From Laetmonice hystrix (lineage: Eukaryota): DNA of 64,000 nucleotides. The translations under genes and the position numbers were made by a program. Where the stretch lies: assembly GCA_965235115.1 (NCBI GenBank), contig OZ249436.1, positions 1,552,001 to 1,616,000 on the forward strand. Direction: 5' to 3'. Of this stretch, positions 1 through 64,000 are shown piece by piece. The notes under the pieces are model-generated. The model did no database searches and was not told where the DNA came from. It was given only the letters and a program-made list of their open reading frames with translations. The number at the start of each line of letters is the position of its first letter. Position 1 is the stretch's first letter.

Positions 1-482
1 CCAATATTAGCCGCCTCTGTGGGGTGTGTTCGTCACCCCCGTTATACCGCCACCCCACTCCCCACCCCACCTTTACCCACCCCAATATTAGCAGCCTCTG
101 TGGGGTGTGTTCGTCACCCCGTTATACCCCCATACCGCCACCCCACTCCCCACCCCACCTTTACCCACCCCAATATTAGCCGCCTCTGTGGGGTGTGTTC
201 GTCACCCCGTTATACCCCCATACCGCCACCCCACTCCCCGCCCCACCTTTACCCACCCCACTCCCCACCCCACCTTTACCCACCCCAATATTAGCCGCCT
301 CTGTGGGGTGTGTTCGTCACCCCGTTATACCCCCATACCGCCACCCCACTCCCCACCCCACCTTTACCCACCCCAATATTAGCCGCCTCTGTGGGGTGTG
401 TTCGTCACCCCGTTATACCCCCATACCGCCACCCCACTCCCCACCCCACCTTTACCCACCCCAATATTAGCAGCCTCTGTGG
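1..482. repeat. ~88-bp C-rich minisatellite (CCAATATTAGCCGCCTCTGTGGGGTGTGTTCGTCACCCC...), ~5.5 copies, probably continuing left of the window
   Basis: CCAATATTAG recurs at about 1, 82, 170, 285, 373 and 461. Confidence 0.9.
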
Positions 483-675
483 ATGAGGAGCATTGGTACA
501 GTCATGAACACCATGCCACAGGAATCTGCAGGTTTTCTCTATAAACGCATCAACCCGTGGATGCTATTCTTAATCAATAATACTGCGCCATATTCACGCC
601 AGGAGAGTATGATACACAACTAAAAGCCATGCTTTATTCAGAGATAATGTCAGCTGTTGTTTCACGGGACCGGAC

Positions 676-767
676 AACTCCACGGTCCATGTCATACCGA
701 GTGGTCCACTTGTATTGTAACTCCACGGTCCATGTCATACCGAGTGGTCCACTTGTATTCTAACTCC
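676..767. repeat. 42-bp tandem duplication (AACTCCACGGTCCATGTCATACCGAGTGGTCCACTTGTATT)
   Basis: two adjacent near-identical copies. Confidence 0.8.
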
Positions 768-1310
768 GAGATGAATACCTCAAGACGGAACATTGCGGTA
801 GTCTGCCGCAGTGACGCCTCACCTGACGCCACCATTGACGCCTCCACAGGCGCCTCCAGTGCGGTCTATGGCTGCGAGGGAAGACAGATATCTGACTATC
901 TTATTATCATTTGTCAGCAGGACAAGCCAGCCAGGTCGGCCGATCATCCATATTCTCCACAGGGCCAACATTTCCACCATTGCATGAAGACAACCTCCTA
1001 CCTCAGGACAAATCCCATCGTCTGGTATTCATTGGATCAATAAAAACACATTGCATGCATTTACCCTCTTGTTGATGGTCGACATGAATATGAAAACATG
1101 GAGAATTACGTACCGCATGGGGGCAATGCAATCCATATCACAGCCGCCACCAGCCTCCACATGATCGTAAAGAAAACGTTCTCTTGGGACAGATCAACCT
1201 ACTCCTGTCGTCTAGCTTCTGGTGTTGACCTAGATGGCTTGACTCCGTGCGAGCATGCACCGACCGACTCAATGCATGTCAGCCTCTCCCTCAAGGACTG
1301 CCGAGGTTCT

Positions 1311-1378
1311 GGCAGCAGCAGCCGCAGCAGTACCAGCAGCAGCAGCAGCAGTAGCAGTAGCAGCAGCAGCAGCAGTAT

Positions 1379-1409
<31 letters not shown>

Positions 1410-1440
1410 TCCAGCAGCAGCAGCAGCAGCAGTAGCAGGC
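1311..1440. repeat. imperfect (CAG)n trinucleotide microsatellite
   Basis: CAG run interrupted by TAG/TAC/TTC; no convincing host CDS. Confidence 0.85.
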
Positions 1441-1758
1441 AGAGGACGAGCCGGTTTTACGCCGGCTCATGGCGCTGCGCCTGCTGTTGTTGCTGAGGCG
1501 GCTGAGGTGATGCTGCCCTCACCATCATTGTTACGACTATAGGCGCAACTTATTTCACTCTTCACCAGTAATTTCTGTAAGGCATCGCTGATACAGGCAT
1601 CTTTTTTGATTAAATACAGCCCATCCTGAATGTATTTTACTCAGATGCAAGTTGAACCTCAAAAATCTCGTCATTTTACCATTACCCCCTCCCCGACAGG
1701 ATAGGCTCGGAGGCCTACAGGGTTCATTGGCAGAAAGTCTTACAGTTATAGAAACAGA

Positions 1759-4700
1759 TCTAGGATAGGGCATGCACTGACCTCAGGCCCAGGTCTAGGA
1801 TAGGGCATGCACTGACCTCAGGCCCAGGTCTAGGATAGGGCATGGACTGACCTCAGGCCCAGGTCTAGGATAGGGCATACACTGACCTCAGGCCCAGGTC
1901 TAGGATAGGGCATACACTGACCTCAGGCCCAGGTCTAGGATAGGGCATGCACTGACCTCAGGCCCAGGTCTAGGATAGGGCATGCACTGACCTCAGGACG
2001 CCCAGGTCTAGGATAGGGCATGCACTGACCTCAGGCCCAGGTCTAGGATAGGGCATGCAATGACCTCAGGACGCTCAGGTCTAGGATAGGGCATGCACTG
2101 ACCTCAGGCCCAGGTCTAGGATAGGGCATTCATTGACCCCAGGCCCAGGTCTAGGATAGGGCATGCACTGACCTCAGGCCCAAGTCTAGGATAGGGCATA
2201 CACTGACCTCAGGACGCTCAGGTCTAGGATGGGGCATGCAATGACCTCAAGCCCAGGTCTAGGATAGGGCATACACTGACCTCAGGACGCCCAGGTCTAG
2301 GATAGGGCATACACTGACCTCAGGACGCCCAGGTCTAGGATAGGGCATGCACTGACCTCAGGACGCCCAGGTCTAGGATAGGGCATGCACTGACCTCAGG
2401 CCCAGGTCTAGGATAGGGCATACACTGACCTCAGGACGCCCAGGTCTAGGATAGGGCATGCACTGACCTCAGGACGCCCAGGTCTAGGATAGGGCATGCA
2501 CTGACCTCAGGACGCCCAGGTCTAGGATAGAGCATGCACTGACCTCAGGACGCCCAGGTCTAGGATATGGCATGCAATGACCTCAAGCCCAGGTCTAGGA
2601 TAGGGCATACACTGACCTCAGGCCCAGGTCTAGGATAGAGCATGCACTGACCTCAGGACGCCCAGGTCTAGGATAGGGCATGCAATGACCTCAGGCCCAG
2701 GTCTAGGATAGGGCATACACTGACCTCAGGCCCAGGTCTAGGATAGGGCATGCACTGACCTCAGGCCCAGGTCTAGGATAGGGCATGCACTGACCTCAGG
2801 CCCAGGTCTAGGATAGGGCATGCACTGACCTCAGGACGCCCAGGTCTAGGATAGGGCATGCACTGACCTCAGGACGCCCAGGTCTAGGATAAGGCATACA
2901 CTGACCTCAGGACGCCCAGGTCTAGGATAGGGCATGCACTGACCTCAGGACGCCCAGGTCTAGGATAGGGCATGCACTGACCTCAGGCCCAGGTCTAGGA
3001 TAGGGCATGCACTGACCTCAGGGCGCCCAGGTCTAGGATAGGGCATACACTGACCTCAGGACGCCCAGGTCTAGGATAGGGCATACACTGACCTCAGGAC
3101 CAGGTCTAGGATATGGCATGTACTGACCTCAGGACGCCCAGGTCTAGGATAGGGCATGCACTGACCTCAGGCCCAGGTCTAGGATAGGGCATGCACTGAC
3201 CTCAGGTCCAGGTCTAGGATAGGGCATGCACTGACCTCAGGCCCAGGTCTAGGATAGTGCATGCACTGACCTCAGGCCCAGGTCTAGGATAGGGCATGCA
3301 CTGACCTCAGGCCCAGGTCTATGATAGGGCATACACTGACCTCAGGCCCAGGTCTAGGATAGGGCATACACTGACCTCAGGACGCCCAGGTCTAGGATAG
3401 GGCATACACTGACCTCAGGACCAGGTCTAGGATATGGCATGTACTGACCTCAGGACGCCCAGGTCTAGGATAGGGCATGCACTGACCTCAGGCCCAGGTC
3501 TAGGATAGGGCATGCACTGACCTCAGGTCCAGGTCTAGGATAGGGCATGCACTGACCTCAGGCCCAGGTCTAGGATAGGGCATGCACTGACCTCAGGCCC
3601 AGGTCTAGGATAGGGCATGCACTGACCTCAGGACGCCCAGGTCTAGGATAGGGCATGCACTGACCTCAGGACGCCCAGGTCTAGGATAGGGCATGCACTG
3701 ACCTCAGGACGCCCAGGTCTAGGATAGGGCATGCACTGACCTCAGGACGCCCAGGTCTAGGATAGGGCATGCACTGACCTCAGGACGCCCAGGTCTAGGA
3801 TATGGCATACACTGACCTCAGGCCCAGGTCTAGGATAGGGCATGCACTGACCTCAGGCTCAGGTCTAGGATAGGGCATGCACTGACCTCAGGACGCCCAG
3901 GTCTAGGATATGGCATGCAATGACCTCAGGCCCAGGTCTAGGATAGGGCATACACTGACCTCAGGCCCAGGTCTAGGATAGGGCAAGTACTGACCTCAGG
4001 ACGCCCAGGTCTAGGATATGGCATGCAATGACCTCAGGCCCAGGTCTAGGATAGGGCATGCACTGACCTCAGGCCCAGGTCTAGGATAGGGCATGCACTG
4101 ACCTCAGGCCCAAGTCTAGGATAGGGCATACACTGACCTCAGGACGCTCAGGTCTAGGATGGGGCATGCAATGACCTCAAGCCCAGGTCTAGGATAGGGC
4201 ATACACTGACCTCAGGACGCCCAGGTCTAGGATAGGGCATACACTGACCTCAGGACGCCCAGGTCTAGGATAGGGCATGCACTGACCTCAGGACGCCCAG
4301 GTCTAGGATAGGGCATGCACTGACCTCAGGCCCAGGTCTAGGATAGGGCATACACTGACCTCAGGACGCCCAGGTCTAGGATAGGGCATGCACTGACCTC
4401 AGGACGCCCAGGTCTAGGATAGGGCATGCACTGACCTCAGGACGCCCAGGTCTAGGATAGAGCATGCACTGACCTCAGGACGCCCAGGTCTAGGATATGG
4501 CATGCAATGACCTCAAGCCCAGGTCTAGGATAGGGCATACACTGACCTCAGGCCCAGGTCTAGGATAGGGCATACACTGACCTCAGGCCCAGGTCTAGGA
4601 TAGAGCATGCACTGACCTCAGGACGCCCAGGTCTAGGATAGGGCATGCACTGACCTCAGGCCCAGGTCTAGGATAGGGCATACACTGACCTCAGGCCCAG

Positions 4701-6490
4701 GTCTAGGATAGGGCATACACTGACCTCAGGCCCAGGTCTAGGATAGGGCATACACTGACATCAGGACGCTCAGGTCTAGGATAGGGCATGCACTGACCTC
4801 AGGACGCCCAGGTCTAGGATAGGGCATGCACTGACCTCAGGCCCAGGTCTAGGATAGGGCATGCACTGACCTCAGGCCCAGGTCTAGGATAGTGCATGCA
4901 CTGACCTCAGGCCCAGGTCTAGGATAGGGCATGCACTGACCTCAGGCCCAGGTCTAGGATAGGGCATACACTGACCTCAGGCCCAGGTCTAGGATAGGGC
5001 ATACACTGACCTCAGGCCCAGGTCTAGGATAGGGCATACACTGACCTCAGGCCCAGGTCTAGGATAGGGCATGTACTGACCTCAGGCCCAGGTCTAGGAT
5101 AGGGCATACACTGACCTCAGGACGCCCAGGTCTAGGATAGGACATACACTGACCTCAGGCCCAGGTCTAGGATAGGGCATACACTGACCTCAGGCCCAGG
5201 TCTAGGATAGGGCATACACTGACCTCAGGACGCCCAGGTCTAGGATAGTGCATGCACTGACCTCAGGCCCAGGTCTAGGATAGGGCATACACTGACCTCA
5301 GGCCCAGGTCTAGGATAGGGCATACACTGACCTCAGGCCCAGGTCTAGGATAGGGCATACACTGACCTCAGGACGCCCAGGTCTAGGATAGGGCATACAC
5401 TGACCTCAGGCCCAGGTCTAGGATAGGGCATGCACTGACCTCAGGCCCAGGTCTAGGATAGGGCATACACTGACCTCAGGCCCAGGTCTAGGATAGGGCA
5501 TACACTGACCTCAGGCCCAGGTCTAGGATAGGGCATACACTGACCTCAGGCCCAGGTCTAGGATAGGGCATGCACTGACCTCAGGCCCAGGTCTAGGATA
5601 GGGCATGCACTGACCTCAGGCCCAGGTCTAGGATAGGGCATACACTGACCTCAGGCCCAGGTCTAGGATAGGGCATGCACTGACCTCAGGCCCAGGTCTA
5701 GGATAGGGCATACACTGACCTCAGGCCCAGGTCTAGGATAGGGCATGCACTGACCTCAGGACGCCCAGGTCTAGGATATGGCATGCAATGACCTCAGGCC
5801 CAGGTCTAGGATAGGGCATACACTGACCTCAGGCCCAGGTCTAGGATAGGGCATGCAATGACCTCAGGACGCCCAGGTCTAGGATAGGGCATACACTGAC
5901 CTCAGGCCCAGGTCTAGGATAGGGCATGCAATGACCTCAGGCCCAGGTCTAGGATAGGGCATACACTGACCTCAGGACGCCCAGGTCTAGGATAGGGCAT
6001 ACACTGACCTCAGGCCCAGGTCTAGGATAGGGCATACACTGACCTCAGGCCCAGGTCTAGGATAGGGCATACACTGACCTCAGGCCCAGGTCTAGGATAG
6101 GGCATACACTGACCTCAGGCCCAGGTCTAGGATAGGGCATACACTGACCTCAGGACGCCCAGGTCTAGGATAGGGCATACACTGACCTCAGGCCCAGGTC
6201 TAGGATAGGGCATACACTGACCTCAGGACGCCCAGGTCTAGGATAGGGCATACATTGACCCCAGGCCCAGGTCTAGGATAGGGCATGCACTGACCTCAGG
6301 CCCAGGTCTAGGATAGGGCATACACTGACCTCAGGCCCAGGTCTAGGATAGGGCATACACTGACCTCAGGCCCAGGTCTAGGATAGGGCATACACTGACC
6401 TCAGGACGCCCAGGTCTAGGATAGGGCATACATTGACCCCAGGCCCAGGTCTAGGATAGGGCATACACTGACCTCAGGACGCCCAGGTCA
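1759..6490. repeat. 35/38-bp tandem satellite (TCTAGGATAGGGCATRCACTGACCTCAGG[ACG]CCCAGG), ~130 copies
   Basis: unit spacing 35 bp (1759 to 1794); variant with a 3-bp insertion; no long ORF in the track. Confidence 0.97.
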
Positions 6491-8686
6491 AAGCGTCAGT
6501 CAGATTAACTTAGAGGAAATTTAGGGAGAAATTTGTGGAAACGTCAGACATGAGAAATGGGTAGAGAGACCCATTAACACTATTATTATCGATACTAAAT
6601 GATCCTCCAAAATACAATTTGTATGAGTTATCGAGGCTCAGGGCAGACCTTTACTCTGTTAATGCTATTCGCCCCTGGAAGTACTGAGCCAGGACGGCAC
6701 GTGGCCCCATCCCGAGTCGGGGTCATGTGAGGTCAGGTCTGGCGTCTCAATGTCCGCCATATATAACATCCACATCTGGGGTTCGAATTTAGGTTGACCC
6801 GAGACTCTGCATTGGTACGGGGATAGATGTTACCAAAATATCAGGATTATGTAACAGTAGACAGCCCTTTGCCCCTGGACTATTGAGTTTGACACTTAAT
6901 AAAAATAAGTACCTGGTTTTGAGTTTTTCATTTGGAAATACAACTTAAATTAACCTTTCTGACTTCAGTAGATTAAAATGTGCGATACAAAAATCTTCCG
7001 ACAATTAGATAGATTACGACTGTGTCCACTTTATACATAATATGGGTTGATTAAGCTAACTATCGTTTCGAGTTCCAGTAGCGGCACGAGGTGGAGACGG
7101 TGCTGTGCCGTATAACACCGTCTGATCGACCTCGCGCCCTCATGCAATATCCATTATATATTATAACGCTGAACTGACACAAAATAGTTGACCTTCACTA
7201 CATAGATCTTTTGGAAATAAACATTCGGATATTCTACGGAAGCCCAATTGTAGGGAAGGGAGACCTATTTAGACACTCGAAAACGCAGTTTGCTGTGTAC
7301 ACTGTGAAAGCGCGACTACTTAGAATTGAAGGGAAAGGGAAGAAAGATCAACGCAAAGTCGATTACCTTTAGGTCTATAATTCTGTTATTCACTCACTCC
7401 CCCACTCACTCAATCACCCACTCTCGGCTGACCCCCCCCCCCCCCAATTCTTCATGCTGCCAAGGACTACAAACGTATGTCGTAAAACATGAAGAGCCAT
7501 TCCAGAACAATGCCTCCCCAGTCTCGACTGGGTGGCATACGTTGAACATTATATAATATCATTGGTAGGTTCTACACTGACCGCGAAAAACAGTCGGCAC
7601 AAACAATACAGGTTTATTGTAAGGTGACACTTGTAGGCCTACAAGCCAATGTGTACAGCCATGAGGTGAGAGAAAATACTTTGGTTTGATAGTAGGCCGA
7701 CTCTAATTTTATAGGGATCCCTAGAATGTGTATTCAAACGAGTCGGTAGACATACCGAAGGCTTTTTTTTTATAAGTCTTTACTAAATAATCATAAAGAA
7801 ATAAGCATATTGAAGATTAGATTCTCTATATACAACAAAGTCGTATATAACTGGTTTATCGTTGAGCGCCCTGACCAAACACCACTGATATACGTCATGA
7901 CGTATAAAATATGGCTTTGCAATCAGGTTCCAACTTATACCATGCAGCACGGTCGAATGTGCCACTCGAAATAGTTGTATCGAGAAGTTTTATTAAGGAC
8001 ATGTTGTAATACTTCTGACCAGTATGCTTGTATAGGCATTGTATGGTCGTGTATCCAGCCATTCATCCAACTAATCTGTTATAATCCGGCTTTCAAATGG
8101 TACGGAAGCGTATTTGTTTCAATAGTTGGGTCCCTATTGTTGTTTGTGGGGTTGAAAGTTCCATTTTCCACGCTCGGTTGATGAAAACATTCCTTGTAAA
8201 AATGTTTCCATGTGTGGTCTGCGATCCTCTTAAAAATCCACAGGCTTTTCAGGTTTTTCAGGATATCTGAAAGGGGCAGGTTCTGAGGTTGACTAGTAGA
8301 TCTAGATGCCGACAAAAGCAGTAATGAATCAATCATGTATACTCACCTCGTCACTTTTCAATAATTACTGAAGAGATAATCTGAAAACGTGAGTTTCTTA
8401 GAAAATGTCTAATACATGTAATAACTTACCAAACCAATCATTTTTAAGGGCACGTCATATCTTTGAACAAATCATCCATACCTAAAAAAAATGGAAGGGC
8501 ATCCATGGGTAAAAAATAACTCTTTTTTTTTTCATTAAAAAAAATTCATCCTAAATAACAGGAGTCCACTTCAAGAAATATCCCTAAAATCACTTACATC
8601 CTGGCATATGTAGGGATCATCCTGAGTAATTGTCCCTTTGGGCCACCGTACTACCTACAGGATCAGTTGTGCCCTAAACGAACTGT

Positions 8687-8872
8687 TGCAGTAACAGTTG
8701 GACCGTGGAGTCGGAGTGGGCTGTCAGTAACAGTTGGACCGTGGAGTCGGAGTGGGCTGTCAGTAACAGTTGGACCGTGGAGTCGGAGTGGGCTGTCAGT
8801 AACAGTTGGACCGTGGAGTCGGAGTGGGCTGTCAGTAACAGTTGGACCGTGGAGTCGGAGTGGGCTGTCAGT
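8687..8872. repeat. 36-bp minisatellite x5 (GTAACAGTTGGACCGTGGAGTCGGAGTGGGCTGTCA)
   Basis: five perfect tandem copies. Confidence 0.93.
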
Positions 8873-10372
8873 GGCGGGCAGTCAGAAGGTCGGTGTGTTC
8901 TGGGAGTTCCGTGTTAAATTGTGATTTTTAACAAATACCAGTATCGGTGACAACCAAAGATTCTCGTATTTATTATGTGTTCCGGCTTATAAGAGTATAT
9001 GGATATAAATCCATATAACATAAGGGTAAACCTATAATTAACCGGTATGTTTCTATACATAATGTATAGATGTAGGCCTATAGAACTTGCATGTCGGTCC
9101 AGATATATGAATGTACATGCAGGCAATGAAGGAGGGTGATAGACACATGCTGGTATGTTGTGCAAGCAGTTGTGTACATGATTACATGTATGGCCTTACG
9201 AGTATGTGTTTAGATTATATACACACCATTGTATATTATGTATACACAATGTATTATATACTCTCTGACGAAATGGGAAAGTAGGGGCGCCTCCACGCCG
9301 CCAAATTCTGACCTCGTATTAATATATATGATTGCTTAAAAAACGAAACACAATACATTCCTTTGGGAGGATTTTTTTTATTTTTCAATAATAATTATTA
9401 GCGTCGTCAATATGACGTAACATATTACGTAATCATGATGATCGTTATATATCCCAGGATGACCCTACATTGACCCCTTCATTCAAAGTGATTAATTTCA
9501 GATCACCCTTTCAGGGTCACATGTCCCGCCCTTTCCGATCCCCGAACTTTAGCCATATTACACAAATAGGGGCCTATATAATTATAGGCCTTACATAACG
9601 ATAATGGTTGCCGAGTTCGGCTGTGGGTGCACATTATGTGAACAAAGTCAGGTGAACTGAGAAATTACTATCAATGGAAAGGAAATGACTGTGAACAAAA
9701 GAACTTTCTATTTTAGCGAGTTTTCATGACTGCAGCCGTTGTGCTCAGTCTGAGCCTATTAAACCCCATAGTGACCGCATTGTTCAGCCCCCCCCCCCCC
9801 CCACCCACCGTGTTTAAAGGTACACTCTCCGATCTACCCGGTTCATTACCAGAGGAGTGCGTGCCCGACCGACTGGCCGGCCAACGGTCGCGTTACGTCA
9901 CGACAACCCACTTTCATTTTGTGAGGAACGTTATACAAATCCTCACTGCAGGAGGTCAGGTCGAGGATTTTAATGTGACCTTCACTCGTTTGGCGCCAAG
10001 CACGGCTTTATATAGGCCGAGCCATGATTTGAGTTAGTAACGACGATTTTAAGATAGTTACACTGGTTTGGCCGGGGGACGAGGTTGGAAGCCTGAAGGT
10101 GGTGGGAGGGGGGGGGGGAGGGTCACAGACTATAGGAAGGGACGTTAAGTATTATTATTTCAGTTATTTCCGAGTTGTGATGAAGGAAAGTCAGTGGATG
10201 ACCTCTCACTGTAACAAAGTACCGCTGTCGCCTCGTGACCGAAACAACTCACGGTTTGACCGTGAGCGTTTGAAATACAATAGGTGAGTTACATAATGGC
10301 TGAATAATATCAACCCGGTGATACTCCTTGTGCAGCCACACATCACGATACCTTGATATTCTCAGATAATGG

Positions 10373-10768
10373 TACCGCATGCTAACAGTTGTGGGTTGCG
10401 GCTAGCCACAAGTTCACGTCATTTCTATGGACATTGGAGAAAATTCCCCTCGTCACCGCATGCTAACAGTTGTGGGTTGCGGCAAGCCACAAGTTCACGT
10501 CATTTCTATGGACATTGGAGAACATTCACCTCGTCCCCGCATGCTAACAGTTGTGGGTTGCGGCAAGCCACAAGTTCACGTCATTTAGAACTATGGACAT
10601 TGGAGACAATTCACCTCGTCACCGAATGCTATCAGTTGTGGGTTACGGCTAGCCACAAGTTCAAGTCATTTCTATGGACATTGGAGACAATTCACCTCGT
10701 CACCGCATGCTAACAGTTGTGGGTTACGGCTAGCCACAAGTTTACGTCATTTCTATGGACGTTGGAGG
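10373..10768. repeat. ~81-bp minisatellite x~5 (ACCGCATGCTAACAGTTGTGGGTTGCGGCTAGCCACAAGTTCACGTCATTTCTATGGACATTGGAG...)
   Basis: recurrent unit with an internal TTGTGG..CCACAA inverted repeat. Confidence 0.88.
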
Positions 10769-12337
10769 TGCGCCCACGAAACCACCATCATACTATATGG
10801 CAAGGCCCAGGTGTACCACTAAGCGAGCCAATATAATATACCCTTCTATTTGAATAACGTTATAGCACCGATATCTATAGTCCTATTAGGCCTATACCCC
10901 GGGTGTCCATATTAATGACCTTCACAGATGGGGAATATGGCCACTTGTGAGAAAAAGATTACATCATTAAGTCCACATGAAATCGCGTTAGGCTTACATT
11001 TACTTTAAATCTTTGTGGTAGCACCCCATTGGTAATTTCCATACATGGTTATAGTGAAAAAATGAGCCTGAAGTTTAAGTGGATCCACTAATGCAATGGC
11101 TCTTCAGCAGGAAAAAGGCGTAGACATATAGGCCCTGTGTATGTAGCCTCCATATATATCCGCGTAGCCTGGACCACAAACTCAAGAGTCCATCCTGAAG
11201 CTGATCAAAAATGGTTCCCAGAATAGCCACTCGAGGGGGCAACAGTGAGGGTCATTGCTGATCCACATTCCCGCCGCAGAGACAGCTGAGAGAGACACAG
11301 ACAGACAGACAGACACCTGAGGGCACGGCTCCCTCCCGATCGTTTGTGTACCGAGATGCTGCAGGGTCATTGTGACGTAATTATACCCGTCCTCACCCTT
11401 TTGTGACGTGTTATATATAAATTGGCCTCCCAGTCTGAGTGTTCAGGTGGTCGGTATAGAGTTAAACTTAAACTTTCCTGACCAATGGTAAACGGGCACT
11501 CCTTTTAAGCCTATGGCATTCCCCTGCTTATTGTCATCAGTTGAGGATCCATACATACGTTCTGCTTTATCTGCAGATATAGGCTACATCTATTAGCTAC
11601 GTGTATCTACACTCATACACCATGAATACCAAATAGCTCTGACCCCAACAACGCAACACAAGGTGAGACTGAGAGACCACAGAAGACGAGGCGCTGAAGC
11701 GAATAAAACTTGGCAGCCGTATACTTGAGTACTTAGGGACATGTTGGTGCCGTGACAGCGTTACCAGGACTGACACAGTCACCTGGATATACTCTGGATT
11801 CTAATACTCAACCGTTAACCATGGATATCATCACATGGTCTATATACACACAGACAGGTAGGTGTTCGGGGATGACAGTGTGGGCCTACCCTGGCATAGC
11901 GTATACAATCCAGTAGGCCTCACTGCATATTGGGGCTATCAGCAACAGGTCTGCTGACATACAATGCACAGGTAGGCATAACGGTAGCCATGTGGGACTT
12001 ATATACTTTAATAGGTGACGCATATATGTACATGTTTTGTATCATGGATTGTAATTAAGCTGCATATAGGCCTACATGTAGCCTATACGTACACGACTAG
12101 GCCTATATTGATTGTTAATTATACGCCAACCGTTAGTGCACGTGGACTCTATAGGCCGGCCCTTATAGTCTACATGCAACGTCCAAACAGAAAGAAATCT
12201 CAAACATATTACCAAGGACTGGTGTTCAGGTGTATTAAGGTCTATTATGTTCAAAGTTATACCCCGCTGTCGACCTACTTCACTAATATTTTATATTATG
12301 TGATATTATGACACCAACCGCGTGGATTATGTATAGA

Positions 12338-12807
12338 CAGTGGGGGATCCAGGATTTTGATAAGGGGAGGGCCCACCTAAAAATTTTTTTAGCCTCGCTA
12401 CGCTTTGCATGATTTAATTGTAATTATGGCCATTTTGGGCCCCTTTTGGTCTATTTCAATGCTGCATGGCCCAGAGTTATGTTGCTCCTGGGCCCAGTTC
12501 ACAAACAAAGTGAAGTCAATTTTAATTAACTTGAAATCCATTTTAACCAATCAGATTCAAGTAAAATTGACTTCAAGTCAATTAAAATTGACTTGACTTT
12601 GTTCGTGAACTGGGCCCTGGATGACTGAGGAGGCCATATTGGGCCCGATGTTACTATCACATACAATATAGGAGGCTTTTTTTACAGACTTTTGTTGGAA
12701 TACTGGTTTCAGGGTCCGAATAATGCACCTTCTTACAAAAAAGCGGGGAAAAGGAAAATTTAAGGGGGGGCCGGGCCCCTTGCCCCCCCCCCCTGGATCC
12801 CCCAGTG
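12338..12807. mobile_element. non-autonomous DNA transposon (MITE) with TIRs CAGTGGGGGATCCAGG / CCTGGATCCCCCAGTG
   Basis: 16-bp TIRs (1 mismatch), flanking direct repeat ATAGA on both sides, G/C-run subtermini; related termini at ~14554 and in intron 2 of the secreted gene (e.g. ~27752-27767). Confidence 0.7.
12491..12616. mobile_element. 126-bp MITE, probably PIF/Harbinger-derived, nested in the preceding MITE
   Basis: long TIRs GGCCCAGTTCACAAACAAAGTGAAGTCAATTTTAATT / AATTAAAATTGACTTGACTTTGTTCGTGAACTGGGCC; 3-bp CTG duplication on both sides. Confidence 0.75.
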
Positions 12808-13799
12808 ATAGACATGCTTCGATCTGGACGGATGTAGGCCTAAGTAGGACTATACTTGTCGTGTTAATTACAATCTATATTACTATACTCAAAGAAATCT
12901 AAACTCAGAATGAGAAAGGTAGGCCTGACGCACTGAATCGGTATGCACTTTGGACGTCTAGGAGTAGATCTAGGCCTCAGTCCACCCGATGATGATGTAG
13001 TCAATCTGATAAGGTATGGAGTATCACTAATCAAAGTGAATAGGCCCTATAGACATATACTATCGCCCTGATTGATATTGAACTAAACAGTCTTACTGGC
13101 CTGCTACCGGTAGGTCTGCACCACCTGGCCATAATGACAGTTCATATCGACTAAAAAGTTTTTTTTAAATATTCGACTCAGAAATAGATTCTTTTATACA
13201 AGATAGGCTATAGATCGGGGATTCATGTTCAGAAACCAAAAAATACAATGTCTCACCAAGGATCGAAATGACAAAACAAAATGACATAGATCCCTCTAGA
13301 GTAGGCCTACACTATAGGTTTAAGACACTTGGCTAATATTGTAGAAATTGTCAAGAACTAATTAATACATGTGGGTATTTTGAAGAATATAGACATGCAT
13401 GCCTACCAGCCTACTCTAGCTACTCTGTGTGTGATTTCCTCTTTCCTCTTTCCGCGATTTCCATGATGCCCCCACCCCTTCCGGATGAAAAGATCTCACA
13501 TTTTTTGCTGCTTCCTCGGCCAGTCGAATCCGTATCGTCCACATGTGAGATGAGTGATTTTGTGATTGTGTGATGCTGATCGAACATTCTGCCAGCTCGT
13601 ACAAATTGATCAATGTTTTACTTTTGTTTAGTTTTTTCCCCTTCTTCTTTCTTGTTATTTTAGCTCCATATTAGCAGGTCAATAGTTACGTGGGTGGTCT
13701 GGACCAGTCATGTGCTGTCGGGGCGAGCGATGTTTCCGTATCAACTGCCATTGTGTCTGCTTCAGATGCCGGAACTGCTCCGAATGCGAGCGAATCTTC

Positions 13800-13885
13800 G
13801 GCTCGGGCGGCATCGGAGATACACTAGGCGGGAACGCGCTCGGTACGTACTGACGTCACGTGTAGGCAGACGACACTTCCTACAA
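13800..13885. promoter_or_regulatory. possible promoter: overlapping CRE/E-box (TGACGTCACGTG) and ETS (ACTTCC) in a CpG-rich patch
   Basis: motifs at ~13851-13862 and ~13875; no associated CDS identified. Confidence 0.3.
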
Positions 13886-14956
13886 ATAGGCCTATTCTAG
13901 GGACCTCAGTGAGCAGCGGATTCATGTTAATAAATAACTAATGGGCCGTACACATCCGGCAGAAAATAATTATTTAAATAACATTTTTTTAAAAACCCGA
14001 ACCCACGGATAAATATATTTATAATTCATTCACTAGACTGAATTATGTTGTAGCGTCCCTAGCGGCTGACATCGCTCGTCGTCCCCACCGACAGTACTGC
14101 CCCCTACCGCCGCCTCCACTCAACATGGATCGTCCTCCGCCATCTTCCCGTCAGGGGGCGCACATGGTACAGGCCGTGCATAACAGCTGCATACTCCAGT
14201 AGAGGGAGCTAAACATCCGACTGGTCAACACCAGGCCGTCGGTGCTTCCATCTAGCGGCATTTCAACACACTACAGACCATCTACATGCGTTGGCCACTC
14301 TAGGCTACATACCGTACTTTCATGAAAACAGCCTATACATGTAATATGCTGCGGTCAAAATAACAACGTATTCTTCAATGCATATTTGTTTGTGTATGGA
14401 TACACAAGTATAACTAGTTTAGCACAATGCGGTACTAGATCTACGGGTAGAGGTTTCTATCTCCTGTGAGTGTGACCCAGTGTACTATATGGACCTATCG
14501 GCTATATAGGCCTAATTATGATCTTCATATTCATTAGCTATGGCTTCAAACCAAGTGGCGGATCCAGGATTTCACTAAAGGGGGGGGGGGGGCACAGGAA
14601 AACAGTTCATGATTGTTTGTATTACTAAAGCTCTTTTGTTGTATGTAGGACTTCTGTTTCATAAGTTACAACCATTTGCTTCACCCTGTCCACTCATGAT
14701 GTCCTAAGATGCACCAGTGTTTTAAATATGACAAAATTATTTAAAAATGAGTATATAACGAGGGGTCCGCCTATGATAGACCAATTATAATTTGTAGAGT
14801 TTGTACATACGGGACGAGTCTTGTATTTTGTAATGCTAAGTTTAGTGTAGAAGAGATATCCTATATAATATATATCCGACTGAGATACTTGTAGTTATCC
14901 TTTCTGTTATAATTCTTGTAATAGTTATTGGCATCGGATGTGCTTAAATTTTCGAA

Positions 14957-15519
14957 CGGAACCACCGCTTTGTAAGATATCCTGTAAATGTTCATCGTAT
15001 TGACGGAACCACCGCTTTGTAAGATATCTTGTAAATGTTCATCGTATTGATGGAACCACCGCTTTGTAAGATATCTTGTAAATGTTCATCGTATTGACAG
15101 AACCACCGCTTTGTAAGATATCTTGTAAATGTTCATCGTATTGACAGAACCACCGCTTTGTAAGATATCTTGTAAATGTTCATCGTATTGACGGAACCAC
15201 CGCTTTGTAAGATATCTTGTAAATGTTCATCGTATTGACGGAACCACCGCTTTGTAAGATATCTTGTAAATGTTTATCGTATTGACGGAACCACCGCTTT
15301 GTAAGATATCTTGTAAATGTTTATCGTATTGACGGAACCACCGCTTTGTAAGATATCTTGTAAATGTTTATCGTATTGACGGAACCACCGCTTTGTAAGA
15401 TATCTTGTAAATGTTTATCGTATTGACGGAACCACCGCTTTGTAAGATATCTTGTAAATGTTTATCGTATTGACGGAACCACCGCTTTGTGAGATATCTT
15501 GTAAATGTTTATCGTATTG
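14957..15519. repeat. 47-bp minisatellite x12 (CGGAACCACCGCTTTGTAAGATATCTTGTAAATGTTYATCGTATTGA)
   Basis: 47-bp spacing (14957 to 15004); GTTC variant on the left, GTTT on the right. Confidence 0.95.
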
Positions 15520-15716
15520 TGTACCCTATATCGTCGACGCACGTGTCAAAATAAAGTAGACCTTACGAGACCAGCACTGCACATCTATTAGGTTCACAAA
15601 TACACATACATGTTGTGATAGAAACTAAATATAACTTTTCATCGGTCTGTTCATTTTGGTCCCTAACACGGCCAGAGTTGTCGGACAGAAATTACATACC
15701 ATTGCATTTATAATAT

Positions 15717-16421
15717 CATGGAAGGTATCGATGAAAACCATGGAAGGTATCGTTTAGAACCATGGAAGGTAGCGATGGGAACCATGGAAGGTAGCGATGG
15801 GAACCATGGAAGGTAGCGATCGGAACCATGGAAGGTAGCGATGGGAACCATGGAAGGTAGCGATGGGAACCATGGAAGGTAGCGATCGGAACCATGGAAG
15901 GTAGCGATCGGAACCATGGAAGGTAGCGATGGGAACCATGGAAGGTAGCGATCGGAACCATGGAAGGTAGCGATCGGAACCATGCAAGGTAGCGATCGGA
16001 ACCATGGAAGGTAGCGATCGGAACCATGGAAGGTAGCGATCGGAACCATGCAAGGTAGCGATCGGAACCATGGAAGGTAGCGATCGGAACCATGGAAGGT
16101 AGCGATCGGAACCATGGAAGGTAGCGATCGGAACCATGGAAGGTAGCGATCGGAACCATGGAAGGTAGCGATCGGAACCATGGAAGGTAGCGATCGGAAC
16201 CATGGAAGGTAGCGATCGGAACCATGGAAGGTAGCGATCGGAACCATGGAAGGTAGCGATCGGAACCATGGAAGGTAGCGATCGGAACCATGGAAGGTAG
16301 CGATCGGAACCATGGAAGGTAGCGATCGGAACCATGGAAGGTAGCGATCGGAACCATGGAAGGTAGCGATCGGAACCATGGAAGGTAGCGATCGGAACCA
16401 TGGAAGGTAGCGATCAGAACC
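15717..16421. repeat. 22-bp minisatellite x~32 (CCATGGAAGGTAGCGATCGGAA)
   Basis: near-perfect tandem copies; explains the three repetitive minus-strand ORFs. Confidence 0.95.
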
Positions 16422-17166
16422 GTTTATTTTATCCGTCTTCTCTATAGGAAATTAAAGAAACTAACAATAGCTGCCTTTGTTGTTTGACCAGCTTTCACGG
16501 AGGATTCGGCAGTGGAGCCTGTTCATCGCACCTATATTAAAGTGAAAATCTCCTGTTTTAAAACATTTATTTATTCAATACCTTCGCAATGAGCGTCTCT
16601 TTGCATAATCTGAAAACAAGGTACTATTCACATTTCTAAGACGACACAATAATACTGATCAGCTTTATTCAGTTATAAAAATGGAGCGCTACATTTACTG
16701 TCCTTTTGACGCCAGAAATCTGGCGGACTACCAGTGGCGCCACCTGGACTAAGCAATAGCCATTCCAACGGGACAACACGTGTCCATAATAACGTCGTGA
16801 CAGCATCTTTACATGTAGAGTTTACCTGGCCTTGACCAGCCTTAACAAATTAAAACAATGAACACAATACGGCCAACCCTGGCCAGTTCTTCGTCGACTG
16901 CATCAAATATGGAACAATTCTACCAGAGTTCCACTTGATGATACAAAATACAGTTTCACTCTGTGTGGAATGGTGCTGTTCTCCATTCCCTGTCTCCGTC
17001 ATACGACAGGCAGGCTGTCAGCAGGTATAAAAATAATTTATATATGATCAGGTCCAGCCACTGGCCAGGGGCCTATCCAATGAGATAACACCTCATTTGA
17101 AAGACTTAAAAGTCAATTGTATCTCCTTACTAATGTAGTGCTTACATCACATCTGCCTGCCTCTAA

Positions 17167-17476
17167 TAAAAAGTCTTTCCACTGTTCAGGCAAGGTACGG
17201 TAGCAGTTCCACTATCGTACCAGTACCTTCTGTCCTTGGAATTCTCAAACATGAGATACCATACCACAACAAAAAGTCTTTCCACTGTTCAGGCAAGGCA
17301 CGGTAGCAGTTCCACTATCGTACCAGTACCTTCTGTCCTTGGAATTCTCAAACATGAGATACCATACCACAATAAAAAGTCTTTCCACTGTTCAGGCAAG
17401 GCACCTCTGCCTACCTGAGGTAGCGTTTCCGCTATCGTACCAGTACCTTCTGTCCTTGGAATTCTCAAACATGAGA
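17167..17476. repeat. ~105-bp tandem repeat x~3 in the presumptive SNUPN 3' UTR
   Basis: AAAAAGTCTTTCCACTGTTCAGGCAAGG...CCAGTACCTTCTGTCCTTGGAATTCTCAAACATGAGA recurs. Confidence 0.85.
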
Positions 17477-17624
17477 AATGAATATGTCTAAATCATTATT
17501 TTTGGAAAGGAATTATACAACAAAAGGCAGAACTTGTAGGAAATTAAAAAGATCACTGGAGTGCAGAGTGCATGGCAATTAAAACAAAAGACGTAGCTCT
17601 TTGCGACACATACCATCAGGTTTA

Positions 17625-20600
17625 TCACGGCGATGTCTCATTTGGTCCTTCAGCTGTCGTGATATCAACCACCTCCATTGTATCTGACGCTCGACATCTT
17701 TGTTTCTGCTTTCGGCGACCCCTTCTCCCAGATAATGACACCTCCATCGCTTCATTCTGTTCTGACATTTCACACATGTCCCCACCTTGAGGGCTGCGGC
17801 CTTGACCTCTACGACCTCGCCCTCGGCCCCGACCCCGATAACCCCGATAGTATCCACTTCCACGAGGCGGGGTAAGCACGTGATAATTACTCGTGTAAAG
17901 TCCATCGTTTCCTTTTGATGTCCCTTCAGTGCTCTGAGCGTCATTAATACTGCGACCTTGACCTCTTCCACGACCTCTTCGACCTGAAAAGCGCCCTCTA
18001 TTGGCCAAATGCTGTTGCTTTTCTGACCTTTCCTTGTCAGCAGTCACTCTGTCTACATGGACCGAGAAACACACGTAATCCGATGGTTTCTGTTCAAGGA
18101 AGAAATCTGGCACAATGACTCCGAGGATCTCTGGTAACATGTAGGGTTTCAACCATAGAACGAGTGGTGTTGGTCCGAACATGTAGTGGGTTTTCTTGTG
18201 ATAGAATAACAAGCCATCAAGCTGAAACAGAAATCATACAGGACATCTATAATATCTTGTGTTTTGGCACTTGTAAGGTACAGAACGTTTTTCAATCAAT
18301 TGAGAAATCATATTTCTGCCTAAAGCCGACTACTACAGTTCACATAAACAGAAGGCTTGAAGAGGCCACGCAAAAATACTGCGAGTACGGGTGTTTCTAC
18401 ATTTTTACTTAAAATTCACAAATATCTGCAGTGTTTAAACACTGGCATATTTTGAATTTTCCATGCCTTATGTAGATTGCACAACAATAACTTTAACTTT
18501 AGTTGTTCTTACTTCGGTGTTCATCGGTGTTGCCATGACATTTGTCAAGTTTTCCTTGGTACAGGCAAAGTTTGGAAGCCCAATCATCTTGTACTGAGGA
18601 GAGATAAATGACAATCTTTCACCATACATTTTACCGTCATTACTAGAGCCAGTAATTAGTCTGTGGCTTTTAAGTATTCAAAATAATACTGACTACACAT
18701 GTGGCCTCAAGTTCTGTAACGACGACAATGAGGAATGTAACACATTGTACACATAACGACGACAATAAGGAATGTGACACATTGTACACATAACGACGAC
18801 AATAAGGAATGTGACACATTGTACACATAATGACGACAATGAGGAATGTGACATATTGTACACATAATGACGACAATGAGGAATGTAACACATTGTACAC
18901 ATAATGACGACAATGAGGAATGTGACACACATAACGACGACAATGAGGAATGTGACACACATAACGACGACATAGTCTGTGGCTTTTAAGTATTCAAAAT
19001 AATACTGACTACACATGTGGCCTCAAGTTCTGTAACGACGACAATGAGGAATGTAACACATTGTACACATAACGACGACAATGAGGAATGTAACACATTG
19101 TACACATAACGACGACAATGAGGAATGTAACACATTGTACACATAACGACGACAATGAGGAATGTAACACATTGTACACATAACGACGACAATGAGGAAT
19201 GTAACACATTTTTTGGTACATGATTTTTAGAAACATCACCAAACCTTGTTCTGTCCTCCGACAGTACACACTTCTGGCGTCTCATCAAACTTTGCTTTCA
19301 GCCAGTACAATCGAAATTCTGTCTGGAAAACAAATACATATTCTCTGTGATAATGGAAAATCAGAACTCGGAAAATACTATCCCAAAAAGCACATAATTA
19401 TAATAAAAAATTACATTAAAATATTTGATAAAATCAATTACCGGTATTACCCCTCATTATGACATTTCTCGACAGAGAAAGGCATTTTATACATGCCCGT
19501 ACACCCTCAACTCCACACAAAGTTCTAGTTCTCACCTCACTGTCATAGATTGGGTGCCCTCGCCAGCACATGATGTCTAAGATATAATAAGTCCGTTCAA
19601 GTTCCACAAATATTCCGTCAAGGATTGTGTGATCACTGCGGCTTGCAGTGCTGCCCCCTGGTAGGCATGACTGGAAGCGATTCACCTGGATGCCTGACTT
19701 GGAATATACTGTCGTGACGCCCTGAAATAAGATAAACTCACTTCAGAGTTTTTAAGGTAGAAATTTTTCTCTGGTCAAGATTAATTCATGTCCTTACACA
19801 TACCTTCATAGAGGGGGCATTTTATTATATCTTTATTACAAATGAACATGATGATCAAGATCCTTCAGCATACAGACTTACTTGACACTTACTCAAACAA
19901 AAATTCAATAACCGACAGGGCCTTAAAAAATAATTAAATAGGTTTCAGTAAAGTACTTGAAGGTACAAAGGAAATGATGGTTAGATTGTGCCTTATGCAT
20001 GAATGAAACCCACCTTGGAGGCTATGATGAGTGACCTGCGGCCAACTGGACATGGAACCATCACCCAACTCTCTTCAAAGTCCTCAGGTTTCTCAACTAA
20101 CCACTCCGACAGCATCAGCTGAAACATCAAACATTCATATTCTTGTTAAACACCAAACATTGACATTCAGTTCAACACCAAACATTCATATTCTCATTAA
20201 ACACCAAACATTCTCGTTAAACACCAAACATTCATATTCTCGTTAAACACCAAACATTCATATTCTCGTTAAACACCAAACATTCATATTCTCGTTAAAC
20301 ACCACCAAACATTCATATTTTTGTTAAACACCAAACATTCATATTCTCATTAAACACCAAACATTCATATTCTCGTTAAACACCACCAAACATTCATATT
20401 TTTGTTAAACACCATACATTCATATTCTCATTAAACACCAAACATTCATATTCTCGTTAAACACCAAACATTCATATTCTCGTTAAACACCAAACATTCA
20501 AAGTCTCACTAGTTCCAACACGCACACTTTTACAACTGCTTCCATTCTGAAGAAATTTGTCACTGATGTTGATTAAAGTTATTTTCTAATTCTCATATTG

Positions 20601-21354
20601 AAATAACTTGTTTTACCCCTAGTCAGACCTCGTTCATTCGAATAGCTTGGTGCCCATTAAAATGTGTTCGCATTGTGAAACATACGGATTACTGAATCAT
20701 TTTAAATAGAAAATGGTAGAAGAGGTTACGGCAAAGTGTTTGGATTGTGAAGTACCGTATACAGAAGAGCACAGATTAACGAGGTCTGACATAAAATTCA
20801 TGAATCTATAGTTCTTTTTACCAACAAACCTTACATAAATAGTTCAGAAATTAAAATTGGTTTCCAGGCAATGATAAACGTACATTTGAGTTTGTGACTG
20901 CTGCCTTACCTGGTTCCTGTAGTATCTACCCGGAGGTTTCCATGGCACCTCTGTGTCCATATCCTCCTCATTCTTTTCTTTGTCATTCTCCTTCGCATCT
21001 TCCCACTGGTCCTCAGCCAAGCGCCTTGTTAGGTTCAAGTAGTCAAATCTATTCCTGTCCAATGAAACATGAACAGGTTATTTATTGTCATGAGTTCACA
21101 ATAACGCATACTCTTGGTTTTCAGCTGAGAAATTGTAATGGCTTGTTTGGAACCTCAGTGTCAGGTACGTGTATTTTCTTTCTTGATGTAACTTACCTCT
21201 TCTGTCTCTCCAGCAACCTCTGCCTCCTCACCCTCTGGTCAGTGAAGCCTGGCCGTTTCTTGTAGTCACTGAAGCGCGGGTGGGGTGCTGCAGGATTGTT
21301 GGGGTGTGACGTCACTTGGAAACTTGTTGCCAGACTATCAGCCAGATCATCCAT
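17625..21354 (-). CDS. SNUPN: snurportin-1 (m3G-cap-binding snRNP import adaptor), 7 coding exons, 449 aa
   Basis: Exons with GT-AG sites and consistent phase: 21354-21197, 21054-20910, 20118-20014, 19721-19536, 19322-19245, 18593-18513, 18221-17625. Translation [54 protein letters not shown] (IBB-like), [82 protein letters not shown] matches snurportin-1 motifs I recognise. Confidence 0.96.
18657..19210. repeat. 37-bp intronic minisatellite (ACATAACGACGACAATGAGGAATGTAACACATTGTAC) inside a ~316-bp block duplication, SNUPN intron
   Basis: TAGTCTGTGGCTTTTAAGTATTC... occurs at 18657 and 18973, each followed by repeat units. Confidence 0.9.
20122..20500. repeat. 26-bp intronic minisatellite (AAACACCAAACATTCATATTCTCGTT) abutting a SNUPN splice acceptor
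   Basis: about 14 tandem copies. Confidence 0.9.
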
Positions 21355-21479
21355 GATAGCGGCGGCACTCTAAACGTTCTCCTGTACCAGCATCAAAACT
21401 GTTCCCAGCTCCGTCAACATTTCAAGATTCACAAAACTTTTAATGCAACGGCATTACATTGTTGATTGTACTTACTAAC

Positions 21480-21685
21480 TTAGTCTTAGGACTCTAGTTA
21501 CCTCTAAACTCTAGTCTTAGGACTCGTTACCTCTAAACTCTAGTCTTAGGACTCTAGTTACCTCTAAACTCTAGTCTTAGGACTCTAGTTACCTCTAAAC
21601 TCTAGTCTTAGGACTCTAGTTACCTCTAAACTCTAGTCTTAGGACTCTTAGAGGTAGTTAGACTGAAGACTAAGTTAACTTAGAG
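21480..21685. repeat. 31-bp minisatellite (TAGTCTTAGGACTCTAGTTACCTCTAAACTC) x~5.5 with a partially inverted tail
   Basis: tandem copies followed by TAGAGGTAGTTAGACTGAAGACTAAG. Confidence 0.85.
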
Positions 21686-22244
21686 GAGGAAAATCAAAAC
21701 CAGGCCTAAATCTAAATTTGTTGAAACCCCTGATCTGTCCCTATTCCCTAATACCACTTACTATCTCTGCTGGTAATGTCTAATAAATGTGGCATGGCCA
21801 TGGTATTCCCGTAAATGTCCTTATTATCGCCCATCTGTTTTCGTATGCCTCATGATCATCATGTTATGTCACTGTAGTGTTTAATATAGACGTGCTAAAT
21901 TTGTACCTACTAGATTGTGACAGGGTCCATAGATCTATATTTCGTTGCTTTATTCTGACACGCACCAAAAACTCCACAAACCACGACCTCTCAAACACCG
22001 CCCAGCTCTCCTCCAAACCCTCACTTTCTTTGGCACTTCCACCGAGAACAATACCCGGCAGAGGGCGTCAGCAACCTGCCGTCCAGCACTTGTGGTTCCC
22101 ATTCACTCCACTTGGTGTCAGCACTGATGCGTGAAGTCGTCTCGCTATGCCATCTGGCTAAATATTGCATTTTTATAGTTTTGTATTGATTAATAAAATT
22201 TAATATTTTATCCAGGAATTCTTTTATTTCCAATAAAGATTTGG

Positions 22245-22300
22245 CCAGGGTAAAATGGACCCGGTGGGGGTAAAATGGACCCCAGGGTCCATTTTACCCA
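22245..22300. repeat. inverted repeat GGGTAAAATGGACCC / GGGTCCATTTTACCC, probable transposon remnant
   Basis: two direct copies plus one inverted copy of a 15-bp motif. Confidence 0.6.
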
Positions 22301-22384
22301 GGCTATAGGCCTACGCCGTGGCCATAACGTTAGGCATAGAGTATAGATTTTGACCCCTGGGGTCAGATTTTGAATTTGCCTTCT

Positions 22385-22800
22385 TTCAAAGTTCTCAAAC
22401 ATGGATGCAGGGTGACCCGACAAGGAGAGAGGTCTGTTTGTAGCCACCTAATTGCTGAATCAAGCACATTAGGGATCTTATTTTTGCTCTTAGGGTTTTG
22501 CTAAACCTTTGATCTCATCTTTTGTTTCAGAAGTTCTCATGGATGCAGGGTGGCTGGAAATGTGTTTTCAGCCACCCCGAGGTTCTGACCGCTGGTGAAT
22601 GAAGCACGGTAGAGATCTTCTTATGGCTTTCGTGTTTTTGCCAACAGTTTCATCGCATCTTTTGTTTTAGATAGGCCTAGCTATTTCAAGTTCTCAAACA
22701 TGGATGCAGGGTGACCCGGAGAAGGGGAGAGCTACGCCTAGGTCTGTTTGCAGCCACCCCGAGGTTCTGACTGCTGGTGAATCAAGCACGGTAGGGATTA
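22385..22800. repeat. degenerate ~150-bp triplication (AAGTTCTC..ATGGATGCAGGGTG..GCCACCCCGAGG..AATCAAGCACG), with a fourth copy at ~24120-24250
   Basis: shared motifs at ~22390, ~22530, ~22690 and ~24150. Confidence 0.7.
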
Positions 22801-24361
22801 CTCCAACAAGCCAGAGTCTGATATCTGATATGTAGTCTGTATCAGACTCTGGCAGTTGAATCGAAAAAGCGCGTGGCAACCGCATTGAACGTTCGAGTGA
22901 CCGGGGTTCGGGTCATTCGGCGACTGATAACTTCCTTTTGGGATCACTCTGGGTGGTAAAACTTGCCAAGTAGATACAAAAGATATTAATGTAGGATTCA
23001 CGGTGATGTGTTGTGTTGTGATCTTTATAAAGCATACTTTTGTGCACGGTTTTGCCTGTTCTCTTTGCACACACAACCGTCGAACGGAAGTAGGCCTATA
23101 GCCATGTTGGATTGACCGATTGGTCATGAACATATGAATTGTTATGTGGCCGCCAGGCGGAACGAACCACGCAGATTCCCAGCCAGCGTGGTGCTGTTCA
23201 CTTCCCATTGCGATTCCACTTTTACCAGAAACATGCCCATGACGTCACCGCTAGCCAAATTCGAATCAAGATGGCGACAGATTCATCGACGATTTCAGAG
23301 AGGGTTGCAAACGACAGCCGCACACGAACTCAGTATTAATCAACATACCCCAATAATGGTGTGAAGAGAGAGAAAAAGGTGTCTGCTGTCACCGGTAGAG
23401 TCAGTTTGTGTAATGAGTCAGTCGTAGTGAGTGAGTGAAGCCGGTGAAGTTTGCCACGGGGGTAGGCGTGGCAAGGTGCCACTGGATTTGAAAGCTTAAC
23501 TCCTAGACCCTGTTGACAACAAACTAGCAGAAACAGGGTCTAGGTTCCTGGACTAGGTAGGGATTAGCCTACGTAGTAGATCTAAGCCTTGCGCCGAGCC
23601 AGCAAGGCTTACAGACAGTCGAATTAAATTCCTGGTGGGTCACACCACACCCAGGCCAGACCACCACCGCTTGCACTGATCAACTCACCGGCATCCATTT
23701 ATCTCGACAGTAGGTGTGTGGGGTCCTGAAGCAGTGTTTTTAATAGTACAACGTCAAATTCATGTCTAGATCACCCGTTTAACGGCGTTTTACCGGCCGC
23801 CATGTTGCCTTTGATATCCCAGCACGCATCTCTCCGACGGTCAACGAGCATTGAAATTTCTCGGTTCGAGAGATGTGACTGTCTTTATTGTGTCGCATCG
23901 TGCTTTTCCAGCTTGCAGATATGAGAGATAAGTTATTTTGAGTTTATTTATCAATATTTCATCAACATAGGCTATAGAGACAAGGGAGGGCTTTTCATGG
24001 AAAACAGAGGATTTGTCCGGGTAGGCCTACGCTCGGAAATTCTGAATGGCGACCTTCGGCTCTGTACAGAGCACAGAGCCGAATTCTTTGGCTAGGTAGG
24101 GATCAACTTATTGCTCTAATGTTTTTGCCAAACCTTTGACCTTTGTTTCAGAAGTTCTCATGGATGGAGGGTGCCCGGAAGTAGACTCTATGTATATGCA
24201 GCCACCCCGAGGATCTGATTGCTGCTCAATCAAGCACGTAGAGATCTTCTTATTGCTGTAATGTTGCAACAATGCGGTGGAAAAGGACTGGAAGCTGGTC
24301 AAGAGTAGAAAGTGGACAGATAGATGTATGCATTGATAAACAGCTATAGATTCTAAGCATC

Positions 24362-24701
24362 TAGGCGTAGGAAGCTCTTTTTGGTTGGGGGGGGGGGGCT
24401 GAAGGTTGGGGGGGGGGGATAATCTATGGCCACTGAGGCGGGCCCTGGAGGGGGATCTGGGGGCCCTCCCCCAGAAATTTTGTTTCAGGAATGCAAAAAT
24501 CGGAGCAAAAATCTCTCAAATCTATCAACAAAATTCCAACATTTTTATGCGTGATACATAGAAAATCGGCATGAAACCCACCTCGACCAAGAAAGCACCC
24601 AAATGTTGGGAGGGGGGCTGAAACACACTCCAGCCCCCCCCCCCCACTTTTGATATTGGAAGGGGGGCTGAGGCCCCCCTGCCCCCCGGTTCCTACGCCT
24701 A
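24362..24701. mobile_element. MITE with TIRs TAGGCGTAGGAA / TTCCTACGCCTA at the left edge of the gene array
   Basis: 12-bp TIRs, poly-G/poly-C subtermini; interrupts array-derived spacer sequence. Confidence 0.7.
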
Positions 24702-24752
24702 TGATAAGGATTGAGAGACACAACGGGTATCGAATCTCTTGAGACAGAGTGT

Positions 24753-24768
24753 GGCCCTGACAAGGGCC
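24753..24768 (-). terminator. histone-type 3' stem-loop GGCCCT-TGTC-AGGGCC plus downstream CAAGAGA (HDE-like, 24735-24741)
   Basis: 6-bp stem/4-nt loop, ACGG 5' flank, ACAC 3' flank, 30 nt after the stop. Confidence 0.75.
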
Positions 24769-24798
24769 GTGTAGGTTTGTGTGAGAGAATGGTTCTCT

Positions 24799-25119
24799 TC
24801 ACTGGTGCTGGTCGTCCTCATCCTCGCACACCTCCTCCCAGTCGATCTGAAACTCCTCCATGAGGCGGTCCTGCATATCGTCTAGGAGGTCGGCACGGCT
24901 GTTGGCGTACTCCCAGAACATGTTCCTCACTCCCTCCAGGGTGACCAGACGGAGCCGGTTGTGGTAGCGGAAGGAGCGGCGGTTCTTGCGGACGGCACGT
25001 TCGTGTTTGGTCTTCATTTCCTTGATACGTTTGTTGAGGAGATTGATTTGCTGACAGGCCACCTGGAACTTGCGGTCCATCTGGCGCATCTCAGAGATGA
25101 GTTTATCAACTGGAGCCAT
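24799..25119 (-). CDS. intronless 106-aa helical/coiled-coil protein, copy 1 (type B, MAPVDK)
   Basis: ATG in ACAGTCATGG context, TATAAAA ~85 bp upstream, ORF conserved across 12 copies. Confidence 0.85.
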   Translation of the reverse strand: MAPVDKLISEMRQMDRKFQVACQQINLLNKRIKEMKTKHERAVRKNRRSFRYHNRLRLVTLEGVRNMFWEYANSRADLLDDMQDRLMEEFQIDWEEVCEDEDDQHQ

Positions 25120-26549
25120 GACTGTAGTAAAATATTTTGAGTGAATGATAGCACGCTGAACGTTGAACAAAGTATGTTTCCGAGGAATCCCAGTATTGGT
25201 TTTATAACGCGTTGGGAGGAGTGAGTGTGGAGTTGAGTGTTGATGGCAAGAGGAGGTTATTTGTGAGGTGTGATAACGGGTGCTTACTCTGACCAAATCT
25301 CTCAGCTTTGACACCTTACAAAGTCCTGAGAGAAATAATTTCATTGTTTTATATTATAACGGATTTCATAGGCGTCCCAGGGGAGCGGAGTGGGCGAGGG
25401 TGCGAACGCCCCCCCCCCCCCCACCCGGCCAACGGTGCCCCGAAAATGTTCAAGATTCATTGGTGCAAAAGGTATCAAAACGGAGCCTGGTAGTTCTGTC
25501 CTGACCAGGTGGCACCTGGAGTCGAATTTGATCTATCCTTTGGAAAACATGGGAAGGCCTTTGGCCTCATAGGCCTAAATCCTGAAGGAATCTGACCTAC
25601 AGTTGCTTTGTTATAATATATCTATGTGATATGGCTTTTCTTAAATATTATTATTGAATAGGTTGAATATGGCACGGACACTGTTAATTTTCTTTGTTAG
25701 TGTATAATAGGTTACGCCCCTGCATGGCTCTAGATGTGTCGGGAAGAGTTCTGCATGCTCGTTATTGGGATGTACGGAATTTGGATCCCCGCAATTAGAC
25801 CCAGAAATCTTGTGGGCCCTACCGCCCTCCCAATCACTTGATGTGTGATAACTGTTGGGTAGGTGGCGAGTAAAATATAGTTGGTCGGTTCAGGATTTTT
25901 CTTCTTGGACGAGCCCTAGCTATAGGCCTGAAAGGGGCAAATCTAGGAATGTTTGGAGAACTGAGAGGGTCGCTAACCATGCATTAATCCAAGCCATCAA
26001 AAAAAATAAATCTACACTTCAGCTAAATGAAGACGTTTATTTCATTTCATTAAGAGTCACATTCTTGTAGTTGAGCGTCACGTTGATACAAGACAATGAG
26101 ATCAATGCATGCATAAAACTACAGCAGTCGACAACACTATGCATGCGGCCAGCGCATACTGGATAACGTAGTTGACATTATATAAACGAAGCAGATAACT
26201 TTTTCATAGTTATCCCTGAGTCTTTGACACTTGCTATGTCAGGGAAACGAGAGATGTGATATCAACTTTTATAACAATAAATACACGTACTAGAACATAA
26301 GTCCTATTTTCATTGGATTTCTGTTTTAATTTTCCTTAATAGCTATACCCACAGGTCTCCTGCCAGCTCCATGATTTGTGCGTGATGATGAAGTGAGATT
26401 AGTAACACATTCTCCGCCAGGGAGGAAGTTTTTCAATCCCTCATGTCTGAGAAACCATCACCGAGAGATCGAGTTTCTTGAGCTCGAGTTGTGACTACCT
26501 GACCGTCCTTCAACGTGGTTCTCTCCTGTTCCCATTCTGAAGGGATCAT

Positions 26550-28296
26550 TCAAGGGATTCGTCGGCTGGGTCGTTCTTCTCCGAAACGTCGGCTGGGTCG
26601 TTCTTCTCCATCTCCACCGAAACGTCGGCTGGGTCGCTGTTCTCCATCTCCACCGAAACGTCGGCTGGGTCGTTCTTCTCCATCTCCACCGAAACGTCGG
26701 CTGGGTCGTTCTTCTCCATCTCCACCGAAACGTCGGCTGGGTCGTTCTTCTCCATCTCCACCGAAACGTTGGCTGGGTCGTTCTTCTCCATCTCCACCGA
26801 AACGTCGGCTGTGTCGTTCTTCCCCATCTCCACCGAAACGTCGGCTGGGTCGCTGTTCTCCATCTTCACCGAAACGTCGGCTGGGTCGCTGTTCTCCATC
26901 TCCACCGAAACGTCGGCTGGGTCGTTCTTCTCCATCTTCACCGAAACGTCGGCTGGGTCGCTGTTCTCCATCTCCACCGAAACGTCGGCTGGGTCGCTGT
27001 TCTCCATCTCCACCGAAACGTCGGCTGGGTCGCTGTTCTCCATCTCCACCGAAACGTCGGCTGGGTCGCTGTTCTCCATCTCCACCGAAACGTCGGCTGG
27101 GTCGCTGTTCTCCATCTCCACCGAAACGTCCACTGCGAGGTCGCTCCTGTCCATCACCACGTCGGCAAGGACCCCTGGCAGGCAGGATCTCTTTGAGGTC
27201 ACACCCCTGGTTGTTATCCTCTTCATCATCCAGGATAGAATCCTCATCGTCTTCCTCATCCTCGCCCTCATCTTCCTCATCTTGCTCGTCACCGAATGGG
27301 TCAATAGACTCCTCGTCCTCCTCCAAGGATGATCCAAACCATGGGTTCTCGGGAACACAGATGGACAGCTCGATGTCAGACCTCGAACGTCGCAGCTGTA
27401 CACAGCTCAGGTCTCCCGGGCAGGCTTTCTCTACAAGTGTTTCTCCAGTCGTTCTGTTCACCTTCTTGCATACCTGAGGAGGAAAGAGATGACGATTAAA
27501 ATGAATGCATGTACTTGACATAGTAAGTATAATGACGTGTTGACCTGATGCTAAGTACATGTATATAAAAGGCTAGAATTTTCTGACTTGTTAACTGCAT
27601 GGGAATAGGCTTAAATCCGTGCATTGGGTTAATCCTGAGACTAATTCTGTTCTTGAATACAGCTAAAATAATATCAGTTTCTTAAAAATAATCCGGGGGA
27701 GCCCCCCCCCCCCAAAAAAAACCCCTAAAAATGTGCCCCTCTTCCTGAACCCCTGGATGCTCCACTGATATCGGTAAGTTCGCTTTCAGTGTTATCTCAT
27801 TGTTATAGTCAGTTGATAAAATTAGCGCCATGTGGCACTAGCTTTGTTTTATAATGTCTCATGAGCAACAATGAATTAAGCGTCTAACGAAGCTCGAAAT
27901 ACGCCCTACCTGTGGCTTGCAGACGTGGATTTCTAGATCCCCAAAGGGGCCTTTCTTGTTGATTGGAGAGCAGGTCAGGTTCCGTGGACAGGTTGTTTCA
28001 CATAGCACAACGTCTGAGGTAATGTTCTTCACAAGGCATCCCATGGGTCGGTGATGATGGCGGTGACCGGGCCGAGGGAACCTGTGCCGGTCAGACTCCC
28101 CGGCGTCCTGCTCATCACCCCGGCTAGGCCGGCCACCCTGTGAGGGCGATCCCCGGCGGCCTCCCAGCCGACCTCCCGCCGGCGGTGGCCCCGGCCGCCT
28201 CCCCGGCCTCCCTCCCCGGGGTCGGCCCGAGACGTCGTGGATGGCCAGTATCACCAGCACTGCCGCTATCAAACAAACTACCAAAGTCGACTTCAT
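26550..28296 (-). CDS. secreted Gly/Arg-rich, RGD-containing, Cys-module, acidic/RF-repeat protein, copy 1 (436 aa, 15 full 12-aa repeats)
   Basis: coding exons 28296-27910 and 27473-26550 (CAG|GTAGGG, CCTCAG|GTA, phase 0); non-coding exon 1 donor GTAAGT at 28600; signal peptide MKSTLVVCLIAAVLVILAIHDVSG; AATAAA at ~26036-26041. Confidence 0.88.
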
Positions 28297-28600
28297 CTTC
28301 TGGAATACAAACAGTGGCACATAGTACATTTGTAATAATATTATCTGACTTACAGTGTCCCCATACAAACAGTGGTAGGCCTACATCATCTGAGTTACGA
28401 CGTGACCCATTAACCCATACAAACAGTGGCACATCTGAGTTGGTATCCCCTGGCCTTGGTTCGTTTAGACGTGAACTAAAAGTTAAGGCCTTTAGGCCTA
28501 CATGTCAGGGGGGAAGACGGTCAACGTATCACTGAAGCCTATAGAATGTAACTAATGTTAAGTAAATGAAATAATAAATGAAAAGCTCTATTTAACTTAC

Positions 28601-28795
28601 CGAAAGTGTTCCTCAGCTGGCCTGAAGCAAGTTATGATCGATACTGCGGCAGTAGCAGAGTTGTACTTGCTGACGTCTATTCGTGCTGAGCTCAGTTCTC
28701 GTTCACTTGGACTGTTTGATGTCAACTGATGGTGGTGTGGCCGTTATATTCCCTGAGAGTCTAGAAATCGTGATCACCTCCGTGACGTCACTGCC
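28601..28795 (-). promoter_or_regulatory. promoter and non-coding first exon of the secreted gene (CRE TGACGTCA 28783-28790, TATA-like ~28744-28749)
   Basis: CRE and TATA are conserved in the 5 copies whose promoter is in the window; the exon lacks ATG and ends in CG|GTAAGT. Confidence 0.65.
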
Positions 28796-30296
28796 TGCGA
28801 GGGGTTTGTTTGAGGCCACAGATCTGCTGACGGCATGACACACGCGTGGAGGGGCAGTCGACCGTGTAGTCTGGAGTATCATTTAAAACGGGAATTAGGT
28901 TCCGATCAAGAAGATTCCTCAATTTCAAAACTGCAGCTATAGACTCTATCCGTAATATCCATCTGTCAATCTCGATCTATCTGAAATGGGTGAATGAAAT
29001 AGAGTCTGGGGTTTCGATGTTTCATTAACCCCCCCCCCCTTTAAAGAGCCACTTTAACTCCTGTGCAAACTGAGACAAAATGTGACACGTGCGACAGCCG
29101 CCTGTTGCCGCCAACAACGGCAATTCTGCTAGGGCCTATAATATGATAGTTTAGCTAGTGATGCGTACCAAACCTTGAAAAACCCATGTTTTTTTAAACA
29201 ATCCATCACAAGCATACGTTTTGACATGTGGTCGGATAGCGGGAAAGAGACTCACTCTATGAGCACGTGGAAATGAATGGGCAATAAAGAATAAATAACG
29301 TTTTGAACTTGCAACTTATTTGTTCTGTATACCTCTTCTGCATTGTCGAGTCATTCATTATCGGGTCAGACCCATTTGCAAATGGGTCAGATTCACAGAT
29401 GGCGCGTAACATATACACCAGGTTTACTGCAGTTCAATGCTTGGTTTAATCCTATCTTTAGATCTACCAGCTGTCACGACGATATATGATGCATGATTCA
29501 TTGAAGCGATCAATACAGGGCCCACTGTTTTTACTATCCTCATACCATTCACAGAGCTATTTCTGGAGGTTCCATGACGTTCCAAATGATGTTTCATATG
29601 TTAGGGAAAATGTGTAACGAATCGTGCACAATGTTCGCGGACTGCCTCACTGACGTGTGGCGGGGAGTGTACCTACGTTACTCACGTTATTTTAATTATG
29701 TGCATTGAACGTCATTAAATTATCTTCAAGATTATTCCATGTGCCTTACATATAATCACCCCACCCCTAGAAATCAAAGACAGTTCAGACCAGTCAGACA
29801 AGGGAAGGGTGGAATGGAGCAGCCAGTTGTATGCCATACTGTTATACACAGACAAAATCGATCCTACCAATCCTAAGACAAGTGGACAATACCTGAATTA
29901 CCGGGTGGCTTTTCAGTGCTACCACTCTGGATTGACCCAAAAGGTATCGAATCCTTGGAGAAAAACAAATAAAAGTTGTTTGGAAAAAGTAGGTATTTAG
30001 GTTGGGTTTCAATGATTTTGTTACCTTTTTAGGCCAGTTTTCAGCAAGTTTCAAGGAGCGCTGTACGTGGTGCTCTCGGAGATGTGACTGCTGTGGCCAC
30101 AGTTCTGCATTTATTACTGTGTCTCCTTTTCTCACCGAAAGTACACAACATAGCTTCTCTATACGCTGGTTGCAAAGACTAATTGATAGGGGGCGTAAGA
30201 AAAGATATGAGTCATGGCAGGAGGGGTCAAATATATTACTCTACGGTTTAAGGATAGAGAGACACAACAGGTATCGAATCTATTGAGAAAGAGTGT

Positions 30297-30312
30297 GGCC
30301 CTGACAAGGGCC
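30297..30312 (-). terminator. histone-type stem-loop, copy 2 (downstream element altered to CAATAGA)
   Basis: GGCCCTTGTCAGGGCC. Confidence 0.7.
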
Positions 30313-30342
30313 GTCTAGGTTTGTGTGAGAGAATGGTTCTCT

Positions 30343-30663
30343 TCACTGGTGCTGGTCGTCAAGGCCCTCGTACACCTCGGCCCAGTCGACCTGAAACTCC
30401 TCCATGAGGCGGTCCTGCATATCGTCCAGGAGGTCGGCACGGCTGTTGGCGTACTCCCAGAACATGTTCCTCACTCCCTCCAGGGTGACCAGACGGAGAC
30501 GGTTGTGGTAGCGGAAGGAGCGGCGGTTCTTGCGGACGGCACGGTCGTATTTGGTATTCATTTCCTTGATACGGTTGTTGAGGAGAATGAGTTGCTGACA
30601 GGCCACCTTGAACTTGCGGTCCATCTGGCGCATCTCTGAGATCAGTTTTTCAACCGTAGCCAT
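30343..30663 (-). CDS. intronless 106-aa coiled-coil protein, copy 2 (type A, MATVEK)
   Basis: paralog of copy 1; TATATAA at ~30743-30749. Confidence 0.85.
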   Translation of the reverse strand: MATVEKLISEMRQMDRKFKVACQQLILLNNRIKEMNTKYDRAVRKNRRSFRYHNRLRLVTLEGVRNMFWEYANSRADLLDDMQDRLMEEFQVDWAEVYEGLDDQHQ

Positions 30664-30888
30664 GACTGTAGTAAGATATGCTGGGGAATGGTTGCACGCT
30701 AATGGCTGAACGAAGTATGTTCCCAAGTAGTCCTAGTGCCGGTTATATATGGTGAGAAAGAGTGAGTGTGGAGGTGAGTGTTGATGGCAAGAGGAGGTTA
30801 TTTGTGAGGTGTGATAACGGGTGCTCACTCTGACCTAGTCGCTCAGCTTTGACACCTGACAAAGGTGTCAGTACTTGATCTTGTCCGC

Positions 30889-31049
30889 CTCTGTCTCTCT
30901 CTCTATCTCTGTCTATCCCTGTGTCTCTCTGTCTCTTTCTCCCTCTTTCTCGCTCTCTGTCTGTCTCTCTCTCTCCCCCTCTCTCTCATTCCCTCTGTCT
31001 CACTCTCTCCCCTCTCTCTTTCTCTCATTCCCTCTCTCTCATTCTCTCC

Positions 31050-31121
<72 letters not shown>
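30889..31121. repeat. GA/CT microsatellite upstream of type-A gene copy 2
   Basis: imperfect then perfect (CT)n; equivalents at ~32734-32915, 40003-40222, 46575-46660, 52834-53213 and 59382-59472. Confidence 0.92.
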
Positions 31122-32132
31122 ACATGCTGATGCATGAAGTCATTAGGCCTATTAGCCAGTAATACTCCTCTACCAACAGTAGGGCCTATGTTCAGTGTGG
31201 CCTCATATAATGGGTATTATTTTTAATCCTGGAGGAATCTGTCTTATTTCCTCTTACGTCCATAGCAATCCCTCCGTCAGAGGGCCTCGCGGTATTCCGC
31301 CCGTGTAGTTTATGCCCACTCCGTAAGAGGGCGCCTTAGTGCGTTACCATGTAGCCTCCCCCCTGCAGACTGGCAGATTTCAGGTGGCTAGTAATCCGGT
31401 TCGATAGCCTGCAGGGGGGAGGGGGAAGGGGGCAACTAACCCCCGGGATATCCAGTTTTAAATCATTATTATCGGACTTGGATCTCCAAAATTGACACTG
31501 GAAGTGACACCTAGTACTTCCTCAGGAGGCACTGACCTCCTGCGTATTTGGGCCAGACTGCAACCCTGATGGTATATCAGCCCTTTTTCCTCCCTATTTT
31601 GCGATAAAAGCTTCAAGTGTGAACATGTTTTTTTTCACAATAGTCTGATATGGTATCGATTAAATAGAATTAGGATAATTAATATTTTGGGGGCATTTTT
31701 AAGTTTTATTCTTGGAATGTAATTTTCACACCCCACCGCCGCGTTAAAAGGTTTAATGATTCAGCTGCACACGTGGAAAGCCAATAGGAAAGCCGTGCAG
31801 CAATGCGTGGAAAAGTACTGGAAGTTGTTGAAGAGTAGCAAGTGGACAGATAGATGGATGCATTGATAAACAGTTTAATAGTATAGAGTTTCACATTATG
31901 GGAATATTTGATGCATTTGCTCGTGTAATTTAGGCAGCCACAATATTAAATTCCCTTTTGAAACATTGCCGGATAACTTGCTGCTCTTTCTACACAGCTT
32001 GCAAAGAATGATTGATGGGGGAAGGAATAACAGGCAACATTGGCGTCATAGTAGAAGGAGGTCAAAATATGTTACTCTACGGTTTAAGGATTGAGAGACA
32101 CAACAAGTATCGAATCTCTTGAGACAGAGTGT

Positions 32133-32148
32133 GGCCCTGACAAGGGCC
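32133..32148 (-). terminator. histone-type stem-loop, copy 3
   Basis: GGCCCTTGTCAGGGCC + CAAGAGA. Confidence 0.75.
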
Positions 32149-32178
32149 GTGTAGGTTTGTGTGAGAGAATGGTTCTCT

Positions 32179-32499
32179 TCACTGGTGCTGGTCGTCATTG
32201 CCCTCGCACACCTCCTCCCAGTCGACCTGAAACTCCTCCATGAGGCGGTCCTGCATATCGTCCAGGAGGTCGGCACGGCTGTTGGCGTACTCCCAGAACA
32301 TGTTCCTCACCCCCTCCAGGGTGACCAGACGGAGCCGGTTGTGGTAGCGGAAGGAGCGGCGGTTCTTGCGGACGGCACGGTCGTATTTGGTATTCATTTC
32401 CTTGATACGATTGTTGAGGAGAATGAGTTGTTGACAGGCCACCTGGAACTTGCGGTCCATCTGGCGCATCTCTGAGATGAGTTTTTCAACCGTAGCCAT
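32179..32499 (-). CDS. intronless 106-aa coiled-coil protein, copy 3 (type A; extra copy in unit 1)
   Basis: intact paralogous ORF with TATA and stem-loop. Confidence 0.85.
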   Translation of the reverse strand: MATVEKLISEMRQMDRKFQVACQQLILLNNRIKEMNTKYDRAVRKNRRSFRYHNRLRLVTLEGVRNMFWEYANSRADLLDDMQDRLMEEFQVDWEEVCEGNDDQHQ

Positions 32500-32729
32500 G
32501 ACTGTAGTAAGATATGCTGGGGAATGGTCGCACGCTGATGCCTGAACGAAGTATGTTTCCAAGTAGTCCTAGTGCCGGTTATATATGGTGGAAAGAGTGA
32601 GTGTGGAGGTGAGTGTTTGTTGATGGCAAGAGTCAGTGAGGTGTGATAACGGGTGCTTACTTTGAAGTAGTCGCTCAGCTTTGACACCTGACAAAGATGT
32701 CAGACGCTCTATAGTCCTGAGATCATGGC

Positions 32730-32781
<52 letters not shown>

Positions 32782-33038
32782 TCCCTCCCGCTCTCTCAAA
32801 CACACACACACACACTCCCCCTCTCTCGCTACTCTCTCTCGCGCGCCCTCTCTCTCTCTCTCTCTCTCTCCCTTGCTCTCTCTGATCTCTCTCTCTCTCC
32901 CTCTCTCTCTCTTTCACATTGTGATGCGTGAAGTCATTAGGCCTATTAGCCAGTAACACTCCTGTACCAACCGTAGGGCATATAACCGATTCAGTGTGGT
33001 CTCATATAATGGGCGTTATTTTTAAATCCTGGAGGAAT

Positions 33039-33572
33039 ATGCCTGAAAGGAAATTAGTCCGAAAATTGACGCAGTCAATTCAACAAAACTTTAGTAAAAA
33101 GAATTATTTTAAGGGGCTTCGAGCAGTCTGGTACCATGGCGCGTCCATATCGACAATATTTTTAATTAATTAATTAAGCTCTATTTGGCTAGAGACGAAA
33201 GCACGCGAATCAAATCATGCCCTTATTTGGATCATGGGGAGAGGGCGGGCGCCGGGGAGGGGAGCAGTGCGAGGCAGCGCATGCGCGCTGTGCGATAGAG
33301 CCGCCACGACCGCCATGACCGTTAGGGCCGCATTTCTCTAGGTTCTCAGTCCATTGAGATGAAAAATATGGGATGTATCGCCTCATTATGACTCATAATC
33401 AACAACACACCTAGCACAACAATGTTATGATTACGACAGATTTTTTTGTCAGTCTAGTGGGATAGATTCAAGATCAGGTAAGCTTGAAATACGCGGATTC
33501 GTAGGAGATGGGGACACCGCTCTGACAAAACTCGGCGGTCCTATGGTGATTGATTACCTTTAATTACTGTTA
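33039..33572. mobile_element. ~530-bp insertion unique to this spacer, probable non-autonomous transposon fragment
   Basis: absent from homologous spacers (CTGGAGGAATCTGTCTT...CTTCCATAGC); ends in ...ACCTTTAA; no clear TIR pair. Confidence 0.45.
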
Positions 33573-34278
33573 GTTCCATACCACTCCCTCGGTCTGAGGG
33601 CCTCCCAGTATTCCGCCCGTATAGTTTATACCCACTCCCTAAGAGGGCAACTAAGTACGTGACCATATAGCCTTCCCCCTACTCCGTAAGAGGGCAACTA
33701 AGTACGTGACCATATAGCCTTCCCCCTACTCCCTAAGAGGACTACTAAGTACGTGACCATGTAGCCCCCCCCCCCCCCCCCCCGATTTCAGGTGGCTAAT
33801 ATACAGGTCCATAGCCTGCAGGGGAGGGAGAACGGGGCAACTGCCCCCCCCCCCCCAACTGTGATATCCAGTTTTAAATCATTATTATGGGACTTGGATC
33901 TCCAAAATTGACACTTAAAGTGACACCTAGTACTTCCTCAAGAGGCACTGATATGGTATCGATTTAATAGAATTAGGATAATTAATACTGTTGAGGCATT
34001 TTCTAAGCATTGATAAACAGTTTAATAGTATAGAGTTTCACATATTCTGGGAATATTTGCTTCATTTGCTTGTAATTTAGGCAGCCACAATGTGAAATTC
34101 CCTTTTGAAACATTGCCGGATAACTTGCTTTTCTTTCTACGCAGCTTGCAAAGAATGATTCATGGGGAAGAAAGGAAGGACAACATTGGAGTCATAGTAG
34201 AAGGGGGTCAAAATATATTACTCTACGGTTTAAGGACAGAGAGACACAACGAGTATCGAATCTCTTAAGACAGAGTGT

Positions 34279-34294
34279 GGCCCTGACAAGGGCC
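34279..34294 (-). terminator. histone-type stem-loop, copy 4
   Basis: GGCCCTTGTCAGGGCC + TAAGAGA. Confidence 0.75.
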
Positions 34295-34324
34295 GTGTAG
34301 GTTTGTGTGAGAGAATGGTTCTCT

Positions 34325-34645
34325 TCACTGGTGCTGGTCGTCATTGCCCTCGCACACCTCGGCCCAGTCGATCTGAAACTCCTCCATGAGACGGTCCTGC
34401 ATATCGTCCAGGAGGTCGGCACGGCTGTTGGCGTACTCCCAGAACATGTTCCTCACTCCCTTCAGGGTGACCAGACGGAGGCGGTTGTGGTAGCGGAAGG
34501 AGCGGCGGTTCTTGCGGACGGCACGTTCGTGTTTGGTCTTCATTTCCTTGATACGTTTGTTGAGGAGATTGATTTGCTGACAGGCCACCTGGAACTTGCG
34601 GTCCATCTGTCGCATCTCAGAGATGAGTTTATCAACTGGAGCCAT
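34325..34645 (-). CDS. intronless 106-aa coiled-coil protein, copy 4 (type B)
   Basis: intact paralogous ORF. Confidence 0.85.
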   Translation of the reverse strand: MAPVDKLISEMRQMDRKFQVACQQINLLNKRIKEMKTKHERAVRKNRRSFRYHNRLRLVTLKGVRNMFWEYANSRADLLDDMQDRLMEEFQIDWAEVCEGNDDQHQ

Positions 34646-36294
34646 GACTGTAGTAAAATATTTTGAGAAAATGATTGCACGCTGGACGTTGAACAAAGTA
34701 TGTTTCCAAGTAATCCCAGTATCGGTTTTATAACGCGTTGGGAAGAGTGAGTGTGGAGGTGAGTGTTGATGGTAAGAGGCGGTTATTTGTGAGGTGTGAT
34801 AACGGGTGCTTACTCTGACCAAATCTCTCAGCTTTGACACCTGACAAAGTCCTGAGAGAAATAAGTTCATTGTTTTATATTATAACGGATTTCATAGGCG
34901 TCCCAGGGGAGCGGAGTGGGCGAGGGTGCGAACGCCCCCCCCCCCCACCCCCACCCGGCCAACGGTGCCCCGAAAATGTTCAAGATTCATTGGTGCAAAA
35001 GGTATCAAAACGGAGCCTGGTAGTTCTGTCCTGACCAGGTGGCACCTGGAGTCGAATTTGATCTATCCTTTGGAAAACATGGGAAGGCCTTTGGCCTCAT
35101 AGGCCTAAATCCTGAAGGAATCTGACCTATAGTTGCTTTGTTATAATATATCTATGTGATATAGCTTTTCTTAAATATTATCATTGAATAGGTTGAATAT
35201 GACACGGACACTGTTAATTTTCTTTGTTAGTGTATAATAGCTTACGCCCCTGCATGGCTCTAGATGTGTCGGGAAGAGTTCTTCATGCTCGTTATTGGGA
35301 TGTACGGAATTTGGATCCCCGCATCCACAATTAGACCCAGAAATCTTGTGGGCCCTACCGCCCTCCAGATCACTTGATGTGTGATAACTGTTGGGTAGGT
35401 GGCGAGTAAAATATAGTTGGTCGGTTCAGGATTTTTCTTCTTGGACGAGCCCTGGCTATATGCCTGAAAGGGGCAAATCTAGGAATGTCTGGAGAACTGA
35501 GAGGGTCGCTAACCATGCATTAATCCAAGCCATCAAAAAAATAAATCTACACTTCAGCTAAATGAAGACGTTTATTTCATTTCATTAAGAGTCACATTCT
35601 TGTAGTTGAGCGTCACGTTGATACAAGACAATGAGATCAATGCATGCATAAAACTACAGTAGTCGACAACACTATGCATGCGGCCAGCGCATACTGGATA
35701 ACGTAGTTGACATTATATAAACGAAGCAGATAACTTTTTTATAGTTATCCCTGAGTGTTTGACACTTGCTATGTCAAGGAAACGAGAGATGTGATATCAA
35801 CTTTTATAACAATAAATACACGTACTAGAACATAAGTCCTATTTTCATTGGATTTCTGTTTTAATTTTCCTTAATAGCTATACCCACAGGTCTCCTGCCA
35901 GCTCCATGATTTGTGCGTGATGATGAAGTGAGATTAGTAACACATTCTCCGCCAGGGAGGAAGTTTTTCCATCTCTCATGTCTGAGAAACCATCACCGAG
36001 AGATCGAGTTTCTTGATCTCGAGTTGTGACTACCTGACCGTCCTTCAACGTGGTTCTCTCCTGTTCCCATTCTGAAGGGATCATTCAAGGGATTCGTCGG
36101 CTGGGTCGTTCTCCTCCGAAACGTCGGCTGGTTCGTTCTTCTCCATCTTCACCGAAACGTCGGCTGGGTCGTTCTTCTCCATCTCCACCGAAACGTCGAC
36201 TGGGTCGTTCTTCTCCATCTCCCCCGAAACGTCGGCTGGGTCGCTGTTCTCCATCTCCTCCGAAACGTCGGCTGGATCCCTGTTCTCCATCTTC

Positions 36295-37502
36295 TTATAA
36301 ACGTCGGCTGGGTCGCTGTTCTCCATCCCCACCGAAACGTCCCCGGCGAGGTCGCTCCTGTCCATCGCCACGTCGGCAAGGACCCCTGGCAGGCAGGATC
36401 TCTTCGAGGTCACACCCCTGGTTGTCATCCTCTTCATCATCCAGGATAGACTCCTCATCATCTTCCTCATCCTCGCCCTCATCTTCCTCATCTTCCTCAT
36501 CTTGCTCGTCACCGAATGGGTCAATAGACTCCTCGTCCTCCTCCGAGGATGATCCAAACCATGGGTTCTCGGGAACACAGATGGACAGCTCGATGTCAGA
36601 CCTCGAACGTCGCAGCTGTACACAGCTCAGGTCTCCCGGACAGGCTTTCTCTACAAGTGTTTCTCCAGTCGTTCTGTTCACCTTCTTGCATACCTGAGGA
36701 GGAAAGAGATGACGATTAAAATAAATGCATACACTTGACATAGTAAGGATAATGACGTGTTGACCTGATGCTAAGTACATGTATATAAAAGGCTAGAATA
36801 TTCTGACTTTCTGGGAACTGCATGGGAATCTATAGGCTTAAATCCGTGGATTGGGTTAATCCTGAGACTAATTCTGTTCTTGCATAAGGCTAAAATATAA
36901 TTTCCTGAAAAATAATGCGGGGGCAGAACCCCTAAAAATGTGCCCTGCTTCCCGAACCCCTGATCCTCCACTGATATCGGTAAGTTCGCTTTCAGTGTTA
37001 TCTCATTGTTATAGTCAGTTGATAAAATTAGCGCCATGTGGTACTAGCTTTGTTTTATAATGTCTCATGAGCAACAATGAATTAAGCGTCTAACGAAGCT
37101 CGAAATACGCCCTACCTGTGGCTTGCAGACGTGGATTTCTAGATCCCCAAAGGGGCCCTTCTTGTTGATTGGAGAGCAGGTCAGGTTCCGTGGACAGGTT
37201 GTTTCACATAGCACAACGTCTGAGGTAATGTTCTTCACAAGGCATCCCATGGGTCGGTGATGATGGCGGTGACCGGGCCGAGGGAACCTGTGCCGGTCAG
37301 ACTCCCCGGCGTCCTGCTCATCACCCCGGCTAGGCCGGACAACTTGTGAGGGCGGTCCCCGGCGACCTCCCAGCCGACCTCCCGCCGGCGGGGGCCCCGG
37401 CCGCCTCCCCGGCCTCCCTCCCCGGGGTCGGCCCGAGACGTCGTGGATGGCCAGTATCACCAGCACCGCCGCTATCAAACAAACTACCAAAGTCGACTTC
37501 AT
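36295..37502 (-). CDS. secreted repeat protein, copy 2, truncated by a premature TAA (261 aa; ancestral stop at 36085-36087)
   Basis: exons 37502-37116 and 36693-36295; TTA TAA in place of TTC GAA after the first repeat; could be a pseudogene or a short variant. Confidence 0.75.
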
Positions 37503-39482
37503 CTTCTGAAATACAAACAGTTACAGTGAAACATACATTTGTAATAATATTATCTGACGTACGGTGTCCCCATACAAACAGTGGTACATGAGTTATACAG
37601 TGTGACCCATTAACCCATACAAACATTGGCACATCTCAGTTACGGTATCCCCTGGCCTTGGTTCGTTTCGACGTGAACTAAAAGTTAAGGCCTTTAGGCC
37701 TACATGTCAGGGGAAAAGACGGCCAAAGTATCACTCAAGCCTATAAAATGTAACTAATGTTAAGTAAATGAAATAATAAATGAAAAGCTCTATTTAACTT
37801 ACCGAAAGTTTTCCTCAGCTGGCTTGAAGCAAGTTATGATCGATACTGTGGCAGTAGCAGAGTTGTACTTGCTGACGTCTATTCGTGCTGAGCTCAGTTC
37901 TCGTTCACTTGGACTGTTTGATGTCAACTGATGGTGGTGTGGCCGTTATATACCCTGAGAGTCTAGAAATCGTGATCACCTTTGTGACGTCACTGCCTGC
38001 GAGGGGTTTGTTTGAGGCCACAGATCTGCTGACTGCATGACACACGCGTGGAGGAGCAGTCAACCGTGACGTCTGGAGTATGTACACACCTAGGTTTGCT
38101 GCATCTAAATGCTGGGTTTAATACTATTTTTAGATCTACCCCCTGTCACGACGATATATGATCCATGATTCATTGAAGCGATCAATACAGGGCCTGCTGT
38201 TTTTACTGTCCTCATACCATTCACACAGCTATTTCTGGAGGTTCCATGACGGTCCAAATGATGTTTAATATGTTAGAGAAAATGTGTAACGGATCGTACA
38301 CAATGTTTGCGGACTGGCTCACTGACGTGTGGCGGGCAGTGTACCTACGTTACTCACGTTATTTTAATTATGTGCATTGAACGTCATTAAATTATCTTCA
38401 AGATTATTCCATGTGCCTTACAGCAAATCGGCCATTGCCTTAATTGTATTGAAGGTGTACAGAGAAGGTAGGTTTCTGGAAGGGCCCTATAATCACCCCA
38501 CCCCTAGAAATCAAAGACAGTTCAGACCAGTCAGACAAGGGAAGGGTGGCATGGAGCAGCCAGTTGTATGCCATACTGTTATACAGGCGAGGGGTTTGTT
38601 TAAGGTCACAGATCTGCTGACTACGTCAGACACGCGTGGAGGGGCAGTCAACCGTGACGTCTGGAGTATGTGTACACCTAGGTTTGCTGCAGCCTAATGC
38701 TTGGTTCAATCCTATTTTTAGATCTACCCCTGTCACGACGACATGGTCCATTGAGGCTATCAATACACGTCAGGACCTACGACTTTATTTTTACTTTCAT
38801 TATACATGTATTATTCATGGAGCTATTTCTGGAGGTTCCATGACGTCGGGCTTAACAAGATGTTTAATGTTAGCAAAAATGTGTAAAGAATCGTCCGCAA
38901 TATTGTACAGAAAAGGTAAGGTTCTGAAAGGGCCCTATAATCACCCCACCCCTAGAAATCAAAGACAGTTCAGACCAGTCAGACAAGGGAAGGGTGGAAT
39001 GGAGCGGCCAGTTGTATGTCATACTGTTATACACAGACAAAATCGATCCTACCAATCCTAAGACAAGTGGACAATACCGGAATTACCGGGTGGCTTTTCA
39101 CTGCTACCACTCTGGATTGACCCAATAAGTATCGAATCCTTGGAGAAAAACAAATCAAAGTTGTTTGGAAAAAGGAGGTATTTAGGTTGGCTTTCAATGA
39201 TTTTGTTACCTTTTTAGGCACGTTTTGAGCAAGTTTCAAGGAGTGCTGTATGTGGTGCTGTCGGAGATGTGACTGCTGTGGCCACAGGTCTACATTTATT
39301 ACTGTGTCTCCTTTTCTCACCGAAAGTACACAACATAGCTTCTCTATACGCTGGTTGCAAAGACTAATTGATAGGGGGACGTAAGAAAAGATATGAGTCA
39401 TGGCAGGAGGGGTCAAATATATTACTCTACGGTTTAAGGATACAGAGACACAACAAGTATCGAATCTCTTGAGACAGAGTGT

Positions 39483-39498
39483 GGCCCTGACAAGGGCC
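39483..39498 (-). terminator. histone-type stem-loop, copy 5
   Basis: GGCCCTTGTCAGGGCC + CAAGAGA. Confidence 0.72.
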
Positions 39499-39528
39499 GC
39501 GTAGGTTTGTGTGAGATAATGGTTCTCT

Positions 39529-39777
39529 TCACTGGTGCTGGTCGTCATCGCCCTCGTACACCTCGGCCCAGTCGACCTGAAACTCCTCCATGAGGCGGTC
39601 CTGCATATCGTCCAGGAGGTCTCTCAGGAAGGAGCGGCGGTTCTTGCGGACGGCACGGTCGTATTTGGTCTTCATTTCCTTGATACGATTGTTGAGGAGA
39701 ATGAGTTGCTGACAGGCCACCTTGAACTTGCGGTCCATCTGGCGCATCTCTGAGATGAGTTTTTCAACCGTAGCCAT
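39529..39777 (-). CDS. coiled-coil protein, copy 5 (type A) with an in-frame net 24-aa deletion (82 aa); possible pseudogene
   Basis: RYHNRLRLVTLEGVRNMFWEYANSRA is replaced by LR; promoter and stem-loop are intact. Confidence 0.7.
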   Translation of the reverse strand: MATVEKLISEMRQMDRKFKVACQQLILLNNRIKEMKTKYDRAVRKNRRSFLRDLLDDMQDRLMEEFQVDWAEVYEGDDDQHQ

Positions 39778-40163
39778 GACTGTAGTAAGATATGCTGGGG
39801 AATGGTTGCACGCTGAAGGCTGAACGAAGTATGTTTCCAAGTAGTCCTAGTACCGGTTATATATGGTGGGAAAGAGTGAGTGTGGAGGTGAGTGTTGATG
39901 GCAAGAGGAGGTTATTTGTGAGGTGTGATAACGGGTGCTCACTCTGACCTAGTCGCTCAGCTTTGACACCTGACAAAGGTGTCAGTCCTTGATCTTGTCC
40001 GCCTCTGTCTCTCTCTCTATCTCTGTCTATCCCTGTGTCTCTCTGTCTCTTTCTCTCTCTTTCTCGCTCTCTGTCTGTCTCTCTCTCTCCCCCTCTCTCT
40101 CATTCCCTCTGTCTCACTCTCTCCCCTCTCTCTTTCTCTCATTCCCTCTCTCTCATTCTCTCC

Positions 40164-40223
<60 letters not shown>

Positions 40224-41232
40224 ACATGCTGATGCATGAAGTCATTAGGCCTATTAGCCAGTAATACTCCTCTACCAACAGTAGGGCCTATGTTCAGTGT
40301 GGCCTCATATAATGGGTATTATTTTTTAATCCTGGAGGAATCTGTCTTATTTCCTCTTACTTCCATAGCAATCCCTCCGTCAGAGGGCCTCGCGGTATTC
40401 CGCCCGTGTAGTTTATGCCCACTCCGTAAGAGGGCGCCTAAGTGCGTTACCATGTAGCCTCCCCCCTGCAGACTAGCAGAGTTCAGGTGGCTAGTAATCC
40501 GGTTCTATAGCCTGCAGGGGGGAGGGGGAAGGGGGCAACTGCCCCCGGGATATCCAGTTTTAAATCATTATTATGGGACTTGGATCTCCAAAATTGACAC
40601 TGGAAGTGACACCTAGTACTTCCTCAGGAGGCACTGACCTCCTGCGTATTTGGGCCAGACTACAACCCTGATGGTATATCAGCCCTTTTTCCTCCCTATT
40701 TTGCTTAAAAGCTTCAAGTGTGAACATGTTTTTTTCACAATAGTCTGATATGGTATCGATTAAATAGAATTAGGATAATTAATATTTTTGGGGCATTTTT
40801 AAGTTTTATTCTTGGAATGTAATTTTCAGACCCCACCGCCGCGTTAAAAGGTTTAATGATTCAGCAGCACACGTGGAAGGCCAATAGAAAAGCCGTGCAA
40901 CAATGCGTGGAAAAGGACTGGAAGTTGTTAAAGAGTAGCAAGTGGACAGATAGATGGATGCATTGATAAACAGTTTAATAGTATAGAGTTTCACATTATG
41001 GGAATATTTGATGCATTTGCTCGTGTAATTTAGGCAGCCACAATATAAAATTCCCTTTTGAAACATTGCCGGATAACTTGCTTCTCTTTTTACACAGCTT
41101 GCAAAGAATTGTTGATGGGGGAAGGAATAACAGGCAACGTTGGAGTCATAGTAGAAGGGGGTCAAAATATATTACTCTACGGTTTAAGGATTGAGAGACA
41201 CAACAGGTATCGAATCTCTTGAGACAGAGTGT

Positions 41233-41248
41233 GGCCCTGACAAGGGCC
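41233..41248 (-). terminator. histone-type stem-loop, copy 6
   Basis: GGCCCTTGTCAGGGCC + CAAGAGA. Confidence 0.75.
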
Positions 41249-41278
41249 GTGTAGGTTTGTGTGAGAGAATGGTTCTCT

Positions 41279-41599
41279 TCACTGGTGCTGGTCGACATGG
41301 CCCTCGTACACCTCGGCCCAATCGATCTGAAACTCCTCCATGAGGCGGTCCTGCATATCGTCCAGGAGGTCGGCACGGCTGTTGGCATACTCCCAGAACA
41401 TGTTCCTCACTCCCTCCAGGGTGACCAGACGGAGCCGGTTGTGGTAGCGGAAGGAGCGGCGGTTCTTGCGGACGGCACGTTCGTGTTTGGTCTTCATTTC
41501 CTTGATACGTTTGTTGAGGAGATTGATTTGCTGACAGGCCACCTGGAACTTGCGGTCCATCTGGCGCATCTCAGAGATAAGTTTATCAACTGGAGCCAT
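41279..41599 (-). CDS. intronless 106-aa coiled-coil protein, copy 6 (type B)
   Basis: intact paralogous ORF. Confidence 0.85.
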   Translation of the reverse strand: MAPVDKLISEMRQMDRKFQVACQQINLLNKRIKEMKTKHERAVRKNRRSFRYHNRLRLVTLEGVRNMFWEYANSRADLLDDMQDRLMEEFQIDWAEVYEGHVDQHQ

Positions 41600-43177
41600 G
41601 ACTGTAGTGAAATATTTTGAGGGAATGATTGCACGCTGAAGGCTGAACAAAGTATGTTTCCAAGTAATCGCAGTATCGGTTTTATATCGCGTTGGAGATA
41701 GTGAGTGTGGAGGTGAGTGTTGATGGCAAGAGGAGGTTATTTGTGAGGTGTGATAACAGGTGCTTACTCTGACCATAGAGTCTATATTGACTCAATATAC
41801 ACTCTATGCTCTCACCTAATCGCTCAGCTTTGACACCTGACAAAGGTGTCAGACGCTGTAGTGCTGTGAGAAATAAGTTCATTGTTTTATATTATAACGG
41901 ATTTCATAGGCGTCCCAGGGGAGCGGAGTGGGCGAGGGTGCGAACGCCCCCCCCCCCCCCCGGCCAAAGGTGCCCCTAAAATGTTCAAGATTCATTGGTG
42001 TAAAAGGTATCAAAACGGAGCCTGTTCTGTCCTGACTAGGTGGCATCTGGAGTCGCATTCGAAAATCCTGGGAACGCCCTTGGACTTGTCTTATAAGCGT
42101 AAAACCTGAAGGAGTCTGACCTTTAGTTGCTTTGTAATAATATATCTATGTGATATAGCTTTTCTTAAATATTATCATTGAATAGGTTGAATATGACACG
42201 GACACTGTTAATTTTCTTTGTTAGTGTATAATAAGTTACGCCCTTACATGGGTCTAGATGTGTCGGGAAGAGTTCTTGTTGCTCGTTATTAGGATGTACG
42301 GAATTTGGATCCCCGCAATTAGACCCAGAAATCTTGTGGGCCCTACCGCCCTCCAGATCACTTGATGTGTGATAACTGTTGGGTAGGTGACGAGTAGAAA
42401 ATAGTCGGTCGGTTCAGGATTTTTCTTCTTGGACGAGCCCTAGCTATATACCTATGAGGGCCAGATCTAGGAATGTCTGGAGAACTGAGAAGGGCGCTAA
42501 CCGTGCATTAATCCAAGCCATCAAAACCATAAATCAACACTTCAGCTAAATGAAGAAGTTTATTTCATTTCATTAAGAGTCACATTCTTGTAGTTGAGCG
42601 TCATACAAGACAATATTACTTTGGTTTGTTCGAGACATATTTACAAACATCAGACCAACTCCCAAAACAACGTTATCGGTTTACTCACTTGGTTTTAACA
42701 TGTATTGACCCTTTGAACATGTTTGTATGTAGATAGGAATGCCCCTTAACATTAAGAGATCAATACATTTGTACATGCATAGAACTACAGTAGTCGACAA
42801 CTGTGCATGCGACCAGCACATACTGAATAACGGAGTTGACATTATATAAATGAAGCAGATTGCTATGTCAGGAAACGAGAGATGTGATATCAACTTTTAT
42901 AACAATATGTACATGTACGAGAAAATAAGTCCTATTTTCATTGGATTTCTGTTTTAATTTTCCTTAATAGCTATGTCTACAGGACTCCAGCCAGCTCCTT
43001 GATTTGTGCGTGATGATGAATTGAGATTAGTAACACATTCTCCGCCAGGGAGGAAGTTTTTCAATCTCTCATGTCTGAGAAACCATCACCGAGAGATCGA
43101 GTTTCTTGATCTCGAGTTGTGACTACCTGAGCGTCCTTCAACTTGGTTCACTCCTGTTCCCATTCTGAAGGGATCAT

Positions 43178-44494
43178 TCAAGGAATTCGTCGGCTGGGTC
43201 GTTCTCCACCGAAACGTCGGCTGGGTCGTTCTTCTCCATCTTCACCGAAACGTCGGCTGGGTCCCTGTTCTCCATCTCCATCGAAACGTCGGCTGGGTCG
43301 CTGTTCTCCATCTTCTTCGAAACGTCGGCTGGGTCGCTGTTCTCCATCCCCACCGAAACGTCCCCGGCGAGGTCGCTCCTGTCCATCACCACGTCGGCAA
43401 GGACCCCTGGCAGGCAGGATCTCTTTGAGGTCACACCCCTGGTTGTCATCCTCTTCATCATCCAGGATAGAATCCTCATCATCTTCCTCATCCTCGCCCT
43501 CATCTTCCTCATCTTGCTCGTCACCGAATGGGTCAATAGACTCCTCGTCCTCCTCCGAGGATGATCCAAACCATGGGTTCTCGGGAACACAGATGGACAG
43601 CTCGATGTCAGACCTCGAACGTCGCAGCTGTACACAGCTCAGGTCTCCTGGGCAGGCTTTCTCTACAAGTGTTTCTCCAGTCGTTCTGTTCACCTTCTTG
43701 CATACCTGAGGAGGAAAGAGATGACGATTAAAATGAATGCATGTACTTGGCATAGTAAGGATAATGACGTGTTGACTAAAAGGCTAGAATATTCCGACTT
43801 TCTGGCAACTGCATGGGAATAGGCTTAAATCCGTGGATTGGGTTAATCCTGAGACTAATTCTGTTCTTGCATACGGCTAAAATAACATTTCCTGAAAAAT
43901 AATGCGGGGGGGGGCAGAATCCCTAAAAATGTGCCCTGCTTCCCGAACCCCTCGATCCTCTACTGATATCGGTAAGTTCGCTTTCAGTGTTATCTCATTG
44001 TTATAGTCAGTTGATAAAATTAGCACCATGTGGCACTAGCTTTGTTTTATAATGTCTCATGAGCAACAATGAATTAAGCATCTAACGAAGCTCGAAATAC
44101 GCCCTACCTGTGGCTTGCAGACGTGGATTTCTAGATCTCCAAAGGGGCCCTTCTTGTTGATTGGAGAGCAGGTCAGGTTCCGTGGACAGGTTGTTTCACA
44201 TAGCACAACGTCTGAGGTAATGTTCTTCACAAGGCACCCCATGGGTCGGTGATGATGGCGGTGACCGGGCCGAGGGAACCTGTGCCGGTCAGACTCCCCG
44301 GCGTCCTGCTCATCACCCCGGCTAGGCCGGCCACCCTGTGAGGGCGATCCCCGGCGACCTCCCAGCCGACCTCCCGCCGGCGGTGGCCCCGGCCGCCTCC
44401 CCGGCCTCCCTCCCCGGGGTCGGCCCGAGACGTCGTGGATGGCCAGTATCACCAGCACCGCCGCTATCAAACAAACTACCAAAGTCGACTTCAT
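43178..44494 (-). CDS. secreted repeat protein, copy 3 (304 aa, 4 repeats)
   Basis: exons 44494-44108 and 43705-43178. Confidence 0.88.
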
Positions 44495-45975
44495 CTTCTG
44501 AAATACAAACAGTTACAGTGAAACATACATTTGTAATAATATTATCTGACTTACAGTGTCCCCATACAAACAGTGGTACATAGTACATTTGTAATAATAT
44601 TATCTGACGTACGGTGTCCCCATACAAACAGTGGTAGGCCTACATAATCTGAGTTACGACGTGACCCATTAACCCATACAAACAGTGGTAGGCCTACATA
44701 ATCTGAGTTACGACGTGACCCATTAACCCATACAAACAGTGGCACATCTGAGTTACGGTGTCCGCTGGCCTTGGTTCGTTTAGACGTGAACTAAAAGTTA
44801 AGGCCGTTAGGCCTACATGTCAGGGGAAAAGACGGTCAACGTATCACTGAAGCCTATAGAATGTAACTAATGTTAAGTAAATGAAATAATAAATGAAAAG
44901 CTCTATTTAACTTACCGAAAGTGTTCCTCAGCTGGCCTGAAGCAAGTTATGATCGGTACTGTGGCAGTAGCAGAGTTGTACTTGCTGACGTCTATTCGTG
45001 CTGAGCTCAGTTCTCGTTCACTTGGACTGTTTGATGTCAACTGATGGTGGTGTGGCCGTTATATACCCTGAGATTCTAGAAATCGTGATCACCTTTGTGA
45101 CGTCAATGGTTGGCCAGGGGTTTGTATAAGGTCACAGGTCTGCGGACGGCATGGGACACCCGCCGAGGCGCAGTCAACCGTGACGTCTGGAGTATGTACA
45201 TGTATACACCTTGGTTTGATGTGGCCTAATGCTGGGTTCAATCCTATTTTTAGATCTACCCCTGTCACGACGACATGGTCCATTGAGGCTATCAATACAC
45301 GTCAGGACCTACGACATTATTTTTACTTTCATTATATTATTCATCGAGCTATTTCTGGAGGTTCCATGACGTCGGGCTTAAATAGATGTTTAATGTTAGC
45401 AAAAATGTGTAAAGAATCGTCTACAATATAGTACAGAAAAGGTAGGGTCTGAAAGGGAATCACCCCACCCCTAGAAATCAAAGACAGTTCAGACCAGTCA
45501 GACAATGGATAGGTGGAATGGAGCAGACAAAATCGATCCAACAATCATTGTTAAGACAAGTGGACAATACCTGAATTACCGGGTGGCTTTTCACTGCTAC
45601 CACTCTGGATTGACCCAATAAGTATTGAATCCTTGGGGAAAACCAAATCAAAATTGTATGGAAAAAGTAGATATTTAGGTTGGCTTTCCAAGATTTTGTT
45701 ACCTTTTTAGGTCAGTTTTCAGCAAGTTTTAAGGAGTGCTGTGTGTGGTTCTGTCGGAGATGTGACTGCTGTGGACACAGTTCTACATTTATTACTGTGT
45801 CTCCTTTTCTCACCGAAAGTACACAACATAGCTTCTCTATACGCTGGTTGCAAAGACTAATTGATAGGGGGACGTAAGAAAAGATATGAGTCATGGCAGG
45901 AGGGGTCAAATATATTACTCTACGGTTTAAGGATAGAGAGACACAACAAGTATCGAATCTCTTGAGACAGAGTGT

Positions 45976-45991
45976 GGCCCTGACAAGGGCC
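45976..45991 (-). terminator. histone-type stem-loop, copy 7
   Basis: GGCCCTTGTCAGGGCC + CAAGAGA. Confidence 0.75.
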
Positions 45992-46021
45992 GTCTAGGTT
46001 TGTGTGGGAGAATGGTTCTCG

Positions 46022-46342
46022 TTACTGGTGCTGGTCGTCATGGCCCTCGTACACCTCGGCCCAGTCGACCTGAAACTCCTCCATGAGGCGGTCCTGCATA
46101 TCGTCCAGGAGGTCGGCACGGCTGTTGGCGTACTCCCAGAACATGTTCCTCACTCCCTCCAGGGTGACCAGACGGAGGCGGTTGTGGTAGCGGAAGGAGC
46201 GGCGGTTCTTGCGGACGGCACGGTCGTATTTGGTATTCATTTCCTTGATACGGTTGTTGAGGAGAATGAGTTGCTGACAGGCCACCTTGAACTTGCGGTC
46301 CATCTGGCGCATCTCTGAGATGAGTTTATCAACTGGAGCCAT
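46022..46342 (-). CDS. intronless 106-aa coiled-coil protein, copy 7 (type-A position, B-type MAPVDK N-terminus)
   Basis: intact ORF, TAA stop. Confidence 0.85.
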   Translation of the reverse strand: MAPVDKLISEMRQMDRKFKVACQQLILLNNRIKEMNTKYDRAVRKNRRSFRYHNRLRLVTLEGVRNMFWEYANSRADLLDDMQDRLMEEFQVDWAEVYEGHDDQHQ

Positions 46343-47667
46343 GACTGTAGTAAGATATGCTGGGGAATGGTCGCACACTGATGGCTGAACGAAGTATGTT
46401 TCCAAGTAGTCCTAGTACCGGTTATATATGGTGGGAAAGAGTGAGTGTGGAGTTGAGTGTTGATGGCAAGAGGAGGTTATTTGTGAGGTGTGATAACGGG
46501 TGCTTACTCTGACCTAATCGCTCAGCTTTGACACCTGACAAAGGTGTCAGACGCTGTAGTCCTGAGATCTTGTCCGTCTCTGTCTCTCTGTCTCTGCCTC
46601 TGTCTCTCTCTGTCTCTCTGTCTCTTTCTGTCTCTCTCTCTATCTCTCTGTCTGTCTCTCTCACATGGTGATGTACCACGTTTCAGGCCAGTAACACTCC
46701 TCTACCAACAGTAGAGCCTATAACCAATTCAGTGTGGCCTCATATAATGGCCGTTATTTTTTTAATCCTGGAGGAATCTGTCTTAATTCCTCTTACTTCC
46801 ATAGCACTCCCTCCGTCAGAGGGCCTCGCGGTATTCCACCGATGTAGTTATAGGCCTACCACTCCATAAATGGGCGACTAAGTACGTGACCATGTGGCCC
46901 CCTCTCCTTGCAGACTGGCAGATTTCAGGTGGCTAGTATACTGTCTGTAGCCTGCGGGGGGAGGGGGAAGGAGACAACCCTCCTTGGATATCCAGTTTAA
47001 AATAATTATTATAGGGCTGGATCACCAAAATTGACACTGGATTTGACACCTAGTAATTCTTCAGGAGGCACTGCCCTCTTGCGTATTTGGGCCAGACTAC
47101 GGCCCTGGTATATTTGTTTTTTTCTCCCTATTTTGCGATAAAGGCTTCATGTGGGAACATGTTTGTTTTTCTGCATTAGTCTGATATAGTATAGTTTCAA
47201 TAAGATTAGGATAATGAATATGTTTGAGGTCTTTTAAAGTTTTATTCTTGAAGCGTAATTTTCACCCCCTCCCCTAGTTTAGTTTAGTGCTTTAGCTGCA
47301 ACACGTGGAATCCAAATAGACCGGCCTTGTAGCAATGCATAGAAAAGGACTGGAAGTTGTTCAAGAGTAGCAAGTGGGCAGACAGATGGATGGGTTCATA
47401 AAGAGTTTATTAGCAAAGAGTTTCATATTTTACGGGAATATTTGAGACAGTTTTTGGCAATATTATATGCAGCCACAATGTGATTTTCCTTTTTCAAACA
47501 TTGCCGGATAACTTGTTTCTCTTTCTACGCAGCTTGCAAAGAATGATTCATGGGGGAAGGAAGAAAAGACAAGATTGGAGTCATAGTAGAAGGGGGTCGA
47601 AATATATTACTCTACGGTTTAAGGATAGAAAGACACAACAAGTATCGAATCTCTTGAGACAGAGTGT

Positions 47668-47683
47668 GGCCCTGACAAGGGCC
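47668..47683 (-). terminator. histone-type stem-loop, copy 8
   Basis: GGCCCTTGTCAGGGCC + CAAGAGA. Confidence 0.75.
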
Positions 47684-47713
47684 GTGTAGGTTTGTGTGAG
47701 AGAATGGTTCTGT

Positions 47714-48034
47714 TCACTGGTGCTGGTCGTCATCGCCCTCGTACACCTCGGCCCAGTCGATCTGAAACTCCTCCATGAGACGGTCCTGCATATCGTCCAG
47801 GAGGTCTGCACGGCTGTTGGCGTACTCCCAGAACATGTTCCTCACTCCCTCCAGGGTGACCAGACGGAGACGGTTGTGGTAGCGGAAGGAGCGGCGGTTC
47901 TTGCGGACGGCACGTTCGTGTTTGGTCTTCATTTCCTTGATACGTTTGTTGAGGAGATTGATTTGCTGACAGGCCACCTGGAACTTGCGGTCCATCTGGC
48001 GGATCTCTGAGATGAGTTTGTCAACTGGAGCCAT
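47714..48034 (-). CDS. intronless 106-aa coiled-coil protein, copy 8 (type B)
   Basis: intact paralogous ORF. Confidence 0.85.
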   Translation of the reverse strand: MAPVDKLISEIRQMDRKFQVACQQINLLNKRIKEMKTKHERAVRKNRRSFRYHNRLRLVTLEGVRNMFWEYANSRADLLDDMQDRLMEEFQIDWAEVYEGDDDQHQ

Positions 48035-49334
48035 GACTGTAGTAAAATATTTTAAGGGAATGAGTGCACGCTGGACGTTGAACAAAGTATGTTTCCAAGT
48101 AATTGCAGTATCGATTTTATATCGCGTTGGGAAGAGTGAGTGTGGAGTTGAGTGTTGATGGCAAGAGGAGGTTATTTGTGAGGTGTGATAACAGGTGCTC
48201 ACGCTGACCTAATCGCTCAGCTTTGACACCTGACAAAGGTGTCAGACGCTGTAGTCCTGAGAGAAATAAGTTCATTGTTTTATATTTTAACGGATTTCAT
48301 AGGCGTCCCAGGGGAGCGGAGTGGGCGAGGGTGCGAACGCCCCCACCCGGCCAAAGGTGCCCCTAAAATGTTCAAGATTCATTGGTGTAAAAGGTATCAA
48401 AACGGAGCCTGTTCTGTCCTGACCAGGTGGCACCTGGAGCCGCATTCGAAAATCCTGGGAACGCCTTTGGACTGTCTTATAGGCCTAAAACCTGAAGGAG
48501 TCTGACCTTTAGTTGCTTTGTAATAATATATCTATGTGATATAGCTTTTCTTAAATATTATCATTGTCATATTAGGTTGAATATGATACGGACACTGTTA
48601 ATTTTCTTTGTTAGTGTATAATATCACTTGATGTGTGATAACTGTTGGGTAGGTGACGAGTAGCAAATAGTTGGTCGGTTCAGGATTTTTCTTCTTGGAC
48701 GAGCCCTAGCTATATGCCTGAAAGGGGCAAATCTAGGAATGTCTGGAGAACTGAGAGGGGCGCTAACCATGCATTAATCCAAGCCATCAAAACCACAAAT
48801 CAACACTTCGGCTAAATGAAGACGTTTATTTTAATTAAGAGTGACATTCTTGTAGTTGAGCGTCACGTTGATACAAGACAATGAGATCAATGCATGCATA
48901 CAACTACAGTAGTCGACAACACTATGCATGCGGCCAGCGCATACTGGATAACGTAGTTGACATTATATAAACGAAGCAGATAACTTTTTTATGGTTATCC
49001 CTGAGTGTTTGACACTTGCTATGTCAAGGGAACGAGAGATCTGATATCAATTTTTATAACAATAAGTACACGTACTAGAACATAAGTCCTATTTTCATTG
49101 GATTTCTGTTTTAATTTTCGTTAATAGCTATGTCTACAGGGCTCCAGCCAGCTCCTTGATTTGTGCGTGATGATGAATTGAGATTAGTAACACATTCTCC
49201 GCCAGGGAGGAAGTTTTTCCATCTCTCATGTCTGAGAAACCATCACCGAGAGATCGAGTTTCTTAAGCTCGAGTTGTGACTACCTGAGCGTCCTTCAACG
49301 TGGTTCACTCCTGTTCCCATTCTGAAGGGATCAT

Positions 49335-50709
49335 TCAAGGGATTCGTCGGCTGGCTCGTTCTCCTCCGAAACGTCGGCTGGGTCGTTCTTCTCCATCTCC
49401 TCCGAAACGTCGGCTGGGTCGTTCTTCTCCATCTCCACCGAAACGTCGGCTGGGTCGTTCTTCTCCATCTCCACCGAAACGTCGGCTGGGTCGCTGTTCT
49501 CCATCTCCCCCGAAACGTCGGCTGGGTCGTTCTTCTCCATCTCCACCGAAACGTCCACTGCGAGGTCGCTCCTGTCCATCGCCACGTCGGCAAGGACCCC
49601 TGGCAGGCAGGATCTCTTCGAGGTCACACCCCTGGTTGTCATCCTCTTCATCATCCAGGATAGAATCCTCATCATCTTCCTCATCCTCGCCCTCATCTTC
49701 CTCATCTTGCTCGTCACCGAATGGGTCAGTAGACTCCTCGTCCTCCTCCGAGGATGATCCAAACCATGGGTTCTCGGGAACACAGATGGACAGCTCGATG
49801 TCAGACCTCGAACGTCGCAGCTGTACACAGCTCAGGTCTCCCGGACAGGCTTTCTCTACAAGTGTTTCTCCAGTCGTTCTGTTCACCTTCTTGCATACCT
49901 GAGGAGGAAAGAGATGACGATTAAAATGAATGCATGTACTTGGCACAGGATAATGTATAATGACGTGTTTACCTAATGCTAAGTACATGTATATAAAAGG
50001 CTAGAATATTCTGACTCTCTGGCAACTGCATGGGAATAGGCTTAAATCCGTGGATTGGGTTAATCCTGAGACTAATTCTGTTCTTGCATAAGGCTAAAAT
50101 ATAATTTCCTGAAAAATAATGTGGGGTGGGCAGAACCCCTAAAATGTGCCTCTCTTCCCGAACCCCTGGATCCTCCACTGATATCGGTAAGTTCGCTTTC
50201 AGTGTTATCTCATTGTTATAGTCAGTTGATAAAATTAGCGCCATGGGGCACTAGGTTTGTTTTATAATGTCTCATGAGCAACAATGAATTAAGCGTCTAA
50301 CGAAGCTGGAAATACGCCCTACCTGTGGCTTGCAGACGTGGATTTCTAGATCTCCAAAGGGGCCCTTCTTGTTGATTGGAGAGCAGGTCAGGTTCCGTGG
50401 ACAGGTTGTTTCACATAGCACAACGTCTGAGGTAATGTTCTTCACAAGGCACCCCATGGGTCGGTGATGATGGCGGTGACCGGCCCGAGGGAACCTGTGC
50501 CGGTCAGACTCCCCGGCGTCCTGCTCATCACCCCGGCTAGGCCGGCCACCCTGTGAGGGCGATCCCCGGCGACCTCCCAGCCGGCCTCCCGCCGGCGGTG
50601 GCCCCGGCCGCCTCCCCGGCCTCCCTCCCCGGGGTCGGCCCGAGACGTCGTAGATGGCCAGTATCACCAGCACCGCCGCTATCAAACAAACTACCAACGT
50701 CAACTTCAT
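49335..50709 (-). CDS. secreted repeat protein, copy 4 (316 aa, 5 repeats)
   Basis: exons 50709-50323 and 49898-49335. Confidence 0.88.
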
Positions 50710-52235
50710 CTTCTGGAAACCAAACAGTGGCACTTAGTACATTTGTAATAATATTATCTGACGTACAAACAGTGGTAGGCCTACATAATTACGACGTGAC
50801 CCATTAACCCATAAAAACATTGGCACATCTGTGTTCCGGTATCCCCTGGCCTTGGTTCGTTTAGACGTGAACTAAAAGTTAAGGCCTAAGTTAGGCCTAC
50901 ATGTCAGGGGGAAAGACGGTCAACGTATCACTGAAGCCTATAGAATGTAACTAATGTTAAGTAAATGAAATGATAAATGAAAAGCTCTATTTAACTTACC
51001 GAAAGTGTTCCTCAGCTGGCCTGAAGCAAGTTATGATCGGTACTGTGGCAGTAGCAGAGTTGTACTTGCTGACGTCTATTCGTGCTGAGCTCAGTTCTCG
51101 TTCACTTGGACTGTTTGATGTCAACTGATGGTGGTGTGGCCGTTATATTCCCTGAGAGTCTAGAAATCGTGATCACCTCCGTGACGTCACTGGCTGCGAG
51201 GGGTTTGTTTGAGGCCACAGATCTGCTGACGGCATGACACACGCGTGGAGGGGCAGTCGACCGTGACGTCTGGAGTATGTACACACCTAGGTTTGCTGCA
51301 TCTAAATGCTGGGTTTAATACTATTTTTAGATCTACCCCCTGTCACGACGATGTATGATCCATGATTCCTTGAAGCGATCAATACAGGGCCTGCTGTTTT
51401 TACTATCCTCATACCATTCACAGAGCTATTTCTGGAGGTTCCATGACGTTCCAAATGATGTTTCATATGTTAGGGGAAATGTGTAACGAATCGTACACAA
51501 TGTTCGCGGACTGCCTCACTGACGTGTGGCGGGGAGTGTACCTACGTTACTCACGTTATTTTAATTATGTACATTGAACGTCATTAAATTATCTTCAAGA
51601 TTATTCCATGTGCCTTACAGCAAATCGGTCATTGCCTTAATTGTATTGAAGGTGTACAGAGAAGGTAGGTTTCTGGAAGGGCCCTATAATCACCCCACCC
51701 CTAGAAATCAAAGACAGTTCAGACCAGTCAGACAAGAGAATGGTGGAATGGAGCAGCCAGTTGTATGCCATACTGTTCCCAGACAAAATCGATCCTAACA
51801 ATCATTGTCAAGACAAGTGGACAATACCTGAATTACCCGGCGGCTGCTCAGTGCTACCACTCTGGATTGACCCAACAATTAGTATCGAATCCTTGGAGAA
51901 AAACAAATGAAAGTTGTTTGGAAAAAGTAGGTATTTAGGTTGGGTTTAGATGATTTTGTTACCTTTTTAGGCCAGTTTTGAGCAAGTTTCAAGGAGCGCT
52001 GTATGTGGTGCTGTCGGAGATGTGACTGATGTGGCCACAGTTCTGCATTTATTACTGTGTCTCCTTTTCTCACCGAAAGTACACAACATAGCTTCTCTAT
52101 ACGCTGGTTGCAAAGACTAATTGATAGGGGGACGTAAGAAAAGATATGAGTCATGGCAGGAGGGGTCAAATATATTACTCTACGGTTTAAGGATACAGAG
52201 ACACAACAAGTATCGAATCTCTTGGGACAGAGTGT

Positions 52236-52251
52236 GGCCCTGACAAGGGCC
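52236..52251 (-). terminator. histone-type stem-loop, copy 9
   Basis: GGCCCTTGTCAGGGCC + CAAGAGA. Confidence 0.75.
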
Positions 52252-52281
52252 GTGTAGGTTTGTGTGAGAGAATGGTTCTCT

Positions 52282-52602
52282 TCACTGGTGCTGGTAGTCA
52301 TGGCCCTCGTACACCTCGGCCCAGTCGACCTGAAACTCCTCCATGAGGCGGTCCTGCATATCGTCCAGGAGGTCGGCACGGCTGTTGGCGTACTCCCAGA
52401 ACATGTTCCTCACCCCCTCCAGGGTGACCAGACGGAGCCGGTTGTGGTAGCGGAAGGAGCGGCGGTTCTTGCGGACGGCACGGTCGTATTTGGTCTTCAT
52501 TTCCTTGATACGATTGTTAAGGAGAATGAGTTGTTGACAGGCCACCTTGAACTTGCGGTCCATCTGGCGCATCTCAGAGATGAGTTTTTCAACCGTAGCC
52601 AT
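52282..52602 (-). CDS. intronless 106-aa coiled-coil protein, copy 9 (type A)
   Basis: intact paralogous ORF. Confidence 0.85.
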   Translation of the reverse strand: MATVEKLISEMRQMDRKFKVACQQLILLNNRIKEMKTKYDRAVRKNRRSFRYHNRLRLVTLEGVRNMFWEYANSRADLLDDMQDRLMEEFQVDWAEVYEGHDYQHQ

Positions 52603-52833
52603 GACTGTATTAAGATATGCTGGGGAATGGTTGCACGCTGATGGCTGAACGAAGTATGTTTCCAAGTCGTCCTAGTGCCGGTTATATATGGTGGGAAAGA
52701 GTGAGTGTGGAGGTGAGTGTTGATGGCAAGAGGAGGTTATTTGTGAGGTGTGATAACGGGTGCTCACTCTGACCTAGTCGCTTAGCTTTGACACCTTACA
52801 AAGGTGTCAGACGCTGTAGTCCTGAGATCATGG

Positions 52834-52883
<50 letters not shown>

Positions 52884-53020
52884 CTCCTCACTCATTCTTT
52901 CTCTCTCTTTCTCTCTCTTTCCCTCTCCCTGTCTGTCTCTCTCTCCCCTTATCTCTCTCTCTCTCATTCCCTCTCTCTCATTCTCTCCCCCTATCTCTTT
53001 CTCTCAATCCCTCTCTCTCA

Positions 53021-53056
<36 letters not shown>

Positions 53057-54199
53057 ACTCATTCTCTCTCTCTCTCTTTCTCTCTCTCCTTCTCTCTCCC
53101 TGTCTGTCTCTCTCTCCCCCTATCTCTCTCTCTCATTCCCTCTCTCTCTCACTCTCTCCCCTATCTCTTTCTCTCAATCCCTCTCTCTCCTTCTCTCTCT
53201 CTCTCTTTCTCTCACATGCTGATGCATGAAGCCAGTAATACTCCTCTACCAACAGTAGGGCCTATGTTCAGCGTGGCCTCATATAATGTTATTTTTTAAT
53301 GCTGGGGGAATCTGTCTTAATTCCTCTTACTTCCATAGCAATCCCTCCGTCAGAGGGCCTCGCGGTATTCCGCCCGTGTAGTTTATGCCCACTCCGTAAG
53401 AGGGCGACTAAGTACGTGACCATGTGGCTCCCTCTCCTTGTAGACTGACAGATTTCAGGTGGCTAGTAGGCCTATACTGTCCGTAGCCTGCGGGGGGAGG
53501 GGGGAGGGGGCAGCCGTCCTTGGATATCCAGTTTAAAATAATAATTATGGCGCTGGATCCCCAAAATTGACACTGGAATTGACACGCTAGTACTTCTTCA
53601 CGAGGCACTGCCCTCCTACGTATTTGGGCCAGACTACGGCCCTGCTATATTTGTTTTTTCCTCCCTATTTTGCGATAAAGGCGTCATGTGTGAACATGTT
53701 TGTTTTCTGCATTAGTCTGATATAGTATAGTTTCAATATGATTAGGATAAGAAATATGTTTGAGGTGTTTTAAAGTTTTATTCTTGAAGCGTAATTTTCA
53801 CCCCCTCCCCCAGTTTAGTTTAGTGCTTTAGCTGCAACACGTGGAATCCAAATAGAACAGCCTTGTAGCAATGCATAGAAAAGGACTGGACGCTGTTCAA
53901 GAGTAGCAAGTGGACAGACAGATGGATGGGTTCATAAAGAGTTTAATAGCAATGAGTTTCATATTTTACGGGAATATTTGAGACAGTTTTTGGCAATATT
54001 ATATGCAGCCACAATGGGATTTTTCTTTTTCAAACATTGCCAGATAATGTGTTTCTCTTTCTACGCAGCAAAGAATGATTCATGGGGGAAGGAAGAAAAG
54101 ACAAGATTGGAGTCATAGTAGAAGGGGGTCAAAATATGTTACTCTATGGTTTAAGGATAGAGAGACACAACAGGTATCGAATCTCTTGAGACAGAGTGT

Positions 54200-54215
54200 G
54201 GCCCTGAGAAGGGCC
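54200..54215 (-). terminator. histone-type stem-loop, copy 10 (loop variant TCTC)
   Basis: GGCCCT-TCTC-AGGGCC + CAAGAGA. Confidence 0.75.
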
Positions 54216-54245
54216 GTGTAGGTTTGTGTGAGAGAATGGTTCTCT

Positions 54246-54566
54246 TCACTGGTGCTGGTCGTCCTCATCCTCGCACACCTCCTCCCAGTCGACCTGAAAC
54301 TCCTCCATGAGGCGGTCCTGCATATCGTCTAGGAGGTCAGCACGGCTGTTGGCGTACTCCCAGAACATGTTCCTCACTCCCTCCAGGGTGACCAGACGGA
54401 GACGGTTGTGGTAGCGGAAGGAGCGGCGGTTCTTGCGGACGGCACGGTCGTGTTTGGTCCTCGTGTCCCTGATACGGTTGTTGAGGAGATTGATTTGCTG
54501 ACAGGCCACCTGGAACTTGCGGTCCATCTGGCGCATCTCAGAGATGAGTTTATCAACTGGAGCCAT
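54246..54566 (-). CDS. intronless 106-aa coiled-coil protein, copy 10 (divergent/mosaic: RIRDTRTKHDR)
   Basis: intact ORF; B-type TATA region with an A-type 5' leader. Confidence 0.85.
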   Translation of the reverse strand: MAPVDKLISEMRQMDRKFQVACQQINLLNNRIRDTRTKHDRAVRKNRRSFRYHNRLRLVTLEGVRNMFWEYANSRADLLDDMQDRLMEEFQVDWEEVCEDEDDQHQ

Positions 54567-55982
54567 GACTGTAGTAAGATATGCTGGGGAATGGTTGCAC
54601 GCTGAAGGCTGAACAAAGTATGTTTCCAAGTAATCGCAGTATCGATTTTATATCGCGTTGGGAAGAGTGAGTGTGGAGGTGAGTGTTGATGGCAAGAGAA
54701 GGTTATTTGTGAGGTGTGATAACGGGTGCTTACTCGGACCAAATCTCTCAGCTTTGACACCTGACAAAGGTGTCAGACGCTGTAGTGCTGTGAGAAATAA
54801 GTTCATTGTTTTATATTATAACGGATTTCATAGGCGTCCCAGGGGAGCGGAGTGGGCGAGGGTGCGAACGCCCCCCGGCCAATAGTGCCCCTAAAATGTT
54901 CAAGATTCATTGGTGCAAAAGGTATCAAAACGGAGGCTAGTAGTTCTGTCCTGACCAGGTGGCAACTGAAGTCGAATTTGATCTATCCTTTGGAAATCCT
55001 GGGAACGCCTTTGGACTTGTCTTCTGGCCTAAAACCTGAAGGAGTCTGAACTTTAGTTGCTTTGTAATAATATATCTATGTGATATGGCTTTTCCTAAAT
55101 ATTATGATTGAATAGGTTGAATATGACACGGACACTGTTAATTTTCTTTGTTAGTGTATAATATCACTCGATTTGTGATAACTGTTGGGTTGGTGACGAG
55201 TAGAAAATAGTCGGTCGGTTCAGGATTTTTCTTCTTGGACGAGCCCTAGCTAAATACCTATGAGGGCCAGATCTAGGAATGTCTGGAGAACTGAGAAGGG
55301 CGCTAACCGTGCATTAATCCAAGCCATCAAAACCATAAATCAACACTTCAGCTAAATGAAGAAGTTTATTTCATTTCATTAAGAGTCACATTCTTGTAGT
55401 TGAGCGTCATACAAGACAATATTACTTTGGTTTGTTCGAGACATATTTACAAACATCAGACCAACTCCCAAAACAACGTTATCGGTTTACTCACTTGGTT
55501 AACATGTAGCGATCCTTTGAACATGTTTGTATGTACATAGGAATGACCCTTACCTTTAAGAGATCAATACATTTGTACATGCATAGAACTACAGTAGTCG
55601 ACAACTGTGCATGCGACCAGCGCATACTGAATAACGGAGTTGACATTATATAAATGAAGCAGATTGCTATGTCAAGGAAACGAGAGATCTGATATCAATT
55701 TTTATAACAATATGTACACGTACTAGACAATAAGTCCTATTTTCATTAGATTTCGGTTTTAATTTTCCTTAATAGCTATGTCTACAGGACTCCAGCCAGC
55801 TCCTTGATTTGTGCGTGATGATGAAGTGAGATTAGTTACACATTCTCCGCCAGGGAGGAAGTTTTTCCATCTCTCATGTCTGAGAAACCATCACCGAGAG
55901 ATCGAGTTTCTTTAGCTCGAGTTGTGACTACCTGAGCGTCCTTCAACGTGGTTCACTCCTGTTCCCATTCTGAAGGGATCAT

Positions 55983-57399
55983 TCAAGGGATTCGTCGGCT
56001 GGGTCGTTCTCCTCCGAAACGTCGGCTGGGTCGTTCTTCTCCATCTCCACCGAAACGTCGGCTGGGTCGCTGTTCTCCATCTCCACCGAAACGTCGGCTG
56101 GGTCGCTGTTCTCCATCTCCTCCGAAACGTCGGCTGGGTCGCTGTTCTCCATCTCCTCCGAAACGTCGGCTGGGTCGCTGTTCTCCATCTCCACCGAAAC
56201 GTCGGCTGGGTCGCTGTTCTCCATCTCCTCCGAAACGTCCACTGCGAGGTCGCTCCTGCCCATCGCCACGTCGGCCAGGACCCCTGGCAGGCAGGATCTC
56301 TTTGAGGTCACACTCCTGGTTGTCATCCTCTTCATCATCCAGGATAGAATCCTCATCATCTTCCTCATCCTCGCCCTCATCTTCCTCATCTTGCTCGTCA
56401 CCGAATGGGTCAATAGACTCCTCGTCCTCCTCCGAGGATGATCCAAACCATGGGTTCTCAGGAACACAGATGGACAGCTCGATGTCAGACCTCGAACGTC
56501 GCAGCTGTACACAGCTCAGGTCTCCCGGGCAGGCTTTCTCTACAAGTGTTTCTCCAGTCGTTCTGTTCACCTTCTTGCATACCTGAGGAGAAAAGAGATG
56601 ACGATTAAAATAAATGCATGTACTTGGCATAGTGAGGATAATGACGTGTTGACCTAATGCTAACTGAATGACATATACATGTATATAAAAGGCTAGAATA
56701 TTCTGACTTTCTGGCAACTTCATGGGAATAGGCGTAAATCCATGGGTTGGGTTAATCCCGAGGCTAATTCAGTTCTTGCATACGGCTAAAAGTTCCTGAA
56801 AAATAATCCGCGGGTTGGGCCCCCAGAACCCCTAAAAATGTGCCTCTCTTCCCGAACCCCTGGATCCTCCACTGATATCGGTAAGTTCGCTTTGTTCGCT
56901 CATTGTTATAGTCAGTTGATAAAATTAGCGCCATGTGGCACTAGCTTTGTTTTATAATCTCTCATGAACAACAATGAATTAAGCGTCTAACGAAGCTGGA
57001 AATACGCCCTACCTGTGGCTTGCAGACGTGGATTTCTAGATCCCCAAAGGGGCCCTTCTTGTTGATTGGAGAGCAGGTCAGATTCCGTGGACAGGTTGTT
57101 TCACATAGCACAACGTCTGAGGTAATGTTCTTCACAAGGCACCCCATGGGTCGGTGATGATGGCGGTGACCGGGCCGAGGGAACCTGTGCCGGTCAGACT
57201 CCCCGGCGTCCTGCTCATCACCCCGGCTAGGCCGGCCACCCTGTGAGGGCGATCCCCGGCGGCCTCCCAGCCGACCTCCCGCCGGCGGTGGCCCCGGCCG
57301 CCTCCCCGGCCTCCCTCCCCGGGGTCGGCCCGAGACGTCGTGGATGGTCAGTATCACCAGCACCGCCGCTATCAAACAAACTACCAACGTCGACTTCAT
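55983..57399 (-). CDS. secreted repeat protein, copy 5 (328 aa, 6 repeats)
   Basis: exons 57399-57013 and 56582-55983. Confidence 0.88.
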
Positions 57400-58779
57400 C
57401 TTCTGGAATACAAACAGTTAACAGTGAAGCATACATTTGTACAATAATATTATCTGACGTACGGTGTCCCCATACAAACAGTGGTACATGAGTTATACGG
57501 TGTAACCCATTAACCCATACAAACAGTGGCACATCTGAGTTACGCTATCCTCTGGCCTTGGTTCGTTTAGACGTGAACTAAAAGTTAAGGCCTTTAGGCC
57601 TACATGTCAGGGGGGAAGACGATCAACGTATCACTGAAGCCTATAGAATGTAATTAATGTTAAGAAAATGAAATAATAAATGAAAAGCTCTATTTAACTT
57701 ACCGAAAGTGTTCCTCAGCTGGCCTGAAGCAAGTTATGATCGATACTGCGGCAGTAGCAGAGTTGTACTTGCTGACGTCTATTCGTGCTGAGCTCAGTTC
57801 TCGTTCGCTTGGACTGTTTGATGTCAACTGATGGTGGTGTGGCCGTTATATACCCTGAGATTCTAGAAATCGTGATCACCTTTGTGACGTCAATGGTTGG
57901 AAAGGGGTTTGTTTAAGGTCACAGGTCTGCGGACGGCATGATACACCCGTCGAGGCGCAGTCAACCGTGACGTCTGGAGTATGTGTACACCTAGGTTTGA
58001 TGTATCCTAATGCTGGGTTCAATCCTATTTTTAGATCTACCCCTCTCACGACGGCATCGTCCATTGAGGCTATCAATACACGTCAGGACCTACGACATTA
58101 TTTTTACTTTCATTATATTATTCATGGAGCTATTTCTGGAGGTTCCATGACGTCAGGCTTAAAAAAATGTTTAATGTTAGCAAAAATGTGTAAAGAATCG
58201 TCTACAATATTGTACACAAAAGGTAGGGTTCTGGAAGGGTCCTATAATCACCCCACCCCTAGAAATCAAAGACAGTTCAGACCAGTCAGACAATGGATGG
58301 GTGGAATGGAGCAGCCATACTGTTCCCAGACAAAATCGATCCTAACAATCATTGTTAAGACAAGTGGACAATACCTGAATTACCCAGTGGCTTCTCAGTG
58401 CTACCACTCTGGATTGACCCAATAAATATTGAATCCTTGGAGAAGACCAAATCAAAATTCTATGGAAAAAGTAGATATTTAGGTTGGCTTCCGAGGATTT
58501 TGTTACCTTTTTAGGCAAGTTTTCAGCAAGTTTTAAGGAGCGCTGTATGTGGTTCTGTCGGAGATGTGACTGCTGTGGCCACAGTTCTGCATTTATTACT
58601 GTGTCTCCTTTTCTCACCGAAAGTACACAACATAGCTTCTCTATACGCTGGTTGCAAAGAATGTTTGATAGGGGACGTAAGAAAAGATTGGAGTCAAGGC
58701 AGAAGGGGGTCAAATATATTACTCTACGGTTTAAGGATTGAGAGACACAACAAGTGTCAAATCTCTTGAGACAGAGTGT

Positions 58780-58795
58780 GGCCCTGACAAGGGCC
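58780..58795 (-). terminator. histone-type stem-loop, copy 11
   Basis: GGCCCTTGTCAGGGCC + CAAGAGA. Confidence 0.75.
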
Positions 58796-58825
58796 GTGTA
58801 GGTTTGTGTGAGAGAATGGTTCTCT

Positions 58826-59146
58826 TCACTGGTGCTGGTCGTCATCGCCCTCGTACACCTCGGCCCAGTCGACCTGAAACTCCTCCATGAGGCGGTCCTG
58901 CATATCGTCCAGGAGGTCGGCACGGCTGTTAGCGTACTCCCAGAACATGTTCCTCACCCCCTCCAGGGTGACCAGACGGAGCCGGTTGTGGTAGCGGAAG
59001 GAGCGGCGGTTCTTGCGGACGGCACGGTCGTGTTTGGTCTTCATTTCCTTGATACGGTTGTTGAGGAGAATGAGTTGCTGACAGGCCACCTTGAACTTGC
59101 GGTCCATCTGGCGCATCTCTGAGATGAGTTTATCAACTGTAGCCAT
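58826..59146 (-). CDS. intronless 106-aa coiled-coil protein, copy 11 (type A, MATVDK)
   Basis: intact paralogous ORF. Confidence 0.85.
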   Translation of the reverse strand: MATVDKLISEMRQMDRKFKVACQQLILLNNRIKEMKTKHDRAVRKNRRSFRYHNRLRLVTLEGVRNMFWEYANSRADLLDDMQDRLMEEFQVDWAEVYEGDDDQHQ

Positions 59147-60432
59147 GACTGTAGTAAGATATGCTGGAGAATGGTTGCACGCTGAAGGCTGAACGAAGTA
59201 TGTTTCCAAGTAGTCCTAGTGCCGGTTATATATGGTGGGAAAGAGTGAGTGTGGAGGTGAGTGTTGATGGCGAGAGGAGGTTATCTGTGAGGTGTGATAA
59301 CGGGTGCTCACTCTGACCTAGTTGCTCAGCTTTGACACCTGACAAAGGTGTCAGACGCTGTAGGCTGAGATCTTATCCGCCTCTGTCTCTCTCTCTCTCT
59401 GTCTCTTTGTCTCTTTCTCTCTCTCTCTCTCTGTCTCTTTCTCTCTCTCTCTATCTCTCTGTCTGTCCCTCTCACATGGTGATGTACCAAGTTTTCAGGT
59501 ATATTAGCCAGTAAGTGCCCTCTACCAACAGTAGGGCCTATAACCAATTCAGTGTGACCTCATATAATGGCCGTTATTTTTTAATCCTGGAGGAATCTGT
59601 CTTAATTCCCCTTACTTCCATAGCAATCCCTCCGTCAGAGGGCCTCGCGGTATTCCACCGATGTAGTTATACCCACTCCGTAAGAGGGCGACGTGACCCT
59701 GTGGCCCCCTCTTCTTGCAGGCTGACAGATTTCAGGTGGCTAGTATACAGGTCTGTATAGCCCGCGGGGGGAGGGGGAGGGGGCAACCCTCCTTGGATAT
59801 CCAGTTTAAAATAATTATTATGGGGCTGGATCCCCAAAATTGACACTGGAATTGACACCTAGTACTACAGCCCTGCTTTATTTGTTTTTTCCTCCCTATT
59901 TTGCGATAAAGGCTTCATGTGTGAACTTTTTTTTTCTGCATTAGTCTGATATAGTATAGTTTCAATAAAATTAGGATAATGAATATGTCTGAGGTGTTTT
60001 AAAGTTGTATTCTTGAAGCGTAATTTTCACCCCCTCCCCCAGTTTAGTTTAGTGCTTTAGCTGCAACACGTGGAATCCAAATAGAACAGCCTTGTAGCAA
60101 TGCATAGAAAAGGACTGAACGCTGTTCAAGAGTGGCAAGTGGACAGACAGATGGATGGGTTCATAAAGAGTTTAATAGCAAAGAGTTTCTTATTTTACGG
60201 GAATATTTGAGACAGTTTTTGGCAATATTATATGCAGCCACAATGTGATTTTCCTTTTTCAAACATTGCCGGATAACGTGTTTCTCTTTCTACGCAGCTT
60301 GCAAAGAATGATTTATGGGGGAAGGAAGAAAAGACAAGATTGGAGTCATAGTAGAAGGGGGTCAAAATATGTTACTTTATAGTTTAAGGATAGAAAGACA
60401 CAACAAGTATCGACTCTCTTGAGACAGAGTGT

Positions 60433-60448
60433 GGCCCTGACAAGGGCC
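60433..60448 (-). terminator. histone-type stem-loop, copy 12
   Basis: GGCCCTTGTCAGGGCC + CAAGAGAG. Confidence 0.75.
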
Positions 60449-60478
60449 GTGTAGGTTTGTGTGAGAGAATGGTTCTCT

Positions 60479-60799
60479 TCACTGGTGCTGGTCGTCATCG
60501 CCCTCGCACACCTCGGCCCAGTCGACCTGAAACTCCTCCATGAGGCGGTCCTGCATATCGTCCAGGAGGTCGGCACGGCTGTTGGCGTGCTCCCAGAACA
60601 TGTTCCTCACTCCCTCCAGGGTGACCAGACGGAGCCGGTTGTGGTAGCGGAAGGAGCGGCGGTTCTTGCGGACGGCACGTTCGTGTTTGGTCTTCATTTC
60701 CTTGATACGTTTGTTGAGGAGATTGATTTGCTGACAGGCCACCTGGAACTTGCGGTCCATCTGGCGCATCTCTGAGATGAGTTTATCAACTGGAGCCAT
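60479..60799 (-). CDS. intronless 106-aa coiled-coil protein, copy 12 (type B)
   Basis: intact paralogous ORF. Confidence 0.85.
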   Translation of the reverse strand: MAPVDKLISEMRQMDRKFQVACQQINLLNKRIKEMKTKHERAVRKNRRSFRYHNRLRLVTLEGVRNMFWEHANSRADLLDDMQDRLMEEFQVDWAEVCEGDDDQHQ

Positions 60800-62276
60800 G
60801 ACTGTAGTAAAATATTTTGAGGGAATGATTGCACGCTGAAGGCTGAACAAAGTATGTTTCCAAGTAATCGCAGTATCGATTTTATATCGCGTTGTGAAGA
60901 GTGAGTGTGGAGGTGAGTGTTGATGGCAAGAGGAGGTTATTTGTGAGGTGTGATAACAGGTGCTTACTCTGACCATAGAGTCTATATTGACTCAATATAG
61001 ACTCTATGCTCTCACCTAATCGCTCAGCTTTGACACCTGACAAAGGTGTCAGACGCTGTAGTGCTGTGAGAAATAAGTTCATTGTTTTATATTATAACGG
61101 ATTTCATAGGCGTCCCAGGGGAGCGGAGTGGGCGAGGGTGCGAACGCCCCCCCCCCCCACCCCCCCACCCGGCCAACGGTGCCCCTAAAATGTTCAAGAT
61201 TCATTGGTGCAAAAGGTATCAAAACGGAGCCTGGTAGGTCTGTCCTGACCAGGTGGCACCTGGAGTCACATTCGATCCACCCTTTGGAAATCCTGGGAAC
61301 GTCTCTGGACTTATAGGCCTAAATCCTAAAGGAGTCTGACCTTTAGTTGCTTTGTAATAATATATCTATGTGATATAGCTTTTCTTAAATATTAAATTTC
61401 TTGAATAGGTTGAATATGGCACGGACACTGTTAATTTTCTTTGTTAATGTATAATATCACTTGATGTGTGATAACTGTTGGGTAGGTGACGAGTAGAAAA
61501 TAGTCGGTCGGTTCAGGATGTTTCTGCTTGGACGAGCCCTAGCTATATCTATCAGGGCCAGATCTAGGAATGTCTGGAGAACTGAGAGGGGCGCTAACCG
61601 TGCATTAATCCAAGCCATCAGAACCACAAATCAACACTTCAGCTAAATGAAGACGTTTATTTCATTACATTAAGGGTCACATTCTTGTAGTTGAGCGTCA
61701 CTTTAATACAAGACAATTACTTTGGTTTGTTTGAGACATGTTTACAAACATCAGACCTACTCCCAAAACAACGTTATCGGTTTACTCACTTGGTTAACAT
61801 GTTAACATCCTTTGAACATGTTTGTATGTAGATAGGAATGCCCCTTAACATTAAGAGATCAATACATTTGTAATGCATAGAACTACAGTAGTCGACAACT
61901 GTGAATGCGACCAGCGCATACTGAATCACGGAGTTGACATTATATAAATTAAGCAGATTGCTATGTCAAGGAAACGAGAGATGTGATATCAACTTTTATA
62001 ACAATATGTACACGTACTAGACAATAAGTCCTATTTTCATTGGATTTCTGTTTTAATTTTCCTTAATAGCTATGTCTACAGGACTCCAGCCAGCTCCTTG
62101 ATTTGTGCGTGATGATGAAGTGAGATTAGTAACACATTCTCCGCCAGGGAGGAAGTTTTTCAATCTCTCATGTCTGAGAAACCATCACCGAGAGATCGAG
62201 TTTCTTGATCTCGAGTTGTGACTACCTGAGCGTCCTTCAACGTGGTTCACTCCTGTTCCCATTCTGAAGGGATCAT

Positions 62277-63580
62277 TCAAGGGATTCGTCGGCTGGGTCG
62301 TTCTTCTCCATCTCCACCGAAACGTCGGCTGGGTCGCTGTTCTCCATCTCCTCCGAAACGTCGGCTGGGTCGTTCTTCTCCATCTCCACCGAAACGTCGG
62401 CTGGGTCGCTGTTCTCCATCTCCACCGAAACGTCCACGGCGAGGTCGCTCCTGTCCATCACCACGTCGGCAAGGACCCCTGGCAGGCAGGATCTCTTTGA
62501 GGTCACACCCCTGGTTGTCATCCTCTTCATCATCCAGGATAGAATCCTCATCATCTTCCTCATCCTCGCCCTCATCCTCGCCCTCATCTTCCTCATCTTG
62601 CTCGTCACCGAATGGGTCAATAGACTCCTCGTCCTCCTCCGAGGATGATCCAAACAATGGGTTCTCGGGAACACAGATGGACAGCTCGATGTCAGACCTC
62701 GAACGTCGCAGCTGTACACAGCTCAGGTCTCCTGGGCAGGCTTTCTCTACAAGTGTTTCTCCAGTCGTTCTGTTCACCTTCTTGCATACCTGAGGAGGAA
62801 AGAGATGACGATTAAAATGAATGCATGTACTTGGCATAGTAAGGATAATGACGTGTTGACTAAAAGGCTAGAATATTCCGACTTTCTGGCAACTGCATGG
62901 GAATAGGCTTAAATCCGTGGATTGGGTTAATCCTGAGACTAATTCTGTTCTTGCATACGGCTAAAATAACATTTCCTGAAAAATAATGCGGGGGGGGGGG
63001 GCAGAATCCCTAAAAATGTGCCCTGCTTCCCGAACCCCTGATCCGCCACTGATATCGGTAAGTTCGCTTTCAGTGTTATCTCATTGTTATAGTCAGTTGA
63101 TAAAATTAGCGCCATGGGGCACTAGCTTTGTTTTATAATGTCTCATGAGCAACAATGAATTAAGCGTCTAACGAAGCTCGAAATACGCCCTACCTGTGGC
63201 TTGCAGACGTGGATTTCTAGATCTCCAAAGGGACCCTTCTTGTTGATTGGAGAGCAGGTCAGGTTCCGTGGACAGGTTGTTTCACATAGCACAACGTCTG
63301 AGGTAATGTTCTTCACAAGGCACCCCATGGGTCGGTGATGATGGCGGTGACCGGGCCGAGGGAACCTGTGCCGGTCAGACTCCCCGGCGTCCTGCTCATC
63401 ACCCCGGCTAGGCCGGCCACCCTGTGAGGGCGATCCCTGGCGGCCTCCCAGCCGGCCTCCCGCCGGCGGTGGCCCCGGCCGCCTCCCCGGCCTCCCTCCC
63501 CGGGGTCGGCCCGAGACGTCGTGGATGGCCAGTATCACCAGCACCGCCGCTATCAAACAAACTACCAACGTCGCCTTCAT
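62277..63580 (-). CDS. secreted repeat protein, copy 6 (299 aa, ~4 repeats, extra GEDE in the acidic tract)
   Basis: exons 63580-63194 and 62789-62277; exon-1 donor at ~63984-63989, promoter beyond the window. Confidence 0.88.
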
Positions 63581-64000
63581 CTTCTGGAATACAAACAGTG
63601 GCAGATAGTACATTTGTAATAATATTATCTGACGTACGGTGTCCCCATACAAACAGTGGTACATGAGTTATACGGTGTGACCCATTAACCCATACAAACA
63701 GTGGCACATAGTACATTTGTAATAATATTATCTGACTTACAGTGTCCCCATACAAACAGTGGTAGGCCTACATAATCTGAGTTACGACGTGGCCCATTAA
63801 CCCATACAAACAGTGGCACATCTCAGTTACGGTATCCTCTGGCCTTGGTTCGTTTAGACGTGAACTAAAAGTTAAGGCCTTTAGGCCTACATGTCAGGGG
63901 GAAAGACGGTCAACGTATCACTGAAGCCTATAGAATGTAACTAATGTTAAGTAAATGAAATAATAAATGAAAAGCTCTATTTAACTTACCGAAAGTGTTC

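What the first reader, a model, noticed from the sequence alone, without database searches (positions are those of the whole stretch)
24735..60799. Non-histone gene family carrying the replication-dependent histone 3' end signal (stem-loop + HDE) in all 12 copies
Seen: each intronless 106-aa gene is followed, exactly 30 nt after the stop, by GGCCCT-TGTC-AGGGCC-ACAC (preceded by AC in 11 of 12 copies). About 11 nt later comes a purine-rich (C)AAGAGA. The stem is invariant in 12/12 copies while flanking DNA varies. The only loop change (copy 10, TCTC) is at loop position 2, so U1 and U3 are kept. Established: metazoan replication-dependent histone mRNAs end in a 6-bp stem/4-nt loop of the form GGYYCU-UUUC-AGRRCC-AC, bound by SLBP, for which loop U1/U3 matter. 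They are cleaved about 5 nt downstream with U7 snRNP pairing to a purine-rich HDE. Such genes are intronless, TATA-driven and tandemly clustered, and this 3' end is regarded as essentially histone-specific. The protein here has no histone fold or tail. Inference: a non-histone, tandemly amplified family has co-opted the SLBP/U7 pathway, giving poly(A)-minus, possibly S-phase- or embryo-regulated mRNA.
Basis: partly seen in the sequence, partly recalled or inferred. Interest (0 to 1): 0.92.

Follow-up and report, generated by a model that had tools for sequence, protein, structure and literature searches.

The report
Histone-type mRNA ends on non-histone genes
A large, apparently mollusc-wide gene family encoding small two-helix proteins, not histones, carries the stem-loop and downstream signal that otherwise mark only histone messages, so the histone-only RNA-ending machinery probably serves a second set of genes.

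Summary
All 12 hairpins GGCCCTT[G/C]TCAGGGCC lie exactly 30 nt after the stop of an intronless ORF. Eleven ORFs are 106 aa; one is 82 aa. Conservation inside the window proves little, because the copies are young (dS about 0.07). The genome-wide evidence is strong. The family has at least 151 copies. Of 57 copies examined, at 34-100% protein identity, 55 have a match to a model built only from this genome's own histone 3' ends within 450 nt downstream. This includes the species-specific downstream element AAAGAnTCGAT at a fixed spacing. It holds even where synonymous sites are saturated and the 3' UTRs cannot be aligned. Diverged paralogs pass the Rfam Histone3 threshold (37-40 bits); the window copies do not (21-30.5 against 34). 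Homologues elsewhere also show the hairpin: read-through ORFs, and 15 of 18 marine metagenome loci. All homologues that carry an organism name are molluscan hypothetical proteins. The protein is a confident two-helix hairpin with no Pfam family and no histone fold. An SLBP gene is present; U7 was not found. No RNA data could be obtained, so the actual mRNA ends are inferred, not shown. I found no published precedent. Interest is high.

The parts
24799..25119 (-). Family gene copy 1: 106-aa ORF plus stop, intronless
24729..24768 (-). Copy 1 3' signal: hairpin 24753-24768, ACAC, spacer, HDE AAGAGATTCGAT 24729-24740
   Evidence: 24.9 bits RF00032; 28.4 bits R1
30343..30663 (-). Family gene copy 2: 106 aa plus stop
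30273..30312 (-). Copy 2 3' signal: hairpin 30297-30312; HDE variant AATAGATTCGAT
   Evidence: 22.3 bits; 28.8 bits
32179..32499 (-). Family gene copy 3: 106 aa plus stop
32109..32148 (-). Copy 3 3' signal: hairpin 32133-32148 plus HDE
   Evidence: 24.9; 29.5
34325..34645 (-). Family gene copy 4: 106 aa plus stop
34255..34294 (-). Copy 4 3' signal: hairpin 34279-34294 plus HDE
   Evidence: 23.5; 28.6
39529..39777 (-). Family gene copy 5: shortened to 82 aa by an in-frame loss of 24 codons
39459..39498 (-). Copy 5 3' signal: hairpin 39483-39498 (preceded by GC, not AC) plus HDE
   Evidence: 21.9; 28.1
41279..41599 (-). Family gene copy 6: 106 aa plus stop
41209..41248 (-). Copy 6 3' signal: hairpin 41233-41248 plus HDE
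   Evidence: 24.9; 28.6
46022..46342 (-). Family gene copy 7: 106 aa plus stop (TAA)
45952..45991 (-). Copy 7 3' signal: hairpin 45976-45991 plus HDE
   Evidence: 21.2; 29.4
47714..48034 (-). Family gene copy 8: 106 aa plus stop; used as query and for the fold. TATAAAA lies 87 nt upstream of the ATG
47644..47683 (-). Copy 8 3' signal: hairpin 47668-47683, ACACTCTGTCTC, HDE AAGAGATTCGAT 47644-47655
   Evidence: 24.9; 29.5
52282..52602 (-). Family gene copy 9: 106 aa plus stop
52212..52251 (-). Copy 9 3' signal: hairpin 52236-52251 plus HDE
   Evidence: 24.3; 28.4
54246..54566 (-). Family gene copy 10: 106 aa plus stop
54176..54215 (-). Copy 10 3' signal: hairpin 54200-54215 with loop TCTC (the loop of this genome's histone genes) plus HDE
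   Evidence: 30.5 bits, best in the window; 34.6
58826..59146 (-). Family gene copy 11: 106 aa plus stop
58756..58795 (-). Copy 11 3' signal: hairpin 58780-58795; HDE variant AAGAGATTTGAC
   Evidence: 26.4; 21.0, lowest
60479..60799 (-). Family gene copy 12: 106 aa plus stop
60409..60448 (-). Copy 12 3' signal: hairpin 60433-60448; HDE AAGAGAGTCGAT
   Evidence: 25.1; 31.1

Best explanation
These are real, intronless, TATA-preceded genes of a large and apparently mollusc-wide family. They encode a ~105-aa protein made of two long antiparallel helices, with a basic N-terminal half and an acidic C-terminal tail. The protein is not a histone.

Each gene ends in a functional histone-type 3' processing signal. 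That signal has three parts: a 6-bp/4-nt stem-loop of the kind SLBP binds, an ACA-type cleavage region, and, at a fixed spacing, the same downstream element (AAAGAnTCGAT) that all five histone classes of this genome carry.

The most likely mechanism has four steps. SLBP binds the hairpin on the nascent transcript. U7 snRNP pairs with the downstream element. The CPSF73-containing cleavage factor cuts a few nucleotides after the stem. The ~420-nt mRNA then ends in the stem-loop without a poly(A) tail. Its export, translation and decay would therefore be coupled to those of histone mRNAs, that is, to S phase or to rapid embryonic cleavage.

Shown here: both cis elements are present, they are selectively retained across the family, and they match the genome's histone signals. 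Also shown: the protein has a non-histone fold, the coding sequence is under purifying selection, and the genome has an SLBP gene. Inferred: SLBP binding, U7 pairing, the cleavage site, the absence of poly(A), and cell-cycle coupling.
For: (1) Twelve of 12 window copies have the hairpin 30 nt after the stop; 0 of 100 shuffles give any match.

(2) The family has at least 151 matches in this genome (150 of 518 candidates were scored). These include 71 rows in a ~1.3-kb-period array on C19, and paralogs on at least 10 contigs.

(3) In the genome-wide RF00032 search, 11 of the 14 best hits lie directly 3' of diverged family paralogs, all above the 34-bit threshold at 37.3-40 bits.

(4) I built model R1 from only 8 histone 3' ends of this genome: H3, H4, H2A, H2B, H1 and an H2A variant. 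Their invariant parts are CCACA, AAG and TCGAT. R1 hits 12 of 12 window copies at 21-34.6 bits, and paralogs at up to 57.3 bits (E 6e-13).

(5) Of 57 family tblastn hits in 24 sources, 55 have a same-strand R1 hit within 450 nt downstream. By identity class the counts are 15/16 at 85% or more, 12/12 at 70-85%, 13/13 at 50-70% and 15/16 below 50%.

(6) The 3' UTR spacers are unrelated and 16-99 nt long in most paralogs. Synonymous divergence is 0.76 to above 2 with dN/dS of 0.08-0.26 between such paralogs. Neutral sequence is therefore randomised while the signal is kept.

(7) TCGA begins 20 nt after the stem in 27 of the 45 distinct 3' ends that could be parsed. Loop position 1 is T in 43 of 45 and position 3 is T in 44 of 45, while position 2 varies among G, T, C and A.

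(8) In the stem, 99.6% of cells are paired. Pair 3 switches C-G to U-A in 3 distinct sequences, the same alternative seen among the histone genes.

(9) The H4 3' flank and the C5/C21 paralogs share an identical 24-mer that covers the spacer and the HDE.

(10) Other sources also show the hairpin. Eleven of 156 stored homologues have C-terminal read-through that translates a histone hairpin, often followed by SQK, which is CAAAAG. Fifteen of 18 marine-metagenome loci have a hairpin 26-38 nt after the stop, followed by GAAAGA.

(11) An SLBP RNA-binding domain is encoded at C5:10536109-10538197, at 54.6 and 37.7 bits against a cut-off of 27.

(12) The protein is not a histone. No Pfam family reaches its cut-off in 22 members or in 15 longer relatives. 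AlphaFold2 gives pLDDT 92.5 with helices 3-44 and 48-90. Foldseek finds nothing at E<=0.001 and only generic helical hairpins above that.
Against: No RNA evidence of any kind was obtained.

The window copies themselves score below the RF00032 gathering threshold, at 21.2-30.5 against 34 bits. Their loop has G at position 2, and their 5' flank (CCTACAC) lacks the A-rich consensus.

U7 snRNA could not be located, so HDE-U7 pairing is untested.

AATAAA or ATTAAA hexamers lie 182-257 nt after the stem in 11 of 12 window copies. These could support polyadenylated read-through transcripts.

The signal is not universal in the family. The deeply conserved ortholog type (L047) has no proximal hairpin. 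L033 has only 5-bp stems. The marine-metagenome relatives carry a C.A or A.C mismatch at stem pair 4; none reaches the RF00032 gathering threshold and R1 scores them only 11-21 bits.

Covariation in the stem is small: one pair, three distinct sequences. This is usual for this element but is weak as structural proof.
Confidence: 0.78

Rival explanations
1. Dual or mainly polyadenylated expression. The hairpin and HDE are kept, but most transcripts read through and are polyadenylated at downstream sites. This is known for some histone genes in non-dividing cells. The stem-loop would then act only in certain stages, or as an internal SLBP-binding regulatory element.
For: AATAAA or ATTAAA lies 182-257 nt downstream of the stem in 11 of 12 window copies. 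The window hairpins are sub-threshold for RF00032. Abstracts in the listing (PMC5100578, PMC3661734) report polyadenylated forms of replication-dependent histone mRNAs.
Against: The HDE is needed only for U7-dependent cleavage. It is kept at a fixed spacing across paralogs whose synonymous sites are saturated. The hexamers occur in recently duplicated copies, so they count as roughly two independent observations. Hexamers of this kind are expected by chance about once per 2 kb (my estimate).
Confidence: 0.12
2. Non-functional hitch-hiker. An ancestral gene copy captured a histone 3' module, for example from H4. The module has merely been copied along during tandem amplification and gene conversion, without being used.
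For: The window copies are young (dS 0.07), and their flanks are conserved as well as the stem. An identical 24-mer is shared with the H4 flank. Pseudogene fragments in the C5 cluster still carry the hairpin.
Against: The signal survives where dS is 0.76 to above 2 and the surrounding 3' UTR cannot be aligned. It survives in 15 of 16 copies below 50% identity and in homologues from other sources. A compensatory C-G to U-A change keeps the stem. Where the stem decays, the gene is also damaged or atypical (L027:194-424, L043:3696-3977).
Confidence: 0.06
3. The ORF is not a normal cellular gene. It would be part of a repeat or mobile element, or a very diverged chromatin protein that should count as histone-like, so 'non-histone' would be a matter of naming only.
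For: Copy number is very high and the copies sit in tandem arrays. A separate dispersed, non-coding-looking element in this genome also carries a histone-type hairpin. The protein has a basic half and an acidic tail.
Against: dN/dS is 0.08-0.39. A conserved single ortholog type occurs in named gastropods and bivalves. No transposase or reverse-transcriptase domains are present, and no Pfam family at all. The predicted fold is a two-helix hairpin, not the three-helix histone fold. No member matches PF00125.
Confidence: 0.04

Closest known systems
Replication-dependent histone genes and their 3' end signal (Rfam RF00032 Histone3 stem-loop plus HDE; SLBP/U7 snRNP pathway)
   Same: Intronless, TATA-preceded, tandemly arrayed genes with a short 3' UTR. 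The 6-bp stem has GG at its base and U-A at its top. The 4-nt loop has U at positions 1 and 3, followed by ACA or CCA. A purine-rich HDE sits at a fixed distance and, in this genome, shares the extended motif AAAGAnTCGAT with H1, H2A, H2B, H3 and H4.
   Different: The product is a two-helix hairpin protein with no histone fold and no Pfam family. The window clade has G at loop position 2 and scores below the Rfam threshold. The genes are not inside the histone clusters on C4 at 36.5 Mb and C20 at 7.2 Mb.
Uncharacterised molluscan proteins, for example 'hypothetical protein MAR_017287' of Mya arenaria and similar entries of Batillaria, Biomphalaria, Elysia, Lymnaea, Sinanodonta, Nucella and Arion (names as given by the sources)
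   Same: Same protein family (E 1e-19 to 1e-42 against the profile). Same length and same conserved core: ACQQ..LLN, RYDRA, SFRY..RLRL, EGVRNM, YA.
   Different: None carries a functional name. Their 3' flanks could not be read here. One subgroup, the 'KKNSFRYNLRLRLSVVTGVKMMYHHY' type, is nearly identical across gastropods and bivalves. Its copy in this genome (L047) lacks a proximal hairpin.
Histone genes and variants that can yield both stem-loop and polyadenylated mRNAs. Abstracts in the listing: PMC5100578, PMC3661734. That H2A.X behaves this way is recalled, not checked here.
   Same: A stem-loop/HDE is followed further downstream by poly(A) hexamers.
   Different: Those are histones. Here use of the downstream sites is only a possibility.

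Membership tests
Histone 3' UTR stem-loop (RF00032) / histone pre-mRNA processing signal | 6-bp stem and 4-nt loop; G-C, G-C at the base and U-A at the top; U at loop positions 1 and 3 | tested here: met
   Met in 12 of 12 window copies. Among 45 parsed distinct family 3' ends, the stem is GGCCCT/AGGGCC in 40, loop position 1 is T in 43 and position 3 is T in 44. 99.6% of stem cells are paired.
Histone 3' UTR stem-loop (RF00032) / histone pre-mRNA processing signal | Score at or above Rfam's gathering threshold (34 bits): window copies | tested here: not met
   0 hits at gathering. All 12 copies score 21.2-30.5 bits.
Histone 3' UTR stem-loop (RF00032) / histone pre-mRNA processing signal | Score at or above Rfam's gathering threshold: other members of the same gene family in this genome | tested here: met
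   Eleven hits of 37.3-40 bits lie directly 3' of paralogs on C5, C8 and C21.
Histone 3' UTR stem-loop (RF00032) / histone pre-mRNA processing signal | Purine-rich histone downstream element at a fixed distance, like that of the organism's own histone genes | tested here: met
   The histone-only model R1 hits 12 of 12 window copies and 55 of 57 family copies. TCGA lies 20 nt after the stem in 27 of 45 family 3' ends, against 21 nt in H3 and H4.
Histone 3' UTR stem-loop (RF00032) / histone pre-mRNA processing signal | HDE base-pairs with the 5' end of U7 snRNA | not testable with these tools
   No credible U7 was found. RF00066 gave a best E of 1.38. Three anti-HDE-plus-Sm-site patterns gave hits at the level of the reversed-pattern control, and none matched RF00066.
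Histone 3' UTR stem-loop (RF00032) / histone pre-mRNA processing signal | Mature mRNA ends a few nt after the stem and lacks poly(A); SLBP binds it | not testable with these tools
   No RNA run was listed. The runs that were laid are DNA-like contigs. An SLBP gene is present, but binding cannot be computed.
Histone 3' UTR stem-loop (RF00032) / histone pre-mRNA processing signal | Lies 3' of a histone coding sequence | tested here: not met
   The upstream ORF has no histone fold and no Pfam match. This is the point of the finding.
Histone-fold proteins (Pfam PF00125 and relatives) | Sequence match to a histone family, or a helix-loop-helix-loop-helix histone fold | tested here: not met
   0 of 22 members match any histone family. 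The AlphaFold2 model has two long helices, 3-44 and 48-90, at pLDDT 92.5. The best Foldseek rows are PspA/ESCRT-III-type hairpins at E of 0.24 or more.

The most novel reading that the evidence does not exclude
Molluscs have a second, very large class of stem-loop-ended, non-polyadenylated mRNAs. Their product would be a small dipolar helical-hairpin protein made in step with histones, which acts on newly replicated chromatin or on histones themselves, for example as a stoichiometric chaperone or packaging partner during rapid embryonic cleavage or gametogenesis. If so, SLBP/U7 is a general S-phase expression cassette that evolution can attach to other genes, rather than a histone-only pathway.
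Probability: 0.3. Interest if true: 0.92.

Novelty: new variant of a known kind. Interest (0 to 1): 0.85.

Why it matters
Two abstracts seen here state the accepted view. [quoted passage not shown] In human cells, SLBP CLIP and RIP recovered no genuine non-histone target (passages of PMC4604434).

A family with hundreds of copies per genome and more than a thousand 50%-identity clusters would be the first non-histone clients of this pathway, given that it keeps the full stem-loop plus HDE under selection. It would offer a natural experiment on what the histone 3' end confers by itself. It would also point to an unknown protein whose supply is tied to DNA replication. On the practical side, poly(A)-selected transcriptomes and the annotations built on them would systematically miss these genes. 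That may explain why all the homologues that carry an organism name are labelled 'hypothetical', 'unnamed' or 'uncharacterized'.

Tried and rejected
RNA evidence. The look-up of sequencing runs listed no RNA holder. The three runs of unknown kind (X1-X3; one sample, one study) are Logan contigs with records up to 160 kb, so they look like DNA. Read laying showed only a depth step over the gene, from bin 47627-47683 to bin 48026-48082. This fits copy number and says nothing about transcripts.

U7 snRNA. RF00066 over the genome gave a best E of 1.38. Three patterns each joined an anti-HDE word to a U7-type Sm site. They gave 1, 4 and 11 hits, against 3, 10 and 25 for the reversed-pattern controls. 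Of these, 7 candidates were read or scanned with Rfam: five loci (one of them also read directly) and two. None looks like U7.

Protein partners. Complex prediction with this genome's H2A, H2B and the family protein gave no verdict: median score 0.31 against a mark of 0.34. This is not evidence either way.

Protein identity. Pfam gave nothing over its cut-offs. A profile search of PDB sequences gave only tropomyosin at E 0.024, which is coiled-coil noise. Foldseek against PDB gave nothing at E<=0.001. The ESM Atlas returned only unnamed clusters.

Earlier findings of this scan: none for this genome or this sequence.

Metagenome search. The first scan, with the family profile, confirmed no locus. 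The second, with P0285, gave 18 loci.

Promoters. No motif is shared between family and histone promoters apart from TATA boxes, and CCAAT in 4 of the 20 upstream regions compared.

Literature. Four full-text searches and passages of five papers turned up no report of a non-histone gene family with a histone 3' end. PMC2151031 (Davila Lopez and Samuelsson 2008), the survey most likely to mention such cases, is not held. No supplements were opened.


Full report
WHAT IS IN THE WINDOW

A pattern search finds 12 copies of GGCCCTT[G/C]TCAGGGCC, all on the - strand, and none in 100 shuffles. Each stem starts exactly 30 nt after the stop codon of an uninterrupted ORF. Each is followed by ACAC, an 8-nt pyrimidine-rich spacer and AAGAGATTCGAT or a close variant.

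Eleven ORFs encode 106 aa. The copy at 39529-39777 has lost 24 codons in frame and encodes 82 aa. A TATA box (TATAAAA or TATATAA) lies 86-87 nt upstream of the ATG in all eleven 106-aa copies. The genes lie in a roughly 6.3-6.6-kb tandem unit that mostly holds two family genes and an unrelated secreted-protein gene.

At Rfam's gathering threshold nothing is reported. With E-value reporting, all 12 hairpins match RF00032 over its full length, but at 21.2-30.5 bits against the threshold of 34.

One copy is shortened. The contrast 'invariant stem, variable flanks' is weak, because the whole 3' region is nearly identical among these young copies (dS 0.07 between the two copy types).

THE FAMILY IN THE WHOLE GENOME

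The window is C1:1552001-1616000 of a 627-Mb assembly in 35 contigs. A six-frame search with the 106-aa protein gives 151 matches; only 150 of 518 candidates were scored, so this is a lower bound. They include further arrays on C1, 71 rows in an array of ~1.3-kb period on C19, an array on C6, and diverged paralogs (33-74% identity) on C2, C3, C4, C5, C6, C8, C21 and C30.

THE GENOME'S OWN HISTONE 3' ENDS

PF00125 locates core-histone quartets (H3, H4, H2B, H2A) in ~7.4-kb repeats on C4, and shorter (~6-7-kb) repeats on C20. An H1 array lies on C20.

Their 3' ends are GG(C/T)(C/T)CT-(T/C)CTC-AG(G/A)(G/A)CC, then (C/A)CCACA, about 7 nt of variable spacer, and an element with invariant AAG and TCGAT: AAAAGAGTCGAT, AAAGAATCGAT, AAAGATTCGAT or AGAAGTGTCGAT. 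The extended motif AAAGAnTCGAT is therefore this species' histone downstream element. The family genes carry the same motif.

A TEST BUILT ONLY FROM HISTONES

I built a covariance model (R1) from 8 histone 3' ends and nothing else. I searched it against the window and 28 further loci of this genome, 184 kb on both strands.

- It hits all 12 window copies at 21.0-34.6 bits (E 1e-6 to 9e-3). It hits nothing else in the 64-kb window.
- It hits diverged paralogs more strongly, up to 57.3 bits (E 6e-13).
- Of 57 family tblastn hits in 24 of these sources (the window and 23 loci), 55 have a same-strand R1 hit within 450 nt downstream. By identity class the counts are 15/16 at 85% or more, 12/12 at 70-85%, 13/13 at 50-70% and 15/16 below 50%.
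- The two misses are a truncated copy (L043:3696-3977) and L047, discussed below.

Independently, in the genome-wide RF00032 search, 11 of the 14 best hits (37.3-40 bits, over the threshold) lie directly 3' of family paralogs on C5, C8 and C21. The other three are an H2A variant, an orphan hairpin in the C5 cluster and a dispersed element.

THIS IS SELECTION, NOT RECENT COPYING

Between the window genes and the paralogs on C3, C6, C30 and C2, synonymous divergence is 0.76 to above 2 (saturated), while dN/dS is 0.10-0.26. The stretch between stop codon and stem is 16-99 nt in most paralogs and shows no similarity between subfamilies. Even so, the stem, the ACA-type tail and the HDE are kept.

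- TCGA starts 20 nt after the stem in 27 of the 45 distinct family 3' ends that could be parsed, against 21 nt in H3 and H4.
- Loop positions 1 and 3 are T in 43 and 44 of 45. Position 2 is G, T, C or A.
- The stem is paired in 99.6% of cells. Pair 3 alternates C-G and U-A (3 distinct sequences, plus one U-G), the same alternative used by the histone genes. This covariation is small, which is normal for a stem whose sequence is itself read by a protein.
- The H4 flank and the C5/C21 paralogs share an identical 24-mer spanning spacer and HDE. This hints that the module was captured from, or has been converted against, an H4 gene.

Exceptions exist. L033 has only 5-bp stems. A pseudogene fragment has a broken stem (L027:194-424). 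One gene has six tandem hairpins (L042).

OTHER SPECIES

A profile search finds 1021 cluster representatives at E<=0.001, and 549 at E<=1e-10. In a second database, 183 proteins reach E<=1e-5. Among the 120 listed, the 10 that carry an organism name come from nine mollusc species, both gastropods and bivalves. All are 'hypothetical', 'unnamed' or 'uncharacterized', and none has a Pfam domain. I infer from this alone that the window's genome is a mollusc's.

Context could not be fetched for most of them, but two indirect looks were possible.

- Eleven of 156 stored homologues have a C-terminal extension that is the translation of a histone hairpin (GPFKG, GPSQG, GSFQS, ALFRA, ALVRA and others). 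Several are followed by SQK, which is CAAAAG. By my rough estimate, about 0.3 such five-residue matches are expected by chance.
- Of 18 marine-metagenome loci encoding relatives of P0285 (about 35% identical to the window protein), 15 have a hairpin 26-38 nt after the stop, followed by AACC-type sequence and GAAAGA. In these, stem pair 4 is a C.A or A.C mismatch. None reaches the RF00032 gathering threshold, and R1 scores them only 11-21 bits. They are histone-hairpin derivatives rather than canonical ones.

One subgroup of the family is almost identical across named gastropods and bivalves. Its copy in this genome (L047) has no hairpin near the stop, only a variant one with a perfect HDE about 860 nt downstream. 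A plausible history is an old, ordinary gene whose expanded offshoots acquired the histone 3' end. This is inference.

THE PROTEIN

No Pfam family reaches its cut-off in the query, in the 22 aligned members or in 15 longer relatives. AlphaFold2, run on the 22-sequence alignment, gives a confident model (pLDDT 92.5, pTM 0.78) of two long antiparallel helices, 3-44 and 48-90. Foldseek finds nothing at E<=0.001, and above that only generic helical hairpins such as PspA, ESCRT-III and prefoldin. A PDB sequence search gives only coiled-coil noise.

The N-terminal half is basic (pI 11 for residues 1-50). The last 31 residues are acidic (pI about 4). It is not a histone-fold protein. Its function is unknown. 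A structure-based test of binding to H2A-H2B gave no verdict.

MACHINERY

An SLBP RNA-binding domain is encoded on C5 in two exons. U7 snRNA was not found by RF00066 or by three anti-HDE-plus-Sm-site patterns. The comparison with the histone HDEs stands in for it.

WHAT IS MISSING

There is no RNA evidence. No RNA run holds the sequence, and the runs that were laid are DNA-like. AATAAA or ATTAAA hexamers lie 182-257 nt after the stem in 11 of 12 window copies. Polyadenylated read-through, as known for some histone genes, cannot be excluded.

COMPARISON WITH WHAT IS KNOWN

The cis element works like, and in the diverged paralogs formally qualifies as, the histone 3' stem-loop with its HDE. What differs is the cargo. 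[quoted passage not shown] Four full-text searches found no report of a non-histone family with this 3' end. The 2008 survey by Davila Lopez and Samuelsson is not held, so an earlier mention there cannot be ruled out.

VERDICT

I put 0.78 on functional SLBP/U7-type processing of these mRNAs. I put 0.12 on a mixed or mainly polyadenylated mode, and about 0.1 in total on a non-functional relic or a non-gene. The element is a known kind in an unprecedented context, so I rate it a new variant of a known kind, of high interest. It is directly testable with one ribo-minus versus poly(A)+ RNA comparison.

Noticed in passing
window 26546-28329, 36081-37502, 43174-44494, 49331-50709, 55979-57399, 62273-63664 (- strand): Each ~6.3-6.6-kb tandem unit also holds a 145-aa ORF with a signal-peptide-like start and several cysteines (MKSTLVVCLIAAVLVILAIHDVSG...). 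Beside it is an ORF made of acidic and GDGEQRPSRRFG repeats whose repeat number differs between units. These ORFs have no histone hairpin.
   Followed up: no
L042:7354-7534 (G000:C1, about 3.767 Mb): One family gene is followed by six tandem copies of the hairpin with a 33-nt period. Only the last is followed by the HDE.
   Followed up: no
L048-L052 (G000:C18:7.141 Mb, C1:29.317 and 37.207 Mb, C2:11.955 Mb, C7:32.903 Mb), plus further 35.5-bit rows: A dispersed element found in at least 10 places. A minisatellite-like repeat with no recognisable gene is followed 75-274 nt later by a canonical hairpin GGCCCTTTTCAGGGCC and an HDE-like CAAAAGAAGAGAT. It passes the RF00032 threshold.
   Followed up: partly
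L054-L057 (G000:C10:28.04 Mb, C3:20.49 Mb, C8:8.45 Mb, C4:14.82 Mb): Tandem arrays of H2B-like genes whose reading frame breaks after the first half (..NDIFERGFTSGPLQPPLYH..). They still keep the H2B-type hairpin and HDE. They could be pseudogene arrays or a frameshifted variant.
   Followed up: no
L020:1733-1748 (G000:C4, H4 gene): The H4 hairpin of this genome has loop CCTC, that is C rather than U at loop position 1. The other histone classes have TCTC.
   Followed up: no
L065-L079 (marine metagenome contigs): Relatives of the family keep a hairpin with a C.A mismatch at stem pair 4 (GGCCCT/AGAGCC, 12 loci) or the swapped A.C (GGCACT/AGCGCC, 3 loci), 26-38 nt after the stop.
   Followed up: partly
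L047:693-979 and 1838-1895 (G000:C8:18.855 Mb): This is the ortholog type that is nearly identical across named gastropods and bivalves. It lacks a proximal hairpin. A variant hairpin GGCTTTCAAAAAAGCC with a perfect HDE lies about 860 nt downstream on the same strand.
   Followed up: partly
window 30900-31100 and 52830-53222: Long (AG)n/(GA)n-rich microsatellite tracts lie upstream of some family copies.
   Followed up: no
window 15708-16401: A tandem repeat whose three - strand frames all read MVPIATFHGSDRYLPWFRSLPS-type units of 22 aa. Probably a minisatellite rather than a gene.
   Followed up: no

What the first reader, a model, noticed from the sequence alone, without database searches (positions are those of the whole stretch)
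26550..63580. Six-copy secreted protein family with Transformer(185/333)-like architecture and hypervariable repeat number
Seen: signal peptide; Gly/Arg/Pro region; RGD (PSRGDEQ); His tract (HRHHHR); two Cys modules; a ~45-aa Asp/Glu tract; a second RGD (RRGDGQ); then GGDGE(E/Q)RPSRRF repeated 15, 1 (6 encoded), 4, 5, 6 and ~4 times in copies 1-6. Established: sea-urchin SpTransformer/185-333 immune genes are clustered, GA-microsatellite-flanked genes encoding a leader, Gly-rich RRF-G repeats, RGD and His-rich regions, but their mature proteins lack Cys and the exon layout differs. Inference: an analogous diversified extracellular effector (immune/opsonin, adhesive or biomineral matrix; charge-blocky and likely disordered or coacervating), not necessarily homologous.
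Basis: partly seen in the sequence, partly recalled or inferred. Interest (0 to 1): 0.72.

Follow-up and report, generated by a model that had tools for sequence, protein, structure and literature searches.

The report
Secreted-protein array with histone-ended partner genes
An invertebrate gene for an unnamed, highly charged secreted protein is repeated six times in a row, it only superficially resembles the sea-urchin Transformer immune genes, and each repeat also carries small non-histone genes that end in the RNA hairpin normally reserved for histone messages.

Summary
The six genes are real: signal peptide, Gly/Arg/Pro stretch, two Cys modules, a 40-44 aa acidic tract and 15, 6 (1 before a stop), 4, 5, 6 and 4 twelve-residue repeats. 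They are not Transformers. They have three exons, 10-11 mature Cys and C-terminal 12-aa repeats. The copies are conserved rather than diversified (Cys modules: 8 synonymous to 1 replacement change). Both RGDs are within chance, and the first is absent from the one homologue found. The GA tracts belong to a different gene. All 12 end in a histone-type stem-loop 30 nt after the stop; 11 of 12 have an AAGAGA element behind it. An earlier scan note prompted that check; I tested it here. Best reading: a recent mixed tandem array that raises the dose of a lineage-restricted extracellular matrix or adhesive-type protein, with repeat number changing by slippage. Function, expression and taxon are untested. 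The histone-ended partner genes are the more surprising part.

The parts
26550..28748 (-). Secreted gene copy 1: TATA/initiator from 28748, non-coding exon ending 28601, coding exons 28296-27910 and 27473-26550; 436 aa, 15 repeats; AATAAA at 26041
36085..37950 (-). Copy 2: coding exons 37502-37116 and 36693-36295; TAA after the first repeat gives 261 aa, five more units follow in the DNA
43178..45063 (-). Copy 3: coding exons 44494-44108 and 43705-43178; 304 aa, 4 repeats
49335..51147 (-). Copy 4: coding exons 50709-50323 and 49898-49335; 316 aa, 5 repeats
55983..57850 (-). Copy 5: coding exons 57399-57013 and 56582-55983; 328 aa, 6 repeats; last Cys replaced by Gly
62277..64000 (-). Copy 6: coding exons 63580-63194 and 62789-62277; 299 aa, 4 repeats; first exon runs off the window, so the array may continue
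27910..28044 (-). Cys module 1 of copy 1 (5 Cys; predicted four beta strands, pLDDT 85)
27336..27473 (-). Cys module 2 of copy 1 (4 Cys), 31% identical to module 1, separated from it by the intron
24753..25119 (-). Small intronless gene (106 aa, CDS 25119-24799) with histone-type stem-loop 24753-24768; left end of the array
30297..30663 (-). Small gene (106 aa) with stem-loop 30297-30312
32133..32499 (-). Small gene (106 aa) with stem-loop 32133-32148; third copy in this unit
34279..34645 (-). Small gene (106 aa) with stem-loop 34279-34294
39483..39777 (-). Small gene with an in-frame internal deletion (82 aa); stem-loop 39483-39498
41233..41599 (-). Small gene (106 aa) with stem-loop 41233-41248
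45976..46342 (-). Small gene (106 aa) with stem-loop 45976-45991
47668..48034 (-). Small gene (106 aa) with stem-loop 47668-47683
52236..52602 (-). Small gene (106 aa) with stem-loop 52236-52251
54200..54566 (-). Small gene (106 aa) with stem-loop 54200-54215 (the one copy with a pyrimidine at loop position 2)
58780..59146 (-). Small gene (106 aa) with stem-loop 58780-58795
60433..60799 (-). Small gene (106 aa) with stem-loop 60433-60448
40003..40223 (.). CT/GA microsatellite, one example of six such tracts; each lies just upstream of a small gene, none directly flanks a secreted gene

Best explanation
The locus is a recent head-to-tail array of a 6.2-9.2 kb unit: one spliced, poly(A)-type gene for a secreted protein plus two (once three) intronless small genes with histone-type 3' ends (shown). 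Copies arose and exchange by unequal crossing-over or conversion, and the 36-nt coding repeat changes length by slippage (inferred). The secreted protein is a lineage-restricted extracellular matrix, mucus, cement or mineral-associated component whose amount, not whose sequence, is raised by duplication (inferred). Proposed working: the paired disulfide beta-sheet modules bind a partner or surface; the odd Cys count (11 in five copies, 10 in one) allows links between chains; the basic Gly/Arg/Pro head, the Asp/Glu block and the Arg/Phe/Asp/Glu tail give charge-driven condensation and cation binding; tail length tunes valency (all inferred).
For: Gene models and unit order; unit lengths 9206, 6992, 6215, 6690, 6181. 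Introns differ by 6.0% on average, synonymous sites by 4.3%, replacement sites by 0.95%. Cys modules 8 synonymous to 1 replacement allele, P=8e-5. 77 of 153 pairs of informative sites conflict, as expected from exchange between copies. Hydrophobic N-terminus and no later hydrophobic segment; net charge +10, +3, -26, +9 over the four regions of copy 1; three N-glycosylation sequons. Only 3-16% order-promoting residues outside the Cys modules. Homologue P0038 keeps signal peptide, basic head, His-rich motif, all 5 Cys of module 1 and the exon end (57% identity). Analogues: polycation/polyanion coacervation in sandcastle-worm glue (PMC9999432, passages); tandemly expanded tube-matrix genes in a tubeworm (PMC8476170, passages).
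Against: No transcript, peptide or localisation data, so secretion and role are predictions. No SignalP or disorder predictor was available; hydropathy and composition were used. The Gly/Arg/Pro head shows no significant constraint among copies (4 synonymous to 5 replacement, P=0.25). Copy 2 loses most of its tail to a stop and copy 5 loses a Cys, so the tail may be dispensable. The mature protein has no Tyr or only one, unlike Dopa-based cements (recalled). No homologue of the second coding exon was found, so conservation of the acidic tract and repeats is unknown. The taxon was not determined.
Confidence: 0.5

Rival explanations
1. The array is driven by the small histone-ended genes (high dose in dividing cells or embryos) and the secreted gene was carried along. 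Compatible with the best explanation for the protein, but removes the need for selection on its copy number.
For: Small genes begin the array and outnumber the secreted gene 12 to 6. Weak purifying selection, pN/pS 0.42, P=0.004.
Against: All six secreted copies keep splice sites and Cys modules under stronger constraint than the small genes, and 5 of 6 are full length. DNA around the relatives could not be fetched.
Confidence: 0.3
2. A convergent Transformer-like opsonin: a disordered, RGD- and His-bearing immune protein that binds microbes, with repeat number as its diversity.
For: Signal peptide, Gly/Arg-rich repeats, RRGDG and GRFGG words shared with SpTrf in 6 of 6 copies; clustered genes in segmental duplications near GA tracts, as in SpTrf (PMC8634487, passages).
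Against: No sequence diversification. RGD within chance and absent from P0038. GGRRFDG, GGPMGG, RGDGEEE and GRPFFG in 0 of 6 copies. His tract is 6 residues. GA tracts lie at the small genes.
Confidence: 0.15
3. A multi-copy peptide precursor: convertases cut at the RR in each repeat and release acidic decapeptides, and the basic Gly/Arg/Pro head plus Cys module acts as an antimicrobial or signalling piece.
For: Almost every unit holds R-P-S-R-R; 6-19 dibasic sites per mature protein. Basic Pro/Arg head followed by a Cys domain recalls penaeidin and arasin (recalled, no call).
Against: No basic residue follows RFG, so no RFamide is predicted (sequence; rule recalled). Copy 2 would yield almost no peptide. 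The repeat words occur in none of the searched papers.
Confidence: 0.15
4. The paired Cys modules form an Argos- or Dickkopf/colipase-like clamp that sequesters a growth factor or receptor, with charged tails tethering it to matrix.
For: Module 1 model (pLDDT 85): best structural match Argos, Z 3.6, rmsd 2.4 over 44 residues, colipase Z 2.3; Dkk1, Argos and Dkk2 among the top four by Foldseek.
Against: All matches are below significance (E 1.6-2.1; no Z above 5). No Pfam or PDB sequence match. Only one 45-residue module was folded, from 4 sequences.
Confidence: 0.12
5. The array or its repeat counts are an assembly artefact.
Against: Copies differ by 1-9% in introns with private indels and show a synonymous bias; six copies exceed two haplotypes.
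Confidence: 0.04

Closest known systems
SpTransformer (Sp185/333) of euechinoid sea urchins
   Same: Small clustered genes in segmental duplications with GA tracts nearby; leader, Gly/Arg-rich repeats, RGD in RRGDG context, some His; largely disordered (PMC5491942, PMC8634487, PMC9623053: passages and supplement part 1 of 13).
   Different: Three exons with leader and part of the mature protein on one exon; 10-11 mature Cys in folded modules; 40-44 aa acidic block; one 12-aa C-terminal repeat instead of 25-aa N-terminal type 1 repeats and element mosaics; copies conserved; interleaved partner genes.
Secreted repetitive, charge-blocky matrix and cement proteins of marine invertebrates (sandcastle-worm cement proteins, tubeworm tube matrix, shell-matrix low-complexity proteins)
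   Same: Signal peptide, oppositely charged low-complexity blocks, lineage restriction, tandem duplication (PMC9999432 and PMC8476170, passages; shell-matrix comparison recalled).
   Different: No sequence match to any; positive, negative and mixed blocks lie in one chain around two small disulfide modules; almost no Tyr; no chitin-binding domain by Pfam.
Metazoan replication-dependent histone genes (3' stem-loop RF00032 plus downstream element; SLBP and U7 snRNP)
   Same: For the small genes: intronless, clustered, TATA, 6-bp stem with 4-nt loop, G-C base pairs, U at loop positions 1 and 3, 30 nt from the stop (25-60 is the stated range), purine-rich element behind it.
   Different: Product is a helical hairpin with no histone match; loop position 2 is G in 11 of 12; 5' flank lacks the AAA; 24.9 bits is below the Rfam cut-off of 34.
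Argos, Dickkopf CRD2 and colipase-type disulfide beta-sheet modules
   Same: Small beta-sheet module with C-P-x-x-L-x-C, repeated in tandem; top ranks in two fold searches.
   Different: Scores not significant; no sequence similarity; surrounding architecture unrelated.

Membership tests
SpTransformer (Trf) | Two exons: first encodes the leader, second the mature protein | tested here: not met
   Non-coding exon, then leader plus residues to 129, then the rest; definition
SpTransformer (Trf) | Mosaic elements with N-terminal 25-aa type 1 repeats | tested here: not met
   One 12-aa C-terminal repeat; four Trf signature words in 0 of 6 copies, two 5-residue words shared
SpTransformer (Trf) | Order Gly-rich, central RGD, His-rich region, C-terminal region, essentially without Cys | tested here: not met
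   His tract of 6 residues precedes two Cys modules; 10-11 mature Cys. In the 200 SpTrf columns seen, one row had one Cys
SpTransformer (Trf) | High sequence diversity among genes | tested here: not met
   pN 0.0095, pN/pS 0.22 over codons 1-190; alleles of other individuals not seen
SpTransformer (Trf) | [quoted passage not shown] | tested here: not met
   GA tracts lie upstream of small genes, over 1 kb and one gene away from the secreted genes; definition
SpTransformer (Trf) | Found in euechinoids only | tested here: inconclusive
   Taxon search with a snurportin exon gave nothing; earlier unchecked notes say probable annelid
SpTransformer (Trf) | Induced in phagocytes by challenge; binds microbes | not testable with these tools
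   No expression or binding data
Histone-type 3' end (small genes) | 6-bp stem, 4-nt loop, conserved G-C and loop U1/U3, 25-60 nt after the stop | tested here: met
   12 of 12 at 30 nt; 0.04 expected per window; RF00032 E 1.3e-4 but below gathering score
Histone-type 3' end (small genes) | Purine-rich downstream element pairing with U7 snRNA | tested here: inconclusive
   AAGAGA 13 nt behind the stem in 11 of 12; this animal's U7 and histone genes were not available
Histone-type 3' end (small genes) | Non-polyadenylated mRNA ending after the stem, bound by SLBP | not testable with these tools
   No RNA data; 6 of 12 also have AATAAA 230-305 nt downstream
Histone proteins (small genes) | Histone fold or H1 winged helix | tested here: not met
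   Model is two 40-residue helices plus a short helix; no histone family for 12 of 12 aligned members
Argos / Dickkopf / colipase fold | Disulfide-bonded beta-sheet subdomains with matching Cys connectivity | tested here: inconclusive
   Z 3.6, rmsd 2.4, 44 aligned for Argos; E 1.6-2.1 for Dkk

The most novel reading that the evidence does not exclude
The 12 small genes are true non-histone clients of the SLBP/U7 pathway, making non-polyadenylated, replication-timed messages for a conserved helical-hairpin protein. They alternate in one tandem unit with a spliced, polyadenylated gene for the founding member of an undescribed secreted family, so two 3'-processing regimes are co-amplified in a single array.
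Probability: 0.45. Interest if true: 0.72.

Novelty: new variant of a known kind. Interest (0 to 1): 0.45.

Why it matters
The secreted protein alone is a modest find: one more lineage-restricted, repetitive secreted family, useful as a candidate biomaterial or matrix protein and as a caution that RGD, His and RRFG words do not make a Transformer. The partner genes matter more. Replication-dependent histone mRNAs are described as the only known non-polyadenylated cellular mRNAs in animals (PMC4604434, passages). A conserved multicopy non-histone family with the same 3' signal gives a direct test of that rule by 3'-end sequencing and SLBP binding.

Tried and rejected
No whole genome was held. 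Word search with Cys module 1 among proteins of 227-2000 aa found no candidate. The module profile against 1.84 billion representatives gave 6 hits at E<=0.001; I kept 1 (P0038) and dropped 5 as repeat-inflated, multi-stretch matches such as a sushi protein. No Pfam family above cut-off for either exon or the small protein. PDB sequence search: 4 weak photosystem Fe-S hits, rejected. ESM Atlas: no usable hit for module 1; unnamed fungal clusters at 0.92-0.93 for the small protein, below the recognition mark, not used. Two JGI metagenome scans and one viral scan found no relative. Taxon search with a snurportin exon: 3 candidates, none passed. Fold searches for the small protein gave only generic helical hairpins (best Z 12.0, within the range the tool calls common). 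No clear fold match for module 1. Rfam at gathering threshold: 0 matches in the window. Repeat statistics caught only 21 of 40 units and the site list included a misaligned intron; both were redone. Paper searches for the peptides or such an array found nothing relevant; the search on non-histone stem-loop genes listed 12 papers, 2 read as passages, neither reporting an expressed non-histone case. Subscription journals and preprint supplements were not searchable and may bear on novelty. Earlier findings by sequence and nearby place: none. RFamide precursor rejected for lack of a basic site after RFG (rule recalled).
Full report
Observation. The six genes exist on the minus strand as described. 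Each has two coding exons joined by a phase-0 GT-AG intron of 402-436 nt, giving 436, 261, 304, 316, 328 and 299 aa. Five copies show a TATA and initiator-like motif and a non-coding first exon; in copy 6 that exon runs off the window, so the array may continue. All six have an AATAAA 507-618 nt after the normal stop and no histone-type hairpin. The 36-nt unit occurs 15, 6, 4, 5, 6 and 4 times; copy 2 has a stop after its first unit. The acidic tract is 40-44 aa. The two Cys modules are repeats of each other (31% identity, 4 shared Cys) and are split by the intron.

The real unit. Self-comparison shows a head-to-tail array from about 24.7 kb to the window end with units of 6.2-9.2 kb. Each unit also holds two, once three, intronless genes for a 106-aa protein: 12 copies, one with an internal in-frame deletion. 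The six CT/GA tracts lie just upstream of one of these small genes, not around the secreted gene. The neighbour on the left is an ordinary snurportin-1 gene.

Evolution of the copies. Introns differ by 6.0% on average, synonymous sites by 4.3%, replacement sites by 0.95%. The Cys modules carry 8 synonymous and 1 replacement allele (P=8e-5); the Gly/Arg/Pro head carries 4 and 5 (P=0.25, not significant); codons 1-190 carry 14 and 12 (P=0.002). Of 153 pairs among 18 informative sites, 77 conflict, which suggests exchange between copies. This is conservation with length change, not diversification.

Relatives. A profile of the two modules against 1.84 billion representatives gave 6 hits; one, P0038 from an unnamed ENA assembly, is a true homologue of the first coding exon and five are repeat-inflated. 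P0038 is 57% identical, keeps all 5 Cys of module 1, a His-rich motif and the exon end, but has RNE in place of RGD. No relative of the second coding exon was found. The small protein has 7 relatives among 7 candidates at 58-75% identity, all unnamed; in two clusters 9 of 11 and 10 of 15 members share one contig length, which I read as tandem arrays elsewhere. The taxon was not determined here; earlier unchecked notes call the animal a probable annelid.

RGD and Transformer. Shuffles give two or more RGDs in 4-30% of cases depending on the copy. The second RGD reads, in protein and DNA, as a repeat unit without its Phe-Gly codons (by inspection). From PMC5491942, PMC8634487 and PMC9623053 (passages; supplement part 1 of 13), Trf genes have two exons, element mosaics with 25-aa N-terminal repeats, flanking GA repeats and high diversity, and were found only in euechinoids. 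Five defining features were tested and not met. Two 5-residue words are shared in 6 of 6 copies; four longer signature words are in 0 of 6. I could not run an alignment against Trf itself. Membership is rejected; working like an opsonin is not excluded (0.15).

How the secreted protein most likely works. Shown: a hydrophobic N-terminus, no later membrane segment, three N-glycosylation sequons, and blocks of net charge +10, +3, -26 and +9 in copy 1; low order-promoting content outside the modules; a confident four-strand model of module 1 (pLDDT 85). Its nearest folds are Argos, Dickkopf and colipase, all below significance. Inferred: an extracellular matrix, mucus, cement or mineral-associated protein in which the modules bind or cross-link, the charged blocks condense and bind cations, and duplication raises dose (0.5). 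Analogues are sandcastle-worm glue (PMC9999432, passages) and expanded tube-matrix genes (PMC8476170, passages). Against: no expression data, almost no Tyr, a truncated copy 2, and no evidence that the tail is conserved in other species. Rivals are a passenger on the small-gene array (0.3, compatible), a peptide precursor (0.15), an Argos/Dkk-like clamp (0.12) and an artefact (0.04).

The partner genes. That prompted my check; I did not confirm that it is the same family, and a sequence look-up did not return it. Here 12 of 12 small genes have a 6-bp stem with a 4-nt loop exactly 30 nt after the stop; the pattern has 12 matches in the window, all at these genes, against 0.04 expected. The copies are paralogues, so this is one event, not twelve. 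The hairpin varies at 1 of 16 columns against 20 of 40 further downstream. AAGAGA follows 13 nt behind the stem in 11 of 12. Loop U1 and U3, the SLBP contacts (PMC4604434, passages), are kept, and the distance lies in the 25-60 nt range (10.64898/2026.10.14.759114, passages). Against: RF00032 scores 24.9 bits, below its cut-off of 34; loop position 2 is G in 11 of 12; the 5' flank lacks AAA; 6 of 12 have an AATAAA 230-305 nt downstream. The protein is a helical hairpin (pLDDT 88) with no histone or other family match and weak purifying selection (17 synonymous to 28 replacement alleles in 11 full-length copies, P=0.004).

Novelty and verdict. My searches found no paper on either protein or on such an array; subscription journals and preprint supplements were out of reach. 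The secreted family is an undescribed member of a familiar kind and merits about 0.3 alone. The mixed array with histone-ended non-histone genes is a new variant of a known design and makes a textbook rule testable, but rests on DNA alone and was anticipated by other notes of this scan. Overall interest 0.45.

Noticed in passing
window 17625-21354, minus strand: Multi-exon snurportin-1 gene (Pfam Snurportin1 and m3G cap-binding hits) with a long Arg/Gly-rich C-terminal tail and minisatellites in two introns.
   Followed up: partly
window 1755-6478: 4.7 kb satellite of a 35-36 nt unit, about 131 copies.
   Followed up: no
window 39529-39777: One small gene has a 72-nt in-frame deletion (82 aa) yet keeps its promoter and stem-loop.
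   Followed up: partly
window 24799-60799, small genes: The small genes fall loosely into two alternating sequence types with different promoters; the GA tract precedes one type only.
   Followed up: partly
P0005 and P0006 clusters (unnamed ENA contigs): Relatives of the small protein seem to form arrays of 9-10 copies in other species; whether they carry the stem-loop could not be checked.
   Followed up: partly
window 36295-36297: Premature stop in copy 2 removes five repeats and the C-terminal end while the downstream frame stays open.
   Followed up: yes
window 44526-44742: First intron of copy 3 carries local 54-58 nt duplications; copies 3 and 6 share intron features and differ by only 1.2% in the second intron.
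   Followed up: partly
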